A stretch of DNA of 58,251 bases, taken from positions 1-58,251 of IMG/VR virus record IMGVR_UViG_3300044637_000534; one strand, written 5' to 3'. Positions 1 to 58,251 of this stretch are shown in pieces (the first letter of the stretch is position 1; each line of letters starts with the position of its first letter). The translations under genes and the position numbers were made by a program. This DNA is from a virus. Lineage: Duplodnaviria > Caudoviricetes. The notes under the pieces were generated by a model that ran no database searches, was not told where the DNA came from, and saw only the letters and a program-made list of their open reading frames with translations.

Positions 1-184
1 TGAAGAGGAACCAGCCGTCGCGTGTGTATGGGTTGCCGTCGTCGTCCGTGCCGTCGTTCTCTACTTCGAGAAGTAACTCGTCGCCTCGAACCCGCAGGCT
101 GAGACGCTCGCCCTGATCTTCAACGCAGTCGAAATCATCATCGAGCACGGGCTCACGAACGAATGAAATGAATGGGTCGTCCAT
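1..184 (-). CDS. Acidic hypothetical protein, 3'-truncated by window edge (full copy at 57577..57816)
   Basis: MDDPFISFVREPVLDDDFDC..., preceded by GAGGAG. Confidence 0.65.
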   Translation of the reverse strand, partial: MDDPFISFVREPVLDDDFDCVEDQGERLSLRVRGDELLLEVENDGTDDDGNPYTRDGWFLF

Positions 185-186
185 CG

Positions 187-360
187 TCACTCCTCCTCGA
201 ACCAATCGAACAACGCAGCAGCGCGCACTTCGGAGCGCAGCATACCGAGCGAGAGGATAGACACGAGGTCGTCGTACAATCCGCACAGCGAGACGGTGAA
301 GTAGATCAGTTGGTATCGAAATGTTGGCAGGTCATTGAAGCGAGGGATGAATGGTCGCAT
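187..360 (-). CDS. 57-aa hypothetical protein (not in ORF track)
   Basis: MRPFIPRFNDLPTFRYQLIYFTVSLCGLYDDLVSILSLGMLRSEVRAAALFDWFEEE; RBS GGAGAG; frame preserved in the divergent right-end copy. Confidence 0.75.
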   Translation of the reverse strand: MRPFIPRFNDLPTFRYQLIYFTVSLCGLYDDLVSILSLGMLRSEVRAAALFDWFEEE

Positions 361-374
361 GTTACTCTCCGTGG

Positions 375-773
375 TTACGCTGCGATGGTGTGATGGTGGA
401 ATGGTGTGTTGTCATTGGCATCGTCGATCGTCTGGCGCATCTCGCGCAGATCGAACGTCATGACCTCGCGATCGTCGACGGGGCGGAGCTTACTGCCGAA
501 ATAGAGTTGGTTCTTCTTCGTGAAAAACGGACGACCGAACCCGAGCAGGTCGAACAAACCATTCAACCGATCCTTCGTGGTCGGCGTCGGATAGCCGCAG
601 AAGGACACACTCAGGATGTTGTCATTGCGTGTCCCATCTTCGTTGACGCGGGCGAACTCTGCGATGGGATGGTAGTGCAGGAAGAGCGTTCTGCCGTCGG
701 TGTGAGAACGAGCGGCACGAGCGGGCACGCCTTTGATGAAGGCTGAACAGATCTTGCGTGTTTCCTTACGCAT
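375..773 (-). CDS. Conserved-looking phage early protein (GYPTPTTKDRLNGL motif)
   Basis: Start MRKETRK after GGGGAGTAAC; frame preserved in the right-end copy. Confidence 0.8.
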   Translation of the reverse strand: MRKETRKICSAFIKGVPARAARSHTDGRTLFLHYHPIAEFARVNEDGTRNDNILSVSFCGYPTPTTKDRLNGLFDLLGFGRPFFTKKNQLYFGSKLRPVDDREVMTFDLREMRQTIDDANDNTPFHHHTIAA

Positions 774-786
774 GGAAGTTACTCCC

Positions 787-1011
787 CTAGTAATTGATGG
801 ATGAAGGCATTGGGTCGGGTTGCGGGCCGCGAGATGAGAGCGCGGTTGCATACGCGATGGCAGTTGAACGCTGCGCGAAAGACTGGCGGCGCAGCACGCG
901 ATCGGTGCGGGTGTCAATGGCTGACACCCACCATCCGTTGAGACCGGCACGCACATTGACAAGGATGCCGTCGACCAGGCGCGTCCAGATTACTTCGCCA
1001 GTTACGCTCAT
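787..1011 (-). CDS. Hypothetical protein
   Basis: ATGA-coupled to upstream small ORF; fits operon tiling. Confidence 0.65.
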   Translation of the reverse strand: MSVTGEVIWTRLVDGILVNVRAGLNGWWVSAIDTRTDRVLRRQSFAQRSTAIAYATALSSRGPQPDPMPSSINY

Positions 1012-1070
1012 CGTGCGTACTCGATGGCGAGGTAGAGGAAGAAGGCGAGGATGATGAAGCCTTCACGCAT
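1008..1070 (-). CDS. 20-aa hydrophobic micropeptide MREGFIILAFFLYLAIEYAR
   Basis: Exactly fills the gap between neighbours with overlapping start/stop; AGAAAG upstream. Confidence 0.45.
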   Translation of the reverse strand: MREGFIILAFFLYLAIEYAR

Positions 1071-1230
1071 GGCGCTTTCTCCGGTTACGTTTCGGAGTAA
1101 CGGGCACGGGAATGAAGATCGGCATGGGTGCGGGGAACACGAGTTCGCCGAGGCGCTCGCACTGTTCCTTGAAGTATCGATCGGCGACGGACTTGACGTC
1201 GTAGCGTGTGTTGGTGTTGCGGCGGGACAT
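1063..1230 (-). CDS. Basic hypothetical protein
   Basis: Start MSRRNTN after AGGAGTAACC. Confidence 0.65.
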   Translation of the reverse strand: MSRRNTNTRYDVKSVADRYFKEQCERLGELVFPAPMPIFIPVPVTPKRNRRKRHA

Positions 1231-1247
1231 GGTGGTTACTCCTGTAG

Positions 1248-1457
1248 TTATTTGGTGGGCTCGATGGTGAATACGAACACGTCCTCGCCGCGCATTGCGG
1301 CGCCGTCGTAGTGGTGCGGGTGCTGGAGATCTTCCTCCCATGCGAACACTTCGCCCGGCACGAGCTTGATCGCTTCTTCCAGCGTCTCAGCAGTGCCGAT
1401 CGTGATGCGCGCGGGCACGTTACCTGCGTATGCCATTTCCTGAACAACAAACGTCAT
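1248..1457 (-). CDS. Hypothetical protein
   Basis: RBS GAGGAGAGTAACC-ATG. Confidence 0.75.
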   Translation of the reverse strand: MTFVVQEMAYAGNVPARITIGTAETLEEAIKLVPGEVFAWEEDLQHPHHYDGAAMRGEDVFVFTIEPTK

Positions 1458-1468
1458 GGTTACTCTCC

Positions 1469-1633
1469 TCAGTAAAAGATGCGGTACGAGAAATTGCAGT
1501 CGATCGTCGCGGCATCGTCGCCGGGACCGTCATAGCAACCGTAGTAAACGATGGTCGCTTTGCCCTCGAAGTACTCGTCCGTGAGATCGAGGAAGAAAGC
1601 ATTGGTCGTGAGAACGTCGAGGAAGCGGTTCAT
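1469..1633 (-). CDS. 54-aa hypothetical protein (not in ORF track)
   Basis: MNRFLDVLTTNAFFLDLTDEYFEGKATIVYYGCYDGPGDDAATIDCNFSYRIFY; RBS GGGAGTAACCC-ATG. Confidence 0.7.
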   Translation of the reverse strand: MNRFLDVLTTNAFFLDLTDEYFEGKATIVYYGCYDGPGDDAATIDCNFSYRIFY

Positions 1634-1648
1634 GGGTTACTCCCGGAG

Positions 1649-1816
1649 TTAGAGCGATGCGGGGTCGATGGGCGTGTCGGCGAGCACGACGGCGATCAAG
1701 CCTGCATCGCGCTTGGATGGCTTGAAGTGCACGAGCGCGTGCATCTTCGCCTCATAGAGAGACGATGCTTCAAACTCGATGCGGCGTGACTTGAAGAACG
1801 CAATATAGGTACGCAT
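1649..1816 (-). CDS. 55-aa hypothetical protein
   Basis: MRTYIAFFKSRRIEFEASSLYEAK...; RBS AGGAGTAACC. Confidence 0.75.
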   Translation of the reverse strand: MRTYIAFFKSRRIEFEASSLYEAKMHALVHFKPSKRDAGLIAVVLADTPIDPASL

Positions 1817-1892
1817 GGCGGTTACTCCTGAAGTTATGGGGGGACGATCGCGCGGGTGAGTGCGCGCGTTGTGATGGTGTGATGGTGGAAGG

Positions 1893-1913
1893 CGGGGGGC
1901 GCTTGGCCCCCCG
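1893..1913 (-). terminator. GC hairpin downstream of 1926..2585 (terminator or processing stem)
   Basis: CGGGGGGC-GCTTG-GCCCCCCG; weak U-tract. Confidence 0.45.
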
Positions 1914-1925
1914 TTACTGTGAGAG

Positions 1926-2585
1926 TTACGCGGCGACCCCGAGCGAGGCGAGATGCGCGCGGGCCTTGGCGATCTCTGCGGCGCGGGCGAGCGTGGCGAT
2001 CTGCGCCTCGAGTGCAGACTTGGCGGCAGTCGCGCCTTCCAGTGCGATCGGGGTGTCGCTCTCTTCGTTGAGCTTGATCGCTGCCTCGACTGCCTTGAGT
2101 GCAGCCTTGAGCTGCTGCTCGATGGTGCGGGCCTTGGCTTCATCCTTAGCCATTGCCGCCTCGATCTCGTCGTCAGTCAGCGCATAGTCGGGTGACTTGA
2201 GCTGATTGCGGACGACCTGCAGATAGGCGTTGACGGCAGACTTACGGTCGACCTGCATGTTACCATAGATAGTAACCGCGCGACCGATCACGTCGACGGC
2301 ATCGACGGTTGTGAGCGCGCCGAACTCGATCGTCTTCTTGATCTCGCTCTTAGTCTTCTTGACGCTATCGGTCGTGCGATCGTGCACCGACTTCTTGCCT
2401 TGTGCCTCAATGAACGTGTTGACGATCATCTCGGCATCGTCGGGCGAGACGACGCCATCGGCTGCAGCGGAGACCGTGAGGACGATCATCTTGGGCCAGG
2501 CATCACCGCCTGCAGCCTTGTCGCCTGCGAGCTTCTTCGAGGCGGAGAGATAGTCGGAGAGGCGGTTGTCGTTGCGGATGGTCAT
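1926..2585 (-). CDS. Ala-rich alpha-helical early protein, unknown function
   Basis: 219-aa ORF, strong GC3 codon bias, GGAG RBS. Confidence 0.85.
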   Translation of the reverse strand: MTIRNDNRLSDYLSASKKLAGDKAAGGDAWPKMIVLTVSAAADGVVSPDDAEMIVNTFIEAQGKKSVHDRTTDSVKKTKSEIKKTIEFGALTTVDAVDVIGRAVTIYGNMQVDRKSAVNAYLQVVRNQLKSPDYALTDDEIEAAMAKDEAKARTIEQQLKAALKAVEAAIKLNEESDTPIALEGATAAKSALEAQIATLARAAEIAKARAHLASLGVAA

Positions 2586-2700
2586 AGTGGTATCTCCATA
2601 GGGTTGGGACCGGCAGTCTTGCCGGGTGTGGTTGCAGTGTAGTTTCAGGGTGTGGGTTACTCTGGAAGTTACAGCAAAGTAACAAAGAGCTCGCGGGAGC

Positions 2701-2845
2701 TAATTCTAATTCTAAATGTTTTTTTTGAATGAACCTATAGAGGTGTGATGGTGTGATGGTTTTAGAATAAGGCATCACACGACCGGGGGGGTCGCGCGCG
2801 CGCGTGGGGGGTTATATTGTTTTTAGAATTAGAATTAGAATTAGA
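2701..2845. repeat. Inverted TTAGAA hexamer arrays flanking a (CG)n/G-run core; candidate replication origin
   Basis: TAATTCTAATTCTAAA at 2701-2716, TTTTAGAAT at 2760, (TTAGAA)x3+ at 2823-2845; AT-rich island. Confidence 0.6.
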
Positions 2846-2888
2846 TATAGAAGAGGCCCCATTGCGTGCGGGTAACACTCGCCCACCG

Positions 2889-3089
2889 TCAGAAGTGTTG
2901 GCGAAGAACACGGGCCATCGTCATGCCGGTCGGGATACGTTGAACCCTCACACCATCACACGATACCGGCGTGCGATCGTGTTCGATCGTGTAGAACGGC
3001 TTGGAATATTCCAGCGAGGCGAGCACGCGCGCCTGACGTTTGGCCTTCTCATATTTCGCTTGCAGGTTGCGGTTAACTTGTGAGCCCAT
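2889..3089 (-). CDS. Small basic hypothetical protein, first gene of leftward early operon
   Basis: 66 aa; AAAGGA RBS. Confidence 0.65.
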   Translation of the reverse strand: MGSQVNRNLQAKYEKAKRQARVLASLEYSKPFYTIEHDRTPVSCDGVRVQRIPTGMTMARVLRQHF

Positions 3090-3678
3090 GATGGTATCCT
3101 TTCGGTTACTTTGAGAGTTACAGGGTTAAATTGACAAACGGGAAAACAATTCTCCCGCGCAGGTCGCACTCCCGCGCGGGTTAAATGGTGTTATTCGGTT
3201 TAGGCGTTGAACCGAAAACCGTCCGGGGTATCGCTTGCCACCGGAGCGCCGCGCATCGTCGCATCGTCGTCGATGCTTTGCGCGGGAGCGATAGGCGCGG
3301 CTAATATCACTCGCGCTCGCTCACGTCCCCGATCGGCCCCTCGCGCTGTCGCGCGCCCCATGGCTCCCGGTTTTCGCGCGTCAGGTCCCCATGCGGTGCG
3401 CGGGTGCCGGGGTGCGATGGATCGCACGCTTGCGGCAATGGGCGCATGGGCGAGCGGGTGGAAAGCCCGCGACTGTTTCAGTAATTCCGTGGCACCGTCC
3501 TTTCGTTGGTGGGTTACACCATAGGGTCGGCGGTAACTCGGAAGTAACCGGACCCCCCACCCCGGAACGGACAGGGGGGGCGGGGGGAGGGGTGGCTCTT
3601 TTTTGGGTACCTTAAAAATATCCAGGACCTAAAAACCTTGATGTAACCTTCGTGATACTTCCGCTATACGCAGACATG

Positions 3679-3700
3679 AAAAAGGCCCCCGCAGGGGCCT
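3679..3700 (-). terminator. Rho-independent terminator
   Basis: AGGCCCC-CGCA-GGGGCCT preceded by an A-run on + (U-tract on -). Confidence 0.7.
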
Positions 3701-3750
3701 CAAACCAAAACACCATCACACCCTTGAACCCCACCACACCCCCGCTAAAC

Positions 3751-4006
3751 TCAGTGCACCAAAACTGCACCGGGTTCTTCGCAACCCATTGATGTTATGG
3801 TTGAAGTGGTCCCATGGGATCTGGGGTTAGCGTATGTCGACCCCCTGGTCGCAAGTCGCGGATAAATCACAAAAAATCGTTTGTTACCAATAAGATACCT
3901 TCGTCGAAGGAAGCGGGTTACATACGCTTGAGTTGACCTGCGGGAGGTCCTGATCCATCTTCAGTGCACCACCATCGCACCAGATCACAAGACACCTGGT
4001 GCAGTG
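3751..4006. other. Probable attP region
   Basis: Arm-type repeats TCAGTGCACCA at 3751-3761 and 3961-3971, ACTGCACC at 3764, inverted TGGTGCAGTG at 3997-4006; immediately upstream of integrase. Confidence 0.6.
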
Positions 4007-4036
4007 TAACCCACTGGAAACCCACGAAAACCACCC

Positions 4037-5089
4037 ATGGCCTCCATCTTCAAAGTCGCGTCAGGCAAGTGGCGCGTGCAGGTCCGTCGCAAGGGCCAGG
4101 CTCCCATCTCGGAGTATTTCACCTCCCACGCCGAAGCCGTCCGCTACGCGCGCGGGCTCGAAGTCGACTTCGATCGGCAGAAGCGCACCCCTGCCGGGGT
4201 GCGTACCACCTTCGCAACCGTGATCGACGCCTACACCAACAGCCTACGCCACAAGGTCGGCACGACCAAAGAGTGGAACCTTCAGATGCTGAAGGACAGG
4301 TTGGGGCATGTGCGGATCGACGAGCTGACCCAGGCGCGGGTGTCCGAGTTCCTCAAGCAGCGCGAGCGCGACGGGGCTGGACCCGTCACGAACATGCAGA
4401 CCTTTTCGTACCTTCGTACCGCACTGCGGTATGGCGGGGCGCACATCGAGGCGGGCGAGGCCATCGCCGAGGCGCTCACCCGGATGCAGCTCCTGTGGGA
4501 CGCGATGATGCACACCAAGCAGATCGCCCACTCCAAGCACCGCGACCGGCGTCCGACGGAGGAGGAGTTGGGCCATTTGATGGACCACTTCGACAGCCGC
4601 CCCCGGTCCAAGATGCCCATGACGGACATCATGCTCTTCGCGATCTGCACCGCGATGCGGCAGGGCGAGATCCTGCGCATCCGGTGGGAGGACTTCGACG
4701 CAGAGAAGCGCTTGATATTGGTCAGGGGGAGAAAAGACCCAACGCAAGCTGGTGGGCGCGACCAGAGCGTGCCCCTCTTGCGCGGTCATGTTCGGGTGGC
4801 CAACAAAGCGCAGGACCCGGTCGAAATCATGCTGCGTCAAATCAGCGCTAGACGCAGGTCAGGAGTTATTTTTCCGCATAGCAAGCCGACGGTCGTTAAC
4901 GCCTGGATACACGCGACCGATACCCTGAGAATAAATGACCTCACCTTCCATGACCTACGTCACGATGGGGTATCGAGGATGTTTGAAGCGGGTTATGATA
5001 TTCCGCAGGTCGCTGCTGTGTCCGGGCACAAAAGCTGGAAGAACCTCCAGCGCTATACAAATTTGCGACCGGAAAAGGTGCAGCGTTGA
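4037..5089 (+). CDS. int: Tyrosine recombinase / phage integrase
   Basis: N-terminal arm-binding GKWRVQVRRKG; catalytic R (TAMRQGE), K, HDLRH, SGH, Y (RYT). Confidence 0.95.
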   Translation: MASIFKVASGKWRVQVRRKGQAPISEYFTSHAEAVRYARGLEVDFDRQKRTPAGVRTTFATVIDAYTNSLRHKVGTTKEWNLQMLKDRLGHVRIDELTQARVSEFLKQRERDGAGPVTNMQTFSYLRTALRYGGAHIEAGEAIAEALTRMQLLWDAMMHTKQIAHSKHRDRRPTEEELGHLMDHFDSRPRSKMPMTDIMLFAICTAMRQGEILRIRWEDFDAEKRLILVRGRKDPTQAGGRDQSVPLLRGHVRVANKAQDPVEIMLRQISARRRSGVIFPHSKPTVVNAWIHATDTLRINDLTFHDLRHDGVSRMFEAGYDIPQVAAVSGHKSWKNLQRYTNLRPEKVQR

Positions 5090-5173
5090 AGTATGGCCTT
5101 TTACGGTCGAAAATGGTCTAGTTGACGCTCCCCGCGTCAGATGCATTTTCCACCATATCAACACTGAAGTGGG

Positions 5174-5410
5174 GTGGAGATGCTCGACGTGGAAACAGCG
5201 CTGTCTTCAACTTTGCGAAGCGAGCTGCAGATCTTTTCCGAGGATGAATTAGCGCACGTTCTGGTCATAAAATCCCAGACGCTGGCGACGTGGCGGGCCG
5301 AGAGTAGAGGTCCAGACTACGTCAAGCTGGGTAAAAGTATTTTCTATCGCAAGCAGGATGTCGTAACCTGGATCAACGAGAGTGTAGTGTTGACCAGGCG
5401 GGCGACTTGA
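5174..5410 (+). CDS. Excisionase/AlpA-like HTH protein
   Basis: TLATWR...GPDYVKLGKSIFYRKQDVVTWI pattern; follows int. Confidence 0.8.
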   Translation: MEMLDVETALSSTLRSELQIFSEDELAHVLVIKSQTLATWRAESRGPDYVKLGKSIFYRKQDVVTWINESVVLTRRAT

Positions 5411-5619
5411 GTTCGGAAGTCATTACCATCGAAGTAACCGAGTGGGACCAGATCGAAGCGTTGGAGAGGTGCATCTATAGCCTCACCAACGCGATGGAGA
5501 GCTGCGGAGACGAGGAGCTCGAGGGCCTGTTCCAGCACGACATTGCGTGTTTGCTTCTCCTGCGTGAGGAGCTCAAGGACGCGGTCGACTGCTACACAGA
5601 GCCGTCGCGCCCCAACTAG
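5407..5619 (+). CDS. Acidic hypothetical protein
   Basis: TTGA-coupled to the xis-like gene; ends at the terL stop. Confidence 0.55.
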   Translation: MSSEVITIEVTEWDQIEALERCIYSLTNAMESCGDEELEGLFQHDIACLLLLREELKDAVDCYTEPSRPN

Positions 5620-7016
5620 GTCCAGGCGGACGCTCCGATCTTCATTCTTGGCCCCGTTGAACGCCGTACTCCCATCAGTCGCGCCGCGATCATGCCGCTC
5701 ATCCCCCCGTGGGCGGCACTCGCTGCGTACTGAAGGGCGTCGGAGATGTGCGAGTAGTCGTTCTTGTCCGGCAGCGGACGGAGCTGGCCGGAGCGCGTCT
5801 TGGCGAACCGGTAGCCGCCTGCCATCGCACGCACGAGCGTCGGGCACCGGTGCTGGTCGAACAGCATCGCAGGTCCGCCGTCACGCTGGGCGAGAAGGAA
5901 GCTCTCCACCGCCCGCAGGCGGCTGTCGATCTTGTTGGTCGGCGCGGGGTAGCACATGAAACCCTCGCGCTTGAGAACGTCGAACGAGGTCTCCTCATAG
6001 GACGTGGAACGCTGCGTCCCCGCCGGGTCGCCGACAATGACGACGGGTCGGCCCATATACCGCTCTTGCATGAGCGCCGGTTTCAGTGCGCGTCTGACGT
6101 GGAGCTCGAGGCCAATATCCTCCGCGAGCACCTCCTCGAGCACGAGAAGTCGGCCCTTATGGTCCATCTGGCAGATGATCGAGCAGGGGTTGCGCCCGAA
6201 ATCCTGGCCGATGATGAGCGGGTGGACCATCACAGGATCGAGATGGTCAACGACATGGAACGCCTGCTTGAAGCTCTCGCGGTACACAGCGGAGCCTGAC
6301 GGGTCGGCGCCATACTGGGCGTGCACGTAGCGGCGCACCCAGTCCTCGCCGTTGGAGCGCGACAGGCGCTCGTAATACTCCCGGCCACCCGGCAGGTTCT
6401 CGATGTTCTCGGCGTCCTCGTCGAGACCGCCTGGCTGGATGAACACCTGCCAGTCGATCGGCACGTCCTGGTCCATCAGCTTCCACCAGTCGCTGCCGAT
6501 GGTGGGCATGTTGGTGTCGGCGATGATGCCGAACCAGGTCGGGCCCCCCTGGGCCTTCGAGGGGTAACGACCGCAGCGGCCTGCGATGGCGGGCACCAGG
6601 TCGACAGCAATTTCGATGCACTCCGAGATCCACGCGCCCGTGAGCTGCGAGGAGAGCAGGCGGCGCTGGTCCTCGACGTCTTCCAGCGGGATGAGCACCC
6701 ACTCGGAACGCACGTCGCCGATCGAGATGTAGATCGTGTTCTCGGAGACCTTGAAGGCGGCGATGCCCTCGAGCCAGGTGGTGACGTCCTTGAGGACGGT
6801 CATCTTCAACTGGGACAGCGTCTGGCGCAGGATGGCGAAGCGGGTGTGCCTCAGACCATCAGGCCCTGGAGCCTGCTCACACGCCCGACGGAAGAGCTCG
6901 AACAGGCAGGCGGTCGTCTTGCCCGAGCCCACCGGCCCGGCGATGAGGCGGAAGAACGCCTCCGACTTCATGAAACGGGCGCAGGTGGGCGGGGCCGTGA
7001 AATTGATTGTGGGCAT
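5616..7016 (-). CDS. terL: Terminase large subunit
   Basis: Walker A GPVGSGKT, Walker B-like WISE, coupling motif DTN, nuclease GQDFG and HISDALQY. Confidence 0.93.
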   Translation of the reverse strand: MPTINFTAPPTCARFMKSEAFFRLIAGPVGSGKTTACLFELFRRACEQAPGPDGLRHTRFAILRQTLSQLKMTVLKDVTTWLEGIAAFKVSENTIYISIGDVRSEWVLIPLEDVEDQRRLLSSQLTGAWISECIEIAVDLVPAIAGRCGRYPSKAQGGPTWFGIIADTNMPTIGSDWWKLMDQDVPIDWQVFIQPGGLDEDAENIENLPGGREYYERLSRSNGEDWVRRYVHAQYGADPSGSAVYRESFKQAFHVVDHLDPVMVHPLIIGQDFGRNPCSIICQMDHKGRLLVLEEVLAEDIGLELHVRRALKPALMQERYMGRPVVIVGDPAGTQRSTSYEETSFDVLKREGFMCYPAPTNKIDSRLRAVESFLLAQRDGGPAMLFDQHRCPTLVRAMAGGYRFAKTRSGQLRPLPDKNDYSHISDALQYAASAAHGGMSGMIAARLMGVRRSTGPRMKIGASAWT

Positions 7017-7495
7017 TACTCGATCTCTTCAGCGTCGATCACGACGGGGGGTAGCTGCTTCTCGAACCGGAGCGAGGCGTCCGCACCCAGGTTGATGGTG
7101 ACGGAGAACTTCTCGCCGAGGCTCTCGACACCGACGCCAGCCCTGGAGAAACCGGCCAGGTCCCTGGCCAGCTTGCCCGCCTCGATCTTGGCGTTGAGGC
7201 TCTCGGCCCGGTCGTGCATCCGGGTGTTCAGCTCGGGGAGCCACTCCTCGAGCATCGCTGCGGCCTTCAACTTCACACGCTCATGCGTGTTCAGCGTCCC
7301 ATGCCAGGACGAGGCTTCGCTCTCCAGGTAAGCGCGGAACCGGGGGTGTTCCTGGATCGCTTGCCATTGGTTTGGATCGATCTCATGGACTTTGAGTATT
7401 TCTTCGATGGGTCGGATGTCCATCGCGATTTCGCGAGCGATCTGCAAGAGTTTCAGCTCGGTTACATTGGCGTCGACTGTGGTCAGGGCAGTCAT
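7016..7495 (-). CDS. Putative terminase small subunit
   Basis: Directly upstream of and coupled to terL; helical with C-terminal FSVTINLG. Confidence 0.7.
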   Translation of the reverse strand: MTALTTVDANVTELKLLQIAREIAMDIRPIEEILKVHEIDPNQWQAIQEHPRFRAYLESEASSWHGTLNTHERVKLKAAAMLEEWLPELNTRMHDRAESLNAKIEAGKLARDLAGFSRAGVGVESLGEKFSVTINLGADASLRFEKQLPPVVIDAEEIE

Positions 7496-7592
7496 TTACA
7501 CTCCCGATACTGGGATCAATAGTTGTCAAGCGGGGGAAACATACTGTATTTAAGGTAGGTTCGTCGAGCTGGCGAACTCGCGGGACCATTTC

Positions 7593-9650
7593 ATGGCTGA
7601 ACAATTTGTTGGAATGGGCGTCCTCCGGGTGGTGCCCCCGGCTAAACTCGACGCCGCAGTACGAGCGGCAGACGAGGAGCGCGCAGCGCTGCAGGACGCC
7701 TCGCAAGAGCCGGTCATGACCAATCTGGCGGGCTACATCCGCTCCCAGTTCGATATGATGAAGCGCCACCGGAACACGGCATCGGGCTGGACCGACCGTC
7801 TCCTGCGCGCTTTGCGCACGTTCAATGGCGTCTACGACCCGACGCAGCTTGCCGAGATCAAGAAGTTCGGCGGCTCCGAGGTCTACGCCCGCATCATCGC
7901 GATGAAGTGCCGGGGAGCGTCCTCGCTCCTGCGTGACGTCTATCTCGCGCCCGAGCGCCCGTGGGGCCTCGACCCCTCGCCTGATCCCGAGATCCCCGAG
8001 ACCGTGATGCAGTCCATCATGCAGCTCGTCGACATCGAGACGGCGACCCTGACGGAAGGTGGCGCTCCGATTGATCCGACCGCCATCCGCGACCGCACCA
8101 GCCAGCTCGTCGAGGCGGCACGCCAGGCAGCGAAGAAACGCGCTGAACGCCGCACCAAGATCTCCGAGGACAAGATCGACGAGATCCTCATCGAGGGTAA
8201 TTTCTACAAGGCGCTGGCCGAGTTCATCACCGACCTGCCGCTCTTCCCCTTCGCCGTCATGAAGGGTCCCTACGTCAAGATCGTTCCGACCGTGCGCTGG
8301 GAAAACGGTCAGCCGACCGTGATGCAGAGCCCGCGCCTCATGTGGTCGCGCATCTCACCCTTCGACATCTGGTTCACGCCCGGCGTCAGCGACATCGAGG
8401 ACGCTGCCGTCATCGAGCGCTCGCGCCTGACGCGCGCCGACCTCAACGACCTGCTCGACCTGCCTGGCTACAACCAGGAAGCGATCCGCAGCGCGCTGCG
8501 CGATTACGGCCAGACGGGGCTCAACGAGGACTACGACGCCGCCACCGACAGCGAGCGGGCGTGGAACGAGAGCCGCGAAAGCCCCTTCATGAACGAGAGC
8601 CATCTGATCTCGTGCCTGGAGTATCACGGCAACGTCCAGGGGCAGATGCTCCTCGACTACGGCATGGATGAAGAGCAGGTCCCGGACCCCGAGCGCGACT
8701 ACTTCGTGCAGTGCTGGCTCGTCGGCCAGTACGTCATCAAGGTCCAGATGTCGCCGAGCCCGCGCAAGCGGCATCCGTATTTCGTGACGTCGTTCGAGAA
8801 GGTACCCGGCACGGTGGTCGGCAACGGCCTGCCCGACATCCTCAACGACATCCAGGACGTCTGCAACGCCTCGCTGCGTGCGCTCGTCAACAACCTCTCC
8901 ATCTCGTCCGGCCCGCAGGTCGTGGTCAACGACGACCGCCTGTCGCCCGACGAGGACGGCGAGGAGCTCTATCCGTGGAAGCGCTGGCACGTCCAGACGG
9001 ACCCGATGGGCAACAACGGGGCTCCGCCGATCAGCTTCTTCCAGCCCAACTCGAACGCTTCGGAGCTGCTCGGTGTCTACCAGAAGTTCTCAGAAATCGC
9101 CGACGAGATCTCGGCAATCCCGCGTTACCTCTCTGGCGCGGGTGCTGCTGGAGCGGGGCGCACTGCCTCCGGTCTGGCGATGCTTATGGGTAACGCCAGC
9201 AAGGTTCTCCAGACCGTTGCAGCGAACATCGACCGGGACATCCTCGATCCGCTTTTGAGGCAGCTCCTGGACATGATCCTGCTGACGGACGAGACCGGGA
9301 TGCTGTCCGGCGACGAGACCGTCAAGGTCATGGGCGTGTCGGTCGCGGTCCAGAAAGAGACGCAGCGTTCCCGCCAGCTCGAGTTCCTGCAGATCACGGC
9401 CAACCCGATCGACAGCCAGATCGTCGGTCCCAAGGGTCGCGCCGCACTGCTTCGCGCGGTCTCCGAAACGCTCGGCCTGCCCGGCTCCAACATCGTCCCG
9501 TCCGAGGACGACATGGACAAGCAGATGCAGGCCGCTCAGATGCAGGCCATGGCCGCAGCAGGCGGTCAGGCGCAGGGCGGTCAGGCTCCGCAAGGCGGCA
9601 ACGTCACGCAGGACATGGGTCCGCGCACCTCCATCGCAGGAGGTCCGTGA
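7593..9650 (+). CDS. Portal protein
   Basis: 685 aa, first gene of head operon; ISPFDIW, GNGLPDILNDIQ, RTASGLAMLM motifs; Q/G-rich tail. Confidence 0.88.
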   Translation: MAEQFVGMGVLRVVPPAKLDAAVRAADEERAALQDASQEPVMTNLAGYIRSQFDMMKRHRNTASGWTDRLLRALRTFNGVYDPTQLAEIKKFGGSEVYARIIAMKCRGASSLLRDVYLAPERPWGLDPSPDPEIPETVMQSIMQLVDIETATLTEGGAPIDPTAIRDRTSQLVEAARQAAKKRAERRTKISEDKIDEILIEGNFYKALAEFITDLPLFPFAVMKGPYVKIVPTVRWENGQPTVMQSPRLMWSRISPFDIWFTPGVSDIEDAAVIERSRLTRADLNDLLDLPGYNQEAIRSALRDYGQTGLNEDYDAATDSERAWNESRESPFMNESHLISCLEYHGNVQGQMLLDYGMDEEQVPDPERDYFVQCWLVGQYVIKVQMSPSPRKRHPYFVTSFEKVPGTVVGNGLPDILNDIQDVCNASLRALVNNLSISSGPQVVVNDDRLSPDEDGEELYPWKRWHVQTDPMGNNGAPPISFFQPNSNASELLGVYQKFSEIADEISAIPRYLSGAGAAGAGRTASGLAMLMGNASKVLQTVAANIDRDILDPLLRQLLDMILLTDETGMLSGDETVKVMGVSVAVQKETQRSRQLEFLQITANPIDSQIVGPKGRAALLRAVSETLGLPGSNIVPSEDDMDKQMQAAQMQAMAAAGGQAQGGQAPQGGNVTQDMGPRTSIAGGP

Positions 9651-10225
9651 TGGCCTTCAACCCCTTCGCCGGACCCAAACGCCCCGACGCACCGAGCTAC
9701 GACGCGGCCTACCAGGAAGCCTCGCGCCAGACAGCGGCCAACGCTGCTGCCTGGCGTCCGCAGAAGGTCAGCCCGCAGGACATGAAGGCCCAGCTCGCCC
9801 AGAAGCTCGCCGCCTGGCGGGCTCAGCCGGTGGGTGCAGGTGGTCGTCGCGCGCTCCCGGTCGGAACGCCCCAGGTGCCCTATCAGCGGGTCAACCCGCA
9901 GGACGTCTACAATCAGCGGATGACTGCATACCAGCAGCAGCTCGCTGACTGGCAGAGGCAGCAGGAAGAATGGCAGCGCCAGCAGCGCGAGTACTTCCAG
10001 CAACAGAACATCGATTACGGCGGCGGTAGTGGCGGCGACGGCGGCTCCAATTTCGGAGGCGGTGGCGACAGCAGCGCTGGCGGGTCTCCCGCAGGCGACG
10101 GCGGCGGTGCGATGGGTGGGGCCATGTCGCGCGGCGGCAAGGTTCAGAGGTTCAGCAAAGGTGGCATGGTCAGCGACAGCTTCTCGAAGATGTCGCGCCA
10201 TTTCGCGAAGAAAGGGTCCATGTAA
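9647..10225 (+). CDS. Q/G-rich low-complexity protein with C-terminal GG motifs
   Basis: MSRGGKV and FSKGGMV; coupled to portal. Confidence 0.7.
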   Translation: MMAFNPFAGPKRPDAPSYDAAYQEASRQTAANAAAWRPQKVSPQDMKAQLAQKLAAWRAQPVGAGGRRALPVGTPQVPYQRVNPQDVYNQRMTAYQQQLADWQRQQEEWQRQQREYFQQQNIDYGGGSGGDGGSNFGGGGDSSAGGSPAGDGGGAMGGAMSRGGKVQRFSKGGMVSDSFSKMSRHFAKKGSM

Positions 10226-10587
10226 TGAATAAATTCTACAAGGGTAAGCCAGCGAAACTGGTCGCCGTGCATCATTTCAATGGTGGCGGCGCGGTCCGTC
10301 GTTCAGAGAACGTCGAACAGGCTATCGCTGAGCGGAAGTACCGCGACACTGTCCGCGATGTCGTAGACGCGAAATCCGCACCGGCCAAAACGACAGACGA
10401 CATGCGTATCAACGACGCACTCGCCGACCGCGCCAGCCGCCGTCGCGATGCTGAGTTCACTAATCGCAATAAGTCGTCTGCCCGCACGGGGTACGATTAT
10501 TCGTATCAGGCTCAGGACAAAGAGCCCAAGACCACCGCGTCCCAGCGTCTCAAGAACTCGCCGGTCAACATCGGTGAGGACGACTGA
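10225..10587 (+). CDS. Hypothetical protein (FNGGGAV motif)
   Basis: TAATG coupling. Confidence 0.7.
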   Translation: MNKFYKGKPAKLVAVHHFNGGGAVRRSENVEQAIAERKYRDTVRDVVDAKSAPAKTTDDMRINDALADRASRRRDAEFTNRNKSSARTGYDYSYQAQDKEPKTTASQRLKNSPVNIGEDD

Positions 10588-10802
10588 TGCGTGCACCGAA
10601 GGTATCGACCAAGTCACCGCGCCTTAAAGCCGTCGCAGGTGGCGAGGTGCCGATCCAGAAAATCGGACAGTTGAGAGGCAAGGGCATGAACGCAGGTGGT
10701 TCGCCCAACGACCTCAAGAAGCTGTTTCCCAAAGGTTCCCGCTTTGCTCCGAAGTTTTCGAAGGGCGGGAAAGTGAGCAAGCGCGATCGCGGTTGCAAAT
10801 AA
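10587..10802 (+). CDS. Small basic protein (FSKGGKV motif)
   Basis: TGATG coupling. Confidence 0.65.
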   Translation: MRAPKVSTKSPRLKAVAGGEVPIQKIGQLRGKGMNAGGSPNDLKKLFPKGSRFAPKFSKGGKVSKRDRGCK

Positions 10803-10825
10803 CCTGGCCAGGTAAGGAGTGATCC

Positions 10826-11029
10826 ATGAAGTCAAAGGCTGAGAAGACCGGCATGTCCGGTTTCGAGTTCGCCAAAGGCGGCCCGAGCGGTATGCACAAG
10901 TTCACCCCGTCGAAGACGCAGGAGCCCGGTCAGACCGGCCCGGCTGGCACCGACACGGGTGAGTTTGCCAAAGGCGGCAAGCGTCTGGGCGACATCCAGC
11001 GTCCGTCGATGACCCAGAAGTCTGCGTGA
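10826..11029 (+). CDS. Small protein with two FAKGG motifs
   Basis: TAAGGAG RBS. Confidence 0.75.
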   Translation: MKSKAEKTGMSGFEFAKGGPSGMHKFTPSKTQEPGQTGPAGTDTGEFAKGGKRLGDIQRPSMTQKSA

Positions 11030-11036
11030 GGCTTCC

Positions 11037-11231
11037 ATGAAGCCTGACGCAAAGAAGCCTGCCAAGGAGATCAAGGCGGAAATGCTTCCGTCTCGGTTCT
11101 CTCGCACAGATGTTACGGGCGACGTCTCTTACGCCCGTATCAACAACAATTACGCGAAGAAGCCTCCGGCTGATCCTGTCCTCGACACGACGGCACAGAA
11201 CTATTTCCGCGTAATGATCGGTGGCCGATGA
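11037..11231 (+). CDS. Small hypothetical protein
   Basis: GAGG RBS; tiles operon. Confidence 0.65.
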   Translation: MKPDAKKPAKEIKAEMLPSRFSRTDVTGDVSYARINNNYAKKPPADPVLDTTAQNYFRVMIGGR

Positions 11232-11467
11232 ATGATCGCGAGTTGATCCTCGCAGCGGCCAAATTAGCGAGAACGGCCCCTGAGAACTGGAACGAGTTCT
11301 TGGGGGCTCTCGCCGCACATACTGACAATCAAATCTCCAACTGCATCTCGTCGCCGCTCGAGGCGCTCCCCCAGAACCAAGGCCGCGCCCAATCCATGGT
11401 CGCGCTCCTCAAGGTCCTGCGCGAGTGCCTGAAGACCGCCGACCAGATTGAAGGAAAACGTAGATGA
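11228..11467 (+). CDS. Small helical head-assembly-region protein
   Basis: Precedes scaffold; QNQGRAQ motif typical of this position. Confidence 0.7.
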   Translation: MNDRELILAAAKLARTAPENWNEFLGALAAHTDNQISNCISSPLEALPQNQGRAQSMVALLKVLRECLKTADQIEGKRR

Positions 11468-12492
11468 GCACGCCTCAAATTGACGAAAGCGTTATGATCC
11501 CCGCCGCCGTGAAGGCCGCAGGTGCCGCCGCCGAAGCCTATTATCAGCAGGAAGCCCAGGGAACCGCGAATGGGGACCAGGAAGCGAAGCCGGAGGAAAT
11601 CTCCGCTGAAATCGAGGCCAAAGAGCCCGAAGCCCGACAGGAAGAGACCAAGAGCGGCGTTACTTTCGAGAGTAGCCCGGAAGCCAAACCGGAAGACGAA
11701 CAGTCCTGGGAACATCGATACAAGTCCATGAAGGGGCGGTTCGACCGCTCGCAGGACCAGATCCGCTCGCTGTCCGAACAGATCCAGAGCTTGCAGGGCG
11801 TCATCTCCACGATGCAGGCGACTTCGCCCGCGCCCGCGTCCGCCGAGGCCGAAGCGGCCATCGAGCGCCTGATTACGCCCGAGGAAGAGAGCGATTACGG
11901 GTCGGAGTTCCTCAAGGTGGTGGGCAAGAAAGCCCGCGAGGAGCTGCTGCCGGTCATCAACAAGTATGAGGCCAAGATTGCCCAGCTCGAAGGGCAGTTG
12001 CAGGGCGTTGGCGGGAAGATTGCGCAGGATGCCCGGCAGCATATGTTGACGCAGCTCGACGAGCGACTGCCAAACTGGCGTGAAATCAACCGAGATGAAA
12101 CCTTCCTGAATTGGTTACAGTTGCCAGACCTTTATTCTGGTGCTATTAGACATGAACTATTGAAGGCTGCATACGAGCGGAACGACGCCCCTCGGGTCGC
12201 GGCTTTCTTCACAGGCTTCCTCGCTGAAGAGGCTGCTGTGGCCCCCGCGAATGGAGAGGCTGGCCGGAGCGAAGCTCCCGCCAAACCGTCTCTCGATCAG
12301 TTCGCGGCTCCCGGCAGAGCCAAGTCTGCGGCAGCGACGACCGCTCCCGCTGAGAAGCCCTTCTTCACACGCGCTCAGATCGCGAAGTTCTACGCTGACG
12401 CCGCTGCGGGCAAGTATCGCGGGCGAGATGCGGACAGAGATCGGCTCGAAAAGCAGATCTTCGACGCTCAGCGAGAAGGGCGCATCAGGTAA
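11464..12492 (+). CDS. Capsid scaffolding protein
   Basis: Acidic N-terminus, coiled coil, C-terminal IFDAQREGRIR; immediately upstream of the major capsid gene. Confidence 0.75.
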   Translation: MSTPQIDESVMIPAAVKAAGAAAEAYYQQEAQGTANGDQEAKPEEISAEIEAKEPEARQEETKSGVTFESSPEAKPEDEQSWEHRYKSMKGRFDRSQDQIRSLSEQIQSLQGVISTMQATSPAPASAEAEAAIERLITPEEESDYGSEFLKVVGKKAREELLPVINKYEAKIAQLEGQLQGVGGKIAQDARQHMLTQLDERLPNWREINRDETFLNWLQLPDLYSGAIRHELLKAAYERNDAPRVAAFFTGFLAEEAAVAPANGEAGRSEAPAKPSLDQFAAPGRAKSAAATTAPAEKPFFTRAQIAKFYADAAAGKYRGRDADRDRLEKQIFDAQREGRIR

Positions 12493-12516
12493 ATCCTTCT
12501 CTGAGGAGCCACTTCC

Positions 12517-13503
12517 ATGGCATTTCCTAACGCAGGTGCGGGCACGACCCCTCCGATTTGGCCGACTGGTTCGACCTCCAACAACCTCGCCTCCACGGGC
12601 TTCATCCCCCAGATCTGGTCGGGCAAGCTCGTCGAAAAGTTCTACGCGAACACTGTTCTCGCGGCGATCTCGAACACCGACTACGAAGGTGAGATCCGCA
12701 ACCAGGGCGACCTGGTCAAGATCCGCACGAAGCCGACGGTTTCGATCAAGGATTACCGCGCTGACGGTGACCTCGAAATCGAACGCCCGACGGGCAACGT
12801 GCTCGAGCTGAACATCGACAAGGGCAAGTACTTCGCCCTCGCTCTCGACGACGTGATGGAGATCCAGTCGGACCTCAACATCATGTCGATGTGGGCTGAC
12901 GATGCTTCGCAGCAGTTCAAGATCACGGTCGACACGGACGTCCTCAAGGGCATCCTCGGCGGCTGCGTGGCTCAGAACCGTGGCACGACGGCTGGCAAGA
13001 TCTCCGGCAACATCAACCTCGGTGCAACGACGACCCCGCTCGCGGTGGTCTCGAACTCGCCGGGCGCCGGTCAGGTCGACATCCTCGACGCGATCCTTCG
13101 CATGGGCCAGGTGCTCGATGAACAGAACATCCCGGAAGATGGCCGCTGGCTCGTCCTCCCGGTGTGGGCTGCTTACCTCATCAAGCGCTCGGAACTCCGC
13201 CAGGCTTACCTGACGGGTGACGCGGTTTCGCCGCTCCGTAACGGTCGCGTTGGCCAGGTGGACCGCTTCACGCTGTACACCTCCAACCTGCTCCCGAGCG
13301 GCGTTGCCGGTGGTCTGGCTGCTGGCGAATACGCCATGTACGCCGGTCACAGCCACGGCCTGACGTTCGCCTCGCAGTTCACGAAGGTCGAGACGATCCG
13401 CTCCGAGCGTTCGTTCTCGAACATCCTGCGTGGTCTCCAGGTGTACGGCTACAAGGTCGTCGACGGTATCGCTCTGTCGCAGGCGATCATCACCAAGGCG
13501 TAA
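12517..13503 (+). CDS. Major capsid protein
   Basis: FIPQIWSGKL, NTDYEGEI, GRWLVLP, RGLQVYGYKV motifs; strong codon bias; followed by terminator. Confidence 0.92.
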   Translation: MAFPNAGAGTTPPIWPTGSTSNNLASTGFIPQIWSGKLVEKFYANTVLAAISNTDYEGEIRNQGDLVKIRTKPTVSIKDYRADGDLEIERPTGNVLELNIDKGKYFALALDDVMEIQSDLNIMSMWADDASQQFKITVDTDVLKGILGGCVAQNRGTTAGKISGNINLGATTTPLAVVSNSPGAGQVDILDAILRMGQVLDEQNIPEDGRWLVLPVWAAYLIKRSELRQAYLTGDAVSPLRNGRVGQVDRFTLYTSNLLPSGVAGGLAAGEYAMYAGHSHGLTFASQFTKVETIRSERSFSNILRGLQVYGYKVVDGIALSQAIITKA

Positions 13504-13511
13504 GCCTTGAC

Positions 13512-13552
13512 GCTCCCCCGGTCTTGAAAACCGGGGGAGCACTTTGTCTTTT
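13512..13552 (+). terminator. Rho-independent terminator after major capsid gene
   Basis: GCTCCCCCGGT-CTTGAAA-ACCGGGGGAGC then ACTTTGTCTTTT. Confidence 0.85.
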
Positions 13553-13564
13553 GCGGGGTGATCG

Positions 13565-13918
13565 ATGGCGCTCGATACGGTCCAGGATTACATCGACCGG
13601 GCTCGGGTCCTCTTGCAGGACACGGTACAGCCCTATCGTTACTCGACCACAGACCTGGTCGAGGCTCTCTCCGAGGGCATCCTCGAGACGCGCCGCCTTC
13701 GTCCCGACCTCCTGCAGAATTACTTTCGCAGTAACCTGCCGGACTTCTCTGCGTCGAACATGGCGCAGGCCGTCCCGATCGACCCGCAGTATCGGATGGC
13801 GTTCATCTACTACATCTGCGGCATGACCCAGCTCCGCGACGACGAGAACGTCCAGGACAGCCGTGCTGCGCTGTTCATGAACAAGTTCATCTCGCAGATG
13901 CTGACGATTACGGCGTGA
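13565..13918 (+). CDS. Head-tail adaptor-like protein
   Basis: RARVLLQD...YRYS...LRPD pattern; position after capsid gene. Confidence 0.65.
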   Translation: MALDTVQDYIDRARVLLQDTVQPYRYSTTDLVEALSEGILETRRLRPDLLQNYFRSNLPDFSASNMAQAVPIDPQYRMAFIYYICGMTQLRDDENVQDSRAALFMNKFISQMLTITA

Positions 13919-13925
13919 GGCATCG

Positions 13926-14555
13926 ATGGCCAGCATCGACATGAACCGCCTCATGGACAACGCCAGGATCAAACTTCCTGGCGCGCTGGACGGCGTTCTC
14001 CAGATGGAGATGGTCAACGTCCTCAACGAATTCTTCAACGGCTCGAACCTCTGGTACGAGGACATCCCGTTCCAGGTCACGCCGACGTCCGACAGCTACC
14101 TCGAGAACCCGGCTGCGTGGACCTACACGATTGTGCCGTCGCAAGGTCAGATCAACCGCCTGATGTGGGTGATGACCTCCGAAAGCCTGCCCGTCCCGGT
14201 CGGGATGCCGATCCCCGGCGAGCTCATCCTCGGACGCCAGCCTAGCCAGGCCGACACCTATACCGCCCGCGTTGCACTCGTCCTGGGCGACCAGACGACC
14301 CGCGAGGGCTACCCGGATTTCCCCGACTGGATCTTGAGCAAGTACTACCCGGACCTGCTCGACGGCGTCCTCGGCGCGATGATGGGTCAGCTCGCGAAAC
14401 CCTATTCAAACCCACAGCTCGCACAGTTCCATCTGCGTCGTTTCCGCAGTGCGATCAGTACAGCGAAGGTTGAAGCTCAGCATGAGAATGTGTATCGTGG
14501 CCAAAGCTGGAGGTTTCCCCAGAACTTTGTCCGCAGAAGGTTTAGATATTTCTGA
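13926..14555 (+). CDS. Tail adaptor / tail tubular A-like protein
   Basis: Position; C-terminal KPYSNPQLA motif. Confidence 0.6.
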   Translation: MASIDMNRLMDNARIKLPGALDGVLQMEMVNVLNEFFNGSNLWYEDIPFQVTPTSDSYLENPAAWTYTIVPSQGQINRLMWVMTSESLPVPVGMPIPGELILGRQPSQADTYTARVALVLGDQTTREGYPDFPDWILSKYYPDLLDGVLGAMMGQLAKPYSNPQLAQFHLRRFRSAISTAKVEAQHENVYRGQSWRFPQNFVRRRFRYF

Positions 14556-14590
14556 CGTTACCTTCTGGTAACAAGTAGAAGGGGCTCGAG

Positions 14591-15013
14591 ATGGCCAGTT
14601 ATAACAAGTTCCAGGTGTTCACGAAGAACCTGATTGACGGAGCGCACGACTTCGATGCGCACACGTTCAAGATCATGCTGACGAACACTGCGCCGGTAAA
14701 CACGAACTCGATCAAGGCGGACATCACCGAGATCAGCGCGGGCAACGGCTACACGGCTGGCGGCACGGCCACCTCGATCACGACCTCGACGGCCACGGGC
14801 ACGGCGAAGGTGGTGGGCACCGACGTGGTGTTCACGGCGACGGGGGGCACCATCGGACCCTTCCGCTACGCGGTGTTCTACAACGACACGCAGTCGAGCC
14901 CGGCCAAGCCGCTCATCTCCTGGTGGGACTACGGCTCCTCGATCACGCTCAACGACACCGAAACGCTGACCGTCGACTTCGACGCGGTCAACGGCATCTT
15001 CACGATCGCGTAA
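14591..15013 (+). CDS. Virion structural (fibre/tube-like) protein
   Basis: T/G-rich beta protein with FKIML and GNGYTAGG; high-expression codon bias. Confidence 0.65.
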   Translation: MASYNKFQVFTKNLIDGAHDFDAHTFKIMLTNTAPVNTNSIKADITEISAGNGYTAGGTATSITTSTATGTAKVVGTDVVFTATGGTIGPFRYAVFYNDTQSSPAKPLISWWDYGSSITLNDTETLTVDFDAVNGIFTIA

Positions 15014-15026
15014 GGGCTGAAACCGG

Positions 15027-16520
15027 ATGGTTCTGTCGGTCAAACACACCTTCACATCGCCGAAGGCTGACGGTACTGACAGTACCCTCATCCAGCCTTC
15101 CAACTGGAACGCCGAGCACACGATCACGCTCGCTGCGGGCAAGATCCTTGGGCGCGACAGCTCGGGCTCCGGCGCGGTTCAGGAGCTCTCGCTCTCGTTC
15201 GACCCGACGCAGCAGTCGATGATCCCGCCCACGGGCACGACCGCCCAGCGTCCGGCGACGGCGGCTGCGGGTATGCTGCGCTACAACACGGACCTCGCCA
15301 AGGTCGAACTCTACAACGGCACGAGCTGGGGCTCGGTCGGCGGCGGTGCGGCGATCTCGGACACCGGTCCTGCGAACCCCCAGCCGGGTGATTTGTGGTG
15401 GAAGTCCGACGAGGGCCAGCTCTACGTTTATTACAACGACGGAACGTCGTCCCAGTGGGTCATCGCCAACGCCTTCATGGGCGGCACGGCGTTCGGCGAC
15501 ATTACGGTCACCTCGATCAACGCGGGTCCGCTTGCTGGCACGCGCAATCGCATCATCAACGGTGCGATGGAGATCGACCAGCGCAACAACGGCGCAGCGG
15601 TCGCAAACTCTGGCAGTTATACAGTTGATCGTTGGGCGGACAGCTATATTGGTTCAGGGCGCTATACGGCGCAACGCTCCACCGTTGCACCAACCGGGTT
15701 CACGAACAGCCTCCTCCATACGGTCTCAACGGCGGTTTCGCCTGCCGCAACCGATGTGTATCAGATCCTTCAGGCTATTGAGGCGGTGAATATCGCTGAT
15801 TTCGCTTGGGGTGGTTCGGCGGCAAAAACTGTCACGCTGTCGTTTTGGGTACGGTCGAGCGTAGCCGGGTCGTATAGCTTGAAGCTTTCGAATGGGCCAA
15901 CGATCAATCGTAGCTATGTTACGACCTACACGATCAATGCGGCCAACACCTGGGAATACAAGACCGTGACGATCCCCGGTGACACATCTGGGACGTGGGT
16001 GAGTGACAACACGGCTGGACTATTCCTCTGTTTCGATCTTGGCTGTGGGTCGAATTTCAACACTGGCTCGCTTAATACGTGGCAAGCCGGTAATTTTTAT
16101 CGCGCCGCAGGCACGGTGAACCTCATCTCCAACAACGGTGCCACGTTCTACGTGACGGGCGTCCAGCTTGAGGTGGGTTCGCAGGCCACTCCGTTCGAGC
16201 GCCGGAACTATCAGCAGGAACTGGCGATGTGCCAGCGGTATTACTGGCGGGTGTCGCATCCGTTCTTCAGCTCGAACTACGCTCCGTATACCACAAATGC
16301 TCAGCTCAGCGAGGTTATTGCGTGCCCTGTAGATATGCGCGCAACACCGACGACTTCGATTAACACCACAGGCATGAACATATCGGGGATTGGTTCGCCG
16401 GGTAGCAGTGCAATGTCGCGTCGATCCATCAAAATTGGCGCAGTGTCGACGACTGCCACCACCAATGCATACTTCACATCGGTGTCCGGCAACTTCTTTG
16501 ATGCAAGTGCGGAGCTCTGA
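15027..16520 (+). CDS. Tail fibre / receptor-binding protein 1
   Basis: PTGTTAQRP..GMLRYN, PGDLWW modules, RNRIING...CQRYY domain, ends SAEL. Confidence 0.8.
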   Translation: MVLSVKHTFTSPKADGTDSTLIQPSNWNAEHTITLAAGKILGRDSSGSGAVQELSLSFDPTQQSMIPPTGTTAQRPATAAAGMLRYNTDLAKVELYNGTSWGSVGGGAAISDTGPANPQPGDLWWKSDEGQLYVYYNDGTSSQWVIANAFMGGTAFGDITVTSINAGPLAGTRNRIINGAMEIDQRNNGAAVANSGSYTVDRWADSYIGSGRYTAQRSTVAPTGFTNSLLHTVSTAVSPAATDVYQILQAIEAVNIADFAWGGSAAKTVTLSFWVRSSVAGSYSLKLSNGPTINRSYVTTYTINAANTWEYKTVTIPGDTSGTWVSDNTAGLFLCFDLGCGSNFNTGSLNTWQAGNFYRAAGTVNLISNNGATFYVTGVQLEVGSQATPFERRNYQQELAMCQRYYWRVSHPFFSSNYAPYTTNAQLSEVIACPVDMRATPTTSINTTGMNISGIGSPGSSAMSRRSIKIGAVSTTATTNAYFTSVSGNFFDASAEL

Positions 16521-16521
16521 T

Positions 16522-16707
16522 ATGGCGCAATATACTAACGCGCAGTGGATCGACCTTGGCGAGCAGCACATCGGTATCCGCGTCGACATCGATGGCGTCC
16601 CATCGACGGTACCGCTCGACCCCGCGAACTCCGATTACGCAGCGATCATGAAACTCGTTGGCGAGGGCAAACTCGTCATCGCCCCCGCTACTGCGGAGAC
16701 TGAATAA
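16522..16707 (+). CDS. Fibre chaperone-like small protein 1
   Basis: MAQYTNAQW...VPLDPANSDY...GKLVI; paralogue of 18122 and 19185. Confidence 0.75.
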   Translation: MAQYTNAQWIDLGEQHIGIRVDIDGVPSTVPLDPANSDYAAIMKLVGEGKLVIAPATAETE

Positions 16708-18119
16708 TGGCGATCAACTTCCCGTCCTCCCCGACGACCGGACAGTCCTACACTGACACTACGACAGGTCAGACCTGGATCTATAACGGCACCGGCTGGG
16801 CATCGAGCTACAACCGTTCCTCCGTTGTGCGCCAGCAGTTCACCGCGAGCGCAGGTCAGACGACTTTCACGGTCTCGGGCGGCTACGCTCCGGGCCTCCT
16901 CGACGTGTACCAGAACGGCGTGAAGCTGGTCTCGGGCTCCGATTACTCCGCGAGTAACGGCACCACGGTGATCCTCACCGTTGGAGCGTCGGCGGGTGAC
17001 AGCGTTGAAGTGTGGGGCCTCGCGCTCTTCACGGTGGCCAACATGCCCACCCTGGCGCAGCTCTATGCTGAGACGGGTGACGCTGGCCCCATCTCCATGC
17101 GCAACCGCATCATCAACGGCGACATGCGCATCGACCAGCGCAACAACGGTGCAAGCGCCAACAATGGTGCGGGTGGCCTGTACACGCTGGATCGTTGGTC
17201 TACATTTGGCTCGCAGGCGTCAAAGTTTTCGATCCAGCAGAACGCGGGTTCAGTCACTGGCCCGGTGGGGTTTCAAAACTATCTTGGGATAACATCTACG
17301 TCCGCATATAGCGTTGGCGCGTCCGAAAGTTTTTCTGTCCGCCAATATATTGAGGGCTACAATACAGCCGACCTTAACTTCGGGACTGCCAACGCGGTAA
17401 CGGTTACCTTGTCGTTCTGGGTGCGCTCATCCTTGACCGGTAGTTTCGGTGGCTCCTTGTACAACAGCGCGGGCAATCGCTTTTATCCGTTCACATACAC
17501 AATCAATAATGCGAATACGTGGGAGCTGAAATCCATTGTCATTCCGGGTGACGTTACCGGAACATGGGTTGGCGCGACCAACGGTATTGGCCTTGCCGTC
17601 CAGTGGTCCTTGGGAGCAGGTTCTTCTGTCAGCGGAACGGCTGGCGCTTGGGCCTCTTCAACCGCTTTGCAGCCTTCAGGATCAACCTCCGTTGTCGGCA
17701 CCAACGGTGCGACCTTCTACCTGACCGGTGTGCAGCTTGAAATGGGTGGCACGGCGACGGCGTTTGAGCGCCGCAACTACCAGCAAGAATTGGCTATGTG
17801 CCAGCGGTATTATGCTAAAACATACAATACAGAGACAACTCCCGGAACCGCTACCACTACAGGCTATATAATCACCACTACAAATGCCAGTGGGTGGGCT
17901 TATGTAACGTGGAACATTGCTGTTGCAATGCGGGCGTCTCCCACTATTACCGCATATAACCATTCTACCGGCGCAACTGGAACATGGCAGGACGGTGGGG
18001 GAACAGCTAGAGCTGTTACTGTGGTTGGAGCAGGCTCTTCAAACGTGTCTTTTGGCTCTACCGCTTCGAACCTAAATAGTTGGTTGGCCGGTCATGCCAT
18101 AGCAAGCGCGGAGCTATAA
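16707..18119 (+). CDS. Tail fibre / receptor-binding protein 2
   Basis: MAINFPSSP N-terminus, ASAGQTTF domain, RNRIING...CQRYY domain, ends SAEL. Confidence 0.8.
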   Translation: MAINFPSSPTTGQSYTDTTTGQTWIYNGTGWASSYNRSSVVRQQFTASAGQTTFTVSGGYAPGLLDVYQNGVKLVSGSDYSASNGTTVILTVGASAGDSVEVWGLALFTVANMPTLAQLYAETGDAGPISMRNRIINGDMRIDQRNNGASANNGAGGLYTLDRWSTFGSQASKFSIQQNAGSVTGPVGFQNYLGITSTSAYSVGASESFSVRQYIEGYNTADLNFGTANAVTVTLSFWVRSSLTGSFGGSLYNSAGNRFYPFTYTINNANTWELKSIVIPGDVTGTWVGATNGIGLAVQWSLGAGSSVSGTAGAWASSTALQPSGSTSVVGTNGATFYLTGVQLEMGGTATAFERRNYQQELAMCQRYYAKTYNTETTPGTATTTGYIITTTNASGWAYVTWNIAVAMRASPTITAYNHSTGATGTWQDGGGTARAVTVVGAGSSNVSFGSTASNLNSWLAGHAIASAEL

Positions 18120-18121
18120 CC

Positions 18122-18298
18122 ATGTATTCAAACGCCCAATGGATTGACGAAAACGGTCAGCACACTTGCATCCGCGTTGACATCAACGGCGTGACGAGCT
18201 TCGTCCCGCTCGACCCCAACAACACCGATTACCAAAACATCATGACACTGGTCGACGAGGGCAAGCTCGTGATCCAGCCCGCCGATGGAGTTGAATGA
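18122..18298 (+). CDS. Fibre chaperone-like small protein 2
   Basis: MYSNAQW...VPLDPNNTDY...GKLVIQPA. Confidence 0.75.
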   Translation: MYSNAQWIDENGQHTCIRVDINGVTSFVPLDPNNTDYQNIMTLVDEGKLVIQPADGVE

Positions 18299-19182
18299 TG
18301 ACGAAGGCGAATGACCTCGCGGCGCTACCGAACAACACGCTCGCGTTCCGCAATCGCATCATCAACGGCGCGATGGCGGTCGATCAGCGTAACGGTGGCG
18401 CTGCTGTCAGTACTGGCGGTGGTGTGATCTACTGCGTCGATCGCTGGTATACGGGCTCGAACGGCGCTGCGACGACAATTCAGCGTGTCCAAGGTGCGAC
18501 GGCAAACCAATTCCGGCTCCAGGTCACTGGCGCTGCTGGCGTTACCAGCGTCTCGATCGCCCAGCGCATAGAGGCGCTCAACAGCGCCGATCTGGCGGGT
18601 AAGACCGTAACTCTATCGTTTGATGCGGCGAACACTCTGCTCACGACGATGACGTGGTCTGCGTCATACGCCAACAGCTACGACAACTTTGCAGCGGCAA
18701 CATCAATCACGTCCGGTAGTGTGGCTGTATCAAGTACAGTCACTCGCTTCTCTGTGACCTTCGCGGTCCCTGCCGCGGCGGTGAACGGTCTGCTGATCGC
18801 GTTCAGTCTTGGTGCTCAGACGAGCGGAACCATCCTTCTGGGCGACGTCCAGCTCGAGCTCGGGCCGGTTGCTACGCTTTTCGAGCGCAGGCCGTATCCG
18901 GTGGAGCTGGCTCTATGCCAGCGTTATTTTGCTGCGTCTGCCTTCACTGAGTACCATTTCAATGGCGCTCCAGGTGCGACTTATGTGAGCACATACAGGA
19001 TCAACATGCCCGTTCAGATGCGGGCCAATCCGTCGATCAGTGTCAACTATTCGGCGAGCAACGCGATTGCTGCGTATGGTTGGTATACTAATAATCTGAA
19101 CTTCTCAGTGCATTACATCAGCGCGTCGACATCAACAAACGCCTATATGTATTTCACCTGGACGACGAACGCGGAGCTTTGA
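18295..19182 (+). CDS. Tail fibre / receptor-binding protein 3 (short N-terminus)
   Basis: MTKANDLA then RNRIING...CQRYF; ends NAEL. Confidence 0.8.
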   Translation: MMTKANDLAALPNNTLAFRNRIINGAMAVDQRNGGAAVSTGGGVIYCVDRWYTGSNGAATTIQRVQGATANQFRLQVTGAAGVTSVSIAQRIEALNSADLAGKTVTLSFDAANTLLTTMTWSASYANSYDNFAAATSITSGSVAVSSTVTRFSVTFAVPAAAVNGLLIAFSLGAQTSGTILLGDVQLELGPVATLFERRPYPVELALCQRYFAASAFTEYHFNGAPGATYVSTYRINMPVQMRANPSISVNYSASNAIAAYGWYTNNLNFSVHYISASTSTNAYMYFTWTTNAEL

Positions 19183-19184
19183 TC

Positions 19185-19358
19185 GTGTACACGAACGCAA
19201 AATACTGCAAGCCGCCGTTCATGGATGAAGTGAACGGCATTCAGGTCGACATCGACGGCGTCTCGACGTTCGTTCCGCTCGACCCCCAGAACGTCGACTA
19301 CCGGAACATCATGACACTGGTGGACGAAGGAAAGCTGGTGATCCAGCCCGCCGAATAA
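19185..19358 (+). CDS. Fibre chaperone-like small protein 3 (not in ORF track)
   Basis: GTG start; YTNAKYCKPPFMDEVNGIQVDIDGVSTFVPLDPQNVDYRNIMTLVDEGKLVIQPAE. Confidence 0.75.
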   Translation: MYTNAKYCKPPFMDEVNGIQVDIDGVSTFVPLDPQNVDYRNIMTLVDEGKLVIQPAE

Positions 19359-19374
19359 GCAACGGAGATAAGGT

Positions 19375-20277
19375 GTGAGCGCCTTTGCTTTCGAGCGCAC
19401 CGCGTTCCAGCAGGGCGCTTTCTACACCGGATACGATTACCGCCTCACGGCGGATGCGGGCACGTACTCACTGACGGGTACCGCGATCCCCTTGCGTCGT
19501 GGACGTTCGATCTTCCCGACCGCAGGCTCCTACACCCTCACAGGCTTCAACGCCTCGCTGCGCGCTGACCGCCAGTTCCCGGCGACGGTGGGAGGCTACC
19601 AGGGCCAGTACTCCTACGCGGGCTTCACCGCCCACTTCCTGCGGTCCTACGTCGTCAAGGTCATCAGCGGGATCTACAACGTCTCCGGCCAGGCGGCTCG
19701 GATCGCTGCGACCCGCGAGCTCTATCCCGCCGCTGGAACCTACGTTTACACCGGGCGCCCCGCCGCTGTCCGCGCCGCACGCAAACTCAGCACGGATGCG
19801 GGCTCGTACCTTCAGACCGGGTACTCCGCCTCGATCACGACGACCCGCGCGCTCTATCCGTTCGCTGGCTCCTACGCGGTCGCGGGAAATCCCGCCGCGG
19901 TTACTTCTGCGCGTAACCTCTACCCCGACGCCGGGTCCTACACCTACACAGGCGAGAGCGTCAGCTTCCGTTCGGGCTTCAATCTGTTTGCCGGTGGTGG
20001 AAGCTATGTTTTCACCCCGTCTACGACCTATCTGGTCCACGGTTACTGGATCGATGCCAAGACGGCAGGGAATTATACTGTAACCGGGAACGACGCCCGC
20101 TTGTTTCAGAGCGCGTTCTTCTATAATGATAGTGAATACATATACGTGCCCGACCAGCCGCGCACGATGGCAGTTCTCGCCGAGGAGCGTTACATCTTGG
20201 TACCACCCAAGCCGCAACTCGAAGAATACGCTGAAGATCGGACGGTCGAAGCAGAAGCCAGGATCAGGGTGGCGTGA
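19375..20277 (+). CDS. Repeat-containing virion protein (~22-aa AGxYxxTG repeats)
   Basis: About ten AG[ST]Y repeats; N-terminal AFERTAFQQGAF. Confidence 0.75.
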   Translation: MSAFAFERTAFQQGAFYTGYDYRLTADAGTYSLTGTAIPLRRGRSIFPTAGSYTLTGFNASLRADRQFPATVGGYQGQYSYAGFTAHFLRSYVVKVISGIYNVSGQAARIAATRELYPAAGTYVYTGRPAAVRAARKLSTDAGSYLQTGYSASITTTRALYPFAGSYAVAGNPAAVTSARNLYPDAGSYTYTGESVSFRSGFNLFAGGGSYVFTPSTTYLVHGYWIDAKTAGNYTVTGNDARLFQSAFFYNDSEYIYVPDQPRTMAVLAEERYILVPPKPQLEEYAEDRTVEAEARIRVA

Positions 20278-20573
20278 TGAAGCTCGCGACGTTCGTCAAA
20301 TCCCCAGCAGAGCGCAAGCGCTACGTCATCGACTACACCGACTGGCTCGACACGGGCGAGACGGTTGTGTCCACCAACTTCACTGTCAGCCCCAGCGTGC
20401 CGACCACCGGGCTTGTCGTCGACGCCGTCGCGATCGATCCGAACGGCAAGGAAGTGGTCTTCTTCACCTCATTCGGAACCACCAACGTCACCTACACCGT
20501 CGAGGTCCTCGTCCAGACATCGGGAGGCCAGGTCAAAGAGGACACGGTGGTCTTCTCGGTTCGAGACCAATGA
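20274..20573 (+). CDS. Fibre-tail adaptor-like protein
   Basis: KSPAERKRYVIDYTDWL..GETV motif, Ig-like beta pattern. Confidence 0.65.
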   Translation: MMKLATFVKSPAERKRYVIDYTDWLDTGETVVSTNFTVSPSVPTTGLVVDAVAIDPNGKEVVFFTSFGTTNVTYTVEVLVQTSGGQVKEDTVVFSVRDQ

Positions 20574-20582
20574 GGCCCACCC

Positions 20583-20801
20583 ATGGACGATTTGCATCGC
20601 ACCGTCGGTAATTTCGAAGCCAAGATCGACCGCCTGGAGCGGGACGTCGCCACGCTCATCAAGCATCAGAACGAGATGCTCCAGATCCTCCACCAGGCCA
20701 AGGGCGGCTGGAAAGTCATGGTCATGGTCGGCGGCGCGGCCTCCGCCATCACAGTCTTCTTCTACAAGATCCTCAGTTATTTCTGGGTCATGCCTCGATG
20801 A
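20583..20801 (+). CDS. Putative holin / membrane protein
   Basis: Coiled coil plus C-terminal TM; precedes endolysin. Confidence 0.6.
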   Translation: MDDLHRTVGNFEAKIDRLERDVATLIKHQNEMLQILHQAKGGWKVMVMVGGAASAITVFFYKILSYFWVMPR

Positions 20802-21562
20802 TGAAACTCGGACCTGAAGGCGAGAAGCTCATCAAGGATGGTGAGGGTCTCGTCCTCTACGCCTACGACGATGCCAATCCGTCGAAGCCGTTTCTCAAGG
20901 GCAAGCCGAAGGGCGAGCTGACGATCGGCTACGGCCACACGTCTGCTGCCGGTGCGCCCAAGGTCGTGCCGGGCATGAAGATCACCAAGGCCGAGGCCGA
21001 GAAGATCTTCAAAACCGACATCAAGAAATATGTGGATGACGTCAACCGGCTCGTTACTCGCGAAGTAACTCAGAACCAGTTCGATGCGCTGGTGTCGTTC
21101 CACTATAACACTGGCGCACTGGGCAAATCGACGCTGCTCAAGCGCGTGAACGCCGGACAGTTCGACCAGGTGCCCGCCGAGTTCATGAAGTGGGTCAACG
21201 ACAATGGTCGGATGGTGCCGGGCCTTGTTAATCGCCGTCGCGCTGAAGTGGCTGTATGGCGGGGGATCGAGGACGGTAGCATCGCTCCTGCTAAGCAGGC
21301 GGTTGAACCTCCCAAACCCGAGAAGCCGATCACGAAGTCCAAGATCGCCACTGCCTCGGCAGGGATAGGCATCGCGGGCGGGCTCGAGGTCGCCAACCAG
21401 TTCACCTCTGCCGTCTCAACAGCGTCGGCCACGCATGACAGTGTCGGGATTTTGACAGTGTTGCTGCGCTCGCCGACGTTCTGGATCGCGCTCGTCATTC
21501 TCGCCCTTGCCGGTGCCATCTGGTACTGGCGCAGTCAGATGCTTCAGGAAACGGGGGCGTAA
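20798..21562 (+). CDS. Endolysin, GH24 lysozyme with C-terminal hydrophobic segments
   Basis: EGLVLYAYDD, TIGYGH, QNQFDALVSFHYNTG, GLVNRRRAE. Confidence 0.92.
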   Translation: MMKLGPEGEKLIKDGEGLVLYAYDDANPSKPFLKGKPKGELTIGYGHTSAAGAPKVVPGMKITKAEAEKIFKTDIKKYVDDVNRLVTREVTQNQFDALVSFHYNTGALGKSTLLKRVNAGQFDQVPAEFMKWVNDNGRMVPGLVNRRRAEVAVWRGIEDGSIAPAKQAVEPPKPEKPITKSKIATASAGIGIAGGLEVANQFTSAVSTASATHDSVGILTVLLRSPTFWIALVILALAGAIWYWRSQMLQETGA

Positions 21563-21564
21563 CC

Positions 21565-21807
21565 TTGCCGATACTAGCGTGGTTGCTCTCGCCAATCGGA
21601 AGATACGTTGCTATATTCCTCGTCGCCGCAAGCGTGCTTGGCGGTCTCTATTTGAAGATCAGGTCGTCTGCTCGCGATGCGGTTCAGAGCGAGATCATGA
21701 CCGAGAGCCTTGGAAGGATCACGGATGCGATACGCGCTGGTGATGCTGTCAGCACTGATCCTGGGAGCTTGCTCAAGGACGACGGGCACTGCCGTGACTG
21801 TCGATAG
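21565..21807 (+). CDS. i-spanin (Rz-like)
   Basis: N-terminal TM, C-terminal Cys; overlapped by a lipoprotein gene. Confidence 0.65.
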   Translation: MPILAWLLSPIGRYVAIFLVAASVLGGLYLKIRSSARDAVQSEIMTESLGRITDAIRAGDAVSTDPGSLLKDDGHCRDCR

Positions 21808-21916
21808 CGTTTGCACGGTCTGGCCGGTGACGGCCTGGTCGATCAAGGACACGCCCGAGACGATCAAGGGCAACAAGTTCAACAACGCCCGGCGTTCGGG
21901 CTTCTGCGGAGAGTGA
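21725..21916 (+). CDS. o-spanin (Rz1-like lipoprotein)
   Basis: MRYALVMLSALILGA-C lipobox; overlaps 3' end of i-spanin in another frame. Confidence 0.75.
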   Translation: MRYALVMLSALILGACSRTTGTAVTVDSVCTVWPVTAWSIKDTPETIKGNKFNNARRSGFCGE

Positions 21917-21918
21917 CG

Positions 21919-22062
21919 ATGGCGAAGATGTCGAAGCGCACGGCGATCATGGACAAGGGCATGGATAAGAAGGCCCCGGCCAAAGGCGGCAAGATGCCGA
22001 TGGCTGAGAAGGGCGGCAAGAAGATGCCTGCCTTCCTCATGAAGATGAAGAAGGGTAAGTAA
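21919..22062 (+). CDS. 47-aa K/M-rich basic protein
   Basis: MAKMSKRTAIMDKG...MPAFLMKMKKGK; GGAGAG RBS. Confidence 0.6.
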   Translation: MAKMSKRTAIMDKGMDKKAPAKGGKMPMAEKGGKKMPAFLMKMKKGK

Positions 22063-22253
22063 TGCCCAAGAAGCCGACCAAGTCGCGCGTCAACGAGGCC
22101 GGGAACTACACGAAGCCCGGCCTTCGCAAGTCCTTGTTCGAGAAGATCAAGGGCTCTGCGGTGCAGGGCACGAAGGCGGGCGAGTGGTCGGCTCGCAAGG
22201 CTCAGCTCCTGGCCAAGGAATACAAGGCCAAGGGTGGGGGGTACAAAGATTGA
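22062..22253 (+). CDS. Basic protein resembling N-half of DUF5872-like family
   Basis: YTKPGLR...GEWSARKAQLLAKEYKAKGGGY. Confidence 0.7.
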   Translation: MPKKPTKSRVNEAGNYTKPGLRKSLFEKIKGSAVQGTKAGEWSARKAQLLAKEYKAKGGGYKD

Positions 22254-22495
22254 AAGCCCCCCAGAAGTCCTTGAAGGCGTGGACCGACCAGAAGTGGCGC
22301 ACCAAATCGGGCAAGCCATCCTCTGAGACCGGCGAGCGCTACCTCCCCGAGAAGGCCATCAAGGCTCTCTCGCCTGCGGAGTACGCCCGCACATCTTCCG
22401 CAAAACGTGCGGGGATGAAGGCGGGCAAACAGTTTGTGCAGCAGCCGGAGAGCATCGCCAAGAAGGTGCGTCCCTACCGGCAGAAGGGGAAGTGA
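22250..22495 (+). CDS. Basic protein resembling C-half of DUF5872-like family
   Basis: TTG start; QKSLKAWTDQKWRTKSG...GERYLP. Confidence 0.7.
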   Translation: MKAPQKSLKAWTDQKWRTKSGKPSSETGERYLPEKAIKALSPAEYARTSSAKRAGMKAGKQFVQQPESIAKKVRPYRQKGK

Positions 22496-22496
22496 C

Positions 22497-22751
22497 ATGG
22501 CGAAGACCCCTGCCTGGACCCGCAAGGAAGGCAAGGACCCCAAGGGCGGTCTGAACGCCAAGGGTCGCGCTTCCTACAACAAAGCCAACCCCGGCAAGCC
22601 CGGCCTCAAGGCCCCGCAGCCGGAGGGCGGTCCTCGTCGTGACAGCTTCTGCGCCCGCATGAAGGGCATGAAGAAAAAGCTGACGAGCGCCAAGACCGCG
22701 AACGATCCCAACTCCCGCATCAACAAATCGTTGCGGGCCTGGAACTGCTGA
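22497..22751 (+). CDS. Small basic phage protein (RRDSFCARM...RAWNC)
   Basis: Motif common in uncultured phages; GGGGAAG RBS. Confidence 0.75.
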   Translation: MAKTPAWTRKEGKDPKGGLNAKGRASYNKANPGKPGLKAPQPEGGPRRDSFCARMKGMKKKLTSAKTANDPNSRINKSLRAWNC

Positions 22752-22762
22752 AGGAGAGCCAC

Positions 22763-22924
22763 ATGGCAAAAGATATGAAGAAAGTCGAGAAGGCCGAAGA
22801 CGTCACCCCCGAGGTGAAGATCATCCAGGCCGAAACGCAGCCGATCTTGCAGATGACGTCTCAGACGCTCGCTGAGCTCGAGGCCGGTAAGAAGGCGCTG
22901 GCGAAGCAGGCCGACAATCGATGA
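22763..22924 (+). CDS. 53-aa hypothetical protein (not in ORF track)
   Basis: AAGGAG RBS; MAKDMKKVEKAEDVTPE...; ATGA-coupled downstream. Confidence 0.65.
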   Translation: MAKDMKKVEKAEDVTPEVKIIQAETQPILQMTSQTLAELEAGKKALAKQADNR

Positions 22925-23277
22925 CCATTGAAGAACTCATCAACCGCGTGTTCTCGGTTCGCGATGCCGCTCATATCGAGCACTGGCTGACGAAGTCGTA
23001 TGCGCGTCACGAGGCGCTCGGTGAGTTCTACGAGGGCGTCATCGACCGTATCGACACGCTGGTCGAAGCCTACCAGGGCTTCTACGGCCCAATCGGTACG
23101 GTGGGTCTGTCGCAGATCCCGTTCCAGGACTTCGACGCGATGCTGGCTGATGAGGCCAAGGCGATCTCGGAAGCCCGCTCGCAGATCGCTCGCGGCAACG
23201 CGACGATCGAGAACCTCGTGGACGGCATTTGTGAGGTCTACTTCAAGACCTTCTACAAACTCGCCAATTTGAAGTGA
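22921..23277 (+). CDS. Ferritin/Dps-like four-helix protein (DUF5856-like)
   Basis: HIEHW...SYARHEALGEFYE...DTLVEAYQG. Confidence 0.7.
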   Translation: MTIEELINRVFSVRDAAHIEHWLTKSYARHEALGEFYEGVIDRIDTLVEAYQGFYGPIGTVGLSQIPFQDFDAMLADEAKAISEARSQIARGNATIENLVDGICEVYFKTFYKLANLK

Positions 23278-23284
23278 AACGATC

Positions 23285-25063
23285 ATGGTCGCTCTGAAGC
23301 TGGCTAATTTCGGTGGGATGATCCCGGCAATAGACGACCATCTATTGCCGGAAGCCTACGGTTCGCTGGCTCAGAACGCCTGGCTCTACTCAGGCTCGCT
23401 CGACGGGCTGCACGGGCTGAAGGAGGTCTATGCGGCGACCAGCTCGCTGACCCGCAAGGTCTACCGCATCCCCAAGCAGTACTACGACAAAGACCATATC
23501 TACGACAGCTACTGGCTCGAGTTCGCCGACCCGGACACGGATGTCATCCGCTCCCCGGCGGTCAACGACAGCTTCGAACGCTATTACTGGGCGTCACCCA
23601 CACAGGGTGCGCCGCGCTACAACACGCTGCAGCGCATCATCAACTCGCAGCCTTCTTTGATCCTGGGCATCCCGGCTCCGACCGTCGCACCGACGGTGAC
23701 GGTGGCGGGGGGCGCAGCGCCGACCTACGACCGCGCCTACGTCTACACCTATGAGAGCGCGTATGGCGAAGAGGGTCCGCCCAGCCCACCGACGGTGGTC
23801 AACGGCAACATCAGCGGGACGTGGAACATCACGGTCACCGCGCCAAGCGTGCCGATCACGACCGACCGCAACATCACCAAGATCAACATCTACCGCACGA
23901 TCACGTCCGCGTTCGGCACCGCGACCTATTTCTACGTCACGACCCTGACGATCCCGACCGTGACCTACGCGGACACCCAGCCCGACACCACGGTCGCGGG
24001 CAACAATCTGTTGCCGAGTGTCGACTGGAACCCGCCGCCGTCCGACCTCAAGGGCATGATCGCGATGCCCAACGGCATTGTCGCCGGGTTCAGAGAGGAC
24101 GAGGTCTGGTTCTCCGAGCCGTACCGTCCGCACGCCTGGCCCGCCTCGTACACACTCAGCGTCAACTTCCCCATCGTCGGCCTCGGGGTCGCGGGCACGT
24201 CGCTGATCGTGCTGACGACCGGCTACCCGACTGCGATCACCGGCATCAACCCAGCCTCGATGAGCCAGGCGCGCATCGCGACGTTCCTGCCTTGCCTATC
24301 CAAAGGTTCAATCGTCTCAGGCGCGGAGGGCGTTTTCTACGCCTCGCCGAACGGTCTGGCGCTCGCCGCCAACGGGACGGTTCAGGTCATCACGCAGACG
24401 ACGATCACCAAGGACAAGTGGCTCACGCTGCTGAAGGTCCCCACGCTGCGCGCAGCTCGTCTGGGAGATGCCTATTACTGCTGGGGCTCGCCCCAGGAAG
24501 GCGTGTTCGAGCCGACCGCGTTCGACAACGACGCCTTCATGATGACGAACGTCGAGGGTGGCCGCTACGGCGCGATCATCGACTTCAAGAACCAACGCAT
24601 CCCCTATGTGAAGCTCTACGACGAGAACCCCGTCGTGAACACATGGGAAGACCCGTGGACCGGCGAGCTCATGCTCTTCCGGGACCAGAAGGTCTATTGG
24701 TTTGACGTGTCTGCGGAGACGCTGCGCGAGCCCTACACCTGGCGCTCGAAGGTCTTCCAGATGCCGAACATGCGCAACATGGAAGCCATGCGCATCTGGT
24801 TCAACGTGCCCGTGGGCGCTCCCGCGCTCAACCCCGTGCCGGATGTGAACCTCAACCAGCAACTCAAGGCCGACCAGTGGGGCCTGGTGCGCGTCTATGC
24901 GGACGGTCGCCATGTCTTCACCCGCGAGATCCGCGTGTCCGGCGAGATGATCCGCCTGCCGTCCGGCTTCAAGGCGACGAACTGGCAGATCGAGGTCGAG
25001 GCCCGCATCCAGATCTACACGATCGAAGCGGCGACGGCAGCGAAGGAACTCGCCAGTGTCTGA
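23285..25063 (+). CDS. Tail nozzle / DNA stabilisation protein (tail tubular B-like)
   Basis: 592-aa beta-rich; YVYTY...GEEGPPS, WFSEPYRPHAWP, YASPNGL, WRSKVF. Confidence 0.75.
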   Translation: MVALKLANFGGMIPAIDDHLLPEAYGSLAQNAWLYSGSLDGLHGLKEVYAATSSLTRKVYRIPKQYYDKDHIYDSYWLEFADPDTDVIRSPAVNDSFERYYWASPTQGAPRYNTLQRIINSQPSLILGIPAPTVAPTVTVAGGAAPTYDRAYVYTYESAYGEEGPPSPPTVVNGNISGTWNITVTAPSVPITTDRNITKINIYRTITSAFGTATYFYVTTLTIPTVTYADTQPDTTVAGNNLLPSVDWNPPPSDLKGMIAMPNGIVAGFREDEVWFSEPYRPHAWPASYTLSVNFPIVGLGVAGTSLIVLTTGYPTAITGINPASMSQARIATFLPCLSKGSIVSGAEGVFYASPNGLALAANGTVQVITQTTITKDKWLTLLKVPTLRAARLGDAYYCWGSPQEGVFEPTAFDNDAFMMTNVEGGRYGAIIDFKNQRIPYVKLYDENPVVNTWEDPWTGELMLFRDQKVYWFDVSAETLREPYTWRSKVFQMPNMRNMEAMRIWFNVPVGAPALNPVPDVNLNQQLKADQWGLVRVYADGRHVFTREIRVSGEMIRLPSGFKATNWQIEVEARIQIYTIEAATAAKELASV

Positions 25064-25310
25064 GCCGAGCTATCCCGGCATCCCTGAGCCGACCCTGTCG
25101 CTCGAGGGCCTCATCAACACCGTGGTCCAACTGAAGATCGCGGTGGAGATGCTCAGCGGTCAGCGCCTTGGCGCATCCTATGGCGCCCCCCGCATCTTCG
25201 TGCAGAAGACGATGCCGACGACCAACGACATCGGCGATTTGTGGATCAACACGGCGCTCAACAACAAGCTGCACTTCTGGGACGGCAGAAACTGGACGCA
25301 GACAACTTAG
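25056..25310 (+). CDS. Small tail protein
   Basis: PTTNDIGDLWIN..WDG motif shared with fibre 1. Confidence 0.65.
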   Translation: MSEPSYPGIPEPTLSLEGLINTVVQLKIAVEMLSGQRLGASYGAPRIFVQKTMPTTNDIGDLWINTALNNKLHFWDGRNWTQTT

Positions 25311-25750
25311 TGATCGAGTTCAACAACCCCGCTCACCTCGAGACCATTGCGAACGCGGCCAACGTCCTTCCCAACGCCGCCTACGACGCCTGCATTGCCC
25401 ACTACAAAAATGGCAGGTTACTCGGCGGAGTAATCTACCAGAACTATACCGGTGCCAGCATAACCATGCACACAGCCGGTTTCGATCCCCATTGGATCAA
25501 TCGGGATATGCTTTGGGTGTGCTTTCATTACCCGTTCGTGCAACTGAATTGTAACAAACTATTTGGGCAAGTCCCTGCGTGGAACCTCAAAGCACTTGAG
25601 TTTGACCTCCATATAGGGTTTAAAGAAGAGTGTATTATTCGCGACGTCTATCCGCAGGGTGACATGATCCTTCTCTCCATGCGCAAAGAAGACTGTCGCT
25701 GGCTGAAACTCCGGCCTCGCACTATCGCAGCGCCGCAGGAGGACGAGTAA
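25310..25750 (+). CDS. GNAT-fold protein (DUF2824 / T7 gp13-like position)
   Basis: FHYPFVQLNC...NLKALEFDLHIGFKEE; precedes ejection genes. Confidence 0.7.
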   Translation: MIEFNNPAHLETIANAANVLPNAAYDACIAHYKNGRLLGGVIYQNYTGASITMHTAGFDPHWINRDMLWVCFHYPFVQLNCNKLFGQVPAWNLKALEFDLHIGFKEECIIRDVYPQGDMILLSMRKEDCRWLKLRPRTIAAPQEDE

Positions 25751-26868
25751 TGGGTGGAAAATCTAAAGCTCCTCCCCCGCCAGATTATACGCCGATAGCT
25801 GCTGCCAGCGCCGAAAGCGCCCGCTTCTCTGCCGACGTCGCCCGCGAGCAGCTCGCCTGGGCGCGTGAGCAGTACTACTCGGACAAGGCGATCACCGATC
25901 TCGTCGTCGCGACAGCGCTCGACCAGCAGGCAACGAATGATGCTGCCGCTGCGAAGGATCGTGCGCGTTACGAGCAGAAGTACCAGCCGCTCGAAGACGA
26001 GCTGATCTCCGACGCCAAGAGCTACGCGACCAAAGAGCGTCAGGATCTCGAAGCCGGTAAAGCGACTGCCGCCGTTGGCGAGCAGTTCAATCAGGCGCGT
26101 CAGGCTGCTCTGCAGAACCTCGAGAGCTACGGCGTCGACCCGACCTCGACCCGCTACGCCGCTCTCGATCTCGGCACTCGCGTTCAGCAGGCTGCGGCTC
26201 AGGCTGCTGCTGGCAACAATGCCCGCACGCAGACGGAAGCCATGGGTCGCGCCATGCGCTCGGAGGCCATCAACGTCGGTCGTGGCTATCCCGGCCAGAT
26301 CGCTGGCACCTACGGCACCTCGCTTCAGGCGGGCAACCAGGCTGCGAACACCACGCTCGCCCAGACGGCGTCGGGTGCCAACACCATGGGTACCGGGATG
26401 CAGTGGCAGGGCATGGGCAACCAGGCTCTCGGCATCTGGGGCAACACGCTCAACATGGGCTACCAGAACCAGATGGCGCAGTACAACGCCAACCAGCAGA
26501 GCTCGTCGGGCCTCGGCTCGGCGCTCGGCATGGGTCTGGGCCTGCTCACCACGCCGCTCAAGGGCACCATGCTCGGGATGCTGGCGGACGGCGGCACGGT
26601 GCCGGGTGAGGGCGGTCAGGTTCCGCCTGAAGCCTCGCCCACTCGTGGCCAGGCTATCGACGATGTTCCGGCGCGTCTGACGCCCGGCGAGTTCGTCATC
26701 CCCAAGGACGTCGTGTCCTGGGTGGGTGAGCGGACCATGCACCAGATGATCGAGAAGGCGAAGAAGGAGCAGTCGGAGCTGCCGCAGCGTTCGGGCGCGA
26801 TCCCGGACGTCGTGCCGATGACGGCTCCTGAGCGTCCGACTTTCGCCTCTCGTGGAGGAGCTATCTGA
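25750..26868 (+). CDS. Internal virion / DNA ejection protein
   Basis: MGGKSKAPPPPDY N-terminus, A/Q/G-rich; C-terminal LADGGTV...DDVPARLTPGEFVIP domain. Confidence 0.75.
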   Translation: MGGKSKAPPPPDYTPIAAASAESARFSADVAREQLAWAREQYYSDKAITDLVVATALDQQATNDAAAAKDRARYEQKYQPLEDELISDAKSYATKERQDLEAGKATAAVGEQFNQARQAALQNLESYGVDPTSTRYAALDLGTRVQQAAAQAAAGNNARTQTEAMGRAMRSEAINVGRGYPGQIAGTYGTSLQAGNQAANTTLAQTASGANTMGTGMQWQGMGNQALGIWGNTLNMGYQNQMAQYNANQQSSSGLGSALGMGLGLLTTPLKGTMLGMLADGGTVPGEGGQVPPEASPTRGQAIDDVPARLTPGEFVIPKDVVSWVGERTMHQMIEKAKKEQSELPQRSGAIPDVVPMTAPERPTFASRGGAI

Positions 26869-29207
26869 TGTCCTTCGCTCAGGAAATGCGCGACTTCGCG
26901 GCTGGCTACAAAGCTGTTGCGGATACAGGCAGGCGCTCTGCTTACAACCGTCAGGCGGCTGACGAAGCCAAGAACGACCCCTTCGCCGGTTACGGTGGTG
27001 AAGAGGAGGGCGGCAACTTCATGGATCGCCTGAAAGGTTTCTTCGGCGGCGACAAGTCCGACGAGACCGCGATCACTGAGCCCGAAGATCCCCGCGAAGC
27101 CACTTTCGGCAGGTTCAACGCCGCCTATGAGCGCGCCTATCGGAAGGGCGACCTCGCCGCTTCGGAGAAGATCCTCGGCAACATCAAGCGCTGGGACAGC
27201 CTGCCGTCACCGTCTGGCAAAGTTAAGATGGCGGTCGGTGGCGCGGTCCCCGAGTTCGATGATGAGGGCCTTGAGGTTACTCCAGCGAGTTACCAGGCCA
27301 TCGAAGAAGAGGTCGCACCAGAGCGCCCGGCCCCTACTCAGGCCGTGGCGACTGATCCATTGCCCGACGCGCAGCCCGAAGGCGATGCGCCCGATAGGGA
27401 CGTCGTTGCCCGCGATATGTCGGATCTGGCAATGCCGGGTTATGCGGCGGCATACCGCTATGCCGCGAAGGAACTCGAGCCCGCCGCAGGCATCCAGGAC
27501 GATAACGAAATTCGCGCCCGCCGTGACGCCTACAACCGTGGCGACAACGCGGCATCGCACGACGAAGTCAAAGCGATCGATGCGATCATTGACCCGGACG
27601 GCAAGCTCCCGGCGAACGCGAAGTCGGCGGCTCGTATCGCGGCCATCTGGGAATACTATTCGAAGCGCGGTGAGGAAGATAAGGCGGCTGAACTCATCAA
27701 CCGTCTGTCGGCCTATGACCGTCGCAACTCACAGACGCGCGGTGTGCTGGCTCAAGAGGCCATGAAGAACGGCGACGTCGAGGGTGCCGTCAAGCTCATC
27801 AAGGACGCCTACGACCAGGATCTTCCCGGCGCAGATCTGATCCAGCCCGCCGTTCTCCAGAACGGCAACATCAAGGCTGACGTCATTCGTGACGGTCAGG
27901 TCGTCGAGAGTGTTGAAGCCACGCCAGACGAGTTCTCCGGCCTTATCCAGACGGTGGCATCAGGCCAGGCCCACTCCAAGCAGGCGCTCGGCCTCATCTC
28001 CCAGTGGGAAGCGAACCGGAAAGCCGCGAACCCGGCAAAGGGTAAAGGCGGCGGCTCGCGTGCTGCGACCGGTGGCGGTGACAGCGAGGCACTGAGCACC
28101 GCACTCCAGGGTGTCAAGCAGGCGGCTGACGCCGTGCGCGCCTTGCCGGATAACGCAACCGAAGAACAGCGTGCCGACGCCATGAAGGCGCTCGATGCAG
28201 CGGAGACCAAAGCCCGTGGCATCAAGCTGCCCGGCAAGAACCCCGTCTGGACCGAAGCCAATCGCGACAAGCTCATCAGCGGTGCCAAGGGTGCGATGCC
28301 CGGCCAGCGTTCAGCTCCTTCATCGGGCGGCACCGCCGAAGAGCGCAAGGCCGCAGTCGATGATGCCGAACTCGGCCTCCTCAACAACATGGTCAAAGAG
28401 AGCAGCCGCTACGGCGCCATGCTCGGTGACCCCAACAAGGTGATGAGCGAAGCTGCGCGTGAAGAGATCACCCGCCGCAAGAACATCATCGATCAGCGAA
28501 TTGCCGCTGCCGACGCTCGCAAAGCCGACATCAATTTCGGGCGCACCAAGGGTCGCAAGGAGTTCGATACGGATTACGAGACGCGCATCGAGCCGTTTCG
28601 CAAATCCCTCGATAGCTTCTTGAACGAAGGATACCTCGAAGAGGAAAGCGGCAAGCGCGATCCTCGCTACAAGATCGAGATGAAGCCTCGCGAGAAAGAG
28701 AACTTCCTCGATCTCGTCGATCGCATCGCAGCAAAGAACGACCGCAACCCGGACACCATCGTGCGGGCGCTTCTTGGCATGGCCAAGCAGGTCAATGGCC
28801 CTAAACCTTCGGTCGATCCGCGCGGGATTGTTTCTTACCAGGGCGTGCGCCTCAACATCGACGGCAACGACCTTCTCGAGCTGGCGCGTCTGCGTGGCCA
28901 GGCGGTGAAGTCTTCGCGTGAAGCCATCAGCACCGACTTCCAGAAGAAGGCGGATGCCGAGACTGCGCGACAGGGAGAGGTGCTCAAGGCGACAAGCGGC
29001 CTCGAGCCGATCCCGCCGAGCATGGCTCCTCAAGCCCGCAGTATGCTCGACCGCCTCGATGAAGAGATCGCCAACCTCGAGAAGGGCCTGGCAAATGTTC
29101 CCGAACGTCGGCGTCCCGACTGGGAGAGCATGATCGCCGACAGAAAGAAAAAGCGTGAAGTCTTGCGTGCCCGCATGTCGGCTCCGCAAGCCATTCCTGC
29201 CCAGTGA
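26868..29207 (+). CDS. Internal virion / DNA ejection protein
   Basis: 779-aa helical protein between ejection genes; MAVGGAV motif. Confidence 0.7.
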   Translation: MSFAQEMRDFAAGYKAVADTGRRSAYNRQAADEAKNDPFAGYGGEEEGGNFMDRLKGFFGGDKSDETAITEPEDPREATFGRFNAAYERAYRKGDLAASEKILGNIKRWDSLPSPSGKVKMAVGGAVPEFDDEGLEVTPASYQAIEEEVAPERPAPTQAVATDPLPDAQPEGDAPDRDVVARDMSDLAMPGYAAAYRYAAKELEPAAGIQDDNEIRARRDAYNRGDNAASHDEVKAIDAIIDPDGKLPANAKSAARIAAIWEYYSKRGEEDKAAELINRLSAYDRRNSQTRGVLAQEAMKNGDVEGAVKLIKDAYDQDLPGADLIQPAVLQNGNIKADVIRDGQVVESVEATPDEFSGLIQTVASGQAHSKQALGLISQWEANRKAANPAKGKGGGSRAATGGGDSEALSTALQGVKQAADAVRALPDNATEEQRADAMKALDAAETKARGIKLPGKNPVWTEANRDKLISGAKGAMPGQRSAPSSGGTAEERKAAVDDAELGLLNNMVKESSRYGAMLGDPNKVMSEAAREEITRRKNIIDQRIAAADARKADINFGRTKGRKEFDTDYETRIEPFRKSLDSFLNEGYLEEESGKRDPRYKIEMKPREKENFLDLVDRIAAKNDRNPDTIVRALLGMAKQVNGPKPSVDPRGIVSYQGVRLNIDGNDLLELARLRGQAVKSSREAISTDFQKKADAETARQGEVLKATSGLEPIPPSMAPQARSMLDRLDEEIANLEKGLANVPERRRPDWESMIADRKKKREVLRARMSAPQAIPAQ

Positions 29208-29215
29208 GGTAAGAG

Positions 29216-32200
29216 ATGGCGGACACCCCCGTCTTCCAGTCGATCTCCAACGAAGAACTCAAGCGTGCGTTGGAGAACGGGTTTGATATTGGCGGTACCC
29301 TGGTCGATGACCCGGTTACTCGCGAAGGTTACAGCGAGCTCACGCCCGAAGACTATGAGACGAGCTGGAGCGATTATGGTCGCACGCTTGCCGCCAATAC
29401 TATCGGTATTGGTTCAAGCCTCGCCAGGCTGTCCCAGTATGCGACTGACGGAGCCATAGGCGGCGACACGGCTCAATACCTCGAAGGGCTTTCCGAAGAC
29501 CAGGTGCGGGCCATGTCGCCCGTTGCTCGTCGTGCGCTTGGCGCTGCGTTCCTTCCTTCAGACGGGGAAGAGAGCGTCCTCGACGCGGGCATTGGCCGTT
29601 CGCTGGCGCTGAAGACGACGGCTGCGGTTCCGTCGCTTGTGGCTTCGATCATCCCCGCTGGTATTGCCACGACGCTTCTGCGTGGTGCGAGCGTCGGCGT
29701 CCGCGCCGGGGTCGGTGCTGGTGCGGCACGCGGCACGGCTGGCACGCTGGCTGCTGGTGAGGTGGTCGGTCAGATCTATAAGAAGATCGACGAGTTCTCC
29801 GACGAAGAGCTGGCCAAGCAGAGCGACGTCTTTGCAGGCTACCTGACCATGATGAGCCCCGATGAGGCTCGCGCTAAATACATGCGCGATGTGGCGGGTG
29901 TCGCTCCCATCGTTGCCGGTGCGATCTCTGCGGCGTTGGGCGGCGTCGAAGGTAAGATCGGTCGTCGTCTCGGTGGAGAAGCCGCAGAGGGCTTCCTCAA
30001 AGGCGTCGGCAAGGGGTCAATCGCCGAAGCGCTGCAGGAAGGCGCTGAGACCGGGGTTGGCGAACTTCTCTCGCAGAGCGCTCTATCCACCGCTGGCCTC
30101 GATGACATGAGCTGGACCAAGATCCTGTCTCAGACCATCGAAGGTATGACTGTCGGCGGCATCCTTGGCGGCGGTGCCGGTGGCATCTCCAATATCGGCG
30201 GTCGCACTCGCACCGCAACCGAAGGGAAGATCCCGGAAACTGACGCGGGTCCGCTCGATCCGACCACGAAGTTTGCGCTCGACCAGGAGACGCAAACGCA
30301 ACAAACGCAACAGACGCAACCGCCTGCTCCTCTCACTGGTATGGGTGGCGTTAAGTTCTCTGACGCTCCTCCACCAATGACCCCAGACGGTCAGGTCGTC
30401 GAGCCTTTGTTACAGGAGAAGGCACCCCTTCGACCTGGTATGCCGACTACGGAAGAACTCGTCGTCCGGCAGTTCAATGAGAACCTCACGAGCGGAATTA
30501 ACGAACAAGGCACAGCTCCTGCACAAAAAAAGGCTGGTTACTGGTCTGGCGAGCTCGAGAAGCTCCTTAGCAATGCCGGTGTCCAACTTAATGAGCAGGA
30601 TCGTTCCTCACTCAACCAGCGCGTGGTTGATGTCCTCAACCGCACGAAAGACACCGCACAGCGTTGGGCTGGTCTGCGTCAGATCGTCGACGAGCTGAAG
30701 GCTCAGAAGGCTTCAGCTCCCGCCGCAGCGCCGCAGCAGACGCCCGACCAGGCAGCGATGCAGGCGGGGATCGAAACGCTCGATGGGTCGAATTCGGTGC
30801 CCGAGCGTCCGGCCACGCTGCAGGTGCAGGTCAAGATGCTCACGAACGGTGAGCGCCAGGCCGTGTACATCCCGTTCACGGTGCCGGAGGCCGAGCGCCC
30901 GAAGAAGCCCAAGGGCATCGAGAAGGTCTTCGTCAAGAACGGCATCGTCTATTACAACCCGGCACGCTTGAAGCCCGCCTACATCCGTAAGGCGGACGCC
31001 GCCGATCGTCTGAACGACATCCTGCCGATGGGTGCCACGCCGCAGTTCGAAGCGGTGAAGGCCGTCAAGGAACGCGGCGCTGAGCCTCGCGTCGTGCAGG
31101 CCATCAAGGATGGCATCTCTGTCCTCGACGTCGCCTCGTCGACCGAAACAGTTGTACAGGATGCTGCACAGGTTGCGGCCCAGGCTCCCGCCGATGCCGA
31201 GATCGTCGTTCGCGATGACCCGGAAGGCGTGATCCAGGAGCGCATCGAAGGTCGCCAGCAGGATCTTGCCGAGATCGTCGTCACGCCCGAGCTGCGTGCG
31301 AAGTGGGAAGAGCTTGGCACCCGCACTCTCCCGGACGGTCGCCGTGTCCTGCCCAATCTGAGCGACGAAGGTATCATCGCTGCGGAGAGGCAGCAGCTCG
31401 CGGACCAGGAACGTCAGGCCCAGGTCGAGCGTCAGCGTCAGGAACGCGAAGAGCGTAAGGCCAAGGCGGCAGAGGCTGCGGCCAAAGCCGAGGAGAAGGC
31501 CAAGCCGGTCCTCGAGGTCAAGGACGCCAAGGAGAGCAAGAAGAGCAAGGCCAAGGTCGCCAAGAAGAAGGACGACCTCACAAAGGCCAAGGAGATCTTC
31601 GAGGCGAACAAGCCGACCGCAGCAGAAGACAAGGCCGGGCTCGCTGCCAAGCGGGCCATGGTCATCGCGCGCGTCCGCAAGATGTTGGACGAGGCGAAGA
31701 AGGCGAAGATCCAGATCCCCGGCCAGTGGCAAGCTGGCGTGCCGGAGCATCTCGGCTTCTTCCTGCTCATGAAGAAATTCGCGCAGCGTGCCGACAAGGG
31801 CAAGATCGACGACGCAGCCGTTCAGCTCTTCCTGGCCGACGAGTTCTTCGCTCGCATCGGCGAGTGGGAGAGCATCAAGAGCACGCGCCGTGTGGAAGGC
31901 GATGCCCAGTCCAAGGGCAAGGACTTTCAGGAAGCCACTGGCTACGACGCCGACACGAAAGAGCGTTCCGAGATCAACATCGACCGCATCGCCGAGACGA
32001 CCGGCGAGACGGAAGACGAGCGCGTCGGTCGCGTCTCGCTCGACAACGAAGAAGAGAACCTCAACCCGACTGAGGCGTTTGAGGGCTTTGTCGATGAGGA
32101 AGCGGTTACTGAGGAAGTAACACCCGCTGCTCCGGTCGAAGAGAAGATCGAGGACAAGCTCGCCGCACGTCGTGCCGAGGGTACGTTCACGAAGACCGAG

Positions 32201-35200
32201 GAAGCCCCGGCCAAGAAGGTCGTTGTCGAGAAGAGGCGTAAGATTGATCTCAGCAAGATCAAGCTCGGCAGGAAGCTCGCGCCTACGAAGGCCGAAGACC
32301 TTCCGCAGGCGGACCCGCCGGAAGCCCCTGTCAAGCGCATCCGCACTGAGCGTGAGGCTTTTGAAGCGGGCTACGCCAGCGCCATTGACGCGATGCGGGC
32401 GAACCCCGACCTCAAGAAGAGCGTCGAGTATGCCGAGTGGCTGAAGTCGCTGACTGACGAGCAGTGGGCGAAGATCGAAAACGTATTTTCCCCCAATGAA
32501 AACCCGTTCCTCGCGACCGGCGATTTCGCGTCAGAGATCGGACGCGCCAGGCTCGAAGCTGTGCTCAACGAGAACACTGAGCAGCCTGCACCGAAACAGC
32601 CCGAGCCGTTCCAGTCTATGGTTCAGCGGGTCGACGTAAACGGCAGTACATACTTCAACCTTGGCAATCCGAAGAACGGGGGCTTCCAATTTTGGCTGGG
32701 TGCGCGCCAGTTTGTCCTGCGGTACAAGGGTAAAGAGTATTCGATCAACACTTGGGATCGACGGCAGGGCAGCTACGTCCTTGACCAGATCGACCAAACC
32801 CCATTGCCGGTAGAGATGCATCAGCTCGCTCGCGATTGGGTCAATGAAAAGATCCCAAGCAACGATGCGTTCGAGGCACGGCTGAAGGAAGCCGAGCGCG
32901 AGATGATCGACAATTATCTCGCGAAAAATCCAGAAGCTGCGATGGCTCAGAACACCGAGCAGCCCATCCGCGAAGCGCAGATGCCGGGCCAGCAGGAGTT
33001 CTCGAGCCTCGCCGAGGTCGTGAGCGCAAACCCGGATCAGCTTGAGACGATCCGCGAGCTCGCGCTCGAGGACGATCTTCTCGTGTCGCGTGATGGCCAG
33101 GAGATTGTGCCGAGCGCGGTGGGCACCGTGAACGACTTCTTCGCCCGCACGATCTCCGACGAGAAGATCACCAACCCGCTCATGCGCCAGCTCCTGCCGT
33201 TCATGCGGCGCGAACTGAAGCGCCTGATCGGCGACATGAAAGTGCTCGTGGTGAGCCCCGAGCAAATGCGCCAGCTCACCAACAAACCAAACACGGGCGG
33301 CTTCTACACCCGCTACGGCACGTCGGACGTGATCGTCATCCGCGAGGACGCTCTCGCTCGCCCCGAGGTCATGACCTACCTCATGACGCATGAGGGTCTG
33401 CACGGCGCTACCGCTCGCGGGCTCGACAGCAACCCCGAGTTCTTCAGCACGATCAAGTCGATCGCCGACGAGGTGCGGGCTCGTATGCCGGAAGTCGCCG
33501 GGATGTACGGCTTCACGGATCAGCACGAGTTCGTCGCTGAGCTCGCGAACCCTGAGTTCGTCGATGTACTCTCGAAAGTAACCGTCTCCCCTGAGCTCGC
33601 TCGCAAGCTGGGCCTCAAGGACTGGCAGGATCGCACGCTGTGGCAGACGGTGGTCGACGCCGTTCGCAAACTCCTCAAGCTCCCCGCTGACAGGTTCACA
33701 GCGTTGGATGCTTTGATGCGCACGACGGCTCAGGCCATGGAGGCGCAGACGACGCTGCCGGAGAGCTTCCGCACTCTGCCGCGTGGCTCGTTCCCGAACT
33801 TCGCTTCGATGGATGTGGCTCGTCAGGCGGCGCAGGCGATCAAGGACACGGCTCCGGGATCGATCGGCAAGCGCCGTGCGCTGCTCGCCAGCTCGACGCT
33901 CGACCAGATCCGCCAGTGGTATCGCGGCATGTTCGTGAACCAGAAGGGCGAGGACGTCCTCGAGAAGCTCGTCTCCAACATCCAGCGCATCCGTCCGTTC
34001 GCGGACGACAAGCGCGAGCGCGGTGAGCAACTCGCCCAGCGCTTCATGGACTTCGCCAGCAAGAACCGTGCGGCGGCAAACGAGTTCGCGGACATCGCCA
34101 ACTCGGTGACGCTGCTCAACGCCAACCTCTTCGGCGAGAACAAACACTGGGGCGAGAACCGTCGCGATAGCTGGCAGGCACGCGCCATGCTGCCGGACCT
34201 GCAGCGCCGGTTCGCCGCTCTCGAGAAGGCCAACCCCGAAGCGCGCAAGCTCTACGAGGACATGGTCGCCTATTACCGCGACACGCAGAACGAGATCACG
34301 CGCCAGCTCGTCGACAACATCCTCGCCGAGCACGATGCGGACCTGTCCGATGCCGATCGTCAGAGCCTTACTACGAAAGTAATGCAGGGCTCGCTCGACG
34401 AGGCGGCAGAGAAGCTCGTCAACAACTCGACGATCTTCAACGCGCTCAAGGATGCTCGCCAGCTCCGCCTGATCGAGGGGGACTATTTCCCGCTCATGCG
34501 TCACGGCGAGTACGTGGTGCAGACGAAGGACAGCGTCGGCGACACGATGGGCGGCAAGGAAGTCGAGCCCGGCGTCGTCGAGTTCACCGGCAGCAAGAAG
34601 TCCGACGTGCTCAAGATGGCCGAAGCCTTCGCGAAGCGCACGACCAAGGGTCAGGGCTTCACACAGGAAGACGGCGTGCCGCTCGTCATGACGGGACCGA
34701 CCGCGGTCGAGATGCCGTCCGACAGCAGCCAGTTCAAGTACCGCGTCAAGGTCCAGCTTGACGGGGTGCATATGTTCGACACCCAGGCGGAGGCTGAGAG
34801 CTTCATTCGCGATCAGAAGGGCAAGTTTGCCCAGATCAGCGAGGCTCCCCTCCTCAAGCGCGATGACGGCAATTTCGGCGAGGGGTTCTCGAACTCCTCC
34901 CTTGCCGCCATCGCCAAATCCATCAGTGCGCGAGACGGCATCCCCCAGGGTCAGAAGGAGATGATGCTCACGGCGCTGAAACAGGCGGCGGTGCGCCACA
35001 TGGCTGGCAACCGCGTGCAGAAGCGTTCACTGCCTCGTCGCGGCTTCGTCGGCGCGTCTTCCGACCTCGCGCGCAACACGCTCGTCTATGCGGAAGCGTC
35101 GACCCGTTACTGGGGCAAGCTGCGCTACATGCCGCTGGTGCGTGAAGCGTTCACAGAGATGCAGAAGATCGTGGACGCCGCCAAATACTCGAAGAACGAG

Positions 35201-36898
35201 CAGATGCTGGAGCAGGTGCTGCAGCACATGCGCAAGCGCGTGGACGGTAACGTGATCGGCGAGCAGGAGACGTCGCCCTTCATCCGCGATGTGATGACGC
35301 TGTCCTACATCGACAAGCTGTTCTCGCCTGCCTACTCGTTCCTCCAGATCATGCAGCCGACGATGATGTCGCTGCCCTATCTCGGCGGTCGTTATGGCAT
35401 CGGCGGGGCTGGCAATGCGCTGGCTCAAGCCTACCGCGCCGTCGGTGCCGCAGGCGCCATGGCCGGTGGCCTGACGAACACCAAGCAGGCGGTCCTGCAG
35501 TTCGCCAAGACGGCCATCGACAGCACGGACGTGCTGGGCTCGATGCTCAAGAACGTGGCGAAGCAGCCGGACGGCAAGTCCCTGACGGCGCTCCTCAACG
35601 AGCTCGCCGAGCGTGGTGCCATCGACAAGAACGCAGGCATGGAAATCGCCGAGGTCGTGACCAAGGGTCGTGGCAAGTGGGCGATGGGCCTGTCCAAGGT
35701 CGACCGTATCGCACGCCAACTCCCCGCATCGATCGAACAGGTCAACCGTGCGGTCACGGCGATCGCTGCCTATCGCCTGGCCATCGAGAACGGCGCAACG
35801 CCTGAGAAGGCGCAGTCGATGGCGTTCGATGCTGTGATGAACACGCAGGGCGATTACTCGGCGAGTAACGCTCCGGCGATCTTCAATCACCCGCTCTGGC
35901 GCATCTCGCTACAGTTCAAAAAGTACGCGCAGATGTACTACGCCATGTTCGGCGACATGCTCTACCGGGCGTTCAAGGACGCCTCGCCGGAAGAGCGGCG
36001 CGTTGCCCGCAAGCAGCTCGCCACCGTCATCGGCGTGCAGATCCTCGCTGCCGGTACGCTCGGCATCCCCGGCATGGAAGTCATCAAGATCGGCTTCATA
36101 GCCGCAGCGGCACTGGGCCTGGGCGGAGGCTACGACGACTTCGAGCGTGACGTTCGTGAGGCGGCGGCTGCGATGTTCGGCAAGACGGCAGGTGAGCTCA
36201 TCACCAAGGGCGTCATCCCGCGTGCGCTGGGTATCGACCTGTCGACCCGTCTCGGCGCGGACAGCTTGCTGACCTTCGGCGAGCCGAAGAAGTACGACGA
36301 GAGCAATGTCGGCGCGTATCTACTCAACACCTTCATCGGTGCGCCTGGTTCGCTCGTCGCGGATCAGTTCAAGGCGGCTCGTGCGTTCGCGGACGGTGAG
36401 TTCGCCAAGGGCGCACAGCTCCTGCCCATGCCGAAGTTCCTCGCCGACACGGCCAAGGCAACGCAGAAGGCCATCGAAGGCTCGACGAGCTCGAAGTCTG
36501 GCCGTCAGACGGAAGAGCCCATCGGTCTCGGCACGGCTGCGATCAACGCCTTCGGCCTACGCACGGCGGAGCAGGCAGAGCGCAGCGCTGCGAAAGGTGC
36601 CGGTATCGCGGAGAGCGAGCGCCGTCGCGATGCCCAGGGCTCGATGTCCAAGCTCAAGAACCAGTTCGCCGAAGCCAAGAACGAAGGCGAGCGCGTGCGT
36701 ATCCTGGCACGGCTGAAGGAACTCAACGCGAAGCTGCCGGAAGACCAGCGTCAGACGCCCGCACAGTTCAAGGCGTTCGCCCGCCGCTACCAGCAGGACA
36801 AGGCCAAGGGCCTCATCAAGGACGGCGCACGGTTCCGCAGCGAAGCCGACCGCGCCGCCAGCGACCGTGCCGGTTCTGTCTACAACGTCGGAAGGTAA
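29216..36898 (+). CDS. Giant internal virion (ejection / polyvalent) protein, 2560 aa
   Basis: N-terminal G/A-rich hydrophobic helices, HEGLH zincin motif with HEFVAE, YFPLMRHG (PLxRFG-like). Confidence 0.85.
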   Translation: MADTPVFQSISNEELKRALENGFDIGGTLVDDPVTREGYSELTPEDYETSWSDYGRTLAANTIGIGSSLARLSQYATDGAIGGDTAQYLEGLSEDQVRAMSPVARRALGAAFLPSDGEESVLDAGIGRSLALKTTAAVPSLVASIIPAGIATTLLRGASVGVRAGVGAGAARGTAGTLAAGEVVGQIYKKIDEFSDEELAKQSDVFAGYLTMMSPDEARAKYMRDVAGVAPIVAGAISAALGGVEGKIGRRLGGEAAEGFLKGVGKGSIAEALQEGAETGVGELLSQSALSTAGLDDMSWTKILSQTIEGMTVGGILGGGAGGISNIGGRTRTATEGKIPETDAGPLDPTTKFALDQETQTQQTQQTQPPAPLTGMGGVKFSDAPPPMTPDGQVVEPLLQEKAPLRPGMPTTEELVVRQFNENLTSGINEQGTAPAQKKAGYWSGELEKLLSNAGVQLNEQDRSSLNQRVVDVLNRTKDTAQRWAGLRQIVDELKAQKASAPAAAPQQTPDQAAMQAGIETLDGSNSVPERPATLQVQVKMLTNGERQAVYIPFTVPEAERPKKPKGIEKVFVKNGIVYYNPARLKPAYIRKADAADRLNDILPMGATPQFEAVKAVKERGAEPRVVQAIKDGISVLDVASSTETVVQDAAQVAAQAPADAEIVVRDDPEGVIQERIEGRQQDLAEIVVTPELRAKWEELGTRTLPDGRRVLPNLSDEGIIAAERQQLADQERQAQVERQRQEREERKAKAAEAAAKAEEKAKPVLEVKDAKESKKSKAKVAKKKDDLTKAKEIFEANKPTAAEDKAGLAAKRAMVIARVRKMLDEAKKAKIQIPGQWQAGVPEHLGFFLLMKKFAQRADKGKIDDAAVQLFLADEFFARIGEWESIKSTRRVEGDAQSKGKDFQEATGYDADTKERSEINIDRIAETTGETEDERVGRVSLDNEEENLNPTEAFEGFVDEEAVTEEVTPAAPVEEKIEDKLAARRAEGTFTKTEEAPAKKVVVEKRRKIDLSKIKLGRKLAPTKAEDLPQADPPEAPVKRIRTEREAFEAGYASAIDAMRANPDLKKSVEYAEWLKSLTDEQWAKIENVFSPNENPFLATGDFASEIGRARLEAVLNENTEQPAPKQPEPFQSMVQRVDVNGSTYFNLGNPKNGGFQFWLGARQFVLRYKGKEYSINTWDRRQGSYVLDQIDQTPLPVEMHQLARDWVNEKIPSNDAFEARLKEAEREMIDNYLAKNPEAAMAQNTEQPIREAQMPGQQEFSSLAEVVSANPDQLETIRELALEDDLLVSRDGQEIVPSAVGTVNDFFARTISDEKITNPLMRQLLPFMRRELKRLIGDMKVLVVSPEQMRQLTNKPNTGGFYTRYGTSDVIVIREDALARPEVMTYLMTHEGLHGATARGLDSNPEFFSTIKSIADEVRARMPEVAGMYGFTDQHEFVAELANPEFVDVLSKVTVSPELARKLGLKDWQDRTLWQTVVDAVRKLLKLPADRFTALDALMRTTAQAMEAQTTLPESFRTLPRGSFPNFASMDVARQAAQAIKDTAPGSIGKRRALLASSTLDQIRQWYRGMFVNQKGEDVLEKLVSNIQRIRPFADDKRERGEQLAQRFMDFASKNRAAANEFADIANSVTLLNANLFGENKHWGENRRDSWQARAMLPDLQRRFAALEKANPEARKLYEDMVAYYRDTQNEITRQLVDNILAEHDADLSDADRQSLTTKVMQGSLDEAAEKLVNNSTIFNALKDARQLRLIEGDYFPLMRHGEYVVQTKDSVGDTMGGKEVEPGVVEFTGSKKSDVLKMAEAFAKRTTKGQGFTQEDGVPLVMTGPTAVEMPSDSSQFKYRVKVQLDGVHMFDTQAEAESFIRDQKGKFAQISEAPLLKRDDGNFGEGFSNSSLAAIAKSISARDGIPQGQKEMMLTALKQAAVRHMAGNRVQKRSLPRRGFVGASSDLARNTLVYAEASTRYWGKLRYMPLVREAFTEMQKIVDAAKYSKNEQMLEQVLQHMRKRVDGNVIGEQETSPFIRDVMTLSYIDKLFSPAYSFLQIMQPTMMSLPYLGGRYGIGGAGNALAQAYRAVGAAGAMAGGLTNTKQAVLQFAKTAIDSTDVLGSMLKNVAKQPDGKSLTALLNELAERGAIDKNAGMEIAEVVTKGRGKWAMGLSKVDRIARQLPASIEQVNRAVTAIAAYRLAIENGATPEKAQSMAFDAVMNTQGDYSASNAPAIFNHPLWRISLQFKKYAQMYYAMFGDMLYRAFKDASPEERRVARKQLATVIGVQILAAGTLGIPGMEVIKIGFIAAAALGLGGGYDDFERDVREAAAAMFGKTAGELITKGVIPRALGIDLSTRLGADSLLTFGEPKKYDESNVGAYLLNTFIGAPGSLVADQFKAARAFADGEFAKGAQLLPMPKFLADTAKATQKAIEGSTSSKSGRQTEEPIGLGTAAINAFGLRTAEQAERSAAKGAGIAESERRRDAQGSMSKLKNQFAEAKNEGERVRILARLKELNAKLPEDQRQTPAQFKAFARRYQQDKAKGLIKDGARFRSEADRAASDRAGSVYNVGR

Positions 36899-36900
36899 TC

Positions 36901-37167
36901 ATGAGCAAACGCGATCCCATCTCCCACCGCACGCCGGAGCAGGTCCGCAAGCAGGTCCGTGGCTATAACGCCAAGCCCGAGAATGTGGAGAAGCGCGTGA
37001 AGAACAACCAGGCCCGAGCGATGCTCATGAAAGAGGGCCTGGTGAAGAAGGGCGACGGCAAGGACGTCGACCACAAGAAGCCGCTACGCAGCGGCGGGGG
37101 TAACTCGCGGAGTAACCTCCGTGTCGTCGCCAAGGGCCGGAACCGTGGCTGGCGGGATGGCGTCTAA
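36901..37167 (+). CDS. HNH endonuclease-like protein
   Basis: DVDHKKPLRSGG-NSRSNLRVV..NR. Confidence 0.8.
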   Translation: MSKRDPISHRTPEQVRKQVRGYNAKPENVEKRVKNNQARAMLMKEGLVKKGDGKDVDHKKPLRSGGGNSRSNLRVVAKGRNRGWRDGV

Positions 37168-37347
37168 GGCGTCCATCACCTCCTGAAGGCGGTCCTCGAT
37201 CCGCTTCTCCTTCGCCAGGATCTCACGGATATAGGCAGCACCGGACTTGCCGTGCTTGCGCGCGGTGGCCTGCACCCAGTCGTAGAGTTCCTCCGACAGG
37301 ATGATATTGTACGTTTTCGTGGGGAATGGGTGCCGGGGCCGGGCCAT
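37084..37347 (-). CDS. Ribbon-helix-helix DNA-binding protein
   Basis: KTYNIILSEELYDWV..ARKHGKS..YIREIL. Confidence 0.65.
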   Translation of the reverse strand: MARPRHPFPTKTYNIILSEELYDWVQATARKHGKSGAAYIREILAKEKRIEDRLQEVMDALDAIPPATVPALGDDTEVTPRVTPAAA

Positions 37348-37574
37348 TAATCATCCTCGTCTTCATCGACTATCGACACGAGCATGTACTTGATACGTTC
37401 AAGTAACCACACAGCAGTCATGCCGTCTGCAAAAGACGTGTCGAAGTACTCCGACCCATCCTCGGTATAGCCGATAACAATCACCTTCTCGAGCTTGCCC
37501 TTGGCTTCTTCCAAAATGTCGTTTGGATTGAGGTCAAGAAGCGTATCGCCGGGAAACTTTACGATGTTGGACAT
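37347..37574 (-). CDS. Hypothetical protein
   Basis: MSNIVKFPG start, AGGAG RBS. Confidence 0.75.
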   Translation of the reverse strand: MSNIVKFPGDTLLDLNPNDILEEAKGKLEKVIVIGYTEDGSEYFDTSFADGMTAVWLLERIKYMLVSIVDEDEDD

Positions 37575-37581
37575 GGTGGAT

Positions 37582-37620
37582 CTCCTGTAACCCCAAACTA
37601 TTCGCTCAGGGTTACAGGAG
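37582..37620. promoter_or_regulatory. Perfect 12-bp inverted repeat covering an RBS
   Basis: CTCCTGTAACCC (37582-37593) and GGGTTACAGGAG (37609-37620). Confidence 0.6.
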
Positions 37621-37630
37621 AAAGTAGGTA

Positions 37631-37882
37631 CTACCTATCAACGCGCAGTTGTAACTTGATGAAAGCATCGCGCAGGGCAGCACTGCGGCTCCTGAACGGT
37701 CCCTCTTCATCGGTTGAGATAACGCGCCGCTTGACTACTCGGTGCCAATACCATCCGCCGAACCGGATAGGCTCACCGATTTCTTTCTCTGAGTTCCAGA
37801 CCCTCGTTACCCGTCGGTCTGCAAAGTAGGCGATCACTCCTGCACGCCTGACCGCATCCAGGACATTATCAGAAAGCCGCAT
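37631..37882 (-). CDS. Hypothetical protein
   Basis: GGGGAG RBS. Confidence 0.7.
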   Translation of the reverse strand: MRLSDNVLDAVRRAGVIAYFADRRVTRVWNSEKEIGEPIRFGGWYWHRVVKRRVISTDEEGPFRSRSAALRDAFIKLQLRVDR

Positions 37883-37982
37883 CAGTACTCCCCCATTGGT
37901 ATAGAGACCGGGATGTAACCCTCAGAAAACGGGCTCGTAAAGTCCGTTTTCCTTGGCGTTATTTGGGCTGTGTTTCGATGGA

Positions 37983-38186
37983 CTACGGCTTGGTTTTGCC
38001 ATCCAATCGTTTAATGGTGTCATCGGCTCGGTCGAGCCATTTGACCTTGGGCAAACTCATCGGGACCAGCCTGCCGTTGAAGGTGGTCTCCATCTTGGTG
38101 ACCCGCTCGGGCAGCTCCTCTACTACCCGAAGTAACCCAAGCCTCTCCTGGCGGAGGCGCAGCTTGCGGCTCCAGTCAGTAGTCAT
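37983..38186 (-). CDS. Hypothetical protein
   Basis: Tiles operon. Confidence 0.55.
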   Translation of the reverse strand: MTTDWSRKLRLRQERLGLLRVVEELPERVTKMETTFNGRLVPMSLPKVKWLDRADDTIKRLDGKTKP

Positions 38187-38322
38187 CGCCCCGCCTCGTC
38201 ATCAGGTACTCGACCATGCTGTTCAGCTTCGAGACGTGAAACTCGAGCCTGACGACACGAAGGAAGAGAAAGAGGCTGAGTGCGGTGGTGACTGAAGTGA
38301 TGAGGATCAGCTCAATCGTCAT
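38176..38322 (-). CDS. 48-aa membrane peptide (not in ORF track)
   Basis: MTIELILITSVTTALSLFLFLRVVRLE...; overlaps both neighbours. Confidence 0.55.
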   Translation of the reverse strand: MTIELILITSVTTALSLFLFLRVVRLEFHVSKLNSMVEYLMTRRGDDY

Positions 38323-38512
38323 TGGCGATCCCCAGTGCTTCCTTGGAACGGACCACGGCCCGCACGAGTGAGTTCACGTTCTTGCCGTAGATGATGTCGT
38401 TGAGCGCGTCCTCGTAACGCTTCTTCGTCATCTCGAGCCACTTGATCCGGTCCCGCAGCTTGCGGGTGTCGGGGTCGAGTTCATCCACCCAGTCAAACAA
38501 ATCTTCAGTCAT
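38312..38512 (-). CDS. Hypothetical protein
   Basis: GGAGG RBS. Confidence 0.65.
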   Translation of the reverse strand: MTEDLFDWVDELDPDTRKLRDRIKWLEMTKKRYEDALNDIIYGKNVNSLVRAVVRSKEALGIANDD

Positions 38513-38723
38513 TCTTTCCCTCCAATGTCCGCCCCACGGACCAGTTCTTAAAACCGCGCACCTTGCCGTTCGGCACGGCCCAGACTTCTGCGGTATCGTC
38601 CATAATCACGACCCACATCAGATCGTGTTCGACGCCGTAATCGATGACGGCGATCGCTTCCCCGCCTGCGTTTCGCTCGGGGATGAATAAAGGGATGCTA
38701 GGATTTAGTTGCGTCAGTGCCAT
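38505..38723 (-). CDS. Hypothetical phage protein
   Basis: QLNPSIP...VIDYG.EHDLMWVV motif. Confidence 0.7.
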   Translation of the reverse strand: MALTQLNPSIPLFIPERNAGGEAIAVIDYGVEHDLMWVVIMDDTAEVWAVPNGKVRGFKNWSVGRTLEGKND

Positions 38724-38904
38724 AGAACCACTCGGCTAATTTGTCGTTCCACTCGTCCATGTCTGGGTGGAAGACGGGTACTTCAGAAGTAACCATGCGG
38801 GAGCGGAGCAACATCATGTAGCGTTCGTGCATCTCATCGAGAGCCTTGATGAGATCCTCGCGCGTCATGTCGTCGATCCGCTTGCCCCCATAGGCTGCAA
38901 TCAC
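38698..38904 (-). CDS. Hypothetical protein
   Basis: GTGA-coupled to primase gene. Confidence 0.6.
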   Translation of the reverse strand: MIAAYGGKRIDDMTREDLIKALDEMHERYMMLLRSRMVTSEVPVFHPDMDEWNDKLAEWFYGTDATKS

Positions 38905-41816
38905 GCTGCGTCCTCGACGGCTGCGATCTCGGCGAGCGGCGTGCCGACCACATGGATCTGCAGCAGGTACTCACTGCCGGTCGCGTACTCGGTGCCCGAC
39001 CCCAGGCGACCGACCGTCTGGTGCATCCCGAACTCCTTCTCCAGCGCCTTGAGGAAGACGTGGTTGGAGTAGCCGTTCTTCGAGAGCCACTCGCGTAGTT
39101 GGTAGGAGCTGATGCGCAGGAGCCCGTCGGTCAGGCCGACCTGCACGTAGATGCCGTCGAGCTTGGACGGATCGCGCTTGACCTCGATCGATCCGGTGGG
39201 CGGCTTGCCCTTCGAGATGTGGATCTTGCTGGTGAAGAGCGTGTGCCTGGCGCGCATCGAGTTGAGGAACTGGGTGAGCACGTTCGACACGTTGATCTGC
39301 TTGCGCATGTCGACGGTCTGGCTCGCACGCTCCTTGCGCATCGAAGCCACCACCGCGACGAGGAACTCCTCGAGTTCCTCGATGTCGATCTCGGTGAAGC
39401 CCAGGCGGTTGGCGTAGATCGCACCTTGCAGGAGGCACACGACTGCAGCGTGCCAGAACCGCTCCTCTGCATCCGTCTTGAGACGGTCAGCGAGGCGGCT
39501 TGAGAGCATCGCCATGTCCGCGTCGATCTGCGGGTGGTTGCGCCCCAGGAACTCGGCGTACTCGAGCCCGATGCAGCCGTGGTTGTCGTTGAGCGCGGAG
39601 ACCAGGAGGCTCGCCTTGGTCTTGTCGATCTGGCCCGTCGTGCCGGGAGGCAGCGTGTACTCGAGCACGCGCATCAGGCCCGCCGTGGTCATCTTCGTGG
39701 CGCGCGTGATGAAGTCGAGCAGGCTGTCGTTGGACGCGCACAGCATCATGGTCTCCCATGTGCCGACCTGCTTCTGCGATGCCTGTGCGGTGAGGCGCGA
39801 CTTCTCCTTGCCGCTCGAGAGTTGGAACGCGAGGTTCACGAACTTGCGCGTGTCCTCCTCGGTCTTGAGCTCGTCCCAGAAGAGCGGCAGGTTCTTGATC
39901 TCGCCCAGCTTGTTGACGACGCTGTTCTGCGTGTCGTTGAGCTGCTGCACGCCTTTGACCGGGTCGCCCCATACGGCCTGGGCGACGGACACGGCGGTCG
40001 ATTTCCCGATGCCGCTCTCCAGCGAGTAACTACTGATAAGTAACCCTCGCTGACCGGTGAACCGCACGAGCGGTGCGGCGAACGCGCTGGCCAGGATGAT
40101 GTCGAGGCCCGGACGCTTCTGGTCCGTAATCATCTTGGCGGCAGTGATCCACGGAGCTCGCTCACCAGCCGGTGCGTACTGCTGCTCGATGAGCGGGTTG
40201 GGGTTGGCAGCGGGGCGGTCTTCGGTCGGTGTGAACACCGTGCCTCCGAACGAGAACCCCTCGAGCTTTCCGTTCTGAATGGTCCAGCCGAACGGGCTGG
40301 ACGTGACGACCGAATTACGTCCCTGACGCAGCTTGTCGACCCATGACATGATGAACTCCTTGAACCTGCGCATGTACTGGTCCTGCAGGTTCATCCCTTG
40401 AGTGCTGATGTGCTTGAAGAAGGCTTCCTTCGTGGGCATGACCTCGAAGGGGATGTGGATCTGGGTCGTGATGTCGTCATTGATCGCGACCGTGAAATTC
40501 AAGATCCACGGGTTGCGCTGGAGCCAGCCGTCAGTGATGGGGTAGGGCGCCACCATCACACGCTCGGTGCTTCCATCCTCCTGCGGTACGAGCAGGTAAA
40601 CGAAACTCTCCGCGTCCCTCACATAGTGAGGTGGGAGATCGTTTGATGGTTTTACGGGCTTGGCGACAGGCTTCAGGTTACTCCCGAAGTTAAGCGGGCT
40701 CTTCCCATCCATGCGATGCGGGCAGACGTTGCACGCCGTGCATCCCGATGCTGCGATGGTCTGACAGCTCGGCCAGCCAAGGTTCTTGCGCTCCTTGTCC
40801 TGCACCTTGCGGTCGAAGAGCTCGTCCGTGCTCTCCTGCGTGTAGCCATCGTGCCCGCTCGCCATGCGGTGAGCATCGTCACGTCCGCCCTCGGTGAAGG
40901 TGGAGATGAGCGTGGTCAGGTTCCACAGCGGGTTGGGATAGTCGGCCCCGCCATTGGCGAGCGCATCGCGGATGAACGCACACTCGGGCGCGACATCATC
41001 GAGCTTCACGGGCGGTGCCTTGTTCACCTCGATGCCAGCAGCCAGGTCAGACACACCGACCAATGGCGCGCGGGCTGGGAGCGTGGGCTCAGCGCGGTAG
41101 CCGCTCTCGTAGGGCATGAGTGCGCGCTTGATGCGGTCGAGCGAGTACTCCTCGCCAGGCGGCAGCAAGAACGACACGTCCTTCGCCGGGTCACTCTTGA
41201 AGTTACGAGTGTCGGGGAAGCGCAGCAGACGTGCGGCGTCCACGGTGCATTGGCTGTCGAAGTGCAGCCCGTGCTGACGCGCAGCGGCGACGAGCTTGTG
41301 CGAGAGCTCGAGCCACTCGGCACGATCGATCTCCTCGGAGATGACCCAGTGCGCGTGGAACCCGCCAGACCCTGACGCCACCACGAAGGTGGGAGGCGGC
41401 AGATCGACGGCGCGACGGAACTGGCCGAAGGCAACGACGGCTTCCTTGGTGGAGGAGTAGCTGCCGTCCTTCACGTCGACGTCGATGAAGAATGATTTGA
41501 GCGAGATGGCGCTGTCGCCATCCCGCAAAGCGGCGCGGTATTTCTGTCCCTTCTTGGACGTGCGTTCCTCGCAGCGAGCCTGACGCGACATGCAGACATA
41601 AAAGTCCCGCGTGTCGGGTTGGCGGCTCATCCACTCGATGAACTTGACGGCTTCGTGGACAGACAAAAAAGCGCGACCCGACCAGAACGGCTTTTGCGAG
41701 CCGTCGCGGTTAAAGGTCCAATGAATGTTGATGAAGCCCTGACCGTCTTCCGGCCAGGGGAGAGCTCTTGCCAAGAACTCTCGTGCGTTTTCAAACGACA
41801 AAGTGCCGTGCTCCAA
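38901..41816 (-). CDS. Primase-helicase (AEP/RepB-like primase, Cys cluster, DUF927-like superfamily 3 helicase)
   Basis: FFIDVD, SGSGGFHAHW, DAARLLRFP; C..C..CPH; ESGIGKST Walker A; WDE Walker B. Confidence 0.88.
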   Translation of the reverse strand: MEHGTLSFENAREFLARALPWPEDGQGFINIHWTFNRDGSQKPFWSGRAFLSVHEAVKFIEWMSRQPDTRDFYVCMSRQARCEERTSKKGQKYRAALRDGDSAISLKSFFIDVDVKDGSYSSTKEAVVAFGQFRRAVDLPPPTFVVASGSGGFHAHWVISEEIDRAEWLELSHKLVAAARQHGLHFDSQCTVDAARLLRFPDTRNFKSDPAKDVSFLLPPGEEYSLDRIKRALMPYESGYRAEPTLPARAPLVGVSDLAAGIEVNKAPPVKLDDVAPECAFIRDALANGGADYPNPLWNLTTLISTFTEGGRDDAHRMASGHDGYTQESTDELFDRKVQDKERKNLGWPSCQTIAASGCTACNVCPHRMDGKSPLNFGSNLKPVAKPVKPSNDLPPHYVRDAESFVYLLVPQEDGSTERVMVAPYPITDGWLQRNPWILNFTVAINDDITTQIHIPFEVMPTKEAFFKHISTQGMNLQDQYMRRFKEFIMSWVDKLRQGRNSVVTSSPFGWTIQNGKLEGFSFGGTVFTPTEDRPAANPNPLIEQQYAPAGERAPWITAAKMITDQKRPGLDIILASAFAAPLVRFTGQRGLLISSYSLESGIGKSTAVSVAQAVWGDPVKGVQQLNDTQNSVVNKLGEIKNLPLFWDELKTEEDTRKFVNLAFQLSSGKEKSRLTAQASQKQVGTWETMMLCASNDSLLDFITRATKMTTAGLMRVLEYTLPPGTTGQIDKTKASLLVSALNDNHGCIGLEYAEFLGRNHPQIDADMAMLSSRLADRLKTDAEERFWHAAVVCLLQGAIYANRLGFTEIDIEELEEFLVAVVASMRKERASQTVDMRKQINVSNVLTQFLNSMRARHTLFTSKIHISKGKPPTGSIEVKRDPSKLDGIYVQVGLTDGLLRISSYQLREWLSKNGYSNHVFLKALEKEFGMHQTVGRLGSGTEYATGSEYLLQIHVVGTPLAEIAAVEDAA

Positions 41817-41856
41817 ATGGGTGGGGAGGGCGGGGTAATCCCCCCGCCCCCGGTAC

Positions 41857-42834
41857 TCAGATCAATTCGTCCAGTGCTGCATCGAGCTCGTCGTCGAAAG
41901 AGTGAGGAACCGCCGCCTGGACGGGAGCGGGCTCGGGCTTCGGAGCAGGCTTGGCAGCGGCCTTCTTCGGAGCCGTCTTCGGAGCAGGAGCTTCAGTTAC
42001 TTCGCCAGTAACCGGGTCGTGCGGTGCGGGAGCCGGTGCGGCCTTGGGAGCCGGGGGCTGCTCGAACACCTGCTCAAACGCCTGAGCCGGAGCTTCGGCA
42101 GGAGCGTTCGCATAGTCCGAGCTCTCGTTGAGGATGCGGGAAACGCGCGGGTCGGTCTGATAACCCAGCACCTTCTGTGCTTCCTCGTCGGTCAGCGGAC
42201 GGATCGCGCTGAACACGAACTTCGGATACGCCTCCTTGGTGTCGAAGGAGATGCGCACGCCGATCGAGTTGTAGGGGTAGCCGAGCGCCTGCATCTTGGT
42301 GCCGAACGTGGCGAGATCGCCGAGCGAAGCAGCCGGGACGCGCAGCAGCATCGGACCGCCGTACACCTCGTTGTCGAGATCCTCGAGCGGCACGATGGCC
42401 AGGCGCTTGCTGTCCGAGCACGCCTTGCCCTGTTTACCAGCGGGGGTGATGCGCGAACCAAAAGCGTTCTGCTTGCAGGTGGCGCACGCCGAGTGCTGCT
42501 TCTTGGTGGCCGCAGCATCGGGTGTCACGCCGTTGGACGACCAGCAGTCGGGCTGAGCCGTCGAGCCTTCGACGTAGCCGTTCTCGTAGTAGATCTTCGA
42601 CAGGTGGCTCGTGCCCTTGAGGATCACGACCTCGATGGATGCACGCGGGCCGTCGCCGTCCTCACGCATGAGATCGCGCTCTTCGCCGCGATACTTGGTG
42701 CGCCAGACCTTGCCCCGGTAGCTGATGATGCCGAAGCCGGAGACGACGCCCGCAGCGAGATCGTTCTCGATGTTGGCCTGCCGGAAGACAGACGAGACTG
42801 CGCCGAATTTGGATGGGATGGTGATGTTGCTCAT
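41857..42834 (-). CDS. ssDNA-binding / annealing-type replication protein
   Basis: PDCWS..G..PD, CATC..N..GS, GKACS; P/A-rich linker with acidic C-terminus. Confidence 0.65.
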   Translation of the reverse strand: MSNITIPSKFGAVSSVFRQANIENDLAAGVVSGFGIISYRGKVWRTKYRGEERDLMREDGDGPRASIEVVILKGTSHLSKIYYENGYVEGSTAQPDCWSSNGVTPDAAATKKQHSACATCKQNAFGSRITPAGKQGKACSDSKRLAIVPLEDLDNEVYGGPMLLRVPAASLGDLATFGTKMQALGYPYNSIGVRISFDTKEAYPKFVFSAIRPLTDEEAQKVLGYQTDPRVSRILNESSDYANAPAEAPAQAFEQVFEQPPAPKAAPAPAPHDPVTGEVTEAPAPKTAPKKAAAKPAPKPEPAPVQAAVPHSFDDELDAALDELI

Positions 42835-42849
42835 GGTTACTCCTGGGAA

Positions 42850-43242
42850 TTACGAGCGGCGGACACCGACCACGAAGGTCGAGGAAAAATTCACGCCCGG
42901 CGGGGGCGCGTTATATTCGTTGATGAAGTCAGCAACGGCGGCGACGTTGGCCTTGCGGTCCATGAGGTCCCACGCTTCGTTGCTGATGACGTACTCCATG
43001 AAAGCCTGCGGATCGGCAAGAGACGCAGCCTTCTTCTCGGTACGATAGGCAGTACCGGCAGCGGTGCGGATGCTTTCGCCTCCAACCTGGGTGAGGTGGG
43101 CCAGTATTACGGCGTTAAGTTTCTCGAGTGTCTCCTTGTAGGGTTTGAGCTCATCTTTATGGCGGGCTTCGATTTCTTTGATCTTGTCCCGCAGCTTGAT
43201 GTACTGATCGACGCGCAGGTCGATCTTAGGCTGTTCAGTCAT
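42850..43242 (-). CDS. Conserved replication-module protein
   Basis: YIKLRDK...SIRTAAGTAY...PPPGV; typical neighbour of the SSB-like gene. Confidence 0.75.
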   Translation of the reverse strand: MTEQPKIDLRVDQYIKLRDKIKEIEARHKDELKPYKETLEKLNAVILAHLTQVGGESIRTAAGTAYRTEKKAASLADPQAFMEYVISNEAWDLMDRKANVAAVADFINEYNAPPPGVNFSSTFVVGVRRS

Positions 43243-43271
43243 GGTGGTTACTCCTGAGAGTAGGCAGGGGC

Positions 43272-43649
43272 TTACGCCCCCACCCTGTGATGGTTCGAGT
43301 GTCCGTTGGTGTAAGGCCGGGGCGGCTCGTTGGGCGTGCGGAGCTCAGTGACCAGCTCCGTGACCATTGCCTCGAGCTTGGAGACCCGCTCGACGAGCTT
43401 GGGGTACGGCACGAAGTGATCGCCGCGAGCCGTCGACAATTTGCCGAACATCTCGAGACGGGTCTTGGTCACCATCGACGGTCTGATGTTGAACTGCTTG
43501 GCAACCCGCAGGTCGCTCCAGTCTTCTGCGTATTCGACGAAGTCGCCTTCCTTCTTGATGATCGTCCTCAAGAACTCATAGAGCTTGATTTGATCGGCGA
43601 GTGTCAGGCGGCTTCCATGGATAGGTTTTTTAGACATGATGGTCCTCAC
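43272..43649 (-). CDS. Putative HTH-containing protein
   Basis: WSDLRVAKQF...VTKTRLEMFGKL plus coiled coil. Confidence 0.6.
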   Translation of the reverse strand: MRTIMSKKPIHGSRLTLADQIKLYEFLRTIIKKEGDFVEYAEDWSDLRVAKQFNIRPSMVTKTRLEMFGKLSTARGDHFVPYPKLVERVSKLEAMVTELVTELRTPNEPPRPYTNGHSNHHRVGA

Positions 43650-45187
43650 GAGTTTTCAGCGAACATATCGAGCAGGGTGTTCTGCACTTTTTGTTTCGCA
43701 CGGAGCCGGGAATACATCCGGCGTTCTGCATCCGTCGATTGAAACATCAAGACGAGTTGCTTGTGTTTCTGCCCCACGCGACGAATGCGGGCATTAGCCT
43801 GCTCGAAGATTTCGAGCGAGGTGGTGGGAGCAAACCAAATGATGGTGTCGGCTGCGGTCAGCGTGACGCCGTGCGCCATGCACTGCGGGTGCGCTACCAG
43901 AACGCGCAGCTTGTTGGTGTTCTGGAAGACGTTGAAGAGTTGGTCGCGGTCGCTTCTCGGCGTCTCACCCGACACGGTCGCGCAGTCGACGCCTTCCTTG
44001 TCGAGCCGCTCCTTGATGCCGTTGAGCGCGTGCACGAACGGCACGAACACGATCACCTTGCGCTCGGTACTCTCGATAGTATCGACCAGCGCCTGGAGGC
44101 GGCTGTCGTTGTCGAGCGGGACGACGTCCTTCTCGCGGGCATAGACCCAGCCAGCGCTGATCTGCAGCAGCTTGTTGAGGACAGCGCCCGCGTTCATCGC
44201 TGTGATCTCCTTGGCGGCGATCGCGGCGTAGGCGTTGTCCTTCATGTGCTTGTAGATGCGCTCCTGGTTCGGACCCATCTCGATGTCGACCGTGCGCTCG
44301 ACGAGCTCGGGCAGCTCGAGGATGTCGTCGAGCGTGTAGCGAACTGCGGGCTGCAGGGCAGCGAACGCCTTCTCGACAGCGTCAGGCTTGGGTGCCCATT
44401 TGAACTGCGTGATGCGGTGCATCACATCCTCGCGGAAGCGCGAGAAGAACTTCGGCACCGTGTTGGGTGTGACGATGGTGGCTTGCGCCCATGCGTCGGT
44501 GGGTTCGTTCGGCGTGGGCGAGCCGGTCATGCCCCACACCCACGGAACGCGGCGGGCTACTTCGCGAGTAACTTTGGTGCGGGCCGATCCGCCGTTGCGA
44601 TAGACGGCGAGCTCGTCCAGGCACAGCACGTCGATGTCGCTGCGCTTCTTGAGCTCATCGGCGATGACCTTCAGGCCGTCGTGATTGACGACGTAGATGT
44701 CGTGGTCCTCGGCCAGGCGCTCGAGCCGCTTGGCGCGTGAGCCGTGTAAAGTCACACACGACAGGTGCGGCAGCGTGTTGAACACCTCGCGCGCCCAGGT
44801 GAAGTTGAGCGTGGAGAGCGGGGCGACGACGAGCATCTTGTTGGCGAGGCCGACCGACCGCAGGTAGTCGAACGCCCACAGCGCGCTCTTGGTCTTGCCG
44901 GTGCCCATGCCGTTGAGGACGTAGGCGCGAGGGTTGGTCGTGAGCATCGCGCAGGTCTTGCGCTGCACGTCGAACGGCTTGCCGCCAGCCCAGTCGTAGT
45001 GCGTGAGGATCGGCGCCGGGACGTCGTAACCCAAGTTGCGCAGCACGCGCGTCTCTTCCAGCCCGTGCGGCAGCACGATGTGCGGGTTACCGTTGAGAGT
45101 AACGCGCTTGGCGGAGGGGAAGAGGTTGGCGATGTCGGGGCGATAGGGCACCCCGACAGCGCGGTGTTTTACTGAGACGTGGATCAT
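43646..45187 (-). CDS. SNF2-family helicase
   Basis: MGTGKT, LDELA, MTGSP, HGVTLT, QANARIRRVGQ. Confidence 0.92.
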   Translation of the reverse strand: MIHVSVKHRAVGVPYRPDIANLFPSAKRVTLNGNPHIVLPHGLEETRVLRNLGYDVPAPILTHYDWAGGKPFDVQRKTCAMLTTNPRAYVLNGMGTGKTKSALWAFDYLRSVGLANKMLVVAPLSTLNFTWAREVFNTLPHLSCVTLHGSRAKRLERLAEDHDIYVVNHDGLKVIADELKKRSDIDVLCLDELAVYRNGGSARTKVTREVARRVPWVWGMTGSPTPNEPTDAWAQATIVTPNTVPKFFSRFREDVMHRITQFKWAPKPDAVEKAFAALQPAVRYTLDDILELPELVERTVDIEMGPNQERIYKHMKDNAYAAIAAKEITAMNAGAVLNKLLQISAGWVYAREKDVVPLDNDSRLQALVDTIESTERKVIVFVPFVHALNGIKERLDKEGVDCATVSGETPRSDRDQLFNVFQNTNKLRVLVAHPQCMAHGVTLTAADTIIWFAPTTSLEIFEQANARIRRVGQKHKQLVLMFQSTDAERRMYSRLRAKQKVQNTLLDMFAENS

Positions 45188-45429
45188 TCCTGTTCTCCGG
45201 CTCGCTCGTTCATGAACGCGACGAGGTCGGTGACGCGGTAACGGATGAAAGCTCCGTTGCCGTAGAACTTCGGCCCGCGCTTCTGAGACCGCCAGTTGGC
45301 GAGCACTGGCGCAGTCGTGTCCAGAAAAGCTGCTGCGTGTTCTGAACTGATGAAAGCGTCGGGAGGCAGGATTTGGATTTCACTCAATAGGTTTGCGCGG
45401 TTCGTGGGTGTCATTGGTGGTCGAGCCAT
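45184..45429 (-). CDS. Excisionase/AlpA-like HTH protein
   Basis: AAAFLD...LANWRSQKRGPKFY...IRYRVTDL. Confidence 0.75.
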   Translation of the reverse strand: MARPPMTPTNRANLLSEIQILPPDAFISSEHAAAFLDTTAPVLANWRSQKRGPKFYGNGAFIRYRVTDLVAFMNERAGEQE

Positions 45430-45698
45430 TCCTTCAGTTGCGTTGTGTCTCCGTCGATCACGAAGACGGCACCGCCAGCGCGGGTGATCGCTGCGATGGT
45501 TTGTTGTTGTCGGTCAGTCGGGTGCTTGCCGGGGGCTTTGGTTTCGACGCTGAAGAAGCGCCCCTTGTAACATCCGATGTAATCGAGACCGCTTTTCCCG
45601 TACCCACCAGGCACGGGCATTTCGTAATACAGACCAGGGTACTTCTTGAGTAACTCGGTCACTTTTCTTTTTACTTTGCCTTCCGGCGTCGACATCAC
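45411..45698 (-). CDS. VRR-NUC nuclease / resolvase-like protein
   Basis: PEGKVK...GKSGLDY...FFSVETKAPG. Confidence 0.85.
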   Translation of the reverse strand: MMSTPEGKVKRKVTELLKKYPGLYYEMPVPGGYGKSGLDYIGCYKGRFFSVETKAPGKHPTDRQQQTIAAITRAGGAVFVIDGDTTQLKEWLDHQ

Positions 45699-46387
45699 TC
45701 ACCGTTGTGGGGACACTGTGTAACAGGGCACCAACGGCGGCAGAGGTTTCCAGGCTTGGGTGGGTAGTTCACTGCGACAGCGGCTGCTTCGAGCTGCTGC
45801 ACGCGGGGGAGAAGTCCGTTCCAGATCTTCGGCATGTCCTCGCGGGTGAAGTCAGCGCGGGTGGTCGCGTCTTCCTTCAGCCAGACAAACTCGGTGCGGA
45901 TCTTCTGCACGTCAGGATGATGAGCGAACACGCACTGCGCCATGAGCGCGAGCTGCGAGCCATCCTCCTGGATCTTGCCCGTCTTCCAATCGAGAACGAC
46001 TGCGACGGGGCCAACGATCTTGATGACGTCAGCGATACCGCGATACCAAGCCTGATCGCCGAACCACGAGCACGGGCTGAAGTCCTTGTCGATCGCCAGC
46101 TTCTGCTCGACGAGGATCTTGCCGTTGCCGCTACCGATGACCTTGGTGCACCACTCTTCGAATTTGGCGAAGGGCTTCGGCAGCTCGGTGTTCTTCTCGA
46201 TCCGCTCGGCAAGCGCCTTGTGCAGCGCGTTGCCGTACTGGATGTGCTCGCTCTCTTCTTCCTTCACGTCCTTGGCGACGTCGAGATGCCAATGACGTTT
46301 CGGGCAGGTCTCGAAATTCTTCAGCTTCGAATATGACCAGGCGAAAGGCTTAGGCTTATTACGTGTGGTAGTAACCGTGAAACTCAT
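45695..46387 (-). CDS. PD-(D/E)xK Cas4-like exonuclease
   Basis: WSYSKLKNFETCP, GNALH, DWKTGK, QL, CRRWCPV..C. Confidence 0.87.
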   Translation of the reverse strand: MSFTVTTTRNKPKPFAWSYSKLKNFETCPKRHWHLDVAKDVKEEESEHIQYGNALHKALAERIEKNTELPKPFAKFEEWCTKVIGSGNGKILVEQKLAIDKDFSPCSWFGDQAWYRGIADVIKIVGPVAVVLDWKTGKIQEDGSQLALMAQCVFAHHPDVQKIRTEFVWLKEDATTRADFTREDMPKIWNGLLPRVQQLEAAAVAVNYPPKPGNLCRRWCPVTQCPHNGE

Positions 46388-46569
46388 GCAACCCGTTCCA
46401 ATTTAGGCGGGCGCTGTCTGAGTTCTTTCAGCAGTTCCCGCGCCGCGTACTCCGTGTGGCACTCGGCCACGGTGATCCAGGTTTCCCCGATGCTACGGCG
46501 GGCGACGAACCACTTGCCCCGTTTGGTGGTGGGCATGTGGATGAGAGAGTATTGGGTGCGAGTTGTCAT
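46384..46569 (-). CDS. Hypothetical protein
   Basis: ATGA-coupled. Confidence 0.6.
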   Translation of the reverse strand: MTTRTQYSLIHMPTTKRGKWFVARRSIGETWITVAECHTEYAARELLKELRQRPPKLERVA

Positions 46570-46585
46570 GGTGTGATTTCCGCCC

Positions 46586-46969
46586 TTACTTGCGAAGTAA
46601 GTTCAGCTTGGTGATGAGTTCATCAGACGGGAATAAAGTGTGACCGTCCGATAGTGTTACGGGATGACCGTTGACTACGACAAAGACATGGACCGTCTCG
46701 CCGGAGCGGTGAGCTTCGAGAAACTCGAACGGTATCAGTTCGCCGACTGCCATATGCAGCCGCATGAAGATCATCTGCTTCAGGTCGAGATAGGGTTGGG
46801 AGGCGTACTTACCAAGCGTACTATTCTCCATCGCTGCCGCTTGTATTTCCTTATCCCTGACCATCTTCACATAATCTGAGTAACGGGCTTCAGACAGTGG
46901 ATCTCGACCGGGACGCCAATTAGGTACTGTGACCATCATCTCACCTCTATCAAATGCTGAGACGCCCAT
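46586..46969 (-). CDS. Hypothetical protein
   Basis: GGAGGTAAC RBS; C-terminal LFPSDELITKL. Confidence 0.7.
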   Translation of the reverse strand: MGVSAFDRGEMMVTVPNWRPGRDPLSEARYSDYVKMVRDKEIQAAAMENSTLGKYASQPYLDLKQMIFMRLHMAVGELIPFEFLEAHRSGETVHVFVVVNGHPVTLSDGHTLFPSDELITKLNLLRK

Positions 46970-47426
46970 CAGTTACCTCCGCAGTAACGATCTGCACGGG
47001 TACTCGGGCTTCATCGAACATCTGCTGAGCGACAGCGAAGTTCTCTTCCCAGGCGTGCGGCTTCGTCGGCATGTAAGCGACGACGCGCGCGATGCCCGCC
47101 TGGATGATGATGCCGGTGCAGTTGGCGCAGGGGTGAAGCGGCGACACATAAAGCGTGCAGCCTTTGACGGACTGGCTCGCCGTGAGGATCGCGTTGGCCT
47201 CGGCGTGAACCGTGCGCAGCAGCTTTACGGCACGGTCCTGATAAAGGGCGCCTTCGTCACGCACCTTGCGTGGGAAGCCGTTATAACCAACCGACACGAT
47301 GGTGCGGTTCGGTCGCACGATAACCGCACCGACTTGCGTCGAGGGGTCCTTCGACCAAGCGCTGATGTGCTTAGCCAGATCAAGAAATCTTTGATCCCAT
47401 TTTTCATAATTGCTCGTGGTGCTCAT
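46950..47426 (-). CDS. dCMP deaminase
   Basis: WSKDPSTQVGA, GYNGFP, HAEANA, PCANC; likely start MSTTSNY at 47426. Confidence 0.92.
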   Translation of the reverse strand: MSTTSNYEKWDQRFLDLAKHISAWSKDPSTQVGAVIVRPNRTIVSVGYNGFPRKVRDEGALYQDRAVKLLRTVHAEANAILTASQSVKGCTLYVSPLHPCANCTGIIIQAGIARVVAYMPTKPHAWEENFAVAQQMFDEARVPVQIVTAEVTDGRLSI

Positions 47427-47437
47427 GGGTGGTTCCG

Positions 47438-47468
47438 AAAAGGCTCCCGGTGTCTGGGCACCGGGAGC
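47438..47468 (-). terminator. Terminator/attenuator hairpin just upstream of dCMP deaminase
   Basis: On -: GCTCCCGGTG-CCCAGA-CACCGGGAGC-CTTTT. Confidence 0.65.
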
Positions 47469-47565
47469 AAGTGGGGCTTTCGAACAGACAGTCAGGACAG
47501 GAGCTGAGCTACAAAGCGGCTTTGGTCCCAGACAGCAGCACCATGCTGCTATCTCTCTCGCACTG

Positions 47566-47910
47566 TCAGGCAGAGAGCTCGTGAGGCTCATTACTATTGG
47601 CAGTAATGATGGCCTTAATCTTGTCTTTCATATCCGGCTCGAGCCAATAGCCCACGCAATGCCGGGACTTGATCTCGATGCCGTGCGGCTTGAGCTTGTG
47701 GCGCAGCCGATGAATAGCGACCTTGGCGGTCGTCGCGATGCCGAGGCGCTCCTCGATCATCACTGGAGTAACGTGCGGGAGCTGCATCATCAGCCCCATG
47801 ATCTTCCGCAGCGCTGGCGATAGATCGAGCTTGATGAGCGCAGGATCGACGAGGCCGAGCGCAGCTTCCAGTTCTCTGACGCGCTCGCGTAGGGCTTCAA
47901 CCTCAGTCAT
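47566..47910 (-). CDS. Stand-alone OmpR/PhoB-type winged-helix protein with N-terminal coiled coil
   Basis: LSPALRKIMGLM...AKVAIHRLRHKLKPHGIEIKSRHCVGYWL; no receiver domain. Confidence 0.75.
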   Translation of the reverse strand: MTEVEALRERVRELEAALGLVDPALIKLDLSPALRKIMGLMMQLPHVTPVMIEERLGIATTAKVAIHRLRHKLKPHGIEIKSRHCVGYWLEPDMKDKIKAIITANSNEPHELSA

Positions 47911-48061
47911 TGGCCGCTCCATTGATCTGTTCGGCGTACAGGTGAAGGAAGCGTTCACTATCTTCCGTCTGCCGATCAGCCGCAGAAGCAGCGGCCATGA
48001 GCGCCATGCCGAGGGCACCGAATAGCCCTCCCGACGCGAAACCAATGATAAACCAGAACAT
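47903..48061 (-). CDS. Small membrane protein
   Basis: MFWFIIGFASGGLFGALGMALMAAA; AGGAAG RBS. Confidence 0.7.
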   Translation of the reverse strand: MFWFIIGFASGGLFGALGMALMAAASAADRQTEDSERFLHLYAEQINGAAND

Positions 48062-48118
48062 AGGCGCTTCCTGTTTCGGGGTGGTTTGGCCTGTCTTCGG
48101 GGGTGTTTCGATCCAAGT

Positions 48119-48148
48119 AAAAAGGGTGGGGGTTGTTAGCCCCCACCT
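48119..48148 (-). terminator. Rho-independent terminator downstream of DNA polymerase gene
   Basis: AAAAA-GGGTGGGGGTT-GTT-AGCCCCCACC on +. Confidence 0.65.
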
Positions 48149-48250
48149 AGTCAAGGGAGGAAACGCCCAAGGACTGGCCCTCGAACAAGAAGAAGATAAA
48201 TCCGGTTTTCCGCCATTGCAAGGGTTACAAGGAAGTTAAACCCCTATTGG

Positions 48251-50119
48251 TTACTTTGCATTACCATAAGACGGACCACTTTCGGCCTCTGCGCTCAAAG
48301 GCAGGCCGACCGCCCATTCTGGTGCTGTCGACATCTCCTGAAGCACGAGCGCCTTGACCACGGTGGTCAGATCCTCCGGCACCACGTAGATCAATTCGTC
48401 GTGGACCTGACCGGCGAGGCGCACGTCGTGCATGGCGAGCGGCTTGCGCAGCCGGACAGCGGCGTCCATCACCACGATGCGGGCGAGCGCCTGCACGATG
48501 TTTTCGAGGAGCTTGCCGCCGAAGATGCGCTTGCCCTTGGTCCGACCGAAATCGAACACCCACTGCCCGTCCTCGTGGCGGAGGTTCTTGTAATAGAGGG
48601 ACAGGCCGGACGGCAGGTCGATCTGGCCAGGCCCGGCGGTTACTCCGCAAGTAACGGGACCGAGCCGAGCCGTGCCCTTGCCGGAGCTGATGAGCGACAG
48701 CGTGTTGTTCAACGTCTGCCACATCGCCGGGATCTTGGGGTAGGTGGTGCGGTAGGCGTTGACGATGCGCTGGGCTTCCTCATCGCCGAGCTCGATCTGC
48801 TCGCCGAGCTGGTTCTTGGAGAGGATCTTGACGGTGGCTTGGAACTTCATCCACCCCATGCCGTAGCCCAGGCCGAGCACGGCGGTCTTTCCGATCCAGC
48901 GCTCCTTCTTGTCGGCCTTGGTGATGGTGCGACCGAACACGACAGAGGCGAACGAGCAGTAGACGTCCTCGCCATTGGCGAACTGGTCGACTAGGTTCTG
49001 CTGGCCCGCGAACCAAGCGACCATGCGTGCCTCAATTTGTGCAGCGTCTGCCGCGATGACGACGTATCCGTCCGGGGCCTTGAGTGCTTTTCGCAGTTTG
49101 CCGCCACGAGGCAGGTTCTGCATGTTGATCCCCCAGTCGCCCGACAGGCGGTGGGTGTGCGCGCCGGAGTAGCGCAGCGGGATCGGCATGAGTGCGCGAG
49201 ATCCGTCCGGCCACACCAGGTTGGCGATCGTCAGGAACTTCTCCGTGCGGCTCTCCTCGAGCGTGGACTTGAGCCCGAGCCGTGCCGTGACGAGTGCCTG
49301 CACGTCTGGGCTCTCGTGCTCCTCGAGCTCGAGGAAGGCGGGGTCGGTCTTGGAGAAGGCGTAGGTACTCTTGCCAGTAACCAGCGACGTCTTCATGGGA
49401 GGCTCGACGCCGAGGGTTCTGAGCGCCTGGGCGAAGCGCTCGTTGCTCATCAGGTCGTCGCGCGATGTGAGGCCCGCACGCTGGAGGAGCTCGCTCTTGG
49501 ACTGGCGCACCTCGTTCAGGTGTTCGGCGAGCAGGTAACTGTCGAGAGTAAAGATGGGCTGCACCGCGCAGCGCAGCACCATGTCCTGGATGACCAGCTC
49601 GTGCACCGGGAACGGCAGCATCTTCTGATAGATGGTGCGGCACAGAGCGACGTCGTTGATCGCGTACTCGACCAGACCTTCGTAGACACCAGCCTGGCGC
49701 ATGGCCACGGCGTTCATGCCTTTGACGTTGTGAATGGCGTCACCCTTCGCCCCGATCCCAAAATGGGTTGCGAGTGACGCGAGCGATAGTGAGTTGGTGT
49801 TATAGGCAAGGCGGGCTCGCGCCATGCCGAGCGTGTCGATCATCAGCCGAGGGACGATGCCATAGCGATACGACAGGATCGCCATGTCGAAGAGTGCGTT
49901 GTGCGAGACGACCTTGCTGCTGATGAGCAGCTCGTAATTATCTTCGCACCAGCGGTCGAAGTGCTCGCCGTTCAGCCAGAACGGCTCGTCGCCTTCAATC
50001 GCGACGGCAACACCGATCGTCTCGAAGCGCGGATCGAGGATGTACTCGACGGGCGTCATGCGCCGCAGCGAGTAGTCGGTATCATAAAAGGTTTCGAAAT
50101 CGAGGAAGACGGTCTGCAT
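48251..50119 (-). CDS. Family A DNA polymerase with 3'-5' exonuclease
   Basis: DFET, HNALFD, DAAQIEAR (motif A), KTAVLGLGYG (motif B), QVHDE (motif C). Confidence 0.95.
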   Translation of the reverse strand: MQTVFLDFETFYDTDYSLRRMTPVEYILDPRFETIGVAVAIEGDEPFWLNGEHFDRWCEDNYELLISSKVVSHNALFDMAILSYRYGIVPRLMIDTLGMARARLAYNTNSLSLASLATHFGIGAKGDAIHNVKGMNAVAMRQAGVYEGLVEYAINDVALCRTIYQKMLPFPVHELVIQDMVLRCAVQPIFTLDSYLLAEHLNEVRQSKSELLQRAGLTSRDDLMSNERFAQALRTLGVEPPMKTSLVTGKSTYAFSKTDPAFLELEEHESPDVQALVTARLGLKSTLEESRTEKFLTIANLVWPDGSRALMPIPLRYSGAHTHRLSGDWGINMQNLPRGGKLRKALKAPDGYVVIAADAAQIEARMVAWFAGQQNLVDQFANGEDVYCSFASVVFGRTITKADKKERWIGKTAVLGLGYGMGWMKFQATVKILSKNQLGEQIELGDEEAQRIVNAYRTTYPKIPAMWQTLNNTLSLISSGKGTARLGPVTCGVTAGPGQIDLPSGLSLYYKNLRHEDGQWVFDFGRTKGKRIFGGKLLENIVQALARIVVMDAAVRLRKPLAMHDVRLAGQVHDELIYVVPEDLTTVVKALVLQEMSTAPEWAVGLPLSAEAESGPSYGNAK

Positions 50120-50153
50120 CGTAACTCCAAGGTTACTTCAAGAAGTTGTGGTG

Positions 50154-50264
50154 TTGACAGATTAAGGCACAATATCTATCTACTGCACTAGCCACGGCGG
50201 TGGCGCTCCTGGGTGGGAGTTAATGGGCGGCGAGGTTGGTGGTCCTCGCCGCCCAATTTGTTTT
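50154..50264 (+). ncRNA. Candidate small RNA with own sigma70-like promoter
   Basis: TTGACA-N17-TATCTA, two short hairpins, then 12-bp stem plus TTTGTTTT. Confidence 0.4.
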
Positions 50265-50938
50265 CAAGCCCCTGCGTGCATGATCCATCGGGTCTCGACC
50301 TGCTTGCGGAAGTTGAACGTCAGACCGCGACCGACGGTGTGCTTGCTGGGCAGCAGCGATGCCTGCGCGATGAGCGCGTTGTAGTCAGCGATCGCCTGAC
50401 GAGCACCGGCAGGGAGGGACGGGATGTTGCGCCCCGTTGGCGTGTCGGAGAGCTTGCTGGCGAGCTCTTCCTCGTTGCCGACCTTGAGCAGCGTCACGAT
50501 GCCCGGCAGCAGATAGCGCACCTGCTTTGGTGACGAGCAGATGCTGTCCAGCAGATGCAGGACTTGCTCACCGCGACGGAAGCGATCACAGACCTCGCTC
50601 ATGCTGTCGGCCCACGCCATGAGCTTCTCCGCGAAGGGCCATTCGCTCTTCATCGGGTAGTTCTTCTGCATCGCATAAATGGGCAGCGGTGCGGACACCT
50701 CGCAGTCGACGTTGATGAAGTTGGTGTCGTGGACGAGCGTGATGATCGAGTGGTAGTGGCCCGCACGCATCCCGAGCTCCTTGGCACGGGCGCAGATCTC
50801 CAGATCATCTGGGTTGACGACGGCCTCGACAACCTGACGCGGATCGATCTTAACCTCATGGATAGATGTCATGCGGTTGGCGAGGGTAGCGTGCGCTCCG
50901 ATTACGGATTGGAAGGCAGACTTGCTTAGTGCAGCCAT
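50264..50938 (-). CDS. Hypothetical protein
   Basis: 224 aa; AGGAGTAAC RBS. Confidence 0.8.
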   Translation of the reverse strand: MAALSKSAFQSVIGAHATLANRMTSIHEVKIDPRQVVEAVVNPDDLEICARAKELGMRAGHYHSIITLVHDTNFINVDCEVSAPLPIYAMQKNYPMKSEWPFAEKLMAWADSMSEVCDRFRRGEQVLHLLDSICSSPKQVRYLLPGIVTLLKVGNEEELASKLSDTPTGRNIPSLPAGARQAIADYNALIAQASLLPSKHTVGRGLTFNFRKQVETRWIMHAGA

Positions 50939-51129
50939 ATGTTACTCCTGAAGTAATTGGTGGAAGGAAGTGTGGGGATTGCCAGGTTTCACGGTGTTGG
51001 ACGTTCGTTCCTAAACGGGGGCACCGAACCTAACCTTGTTGTCGCCTTCAGACCGTGCGGCCTATGAACACCGCACGCTGTCACGCTCACCCGACCCCAC
51101 TGGCGGTCGTGGGAAAGGAGGCTCCCCCG

Positions 51130-52446
51130 TCAGGATTTCTTGATGGGACACTCGACGACGTCGCCGAAGGGATACTTCTGAGCGTTCTTCGAGATGTCGC
51201 CCCACAGCACCGGATAGGCGGGCGCTGCGGATGGAAACGAGCCGTCGCCGTCGGTCAGATAGACGAGAGCATCGGGCGTGATGTGATGCTCGGCGAGATA
51301 GTCGAACACCGGCACGAACGATGTGCCGCCCCAACCAGGCACAGGCTTGCAGCGCAGAGCGTGCAGGTCGCCAGCGTCCTCGACCTCATCGACGCGATGA
51401 ACCTTGGCGTCACACCAGACAACCATGAGGCGCTTGGGGCGAACGTCATCGAGGATGCCGGAGAGCTCGGCGAAGAAGCGGTCGATGATGGTGGGGTCCA
51501 TGGCGATGGAGCCAGACGTGTCGATGCCGACGACGACCGTGCCAGCGGCGTGACCGGAGCGACCGGGTGCATAGACCGGATCGTCGCGCGTAATCATGCG
51601 GCGATCGGGGCGGCGCCAATCGTAGCCACCGGCACCGACCTTGCGGGCGAAGAAGGCTTCGATCTTGTCGGTCCAGGGAACCTCGGGCTCGAGGATGTCG
51701 CCCAAGAACTTCTCGAGTGCGGCGGGCAGCTTGCCCTGAGCCTTGGCAGCGGCAGCACCGGCAGCAACTGCCTGCTTCCACTCGATGTCGTTGCGCTGAG
51801 ACTGAGCATCGTCAGGGCTGTTACCCTGAGAGTTACCGGGAGGCAGATGCTGGTCGAAGCCCTCGCCTCGCTCCTTGCCACTGCCGCCGCCACCACCTTG
51901 CTCGTCGTTGTACACCTTGCGATAGGCGTCGATGGCGCTGTCGTTGCCGTTGACGAGCTTAGGGTCGTGCAGCCAGGCAGTGTTGAATTGGCCGACCTTG
52001 GCCTCGATGAGGCAGTCGTTGATGACCAGGTCGGTCGCCACGTTCATGGTCTTGGGCTGATACTTGAGCTTGGTGCCGTCGGCGTAGCGGATCTCGCCAC
52101 GCTTGTTGAAGACGTGCATCTGTCCGCAGTGATCCCAGATGCCGTGCATAACCTCGTGCGCGATGATGAAGATGCGCTCGGCGAGCGAGTGCTTGAAGAA
52201 CGTGTCGGGGTTGAGGATGAGAGCGCAGCCGTCGGTGGCGGCGATCGGCACGTCCTTGGAGAACAGTGCGATGTGCTCGGAACCGTGCGGGTTCATCATG
52301 GTGTAGAGCACATGGGAGAAGGCGGGGCAGTTCCACAGGAACGCAGCGCGCGTCTCGGTCCAGAGCCTGAGTTGCTGGCCGGTCAGCTCGCACGGGGTGA
52401 ATGTGCCGCGCTTGTCTTCGGTCTCGTACTTAGCCAATGCTGTCAT
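51130..52446 (-). CDS. HExxH metallopeptidase-like plus vWA domain protein (DUF2201-like)
   Basis: AATDG, AHEVMH, NVATDLVIN; vWA DTSGS MIDAS, GGTSF, YLTDG. Confidence 0.88.
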   Translation of the reverse strand: MTALAKYETEDKRGTFTPCELTGQQLRLWTETRAAFLWNCPAFSHVLYTMMNPHGSEHIALFSKDVPIAATDGCALILNPDTFFKHSLAERIFIIAHEVMHGIWDHCGQMHVFNKRGEIRYADGTKLKYQPKTMNVATDLVINDCLIEAKVGQFNTAWLHDPKLVNGNDSAIDAYRKVYNDEQGGGGGSGKERGEGFDQHLPPGNSQGNSPDDAQSQRNDIEWKQAVAAGAAAAKAQGKLPAALEKFLGDILEPEVPWTDKIEAFFARKVGAGGYDWRRPDRRMITRDDPVYAPGRSGHAAGTVVVGIDTSGSIAMDPTIIDRFFAELSGILDDVRPKRLMVVWCDAKVHRVDEVEDAGDLHALRCKPVPGWGGTSFVPVFDYLAEHHITPDALVYLTDGDGSFPSAAPAYPVLWGDISKNAQKYPFGDVVECPIKKS

Positions 52447-52451
52447 GGTGG

Positions 52452-52769
52452 TTACTCCTCGTCAGTAACTTCTGCGTAGATGTCGATGCCCTCGTCGCCG
52501 TCGAGCGGATCGAAGGCGGACACGGCGATCATGGGTTTGTGTTCGTCGGAGATGAGCGATGCCGCAGCGAGCAGGCCCTGAGCAGAGCGGGCCGCAGCCT
52601 TGCGGACGATGTTAAACTTCTCGGGATCTTTGTAACGAACCTTGAGTTCGATGGTGACTGTCTTCTGCATAGAGTAGCCTCCTAGTTCGGCCATGTCGGC
52701 CAGGTTGTTGATGTTGAAGATGCGCCGCCCGTTCACGAATGTGGGCGGTCCCCAGTAATCCTTCCCCAT
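52452..52769 (-). CDS. Hypothetical protein (alternative start 52670)
   Basis: Tiles operon; AGGAGG before internal ATG. Confidence 0.65.
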   Translation of the reverse strand: MGKDYWGPPTFVNGRRIFNINNLADMAELGGYSMQKTVTIELKVRYKDPEKFNIVRKAAARSAQGLLAAASLISDEHKPMIAVSAFDPLDGDEGIDIYAEVTDEE

Positions 52770-52770
52770 G

Positions 52771-53247
52771 TTACTTCGATGGTAACCGGAGAGCGTTGCG
52801 AAGAGTGGGATCAGAGAGCGCGCGTTCTTTCCAGCTCTCGAAGATCTTCACACCTTCCTCGCCGTTGAAGCGGTACTCGGTGTACTTAGACTTCTTGGTG
52901 AACTCGACGACTGGAATGTCCTGCTTGTCGTGGACATTCCAGCGAGGGATTTGTGGCTTGGCAACGAGGCGCAGCGGGGCGTGCAAAGCCTGGAGGAACG
53001 TGACGTTCGGCACTTCGATCCAGGCGTTGAGCGTGCCGCATCGGTACGGCATGAACGGGCGACCCAACTCCTTGGCGATCTGCCGTGCGAACACGACCAT
53101 GCCGTTGTTGGTCATGTACTCGGAGTGCCGCTGGAAGTGCATGGTGTTGTTCATGATCTCGATAGTGACGGAGCGAAGATCATTGGACAGCGTCAGATAT
53201 GTTGGTGGTAAGAGCGCGTTGATCTCACGCTCGGAAACGTGCTGCAT
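52771..53247 (-). CDS. Hypothetical protein
   Basis: AGGAGTAACC RBS. Confidence 0.75.
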   Translation of the reverse strand: MQHVSEREINALLPPTYLTLSNDLRSVTIEIMNNTMHFQRHSEYMTNNGMVVFARQIAKELGRPFMPYRCGTLNAWIEVPNVTFLQALHAPLRLVAKPQIPRWNVHDKQDIPVVEFTKKSKYTEYRFNGEEGVKIFESWKERALSDPTLRNALRLPSK

Positions 53248-53296
53248 CGGTTACTCCTAATAGTGATGGTGTAATGGTGTTGTGGTGTAATGGGGT

Positions 53297-53330
53297 GGCC
53301 CGCGCCACGAGGGGGGATCAGGCGCGGGCC
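53297..53330. terminator. GC hairpin downstream of AAA gene
   Basis: GGCCCGCGCC...GGCGCGGGCC; no clear U-tract. Confidence 0.4.
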
Positions 53331-53363
53331 GTCTCAATCGCAGGGGGAGATGCGCGTCTGCGA

Positions 53364-54443
53364 TTAAGCTGCGTGCAGCATGTTGACCAACGTCGCGTTG
53401 CGCGTGGCCCACTGGCTGAAGGCGTCAGTCATGACGATGGCCGGGATGCGCTGGCACACGGACTTGGCGAACGTGGCAGCGAACTCCTTGGGGAAGCGAT
53501 CGACATACTGGAGGACCGGCTTGGCCGTCTTGGCATCGACGCGGGCAGACAGCTCGTAGATGGCGAGCATACGCGCGTCAGGCTTGACCGGGATCTTGAT
53601 GTTGTCGGGATCGGCGATGATCTCGGCGAACTTGGGCAGCTCGTGACCCAGGCGGATGTGGGCGATGAGTTGCTGAGCGGACGCCTCGCCGATCATACCG
53701 GAGGCGAGCTCGATGGTGTTGCCGTCGGTCGGCAGATCACCCGATGGTGTGATGGACCGCAGGATGCGAGACAGCATGACCAGCGAGCGAGGCGTGCAGA
53801 ACGGACCCTGCTTCTCGGGCACCTTGCCCTCGAACACGACCTGCGGGTTGGATGCAGCGAACGCAACGAAGAGCGGCTCGACGCCGTTCTTGTTGGCCCA
53901 ATTCTCCCACGAGGTTACGTCGGGAGTAATCTCGACCTGCACACGACGGTTGATGACGAAATCGAACGACTTGGTGACACCGGAGCGATCCTGGCTGCGG
54001 TTGGATGCAGCGATGACCGTCCAGCCACGCGGCAGCTCCCACGGGCCAAGGCGGCGGTTGAGCAGCAGCTCGGCAGAGGCGCGCTTGACGTCAGCCTCGC
54101 CCTGACCGAACTCGTCGAGGAAGAGGATGCCGCGCTCGAATTCGTGCACGGGGCGACCGTCACGGGTGAGCATCCACGGCGGCATGGTGTAGGACGAGAC
54201 AGACAGGGTCGATGCACCGAAGGCGCGCTTCTCGGGGACCATGTAGCCCATGAGATCTGACGGCGTCTGCGTAGCGAGGAAGAGCGTCTGGAAGCCCCAC
54301 TCGAAGCCGTCGCGCTGGCTCATGAGTGCGCGCATCTGCTCGACCCACTCGGACTTGCCAAGGCCGGGCGATGACTGGAGCTCGATGGAGACGCCGCTGT
54401 CGAGAAGACCGGGCGCAATGGTGGTGAGATTATCGAAGTTCAT
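53364..54443 (-). CDS. MoxR-like AAA+ ATPase
   Basis: SPGLGKS Walker A, ILFLDEF Walker B, AASN sensor 1, NRR, TPRS sensor 2. Confidence 0.88.
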   Translation of the reverse strand: MNFDNLTTIAPGLLDSGVSIELQSSPGLGKSEWVEQMRALMSQRDGFEWGFQTLFLATQTPSDLMGYMVPEKRAFGASTLSVSSYTMPPWMLTRDGRPVHEFERGILFLDEFGQGEADVKRASAELLLNRRLGPWELPRGWTVIAASNRSQDRSGVTKSFDFVINRRVQVEITPDVTSWENWANKNGVEPLFVAFAASNPQVVFEGKVPEKQGPFCTPRSLVMLSRILRSITPSGDLPTDGNTIELASGMIGEASAQQLIAHIRLGHELPKFAEIIADPDNIKIPVKPDARMLAIYELSARVDAKTAKPVLQYVDRFPKEFAATFAKSVCQRIPAIVMTDAFSQWATRNATLVNMLHAA

Positions 54444-54478
54444 GGCGGTGGTTTCCTGTTATGGTGTGATGGTGGGAC

Positions 54479-54709
54479 TTACGCTTGGAAGTAATCGAAA
54501 TCGTTGGTGGCGATCTCTATTACTGTATCTCCGGTATTCCAGACCCGCTGCTGTTCGTGCTTTGGCAGCAGATCAAACAATTCCCGGTTGATGAGCAGAA
54601 CATTATGCTTTTTGTCCAGTAATGATACCACATTGTAACTGGGCATTTTACTGGGATCAACGTAGCGAAATATGCGGTTCGGCCCATTATGGGGTGTGAC
54701 GTTGCTCAA
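54479..54709 (-). CDS. Hypothetical protein, AT-richer than neighbours
   Basis: 76-aa ORF with a TTG start. Confidence 0.55.
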   Translation of the reverse strand: MSNVTPHNGPNRIFRYVDPSKMPSYNVVSLLDKKHNVLLINRELFDLLPKHEQQRVWNTGDTVIEIATNDFDYFQA

Positions 54710-54998
54710 GGATGGTCCTCGCTTCCTCTATTACTGACTGGAGACGGCGCATTACGGACTGACGCATTGCATCGTCACCGTTGATGACGTTGAGATCAGC
54801 GTGCGCGATCGACGCCATTAGGCTCTGCAGCTCGGTTACTTCCGCAGTAGCTGGCAGACTTTTGTATGCGGCACGGAAAGCGTTGTGCGCCTTGGGCGAG
54901 AACTGATCCTCGACCATGTTGTCGCGCGCCATGAGGTTGGCCGCAGTGCGAGCGTGATAGATCGGCTCGCGTTCATCGCGTTGCAGCTCGTACCTCAT
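54687..54998 (-). CDS. Hypothetical protein
   Basis: ATGA-coupled. Confidence 0.65.
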   Translation of the reverse strand: MRYELQRDEREPIYHARTAANLMARDNMVEDQFSPKAHNAFRAAYKSLPATAEVTELQSLMASIAHADLNVINGDDAMRQSVMRRLQSVIEEARTILEQRHTP

Positions 54999-55405
54999 GC
55001 CGCAGCCTCGGGTGTGTTGTCCTGCGCGGGTGCCTCGGTGATGACCGGGCGTCCCTTGGGCGCGTACTTCTTGGCGATCTCGGCAGCGCTCGCCTGCAGG
55101 TCAGCTTCCATCTGCGCGATGTTGACGGCGTTGTTACCGGTGCCACGCACAGCGCTGAACTGTCCGGCAAACGCAGAATAGTTAATGAGGTCGATCCAGG
55201 TGTCGCTCTTCGTCGGGCTCTCGACGGAGCGTGCGAGCTTCGTTGCGATGTGGAAGATGCACACCTCGAATGGCGAGACGTTACGATTGAGAAGTAACGA
55301 CGCCATGTTGGCGATGCGCTCGAAGCAAGGCTCGACGGGGCCATACTCCTGGCCACGCTCGCCAAGGATGCGGGCAGACGCAGAGATATAATCAGTGTGG
55401 TGCAT
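54995..55405 (-). CDS. DUF6378-like phage protein
   Basis: ERGQEYG...FERIA...KLAR...DTWIDLINYSA. Confidence 0.8.
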   Translation of the reverse strand: MHHTDYISASARILGERGQEYGPVEPCFERIANMASLLLNRNVSPFEVCIFHIATKLARSVESPTKSDTWIDLINYSAFAGQFSAVRGTGNNAVNIAQMEADLQASAAEIAKKYAPKGRPVITEAPAQDNTPEAAA

Positions 55406-55473
55406 GGAATACTCCTGTTGGGATTTATGTTGGCGGGGTCGCCACAGTTACTTGAGTAAGTAACAAGGTCGTC

Positions 55474-55908
55474 TCAGGTGCGGATCTGTCTCAAAAAATC
55501 CTGAGCACGCTGACGAGCTGCATCATCTTGGTGAATGAGCAGGTCTTTAATAATGTCAGCCGCAGCCTGTAGCTGGATGCGTAGTTCTTTGGTCTTATGC
55601 TCGAAGGGAGGGACCGTTTGTTTATGATCGGTTACTTCCGAAGGTACCCCCATCAGAGACAGGTCGATCAGGCGCTGCATCTTCTCTTGGAAACTTGTTG
55701 GTGCTTCCTCGGGAGACTTGGACGTCAGATCCTCGAGCTGCATTTCGAAGGCGGCAGCGATGGCTCGCAGGACCTTTGGACCTGCGGGTTGCTTGCCGAC
55801 TTCGATGCGTTGGACTGTTGCGTGATTGATGTATGCGCGCTTGGCCAGCTCATGTTGAGACCAGCCATGAATTACGCGCATTTGTCTGATCTTCGCGCCA
55901 ATACCCAT
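55474..55908 (-). CDS. XRE-family HTH transcriptional regulator
   Basis: IGAKIRQMR...WSQHELAKRA.I...VQRIEVG...LRAIAAAF. Confidence 0.85.
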   Translation of the reverse strand: MGIGAKIRQMRVIHGWSQHELAKRAYINHATVQRIEVGKQPAGPKVLRAIAAAFEMQLEDLTSKSPEEAPTSFQEKMQRLIDLSLMGVPSEVTDHKQTVPPFEHKTKELRIQLQAAADIIKDLLIHQDDAARQRAQDFLRQIRT

Positions 55909-55919
55909 GGGCAGTAATT

Positions 55920-55941
55920 TGTATAGTAAACTCGCTATACA
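55920..55941. promoter_or_regulatory. Palindromic operator upstream of XRE gene
   Basis: TGTATAG-N8-CTATACA in an AT-rich gap. Confidence 0.55.
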
Positions 55942-55946
55942 TTCAA

Positions 55947-56204
55947 TTACTGCGGCGTCCTGGTCGTGCTGTCAGCGGCGATCTTGGCCATAATAGCCAT
56001 GTCCATCTGCCGCATGAACTCTTCACGAGTGAGCCCGCCTGCGATCAGTTTACCTGCGAGTAACCCGCAGATGATGAGCGCGGCGACCCCAACATCGGCG
56101 TCGTGCTCTGCGACCATATCTGGGAGCTCCTCGACGATGAGGCCAGCAATGTGTGCAGAGTGAGTGAACTTCTCGAGTTGATCTTCGTCAATGATGGTCG
56201 TCAT
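55947..56204 (-). CDS. Hypothetical protein
   Basis: MTTIIDEDQ start, ATGA-coupled to the Cys-rich peptide gene. Confidence 0.7.
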   Translation of the reverse strand: MTTIIDEDQLEKFTHSAHIAGLIVEELPDMVAEHDADVGVAALIICGLLAGKLIAGGLTREEFMRQMDMAIMAKIAADSTTRTPQ

Positions 56205-56353
56205 GAGCACACCTCTGAGCAGTTGTTGTTCTTGTCGCAGCACACAGAGCAGACGATCACCTTGCCGTTGACGACGTAGGTGTGGGTGCTGCACGCAGCC
56301 CAGGCCGCAGTAGCGGTGAGCAGCGCGATGATGGTGATGGCCAGTCTCTTCAT
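56201..56353 (-). CDS. Secreted 6-Cys microprotein (not in ORF track)
   Basis: MKRLAITIIALLTATAAWA signal peptide plus ACSTHTYVVNGKVIVCSVCCDKNNNCSEVCS; GGAGGTAACC RBS. Confidence 0.8.
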   Translation of the reverse strand: MKRLAITIIALLTATAAWAACSTHTYVVNGKVIVCSVCCDKNNNCSEVCS

Positions 56354-56355
56354 GG

Positions 56356-56709
56356 TTACCTCCAGAAAGTAAGGATGGACTTCTTCACGGGTGCCGGGCG
56401 CAGGCCCAGCAGCGTCTCGCGGGCGTTGACAGATTGTTCGCGTGTCTCGACCTCGAGTGCTTTGATCGACAGCTCGTTACGCTGACGAGTAACTTCCTCG
56501 CGCTCCTGCACGAGCTTGCCGTAGTCATCGACCAGGCGGCGGGACGCAGCAGCGACAGCGCGCGAGAGCGTGGACTGCTGAGCGGGCGTGAGTGCGCTGA
56601 TATCGGCGTGCTGCAGCCGCTCGACGAGCTGCATGAGCGTGTCGTTGTCGGCGTCATCTTTGCCGAACACGGCGTCGGGGTGCTTATTGATCTTCGCGTT
56701 GAACGTCAT
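56356..56709 (-). CDS. Coiled-coil hypothetical protein
   Basis: AGGAGTAACCC RBS. Confidence 0.75.
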   Translation of the reverse strand: MTFNAKINKHPDAVFGKDDADNDTLMQLVERLQHADISALTPAQQSTLSRAVAAASRRLVDDYGKLVQEREEVTRQRNELSIKALEVETREQSVNARETLLGLRPAPVKKSILTFWR

Positions 56710-56712
56710 GGG

Positions 56713-56997
56713 TTACTCCTGAGAGTTGGGGAGGTAGACTTTGGTGACGTGGACGTCGGTGGTGTATGATTGCAGGCCGGAGAGTTCGCACCCGCCTATG
56801 TGTCGGGCTTCCTCTTCGCTCGAGGCGAGCACCATCACCTCGTGCTCAGAAGTGATGGTGCCCTGCACGAAGTAGTATCGCTTGCCGGGTACGCTGGATT
56901 GAAATGGGTCCTCGAACTCGTCGAGCAGGATGATGCCGTCTTTGTCGTCGCAGTCGCATGGTGTTGCGATGCCGCAGGTGGTGCAGATGTCGATCAT
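56713..56997 (-). CDS. Hypothetical protein with N-terminal Cys cluster
   Basis: CTTCG...CDC; GGAGAGTAAC RBS. Confidence 0.7.
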   Translation of the reverse strand: MIDICTTCGIATPCDCDDKDGIILLDEFEDPFQSSVPGKRYYFVQGTITSEHEVMVLASSEEEARHIGGCELSGLQSYTTDVHVTKVYLPNSQE

Positions 56998-57026
56998 TCG
57001 TTACTCTCCATGGTTACTGTTAGGCG

Positions 57027-57383
57027 TCACGACACTCTTCGTATCGGTATCGAAGAGAGCTCAGTCAGCGCGTTGTTCGCGCACGCTGATGCACGCTCTG
57101 CGGCGTTCTTTATGGCGTGCAGTCTGTCAAACATACTGCTGCCAAACGAGCCGCTATTATCCATGAGGCACTGCACGATGTAATTCACTTGGTTATTAGT
57201 GTCGTAAATTTGCGAGGCGATGAGGTTGAGATCATTCACTCGCACCAGCTTGAGAAACGGATAATTGAGGCTGACGAAGCGAGAGAGTGCGTCGACGACG
57301 TCTCTATTGTCGTAGCCGCCGAGTAGTAAAAGTAAGTGCGCTTCGATGACTTCGGGTTGTGATGGTGTTGGTTCGTCTGTCAT
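57027..57383 (-). CDS. Hypothetical protein
   Basis: ATGA-coupled; AT-richer. Confidence 0.65.
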   Translation of the reverse strand: MTDEPTPSQPEVIEAHLLLLLGGYDNRDVVDALSRFVSLNYPFLKLVRVNDLNLIASQIYDTNNQVNYIVQCLMDNSGSFGSSMFDRLHAIKNAAERASACANNALTELSSIPIRRVS

Positions 57384-57574
57384 TGGTCATCCCGGTAACG
57401 CTTGCCAGTAATCTTGCGGGCATCGTCGACGAACATCTTCCACCATTGGTAGAGATCGTCGTAGCTGGGCGGGCACCATGTACTAATGAGCGTCTCGCCG
57501 ACGTTGGGCATCTGCGCCAGGCGCTCGACGAGGATGATGTAGTTGGTGATGTGCGGCTTGAGTTCAGCGTCCAT
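57380..57574 (-). CDS. Hypothetical protein
   Basis: GGAGAGTAAC RBS. Confidence 0.7.
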   Translation of the reverse strand: MDAELKPHITNYIILVERLAQMPNVGETLISTWCPPSYDDLYQWWKMFVDDARKITGKRYRDDQ

Positions 57575-57576
57575 CG

Positions 57577-57816
57577 TTACTCTCCGAAGTGACGGTTGAG
57601 AAAATCACGCAGGGTGCGGATCTCTTCTTTGCTGAAGAGGAACCAGCCGTCGCGTGTGTATGGGTTGCCGTCGTCGTCCGTGCCGTCGTTCTCTACTTCG
57701 AGAAGTAACTCGTCGCCTCGAACCCGCAGGCTAAGACGCTCGCCCTGATCTTCAACGCAGTCGAAATCATCATCGAGCACGGGCTCACGAACGAATGAAA
57801 TGAATGGGTCGTTCAT
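57577..57816 (-). CDS. Acidic hypothetical protein
   Basis: MNDPFISFVREPV...; GAGGAG RBS. Confidence 0.7.
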   Translation of the reverse strand: MNDPFISFVREPVLDDDFDCVEDQGERLSLRVRGDELLLEVENDGTDDDGNPYTRDGWFLFSKEEIRTLRDFLNRHFGE

Positions 57817-57818
57817 CG

Positions 57819-57992
57819 TCACTCCTCCTCGAACCAATCGAACAACGCAGCAGCGCGCACATCGGTGATGAGCATACCGAGCGAGAGGATAGACACGAGG
57901 TCGTCGTACAATCCGCACAGCGAGACGGTGACGTAGATCATGTGCTCTCGCACACCGTTGAGATTACTGAAGCGAGGGATGAATGATCGCAT
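57819..57992 (-). CDS. Divergent allele of 187..360
   Basis: MRSFIPRFSNLNGVREHMIYVTVSLCGLYDDLVSILSLGMLITDVRAAALFDWFEEE. Confidence 0.7.
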   Translation of the reverse strand: MRSFIPRFSNLNGVREHMIYVTVSLCGLYDDLVSILSLGMLITDVRAAALFDWFEEE

Positions 57993-58006
57993 GTTACTCT
58001 CCGTGG

Positions 58007-58251
58007 TTACGCTGCGATGGTGTGATGGTGTAATGATGTGTTGTCATTGGCATCGTCGATCGTCTGACGCATCTCGCGCAGATCGAACGTGAGCACTTCA
58101 TCGTCGTCGATGGGGCGCAGCACGCTGCCGAAATAGAGTTGGTTCTTCTTCGTGAAAAACGGACGACCGAACCCGAGCAGGTCGAACAAACCATTCAACC
58201 GATCCTTCGTGGTCGGCGTCGGATAGCCGCAGAAGGACACACTCAGGATGT
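58007..58251 (-). CDS. Divergent allele of 375..773, 5'-truncated by window edge
   Basis: GSVLRPIDDDEVLTF versus GSKLRPVDDREVMTF in the left copy. Confidence 0.7.
   Translation of the reverse strand, partial: ILSVSFCGYPTPTTKDRLNGLFDLLGFGRPFFTKKNQLYFGSVLRPIDDDEVLTFDLREMRQTIDDANDNTSLHHHTIAA

Follow-up and report, generated by a model that had tools for sequence, protein, structure and literature searches.

The phage genome analysed here (the window; 58,251 nt, Caudoviricetes) carries about 70 copies of a degenerate dyad motif, GTTACT-N5/6-AGTAAC, that are densest and evenly spaced in the early and replication genes and recur in lineage-specific versions in related phages. We lean towards reading them as sites on duplex DNA that are recognized by a phage-encoded protein. 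A preliminary description of the window had reported a GTWAC-N7-GTWAC motif written into genes and intergenic gaps alike. The six perfect GTTAC-N7-GTAAC copies that it listed (21053, 32105, 41996, 46972, 48639 and 52770) are all in place, against an expectation of 0.02 that bears out its estimate of far fewer than one by chance, and none of 100 dinucleotide shuffles of the window reached six; GTWAC-N7-GTWAC has 11 matches, with 0.04 expected. Also present are the N6, N8 and N9 versions (14557, 1084, 19900, 45086, 55447, 56476, 52451 and 55280) and the direct-repeat versions (1913, 2656, which with 2668 forms a triple, 3105, 3533, 37100 and 51820). The GC content, put at about 62% by eye, is 60.3%. 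Sites are here defined as having at least 10 of 12 matches to the two hexamers GTTACT and AGTAAC, a definition that recovered all 13 near-matches listed earlier, offset within 1-2 nt. The spacer-length peak is sharp, with 31 sites at five and 29-30 at six nucleotides between the hexamers, seven at four, four at seven, two each at two and three, and one each at eight and nine; 30 Markov-1 simulations gave 0.2-0.7 sites per spacer length, and the enrichment is 50- to 100-fold. The inner flanks belong to the motif: GTTACT accounts for 40 of the 81 GTTAC words in the window and AGTAAC for 34 of the 67 GTAAC words. Since positions 57633-58251 are repeated at 1-619 with 94% identity, sites 60 and 361 duplicate sites 57692 and 57993. 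The sites are distributed as follows.

Early small genes, leftward arm, 1..3600 (- strand), 15 sites: 60, 361, 778, 989, 1084, 1235, 1459, 1636, 1821, 1913, 2259, 2656, 2668, 3105, 3533
Structural/late arm, 3700..36999 (+ strand), 15 sites: 5422, 11659, 13719, 14557, 16942, 19900, 21053, 25417, 25967, 27276, 29315, 32105, 33565, 34367, 35853
Replication/early arm, 37000..58251 (- strand), 40 sites: 37100 (in a + strand gene), 37392, 38119, 38777, 40026, 40677, 41190, 41996, 42836, 43247, 44066, 44556, 45086, 45638, 46358, 46585, 46972, 47590, 48250, 48639, 49364, 49535, 50941, 51820, 52451, 52770, 53250, 53914, 54835, 55280, 55447, 55631, 56049, 56355, 56476, 57000, 57013, 57576, 57692, 57993

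The early/replication arm (37000-58251 plus 1-3600; 24.9 kb) thus holds 55 sites and the structural arm (33 kb) 15, corresponding to 2.2 and 0.45 sites per kb, a roughly fivefold difference, and there is no site at 5438-11659. In the former arm the mean gap is 457 bp with a coefficient of variation (CV) of 0.64, more even than uniform placement would give (P = 0.0002) or than is obtained when intragenic sites are randomly re-placed within their own genes (P = 0.008). The corresponding spacing in the related Rhizobium phage RHph_TM27A (host Rhizobium phaseoli) has a CV of 0.48, an evenness matched by none of 20,000 random sets. The earlier notion of a lattice hence fits the early arm, its extension to the whole chromosome less so, given the difference in density. 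Even spacing of about 0.5 kb and a density that peaks in the replication arm could also suggest sites at which the DUF927 primase-helicase is loaded or starts priming, or hot spots at which the nuclease/SNF2 recombination module acts. The module itself, made up of DUF927, SNF2, a PD-(D/E)XK nuclease and a weak match to VRR-NUC, is conserved throughout the superfamily, including lineages that carry other palindromes. We know, however, of no primase or helicase that reads a 17-bp dyad, the arm bias tracks transcription units, and differences in the motif are, as far as seen, not mirrored in the conserved module proteins, so that we assign this explanation a low probability.

More than half of the sites (41 of 70) lie within genes and have no start codon after them. 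Codon-preserving shuffles of the genes (n = 100) retained 4.97 ± 1.96 intragenic sites (maximum 10), compared to 42 in the real sequence, and at a cut-off of at least 11 of 12 matches the numbers are 0.38 and 24. With only about five of 42 sites left after synonymous-codon shuffling, selection acts on the DNA and not on the protein, as had been proposed from the Val-Thr codons at four of the sites, listed below.

21053..21069, GTTACT-N5-AGTAAC, 12/12, in the endolysin gene (Phage_lysozyme, E = 1.2e-38), phase 0, VTREVT
32105..32121, 12/12, in the gene of a 2560-aa virion protein, phase 0, VTEEVT
41996..42012, 12/12, in gene 41857-42834 (- strand), phase 0, VTGEVT; homologous place kept in relatives L084/L085
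48639..48655, 12/12, in PolA (- strand), phase 0, VTCGVT; 11/12 at the homologous place in L085

All four earlier readings of these peptides were correct and in phase 0, and the codons are uncommon as described: GTT and GTA make up 13.5% and 5.6% of Val codons and ACT 11.8% of Thr codons, and 19 of the 21 in-frame GTT-ACT dicodons of the window fall inside motif sites. The endolysin and PolA labels were verified, whereas the protein of gene 41857-42834, previously called SSB-like, has no Pfam match.

Other sites lie at or near gene junctions, among them the following, which are given together with one site in a convergent gene overlap.

37100..37116, convergent overlap of genes 36901-37167 (+ strand) and 37084-37347 (- strand); sole intragenic site also at the homologous place in TM27A
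46972..46988, perfect GTTAC-N7-GTAAC (11/12 when scored on the hexamers), covering the ribosome-binding site (RBS) used by gene 46586-46969
52451..52469, 12/12, 7-nt inner spacer, containing the GAGGAG Shine-Dalgarno of gene 51130-52446, 4 nt before the ATG
52770..52786, perfect GTTAC-N7-GTAAC, adjoining the ATG of ORF 52452-52769; L083, L084 and L085 retain it
55447..55464, 12/12, 6-nt inner spacer, starting 9 nt past the HTH_3 stop codon

Fifteen of the 70 sites have GGAG in the spacer and end 0-4 nt upstream of a start codon (17 if 52770 and 56355, which precede starts missed by the gene caller, are included). Most sites at the 1..3600 junctions combine the upstream TAA stop in the left half with the Shine-Dalgarno in the spacer, the right half mostly lying 0-4 nt before the ATG. 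Such start-adjacent sites would also fit a translational role, in which the mRNA arms GUUACU and AGUAAC pair, so that the loop and the 3' arm contain the Shine-Dalgarno, for translational coupling or repression or as the target of an RNA-binding protein or RNase. Such an element would resemble the start-associated sequences of Cluster K mycobacteriophages or the operators of RegA, the T4 translational repressor. Hairpins can naturally have loops of varying length, the arms in TM27A and L175 extend to CCTC..GAGG, resembling an anti-SD/SD pair, and Shine-Dalgarno-like words are found 34 times on the sense strand and 14 times on the antisense strand. Among 152 exact-core sites the outer base shows an asymmetry relative to transcription (A in 45 on the 5' side and 14 on the 3' side), but the purine pattern of the spacer is symmetric (488 versus 468). 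The stem would have only 5-6 pairs, mostly A·U; sense-strand mismatches at 213 sites show no G·U excess (47 G·U versus 63 A·C); position 3 of the half-site presents 15 A·A and 5 T·T combinations among the 70 sites without a single compensated A·T, amounting to 20 uncompensated and no compensated swaps at the central stem position. There is thus no sign of RNA or single-stranded DNA pairing at the sites. Together with the intragenic sites that no start codon follows, and an even spacing inside long genes that has no obvious meaning for RNA, this makes an RNA-level element improbable, if somewhat less so than the replication sites considered above. It is very unlikely that the motif represents cassette-boundary sequences that promote recombinational shuffling of small genes and whose intragenic copies are a by-product: many small early genes are indeed bracketed by near-identical 17-bp junctions, and an inserted gene in Corndog is flanked by repeats of such length (excerpts of PMC4351075), but the intragenic copies are upheld by codon choice and placed so as to even out the spacing, and the one strain-level gene deletion observed (45184-45410) is not bounded by sites, the nearest being 45086 and 45638.

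The window phage is uncultured and comes from lake water; some of its relatives are cultured Rhizobium phages. The motif is kept across the clade, with both half-sites changing symmetrically. TM27A contains 68 sites of GTTACC-N5/6-GGTAAC, compared to 4-10 in ten simulations, and metagenomic relatives carry TTAC[C/T] dyads: GTTACT..AGTAAC in L083 and L085 (the latter near-identical to L084) and TTACC dyads in L172-L175, with an 8-nt spacer in all 23 sites of L175. Inner flank and spacer hence go by lineage (T with 7 or 8 in the window, C with 7 in L172, C with mostly 8 in TM27A and C with only 8 in L175), and the change from T..A to C..G affects both arms. The AC/GT of the GTWAC half-sites is nearly invariant, and the half-sites are retained while the spacers drift. 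Individual positions are less stable: in a relative with 78% PolA identity about half of the intragenic sites are still in place, in one with 47% almost none. L085 retains 10 of 21 intragenic sites at homologous positions and L083 8 of 18, although only 50% of third codon positions are identical. Relatives more distant by PolA have their own, unrelated palindromes. The common TTAC..GTAA core in phages of 47-62% GC could be taken to indicate sites for a host DNA-binding protein, such as an OmpR-family regulator, serving its recruitment or titration, and GTnAC-like half-sites are typical for several bacterial winged-helix regulators. The lineage-specific flanks and spacer preferences, and the quite different palindromes of distant relatives, weaken the earlier suggestion of host-regulator titration and are consistent with a reader co-evolving with its phage; sites for a host protein, whether for recruitment or titration, we deem quite improbable. 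A link to lysogeny, also raised previously, is weakened because TM27A carries the motif and has no integrase match in a tblastn search with the window gene set, including the window integrase, and because no prophage relatives were found among species-representative genomes.

For a phage-encoded protein reading the sites on duplex DNA, one gene stands out as a possible, still tentative, candidate.

47566..47910 (- strand), P0001, 114 aa, N-terminal helix plus OmpR/PhoB-type winged helix, no receiver domain

The gene lies just downstream of PolA, and its 3' end itself contains a motif site (47590-47607). A profile built from P0001 and ten homologues matched PhoB-family proteins in the PDB (WalR, SaeR and PhoB DNA-binding domains; best E = 1e-4). 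Its AF2 model (pLDDT 76) shows three helices and a beta-hairpin wing and was aligned by Foldseek to the SaeR DNA-binding domain (2.3 Å over 75 columns; best E-value 0.009), and the match to Pfam Trans_reg_C falls short of the threshold (E = 0.012; 16.1 bits versus a cut-off of 26.2). In an hmmsearch of 20,565 ORFs from all loci examined, the family was detected only in the window, L083, L084, L085, L093, L172-L175 and TM27A (L001, where the orthologue is EVB29_062), ten rows in all; every one of these loci carries the TTAC dyad, and the distant lineages with other palindromes have no detectable homologue. Of the five candidate readers named earlier, 47566 is the sole one supported by distribution: the HTH_3 gene at 55474 occurs only in the close relatives L083/L085, and the HTH_17 gene at 45184-45410 is deleted in strain variants that otherwise keep the rest. 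The co-occurrence of P0001 and motif may reflect only the shared ancestry of one clade, and there is no clear co-variation of protein and site, as lineages with T and with C inner flanks share almost the same recognition helix, KVAIHRLR. Furthermore, the usual targets of OmpR/PhoB domains are direct repeats about 10-11 bp apart, whereas the half-site centres here are 12-13 bp apart with dyad symmetry, and near-equal use of two spacer lengths is unusual for a rigid dimer.

We found no published account of the motif in this exact form, in line with the preliminary description, yet this kind of feature has been described; as far as the excerpts of the cited reports extend, it is closest to the repeats of Cluster O, A and K mycobacteriophages. 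Cluster O phages carry a 17-bp dyad repeat, 5'-TGTTCGGNNNCCGAACA (Cresawn et al. 2015, PMC4351075), that likewise occurs in more than 30 copies denser in the non-structural arm, has no clear orientation and belongs to phages not obviously temperate. About one third of these repeats are within coding regions, compared to more than half in the window, and they are found in unrelated phages and hosts, with a different sequence, invariant arms and a fixed 3-bp spacer; the window sites have degenerate half-sites, spacers of 7 or 8 (6-9), even spacing and a candidate reader, and many lie exactly on an RBS. Cluster A stoperators (L5 gp71 type) resemble the window array in their many operator-like sites genome-wide, often in short intergenic gaps, and in lineage-specific variants suggesting co-evolution with a phage protein; they are 13 bp long, asymmetric, oriented with transcription and bound by the monomeric immunity repressor of a temperate phage, as excerpted from PMC9283540, PMC6550527 and PMC4351075. 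The window sites, in contrast, are dyads, lysogeny does not extend across the clade and the model involves no gp71-like repressor. The Cluster K start-associated sequence (SAS) precedes starts of non-structural genes by 0-7 nt and takes in the Shine-Dalgarno and in some cases the preceding stop codon, and ESAS is an inverted repeat with variable spacer and subcluster-specific consensus; SAS is, in the excerpts, asymmetric, almost always start-associated (15 of 70 sites here) and absent from coding sequence, and its authors found little support for RNA hairpins in SAS/ESAS (Pope et al. 2011, PMC3203893). KorB-OB arrays of IncP plasmid RK2 also consist of dispersed palindromes bound by one element-encoded protein, with long-range silencing (McLean et al. 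2025, PMC11790492, in part). The candidate reader of the window is an OmpR/PhoB-type winged helix, and none of 40 window proteins scanned against Pfam has a ParB/KorB-type domain.

Protein binding, the identity and dimer state of the protein and the consequence of binding are what we infer to be most likely. The array would comprise double-stranded DNA sites, each formed by two pseudo-palindromic GTWAC half-sites arranged as a dyad with 7 or 8 bp between them, for a phage-encoded protein co-evolving with them, possibly P0001 acting as a dimer. Sites would be placed where they are cheapest, at early stop/start junctions enclosing a Shine-Dalgarno and at rare Val-Thr codons in long genes, and selection would maintain their number and roughly even spacing, about one every 450-650 bp along the early/replication arm and fewer in the structural arm, rather than each position. 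The effect of stoperators on transcription provides our working model for the outcome, provisionally adopted by analogy. Transcriptional silencing, the most likely effect though held with low confidence, would then amount to a global damping or shut-off of early/replication-arm transcription through roadblock or promoter occlusion, and may operate either in a prophage or at the early-to-late switch.

GTWAC half-sites recur in pairs throughout the window, and every position assigned to them in the preliminary description was correct. The perfect arrangement GTTAC-N7-GTAAC is found 6 times (0.02 expected) and the degenerate arrangement GTWAC-N7-GTWAC 11 times (0.04 expected), and the spacing between paired half-sites peaks solely at 6-9 nt. 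GTTAC is followed by GTAAC with spacers of 6, 7, 8 and 9 nt in 2, 6, 6 and 2 instances, respectively, and by a second GTTAC at 7 nt (4 instances) and 8 nt (5 instances). The core of the motif is, however, wider than first reported: TACT-N5-AGTA is present 15 times and TACT-N6-AGTA 12 times, against at most 0.2 in simulations. Sites were scored over the 12 arm positions of the extended dyad GTTACT..AGTAAC, and inner spacers of 4, 5, 6 and 7 nt returned 7, 31, 30 and 4 matches at a threshold of at least 10 of 12 positions, compared with 1-2 matches for each neighbouring spacer and approximately 0.5 per spacer in simulations. Merging overlapping matches yielded the set of 70 sites analyzed here (inner spacers of 4, 5, 6 and 7 nt in 6, 31, 29 and 4 cases). 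Only 6 of these match the dyad at all 12 positions; positions 4-5 of the half-sites (AC/GT) are near-invariant (69 and 68 of 70) and positions 1, 3 and 6 are variable.

The window is a complete contig of 58,251 bp with a GC content of 60.3%, and its closest named relatives are the Rhizobium phages RHph_TM27A/B, TM29 and TM3_14A, with around 70% nucleotide identity from portal to capsid. The window recurs in lake and freshwater metagenomes: the sequencing runs listed for it all supply contigs of that kind, and no RNA run is among them. Its genes are laid out as follows.

Gene layout of the window
About 4.0-37.2 kb, + strand: integrase, portal, capsid, fibres, endolysin and a 2560-aa protein
5616-7495, - strand: terminase pair
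58.2 down to 37.1 kb, then 3.5 to 0 kb, - strand: early and replication genes, in the order small early genes, AAA, DUF2201, PolA, dCMP deaminase, PD-(D/E)XK nuclease, a weak VRR-NUC match, SNF2 helicase and DUF927 primase-helicase

The two ends of the window (1-619 and 57633-58251) are direct repeats with 94% identity (31 mismatches and 6 gaps), and represent either a diverged terminal repeat, paralogous early genes or a circular assembly that ran on past its origin into the sequence of a strain variant. A tyrosine integrase (4037-5089; Pfam E=1.2e-21) is encoded in the interval from the early region to the terminase. Using the window gene set as tblastn query, no match to this integrase or to the HTH_3 protein was obtained in RHph_TM27A (hereafter TM27A), in whose record the label 'putative integrase' is placed on the homologue of the DUF927 primase-helicase. 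A second dispersed word, CACCATCACA(CCATCAC), is located on the - strand at 398, 1879, 1887, 2753, 54474, 57367 and 58030, often in tandem and 5' of early leftward genes. The segment 2690-2860, adjoining a triple half-site at 2656-2683, is AT-rich and non-coding and contains TTCTAA/TAGAAT units that are tandemly repeated and inverted relative to one another; no hexamer of the genome is more over-represented than TAGAAT, and the segment may be an origin or early control region. Directly after the PolA stop, a GC-rich hairpin with a T-run (48060-48250) precedes a 52-aa hydrophobic ORF and the predicted winged-helix gene described below, and is likely to be a terminator dividing transcription units. 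A link of the 2560-aa protein to N4-type virion RNA polymerases, raised against the background of the N4 hairpin-promoter geometry, was rejected: phmmer against PDB returned nothing (best E=2) and there was no Pfam match.

According to our own rough gene calls, 41 of the 70 sites fall inside genes, 15 end 0-4 nt 5' of a start codon, 4 lie 5-25 nt 5' of one and 10 are elsewhere; two further sites of the 70 (52770 and 56355) also end 0-4 nt before a start if ORFs that were missed or shortened by the gene caller are counted. At the junctions between small early genes, the left half often includes the TAA with which the preceding gene terminates, GGAG is in the spacer, and the right half reaches the ATG. 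A promoter reading of the sites was rejected, because they overlap ribosome-binding sites or fall in coding sequence, and transcripts begun at them would be devoid of a ribosome-binding site. The nick-site consensus of phage tf and phiKMV suggested nicking as another function; this idea was discarded because a dyad would yield double-strand breaks.

Selection at these sites acts on nucleotides. Intragenic sites are predominantly in phase 0 (GTT ACT ... GTA ACn), which requires the minor codons GTT (13.5%), GTA (5.6%) and ACT (11.8%), and of the 21 GTT-ACT dicodons in frame, 19 belong to motif sites. In the codon-preserving shuffle proposed in the preliminary description, 42 intragenic sites were observed against 4.97 ± 1.96 (maximum 10) in 100 within-gene synonymous shuffles; at a threshold of at least 11 of 12 matches, the same procedure gave 24 observed sites against 0.38. 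The earlier suggestion that selection operates on the DNA rather than on the protein is thus borne out by the shuffle, the minor codons and the dicodon counts. Among strain variants from four runs, the 40 of 476 variant places that were listed (37458-41322) included none in the 72 half-site positions of that stretch; with just 0.7 expected there, this absence carries no weight.

The sites are unevenly shared between the two arms of the genome, with 55 in the early/replication arm (37000-58251 and 1-3600) and 15 in the structural/late arm (3700-36999), or 2.2 versus 0.45 per kb. Within the early/replication arm they are spaced more regularly than chance would dictate: the mean gap is 457 bp and its coefficient of variation (CV) 0.64, versus 0.98 for uniform random placement (P=0.0002). 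When the 27 intragenic sites were re-placed at random in their own genes, the CV rose to 0.80 (P=0.008 for CV; P=0.006 for nearest-neighbour distance). The corresponding arm of TM27A holds 44 sites with a CV of 0.48, a regularity attained by none of 20,000 random sets, and site density in this phage is again higher in the early than in the structural region (1.57 versus 0.73 per kb).

TM27A proteins share merely 30-70% identity with those of the window, and its genome carries 20 instances of GTTAC-N8-GTAAC and 8 of the N7 form, amounting to 68 sites on the 12-position scale versus 4-10 in simulations. The TM27A consensus is GTTACC(T)..(A)GGTAAC; the inner flank has therefore been altered from T..A to C..G in both arms. 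IMG/VR contigs with at least 64% capsid identity mostly harbor TTAC[C/T] inverted repeats, and those at 52-58% do not. Three metagenomic loci with PolA 77-78% identical to that of the window and a GC content of 53% (L083-L085) present the window's own version of the motif. Of the intragenic window sites that could be compared, L085 has 10 of 21 in the homologous position, L083 has 8 of 18 and another relative (L010) has 2 of 5, against a background identity of 50% at third codon positions. At the distance of TM27A, site-by-site conservation fails, with only 1 of 16 intragenic sites in common; individual sites are thus gained and lost, whereas the total is maintained. It appears to be the spacing of sites, rather than their exact position, that is under selection.

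Counts of TTAC..GTAA in four other loci (L128, L143, L149 and L168) are weak and look like chance. Relatives with PolA at 41-43% identity bear iterated palindromes of their own, one per lineage, mostly among the small genes 5' of PolA; in L101 the palindrome is also intragenic, at intervals of about 1 kb.

Iterated palindromes in loci with more distant PolA
L097, 58-9899: CTAACA-N-TGTTAG, 19 in 10 kb
L101, 523-16884: GTTAGC-N6-GCTAAC, 15 copies, two within PolA
L118, 429-9482: GTTAGGGA-N-TCCCTAAC
L145, 208-12572: GTTAGTG-N3-CACTAAC
L130, 105-8505: TTCGGGCA-NN-TGCCCGAA

Dyad symmetry could reflect recognition of duplex DNA or pairing within a single strand. Across five genomes or loci, with 213 sites in total, mismatched arm positions on the transcribed strand comprise 47 G·U and 63 A·C combinations, without wobble excess. 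At the central position 3 of the half-site, A·A occurs in 15 of the 70 window sites, T·T in 5 and compensated A·T in none, so that all 20 changes there are uncompensated. Pairing maintained through compensatory or wobble changes, as in a functional RNA hairpin, was therefore not seen. The pyrimidine-then-purine pattern of the spacer is symmetric (488 versus 468 purines in 152 exact-core sites). These sequence patterns argue for recognition of GTWAC half-sites in duplex DNA, as opposed to pairing in RNA or single-stranded DNA. Some asymmetry persists: among the 152 sites, A occupies the outer position on the 5' side 45 times, versus 14 on the opposite side, and Shine-Dalgarno-like words number 34 on the sense and 14 on the antisense strand. 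It can be explained by coding and ribosome-binding constraints, but the sites may also have a role at the level of the transcript.

The candidate reader of the sites is P0001, a predicted winged-helix protein of 114 aa encoded directly 3' of PolA (47566-47910, - strand), with only one N-terminal helix ahead of its DNA-binding domain and no N-terminal response-regulator receiver domain; its orthologue in TM27A is EVB29_062 (34663-34977 of that record). A profile of P0001 and 10 homologues matched PDB entries of the PhoB family (E=1e-4), followed by the DNA-binding domains of WalR, YycF, SaeR, PhoB and VicR; the Pfam Trans_reg_C match fell under the cut-off (E=0.012). The AF2 model (pLDDT 76.3) comprises an N-terminal helix, a three-helix core (32-43, 49-55 and 62-76), a beta-hairpin wing (80-90) and a C-terminal helix, and its Foldseek matches include the winged-helix proteins MarR, ArsR and SaeR, with an E-value of 0.009 for the best and an rmsd of 2.3 Å to the SaeR DNA-binding domain. 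The modelled fold is that of a winged helix. In an hmmsearch of 20,565 ORFs from all loci compared, the P0001 family was confined to the window, TM27A and eight further loci (L083, L084, L085, L093 and L172-L175); each of these P0001-family loci presents the TTAC dyad, and the gene retains its position after PolA in L175. We infer from this matching distribution that P0001 is a candidate for reading the sites; the association may simply reflect common descent. T-type and C-type lineages hardly differ in their recognition helix, and no clear co-variation of protein and site was seen. Among species-representative genomes searched for prophages, none encodes the P0001 family, and a search of such genomes with the capsid protein returned four MAG contigs only, two of them of about 57 kb, and no prophage relatives.

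Other DNA-binding candidates fit less well than P0001. The HTH_3 protein (55474-55908) is shared with L083/L085 only, and an RHH-like ORF (37084-37347) has a match in L085 only. Strain variants from two lake metagenome runs (X7 and X11) lack exactly 45184-45410 (227 bp), most of the HTH_17 gene, in a clean deletion that skips from 45183 to 45411. A ParB/KorB-type reader was rejected, since a Pfam scan of 40 window proteins revealed no domain of this kind; the product of 41857-42834 shows CxxC motifs and ends in an acidic tail, but nothing typical of ParB.

No relevant published report was found on the motif or its phages. The nearest description is that of the 17-bp dyad repeat of Cluster O phages, present in 34 copies in Corndog, one third of them intragenic, denser at the right end and of unknown function (PMC4351075). 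Both motifs exceed 30 dyad-symmetric copies genome-wide, part of them intragenic (41 of 70 in the window), and are denser in the non-structural arm (55 versus 15 in the window); however, Cluster O arms are invariant and their spacer fixed, whereas window spacers span 4-7 nt and only 6 of 70 sites match at 12 of 12 positions. Cluster A stoperators likewise consist of many dispersed copies of a short operator-like word (70 sites in the window) and have a regulatory logic in common with it, but they are 13 bp long, asymmetric and oriented with transcription, unlike the GTWAC dyad with its weak outer-flank asymmetry, and are tied to the immunity repressor of temperate phages; the window encodes an integrase and an HTH_3 protein, and tblastn matched neither in TM27A. 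The start-associated sequences of Cluster K (SAS/ESAS) resemble the start-associated subset of sites and also involve lineage-specific inverted repeats (PMC3203893); they sit a few nt from starts and contain a Shine-Dalgarno sequence. By our rough gene calls, 15 of 70 window sites end 0-4 nt ahead of a start and 41 of 70 are intragenic. The KorB-OB system has a ParB/KorB-type protein (PMC11790492), none of which was detected among the 40 window proteins scanned against Pfam.

Taken together, the reading with most support is that the sites form a putative lattice on the DNA to which a protein would bind. The preliminary description had advanced such a lattice, and its interpretation is partly supported; the reader and the function are inferred. 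Dispersed palindromes have been described in phages several times, and no symmetric one is known to have an identified reader or function. What is added here is quantitative proof that sites are kept up through synonymous codon choice, together with a small, concrete candidate reader whose distribution matches that of the motif. The motif is worth testing because the clade has cultured, non-pathogenic members: the RHph_TM27A group of Rhizobium phages would allow direct experiments on both binding and function. Tentatively, and with the odds rather against it, a receiver-less winged-helix dimer of the OmpR/PhoB type might read evenly spaced dyads, about one per 0.5 kb and kept by codon choice; across the genome the array would then work as a switch or as scaffolding, a phage 'chromatin' of sorts that would silence or organise the early/replication arm. 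This would be an instance of a wider rule by which, in a large group of PolA-encoding phages of about 55-62 kb, every lineage tiles its genome with a palindrome specific to it and encodes a matching reader. That more distant relatives have lineage-specific palindromes hints at such a design being general in these phages.
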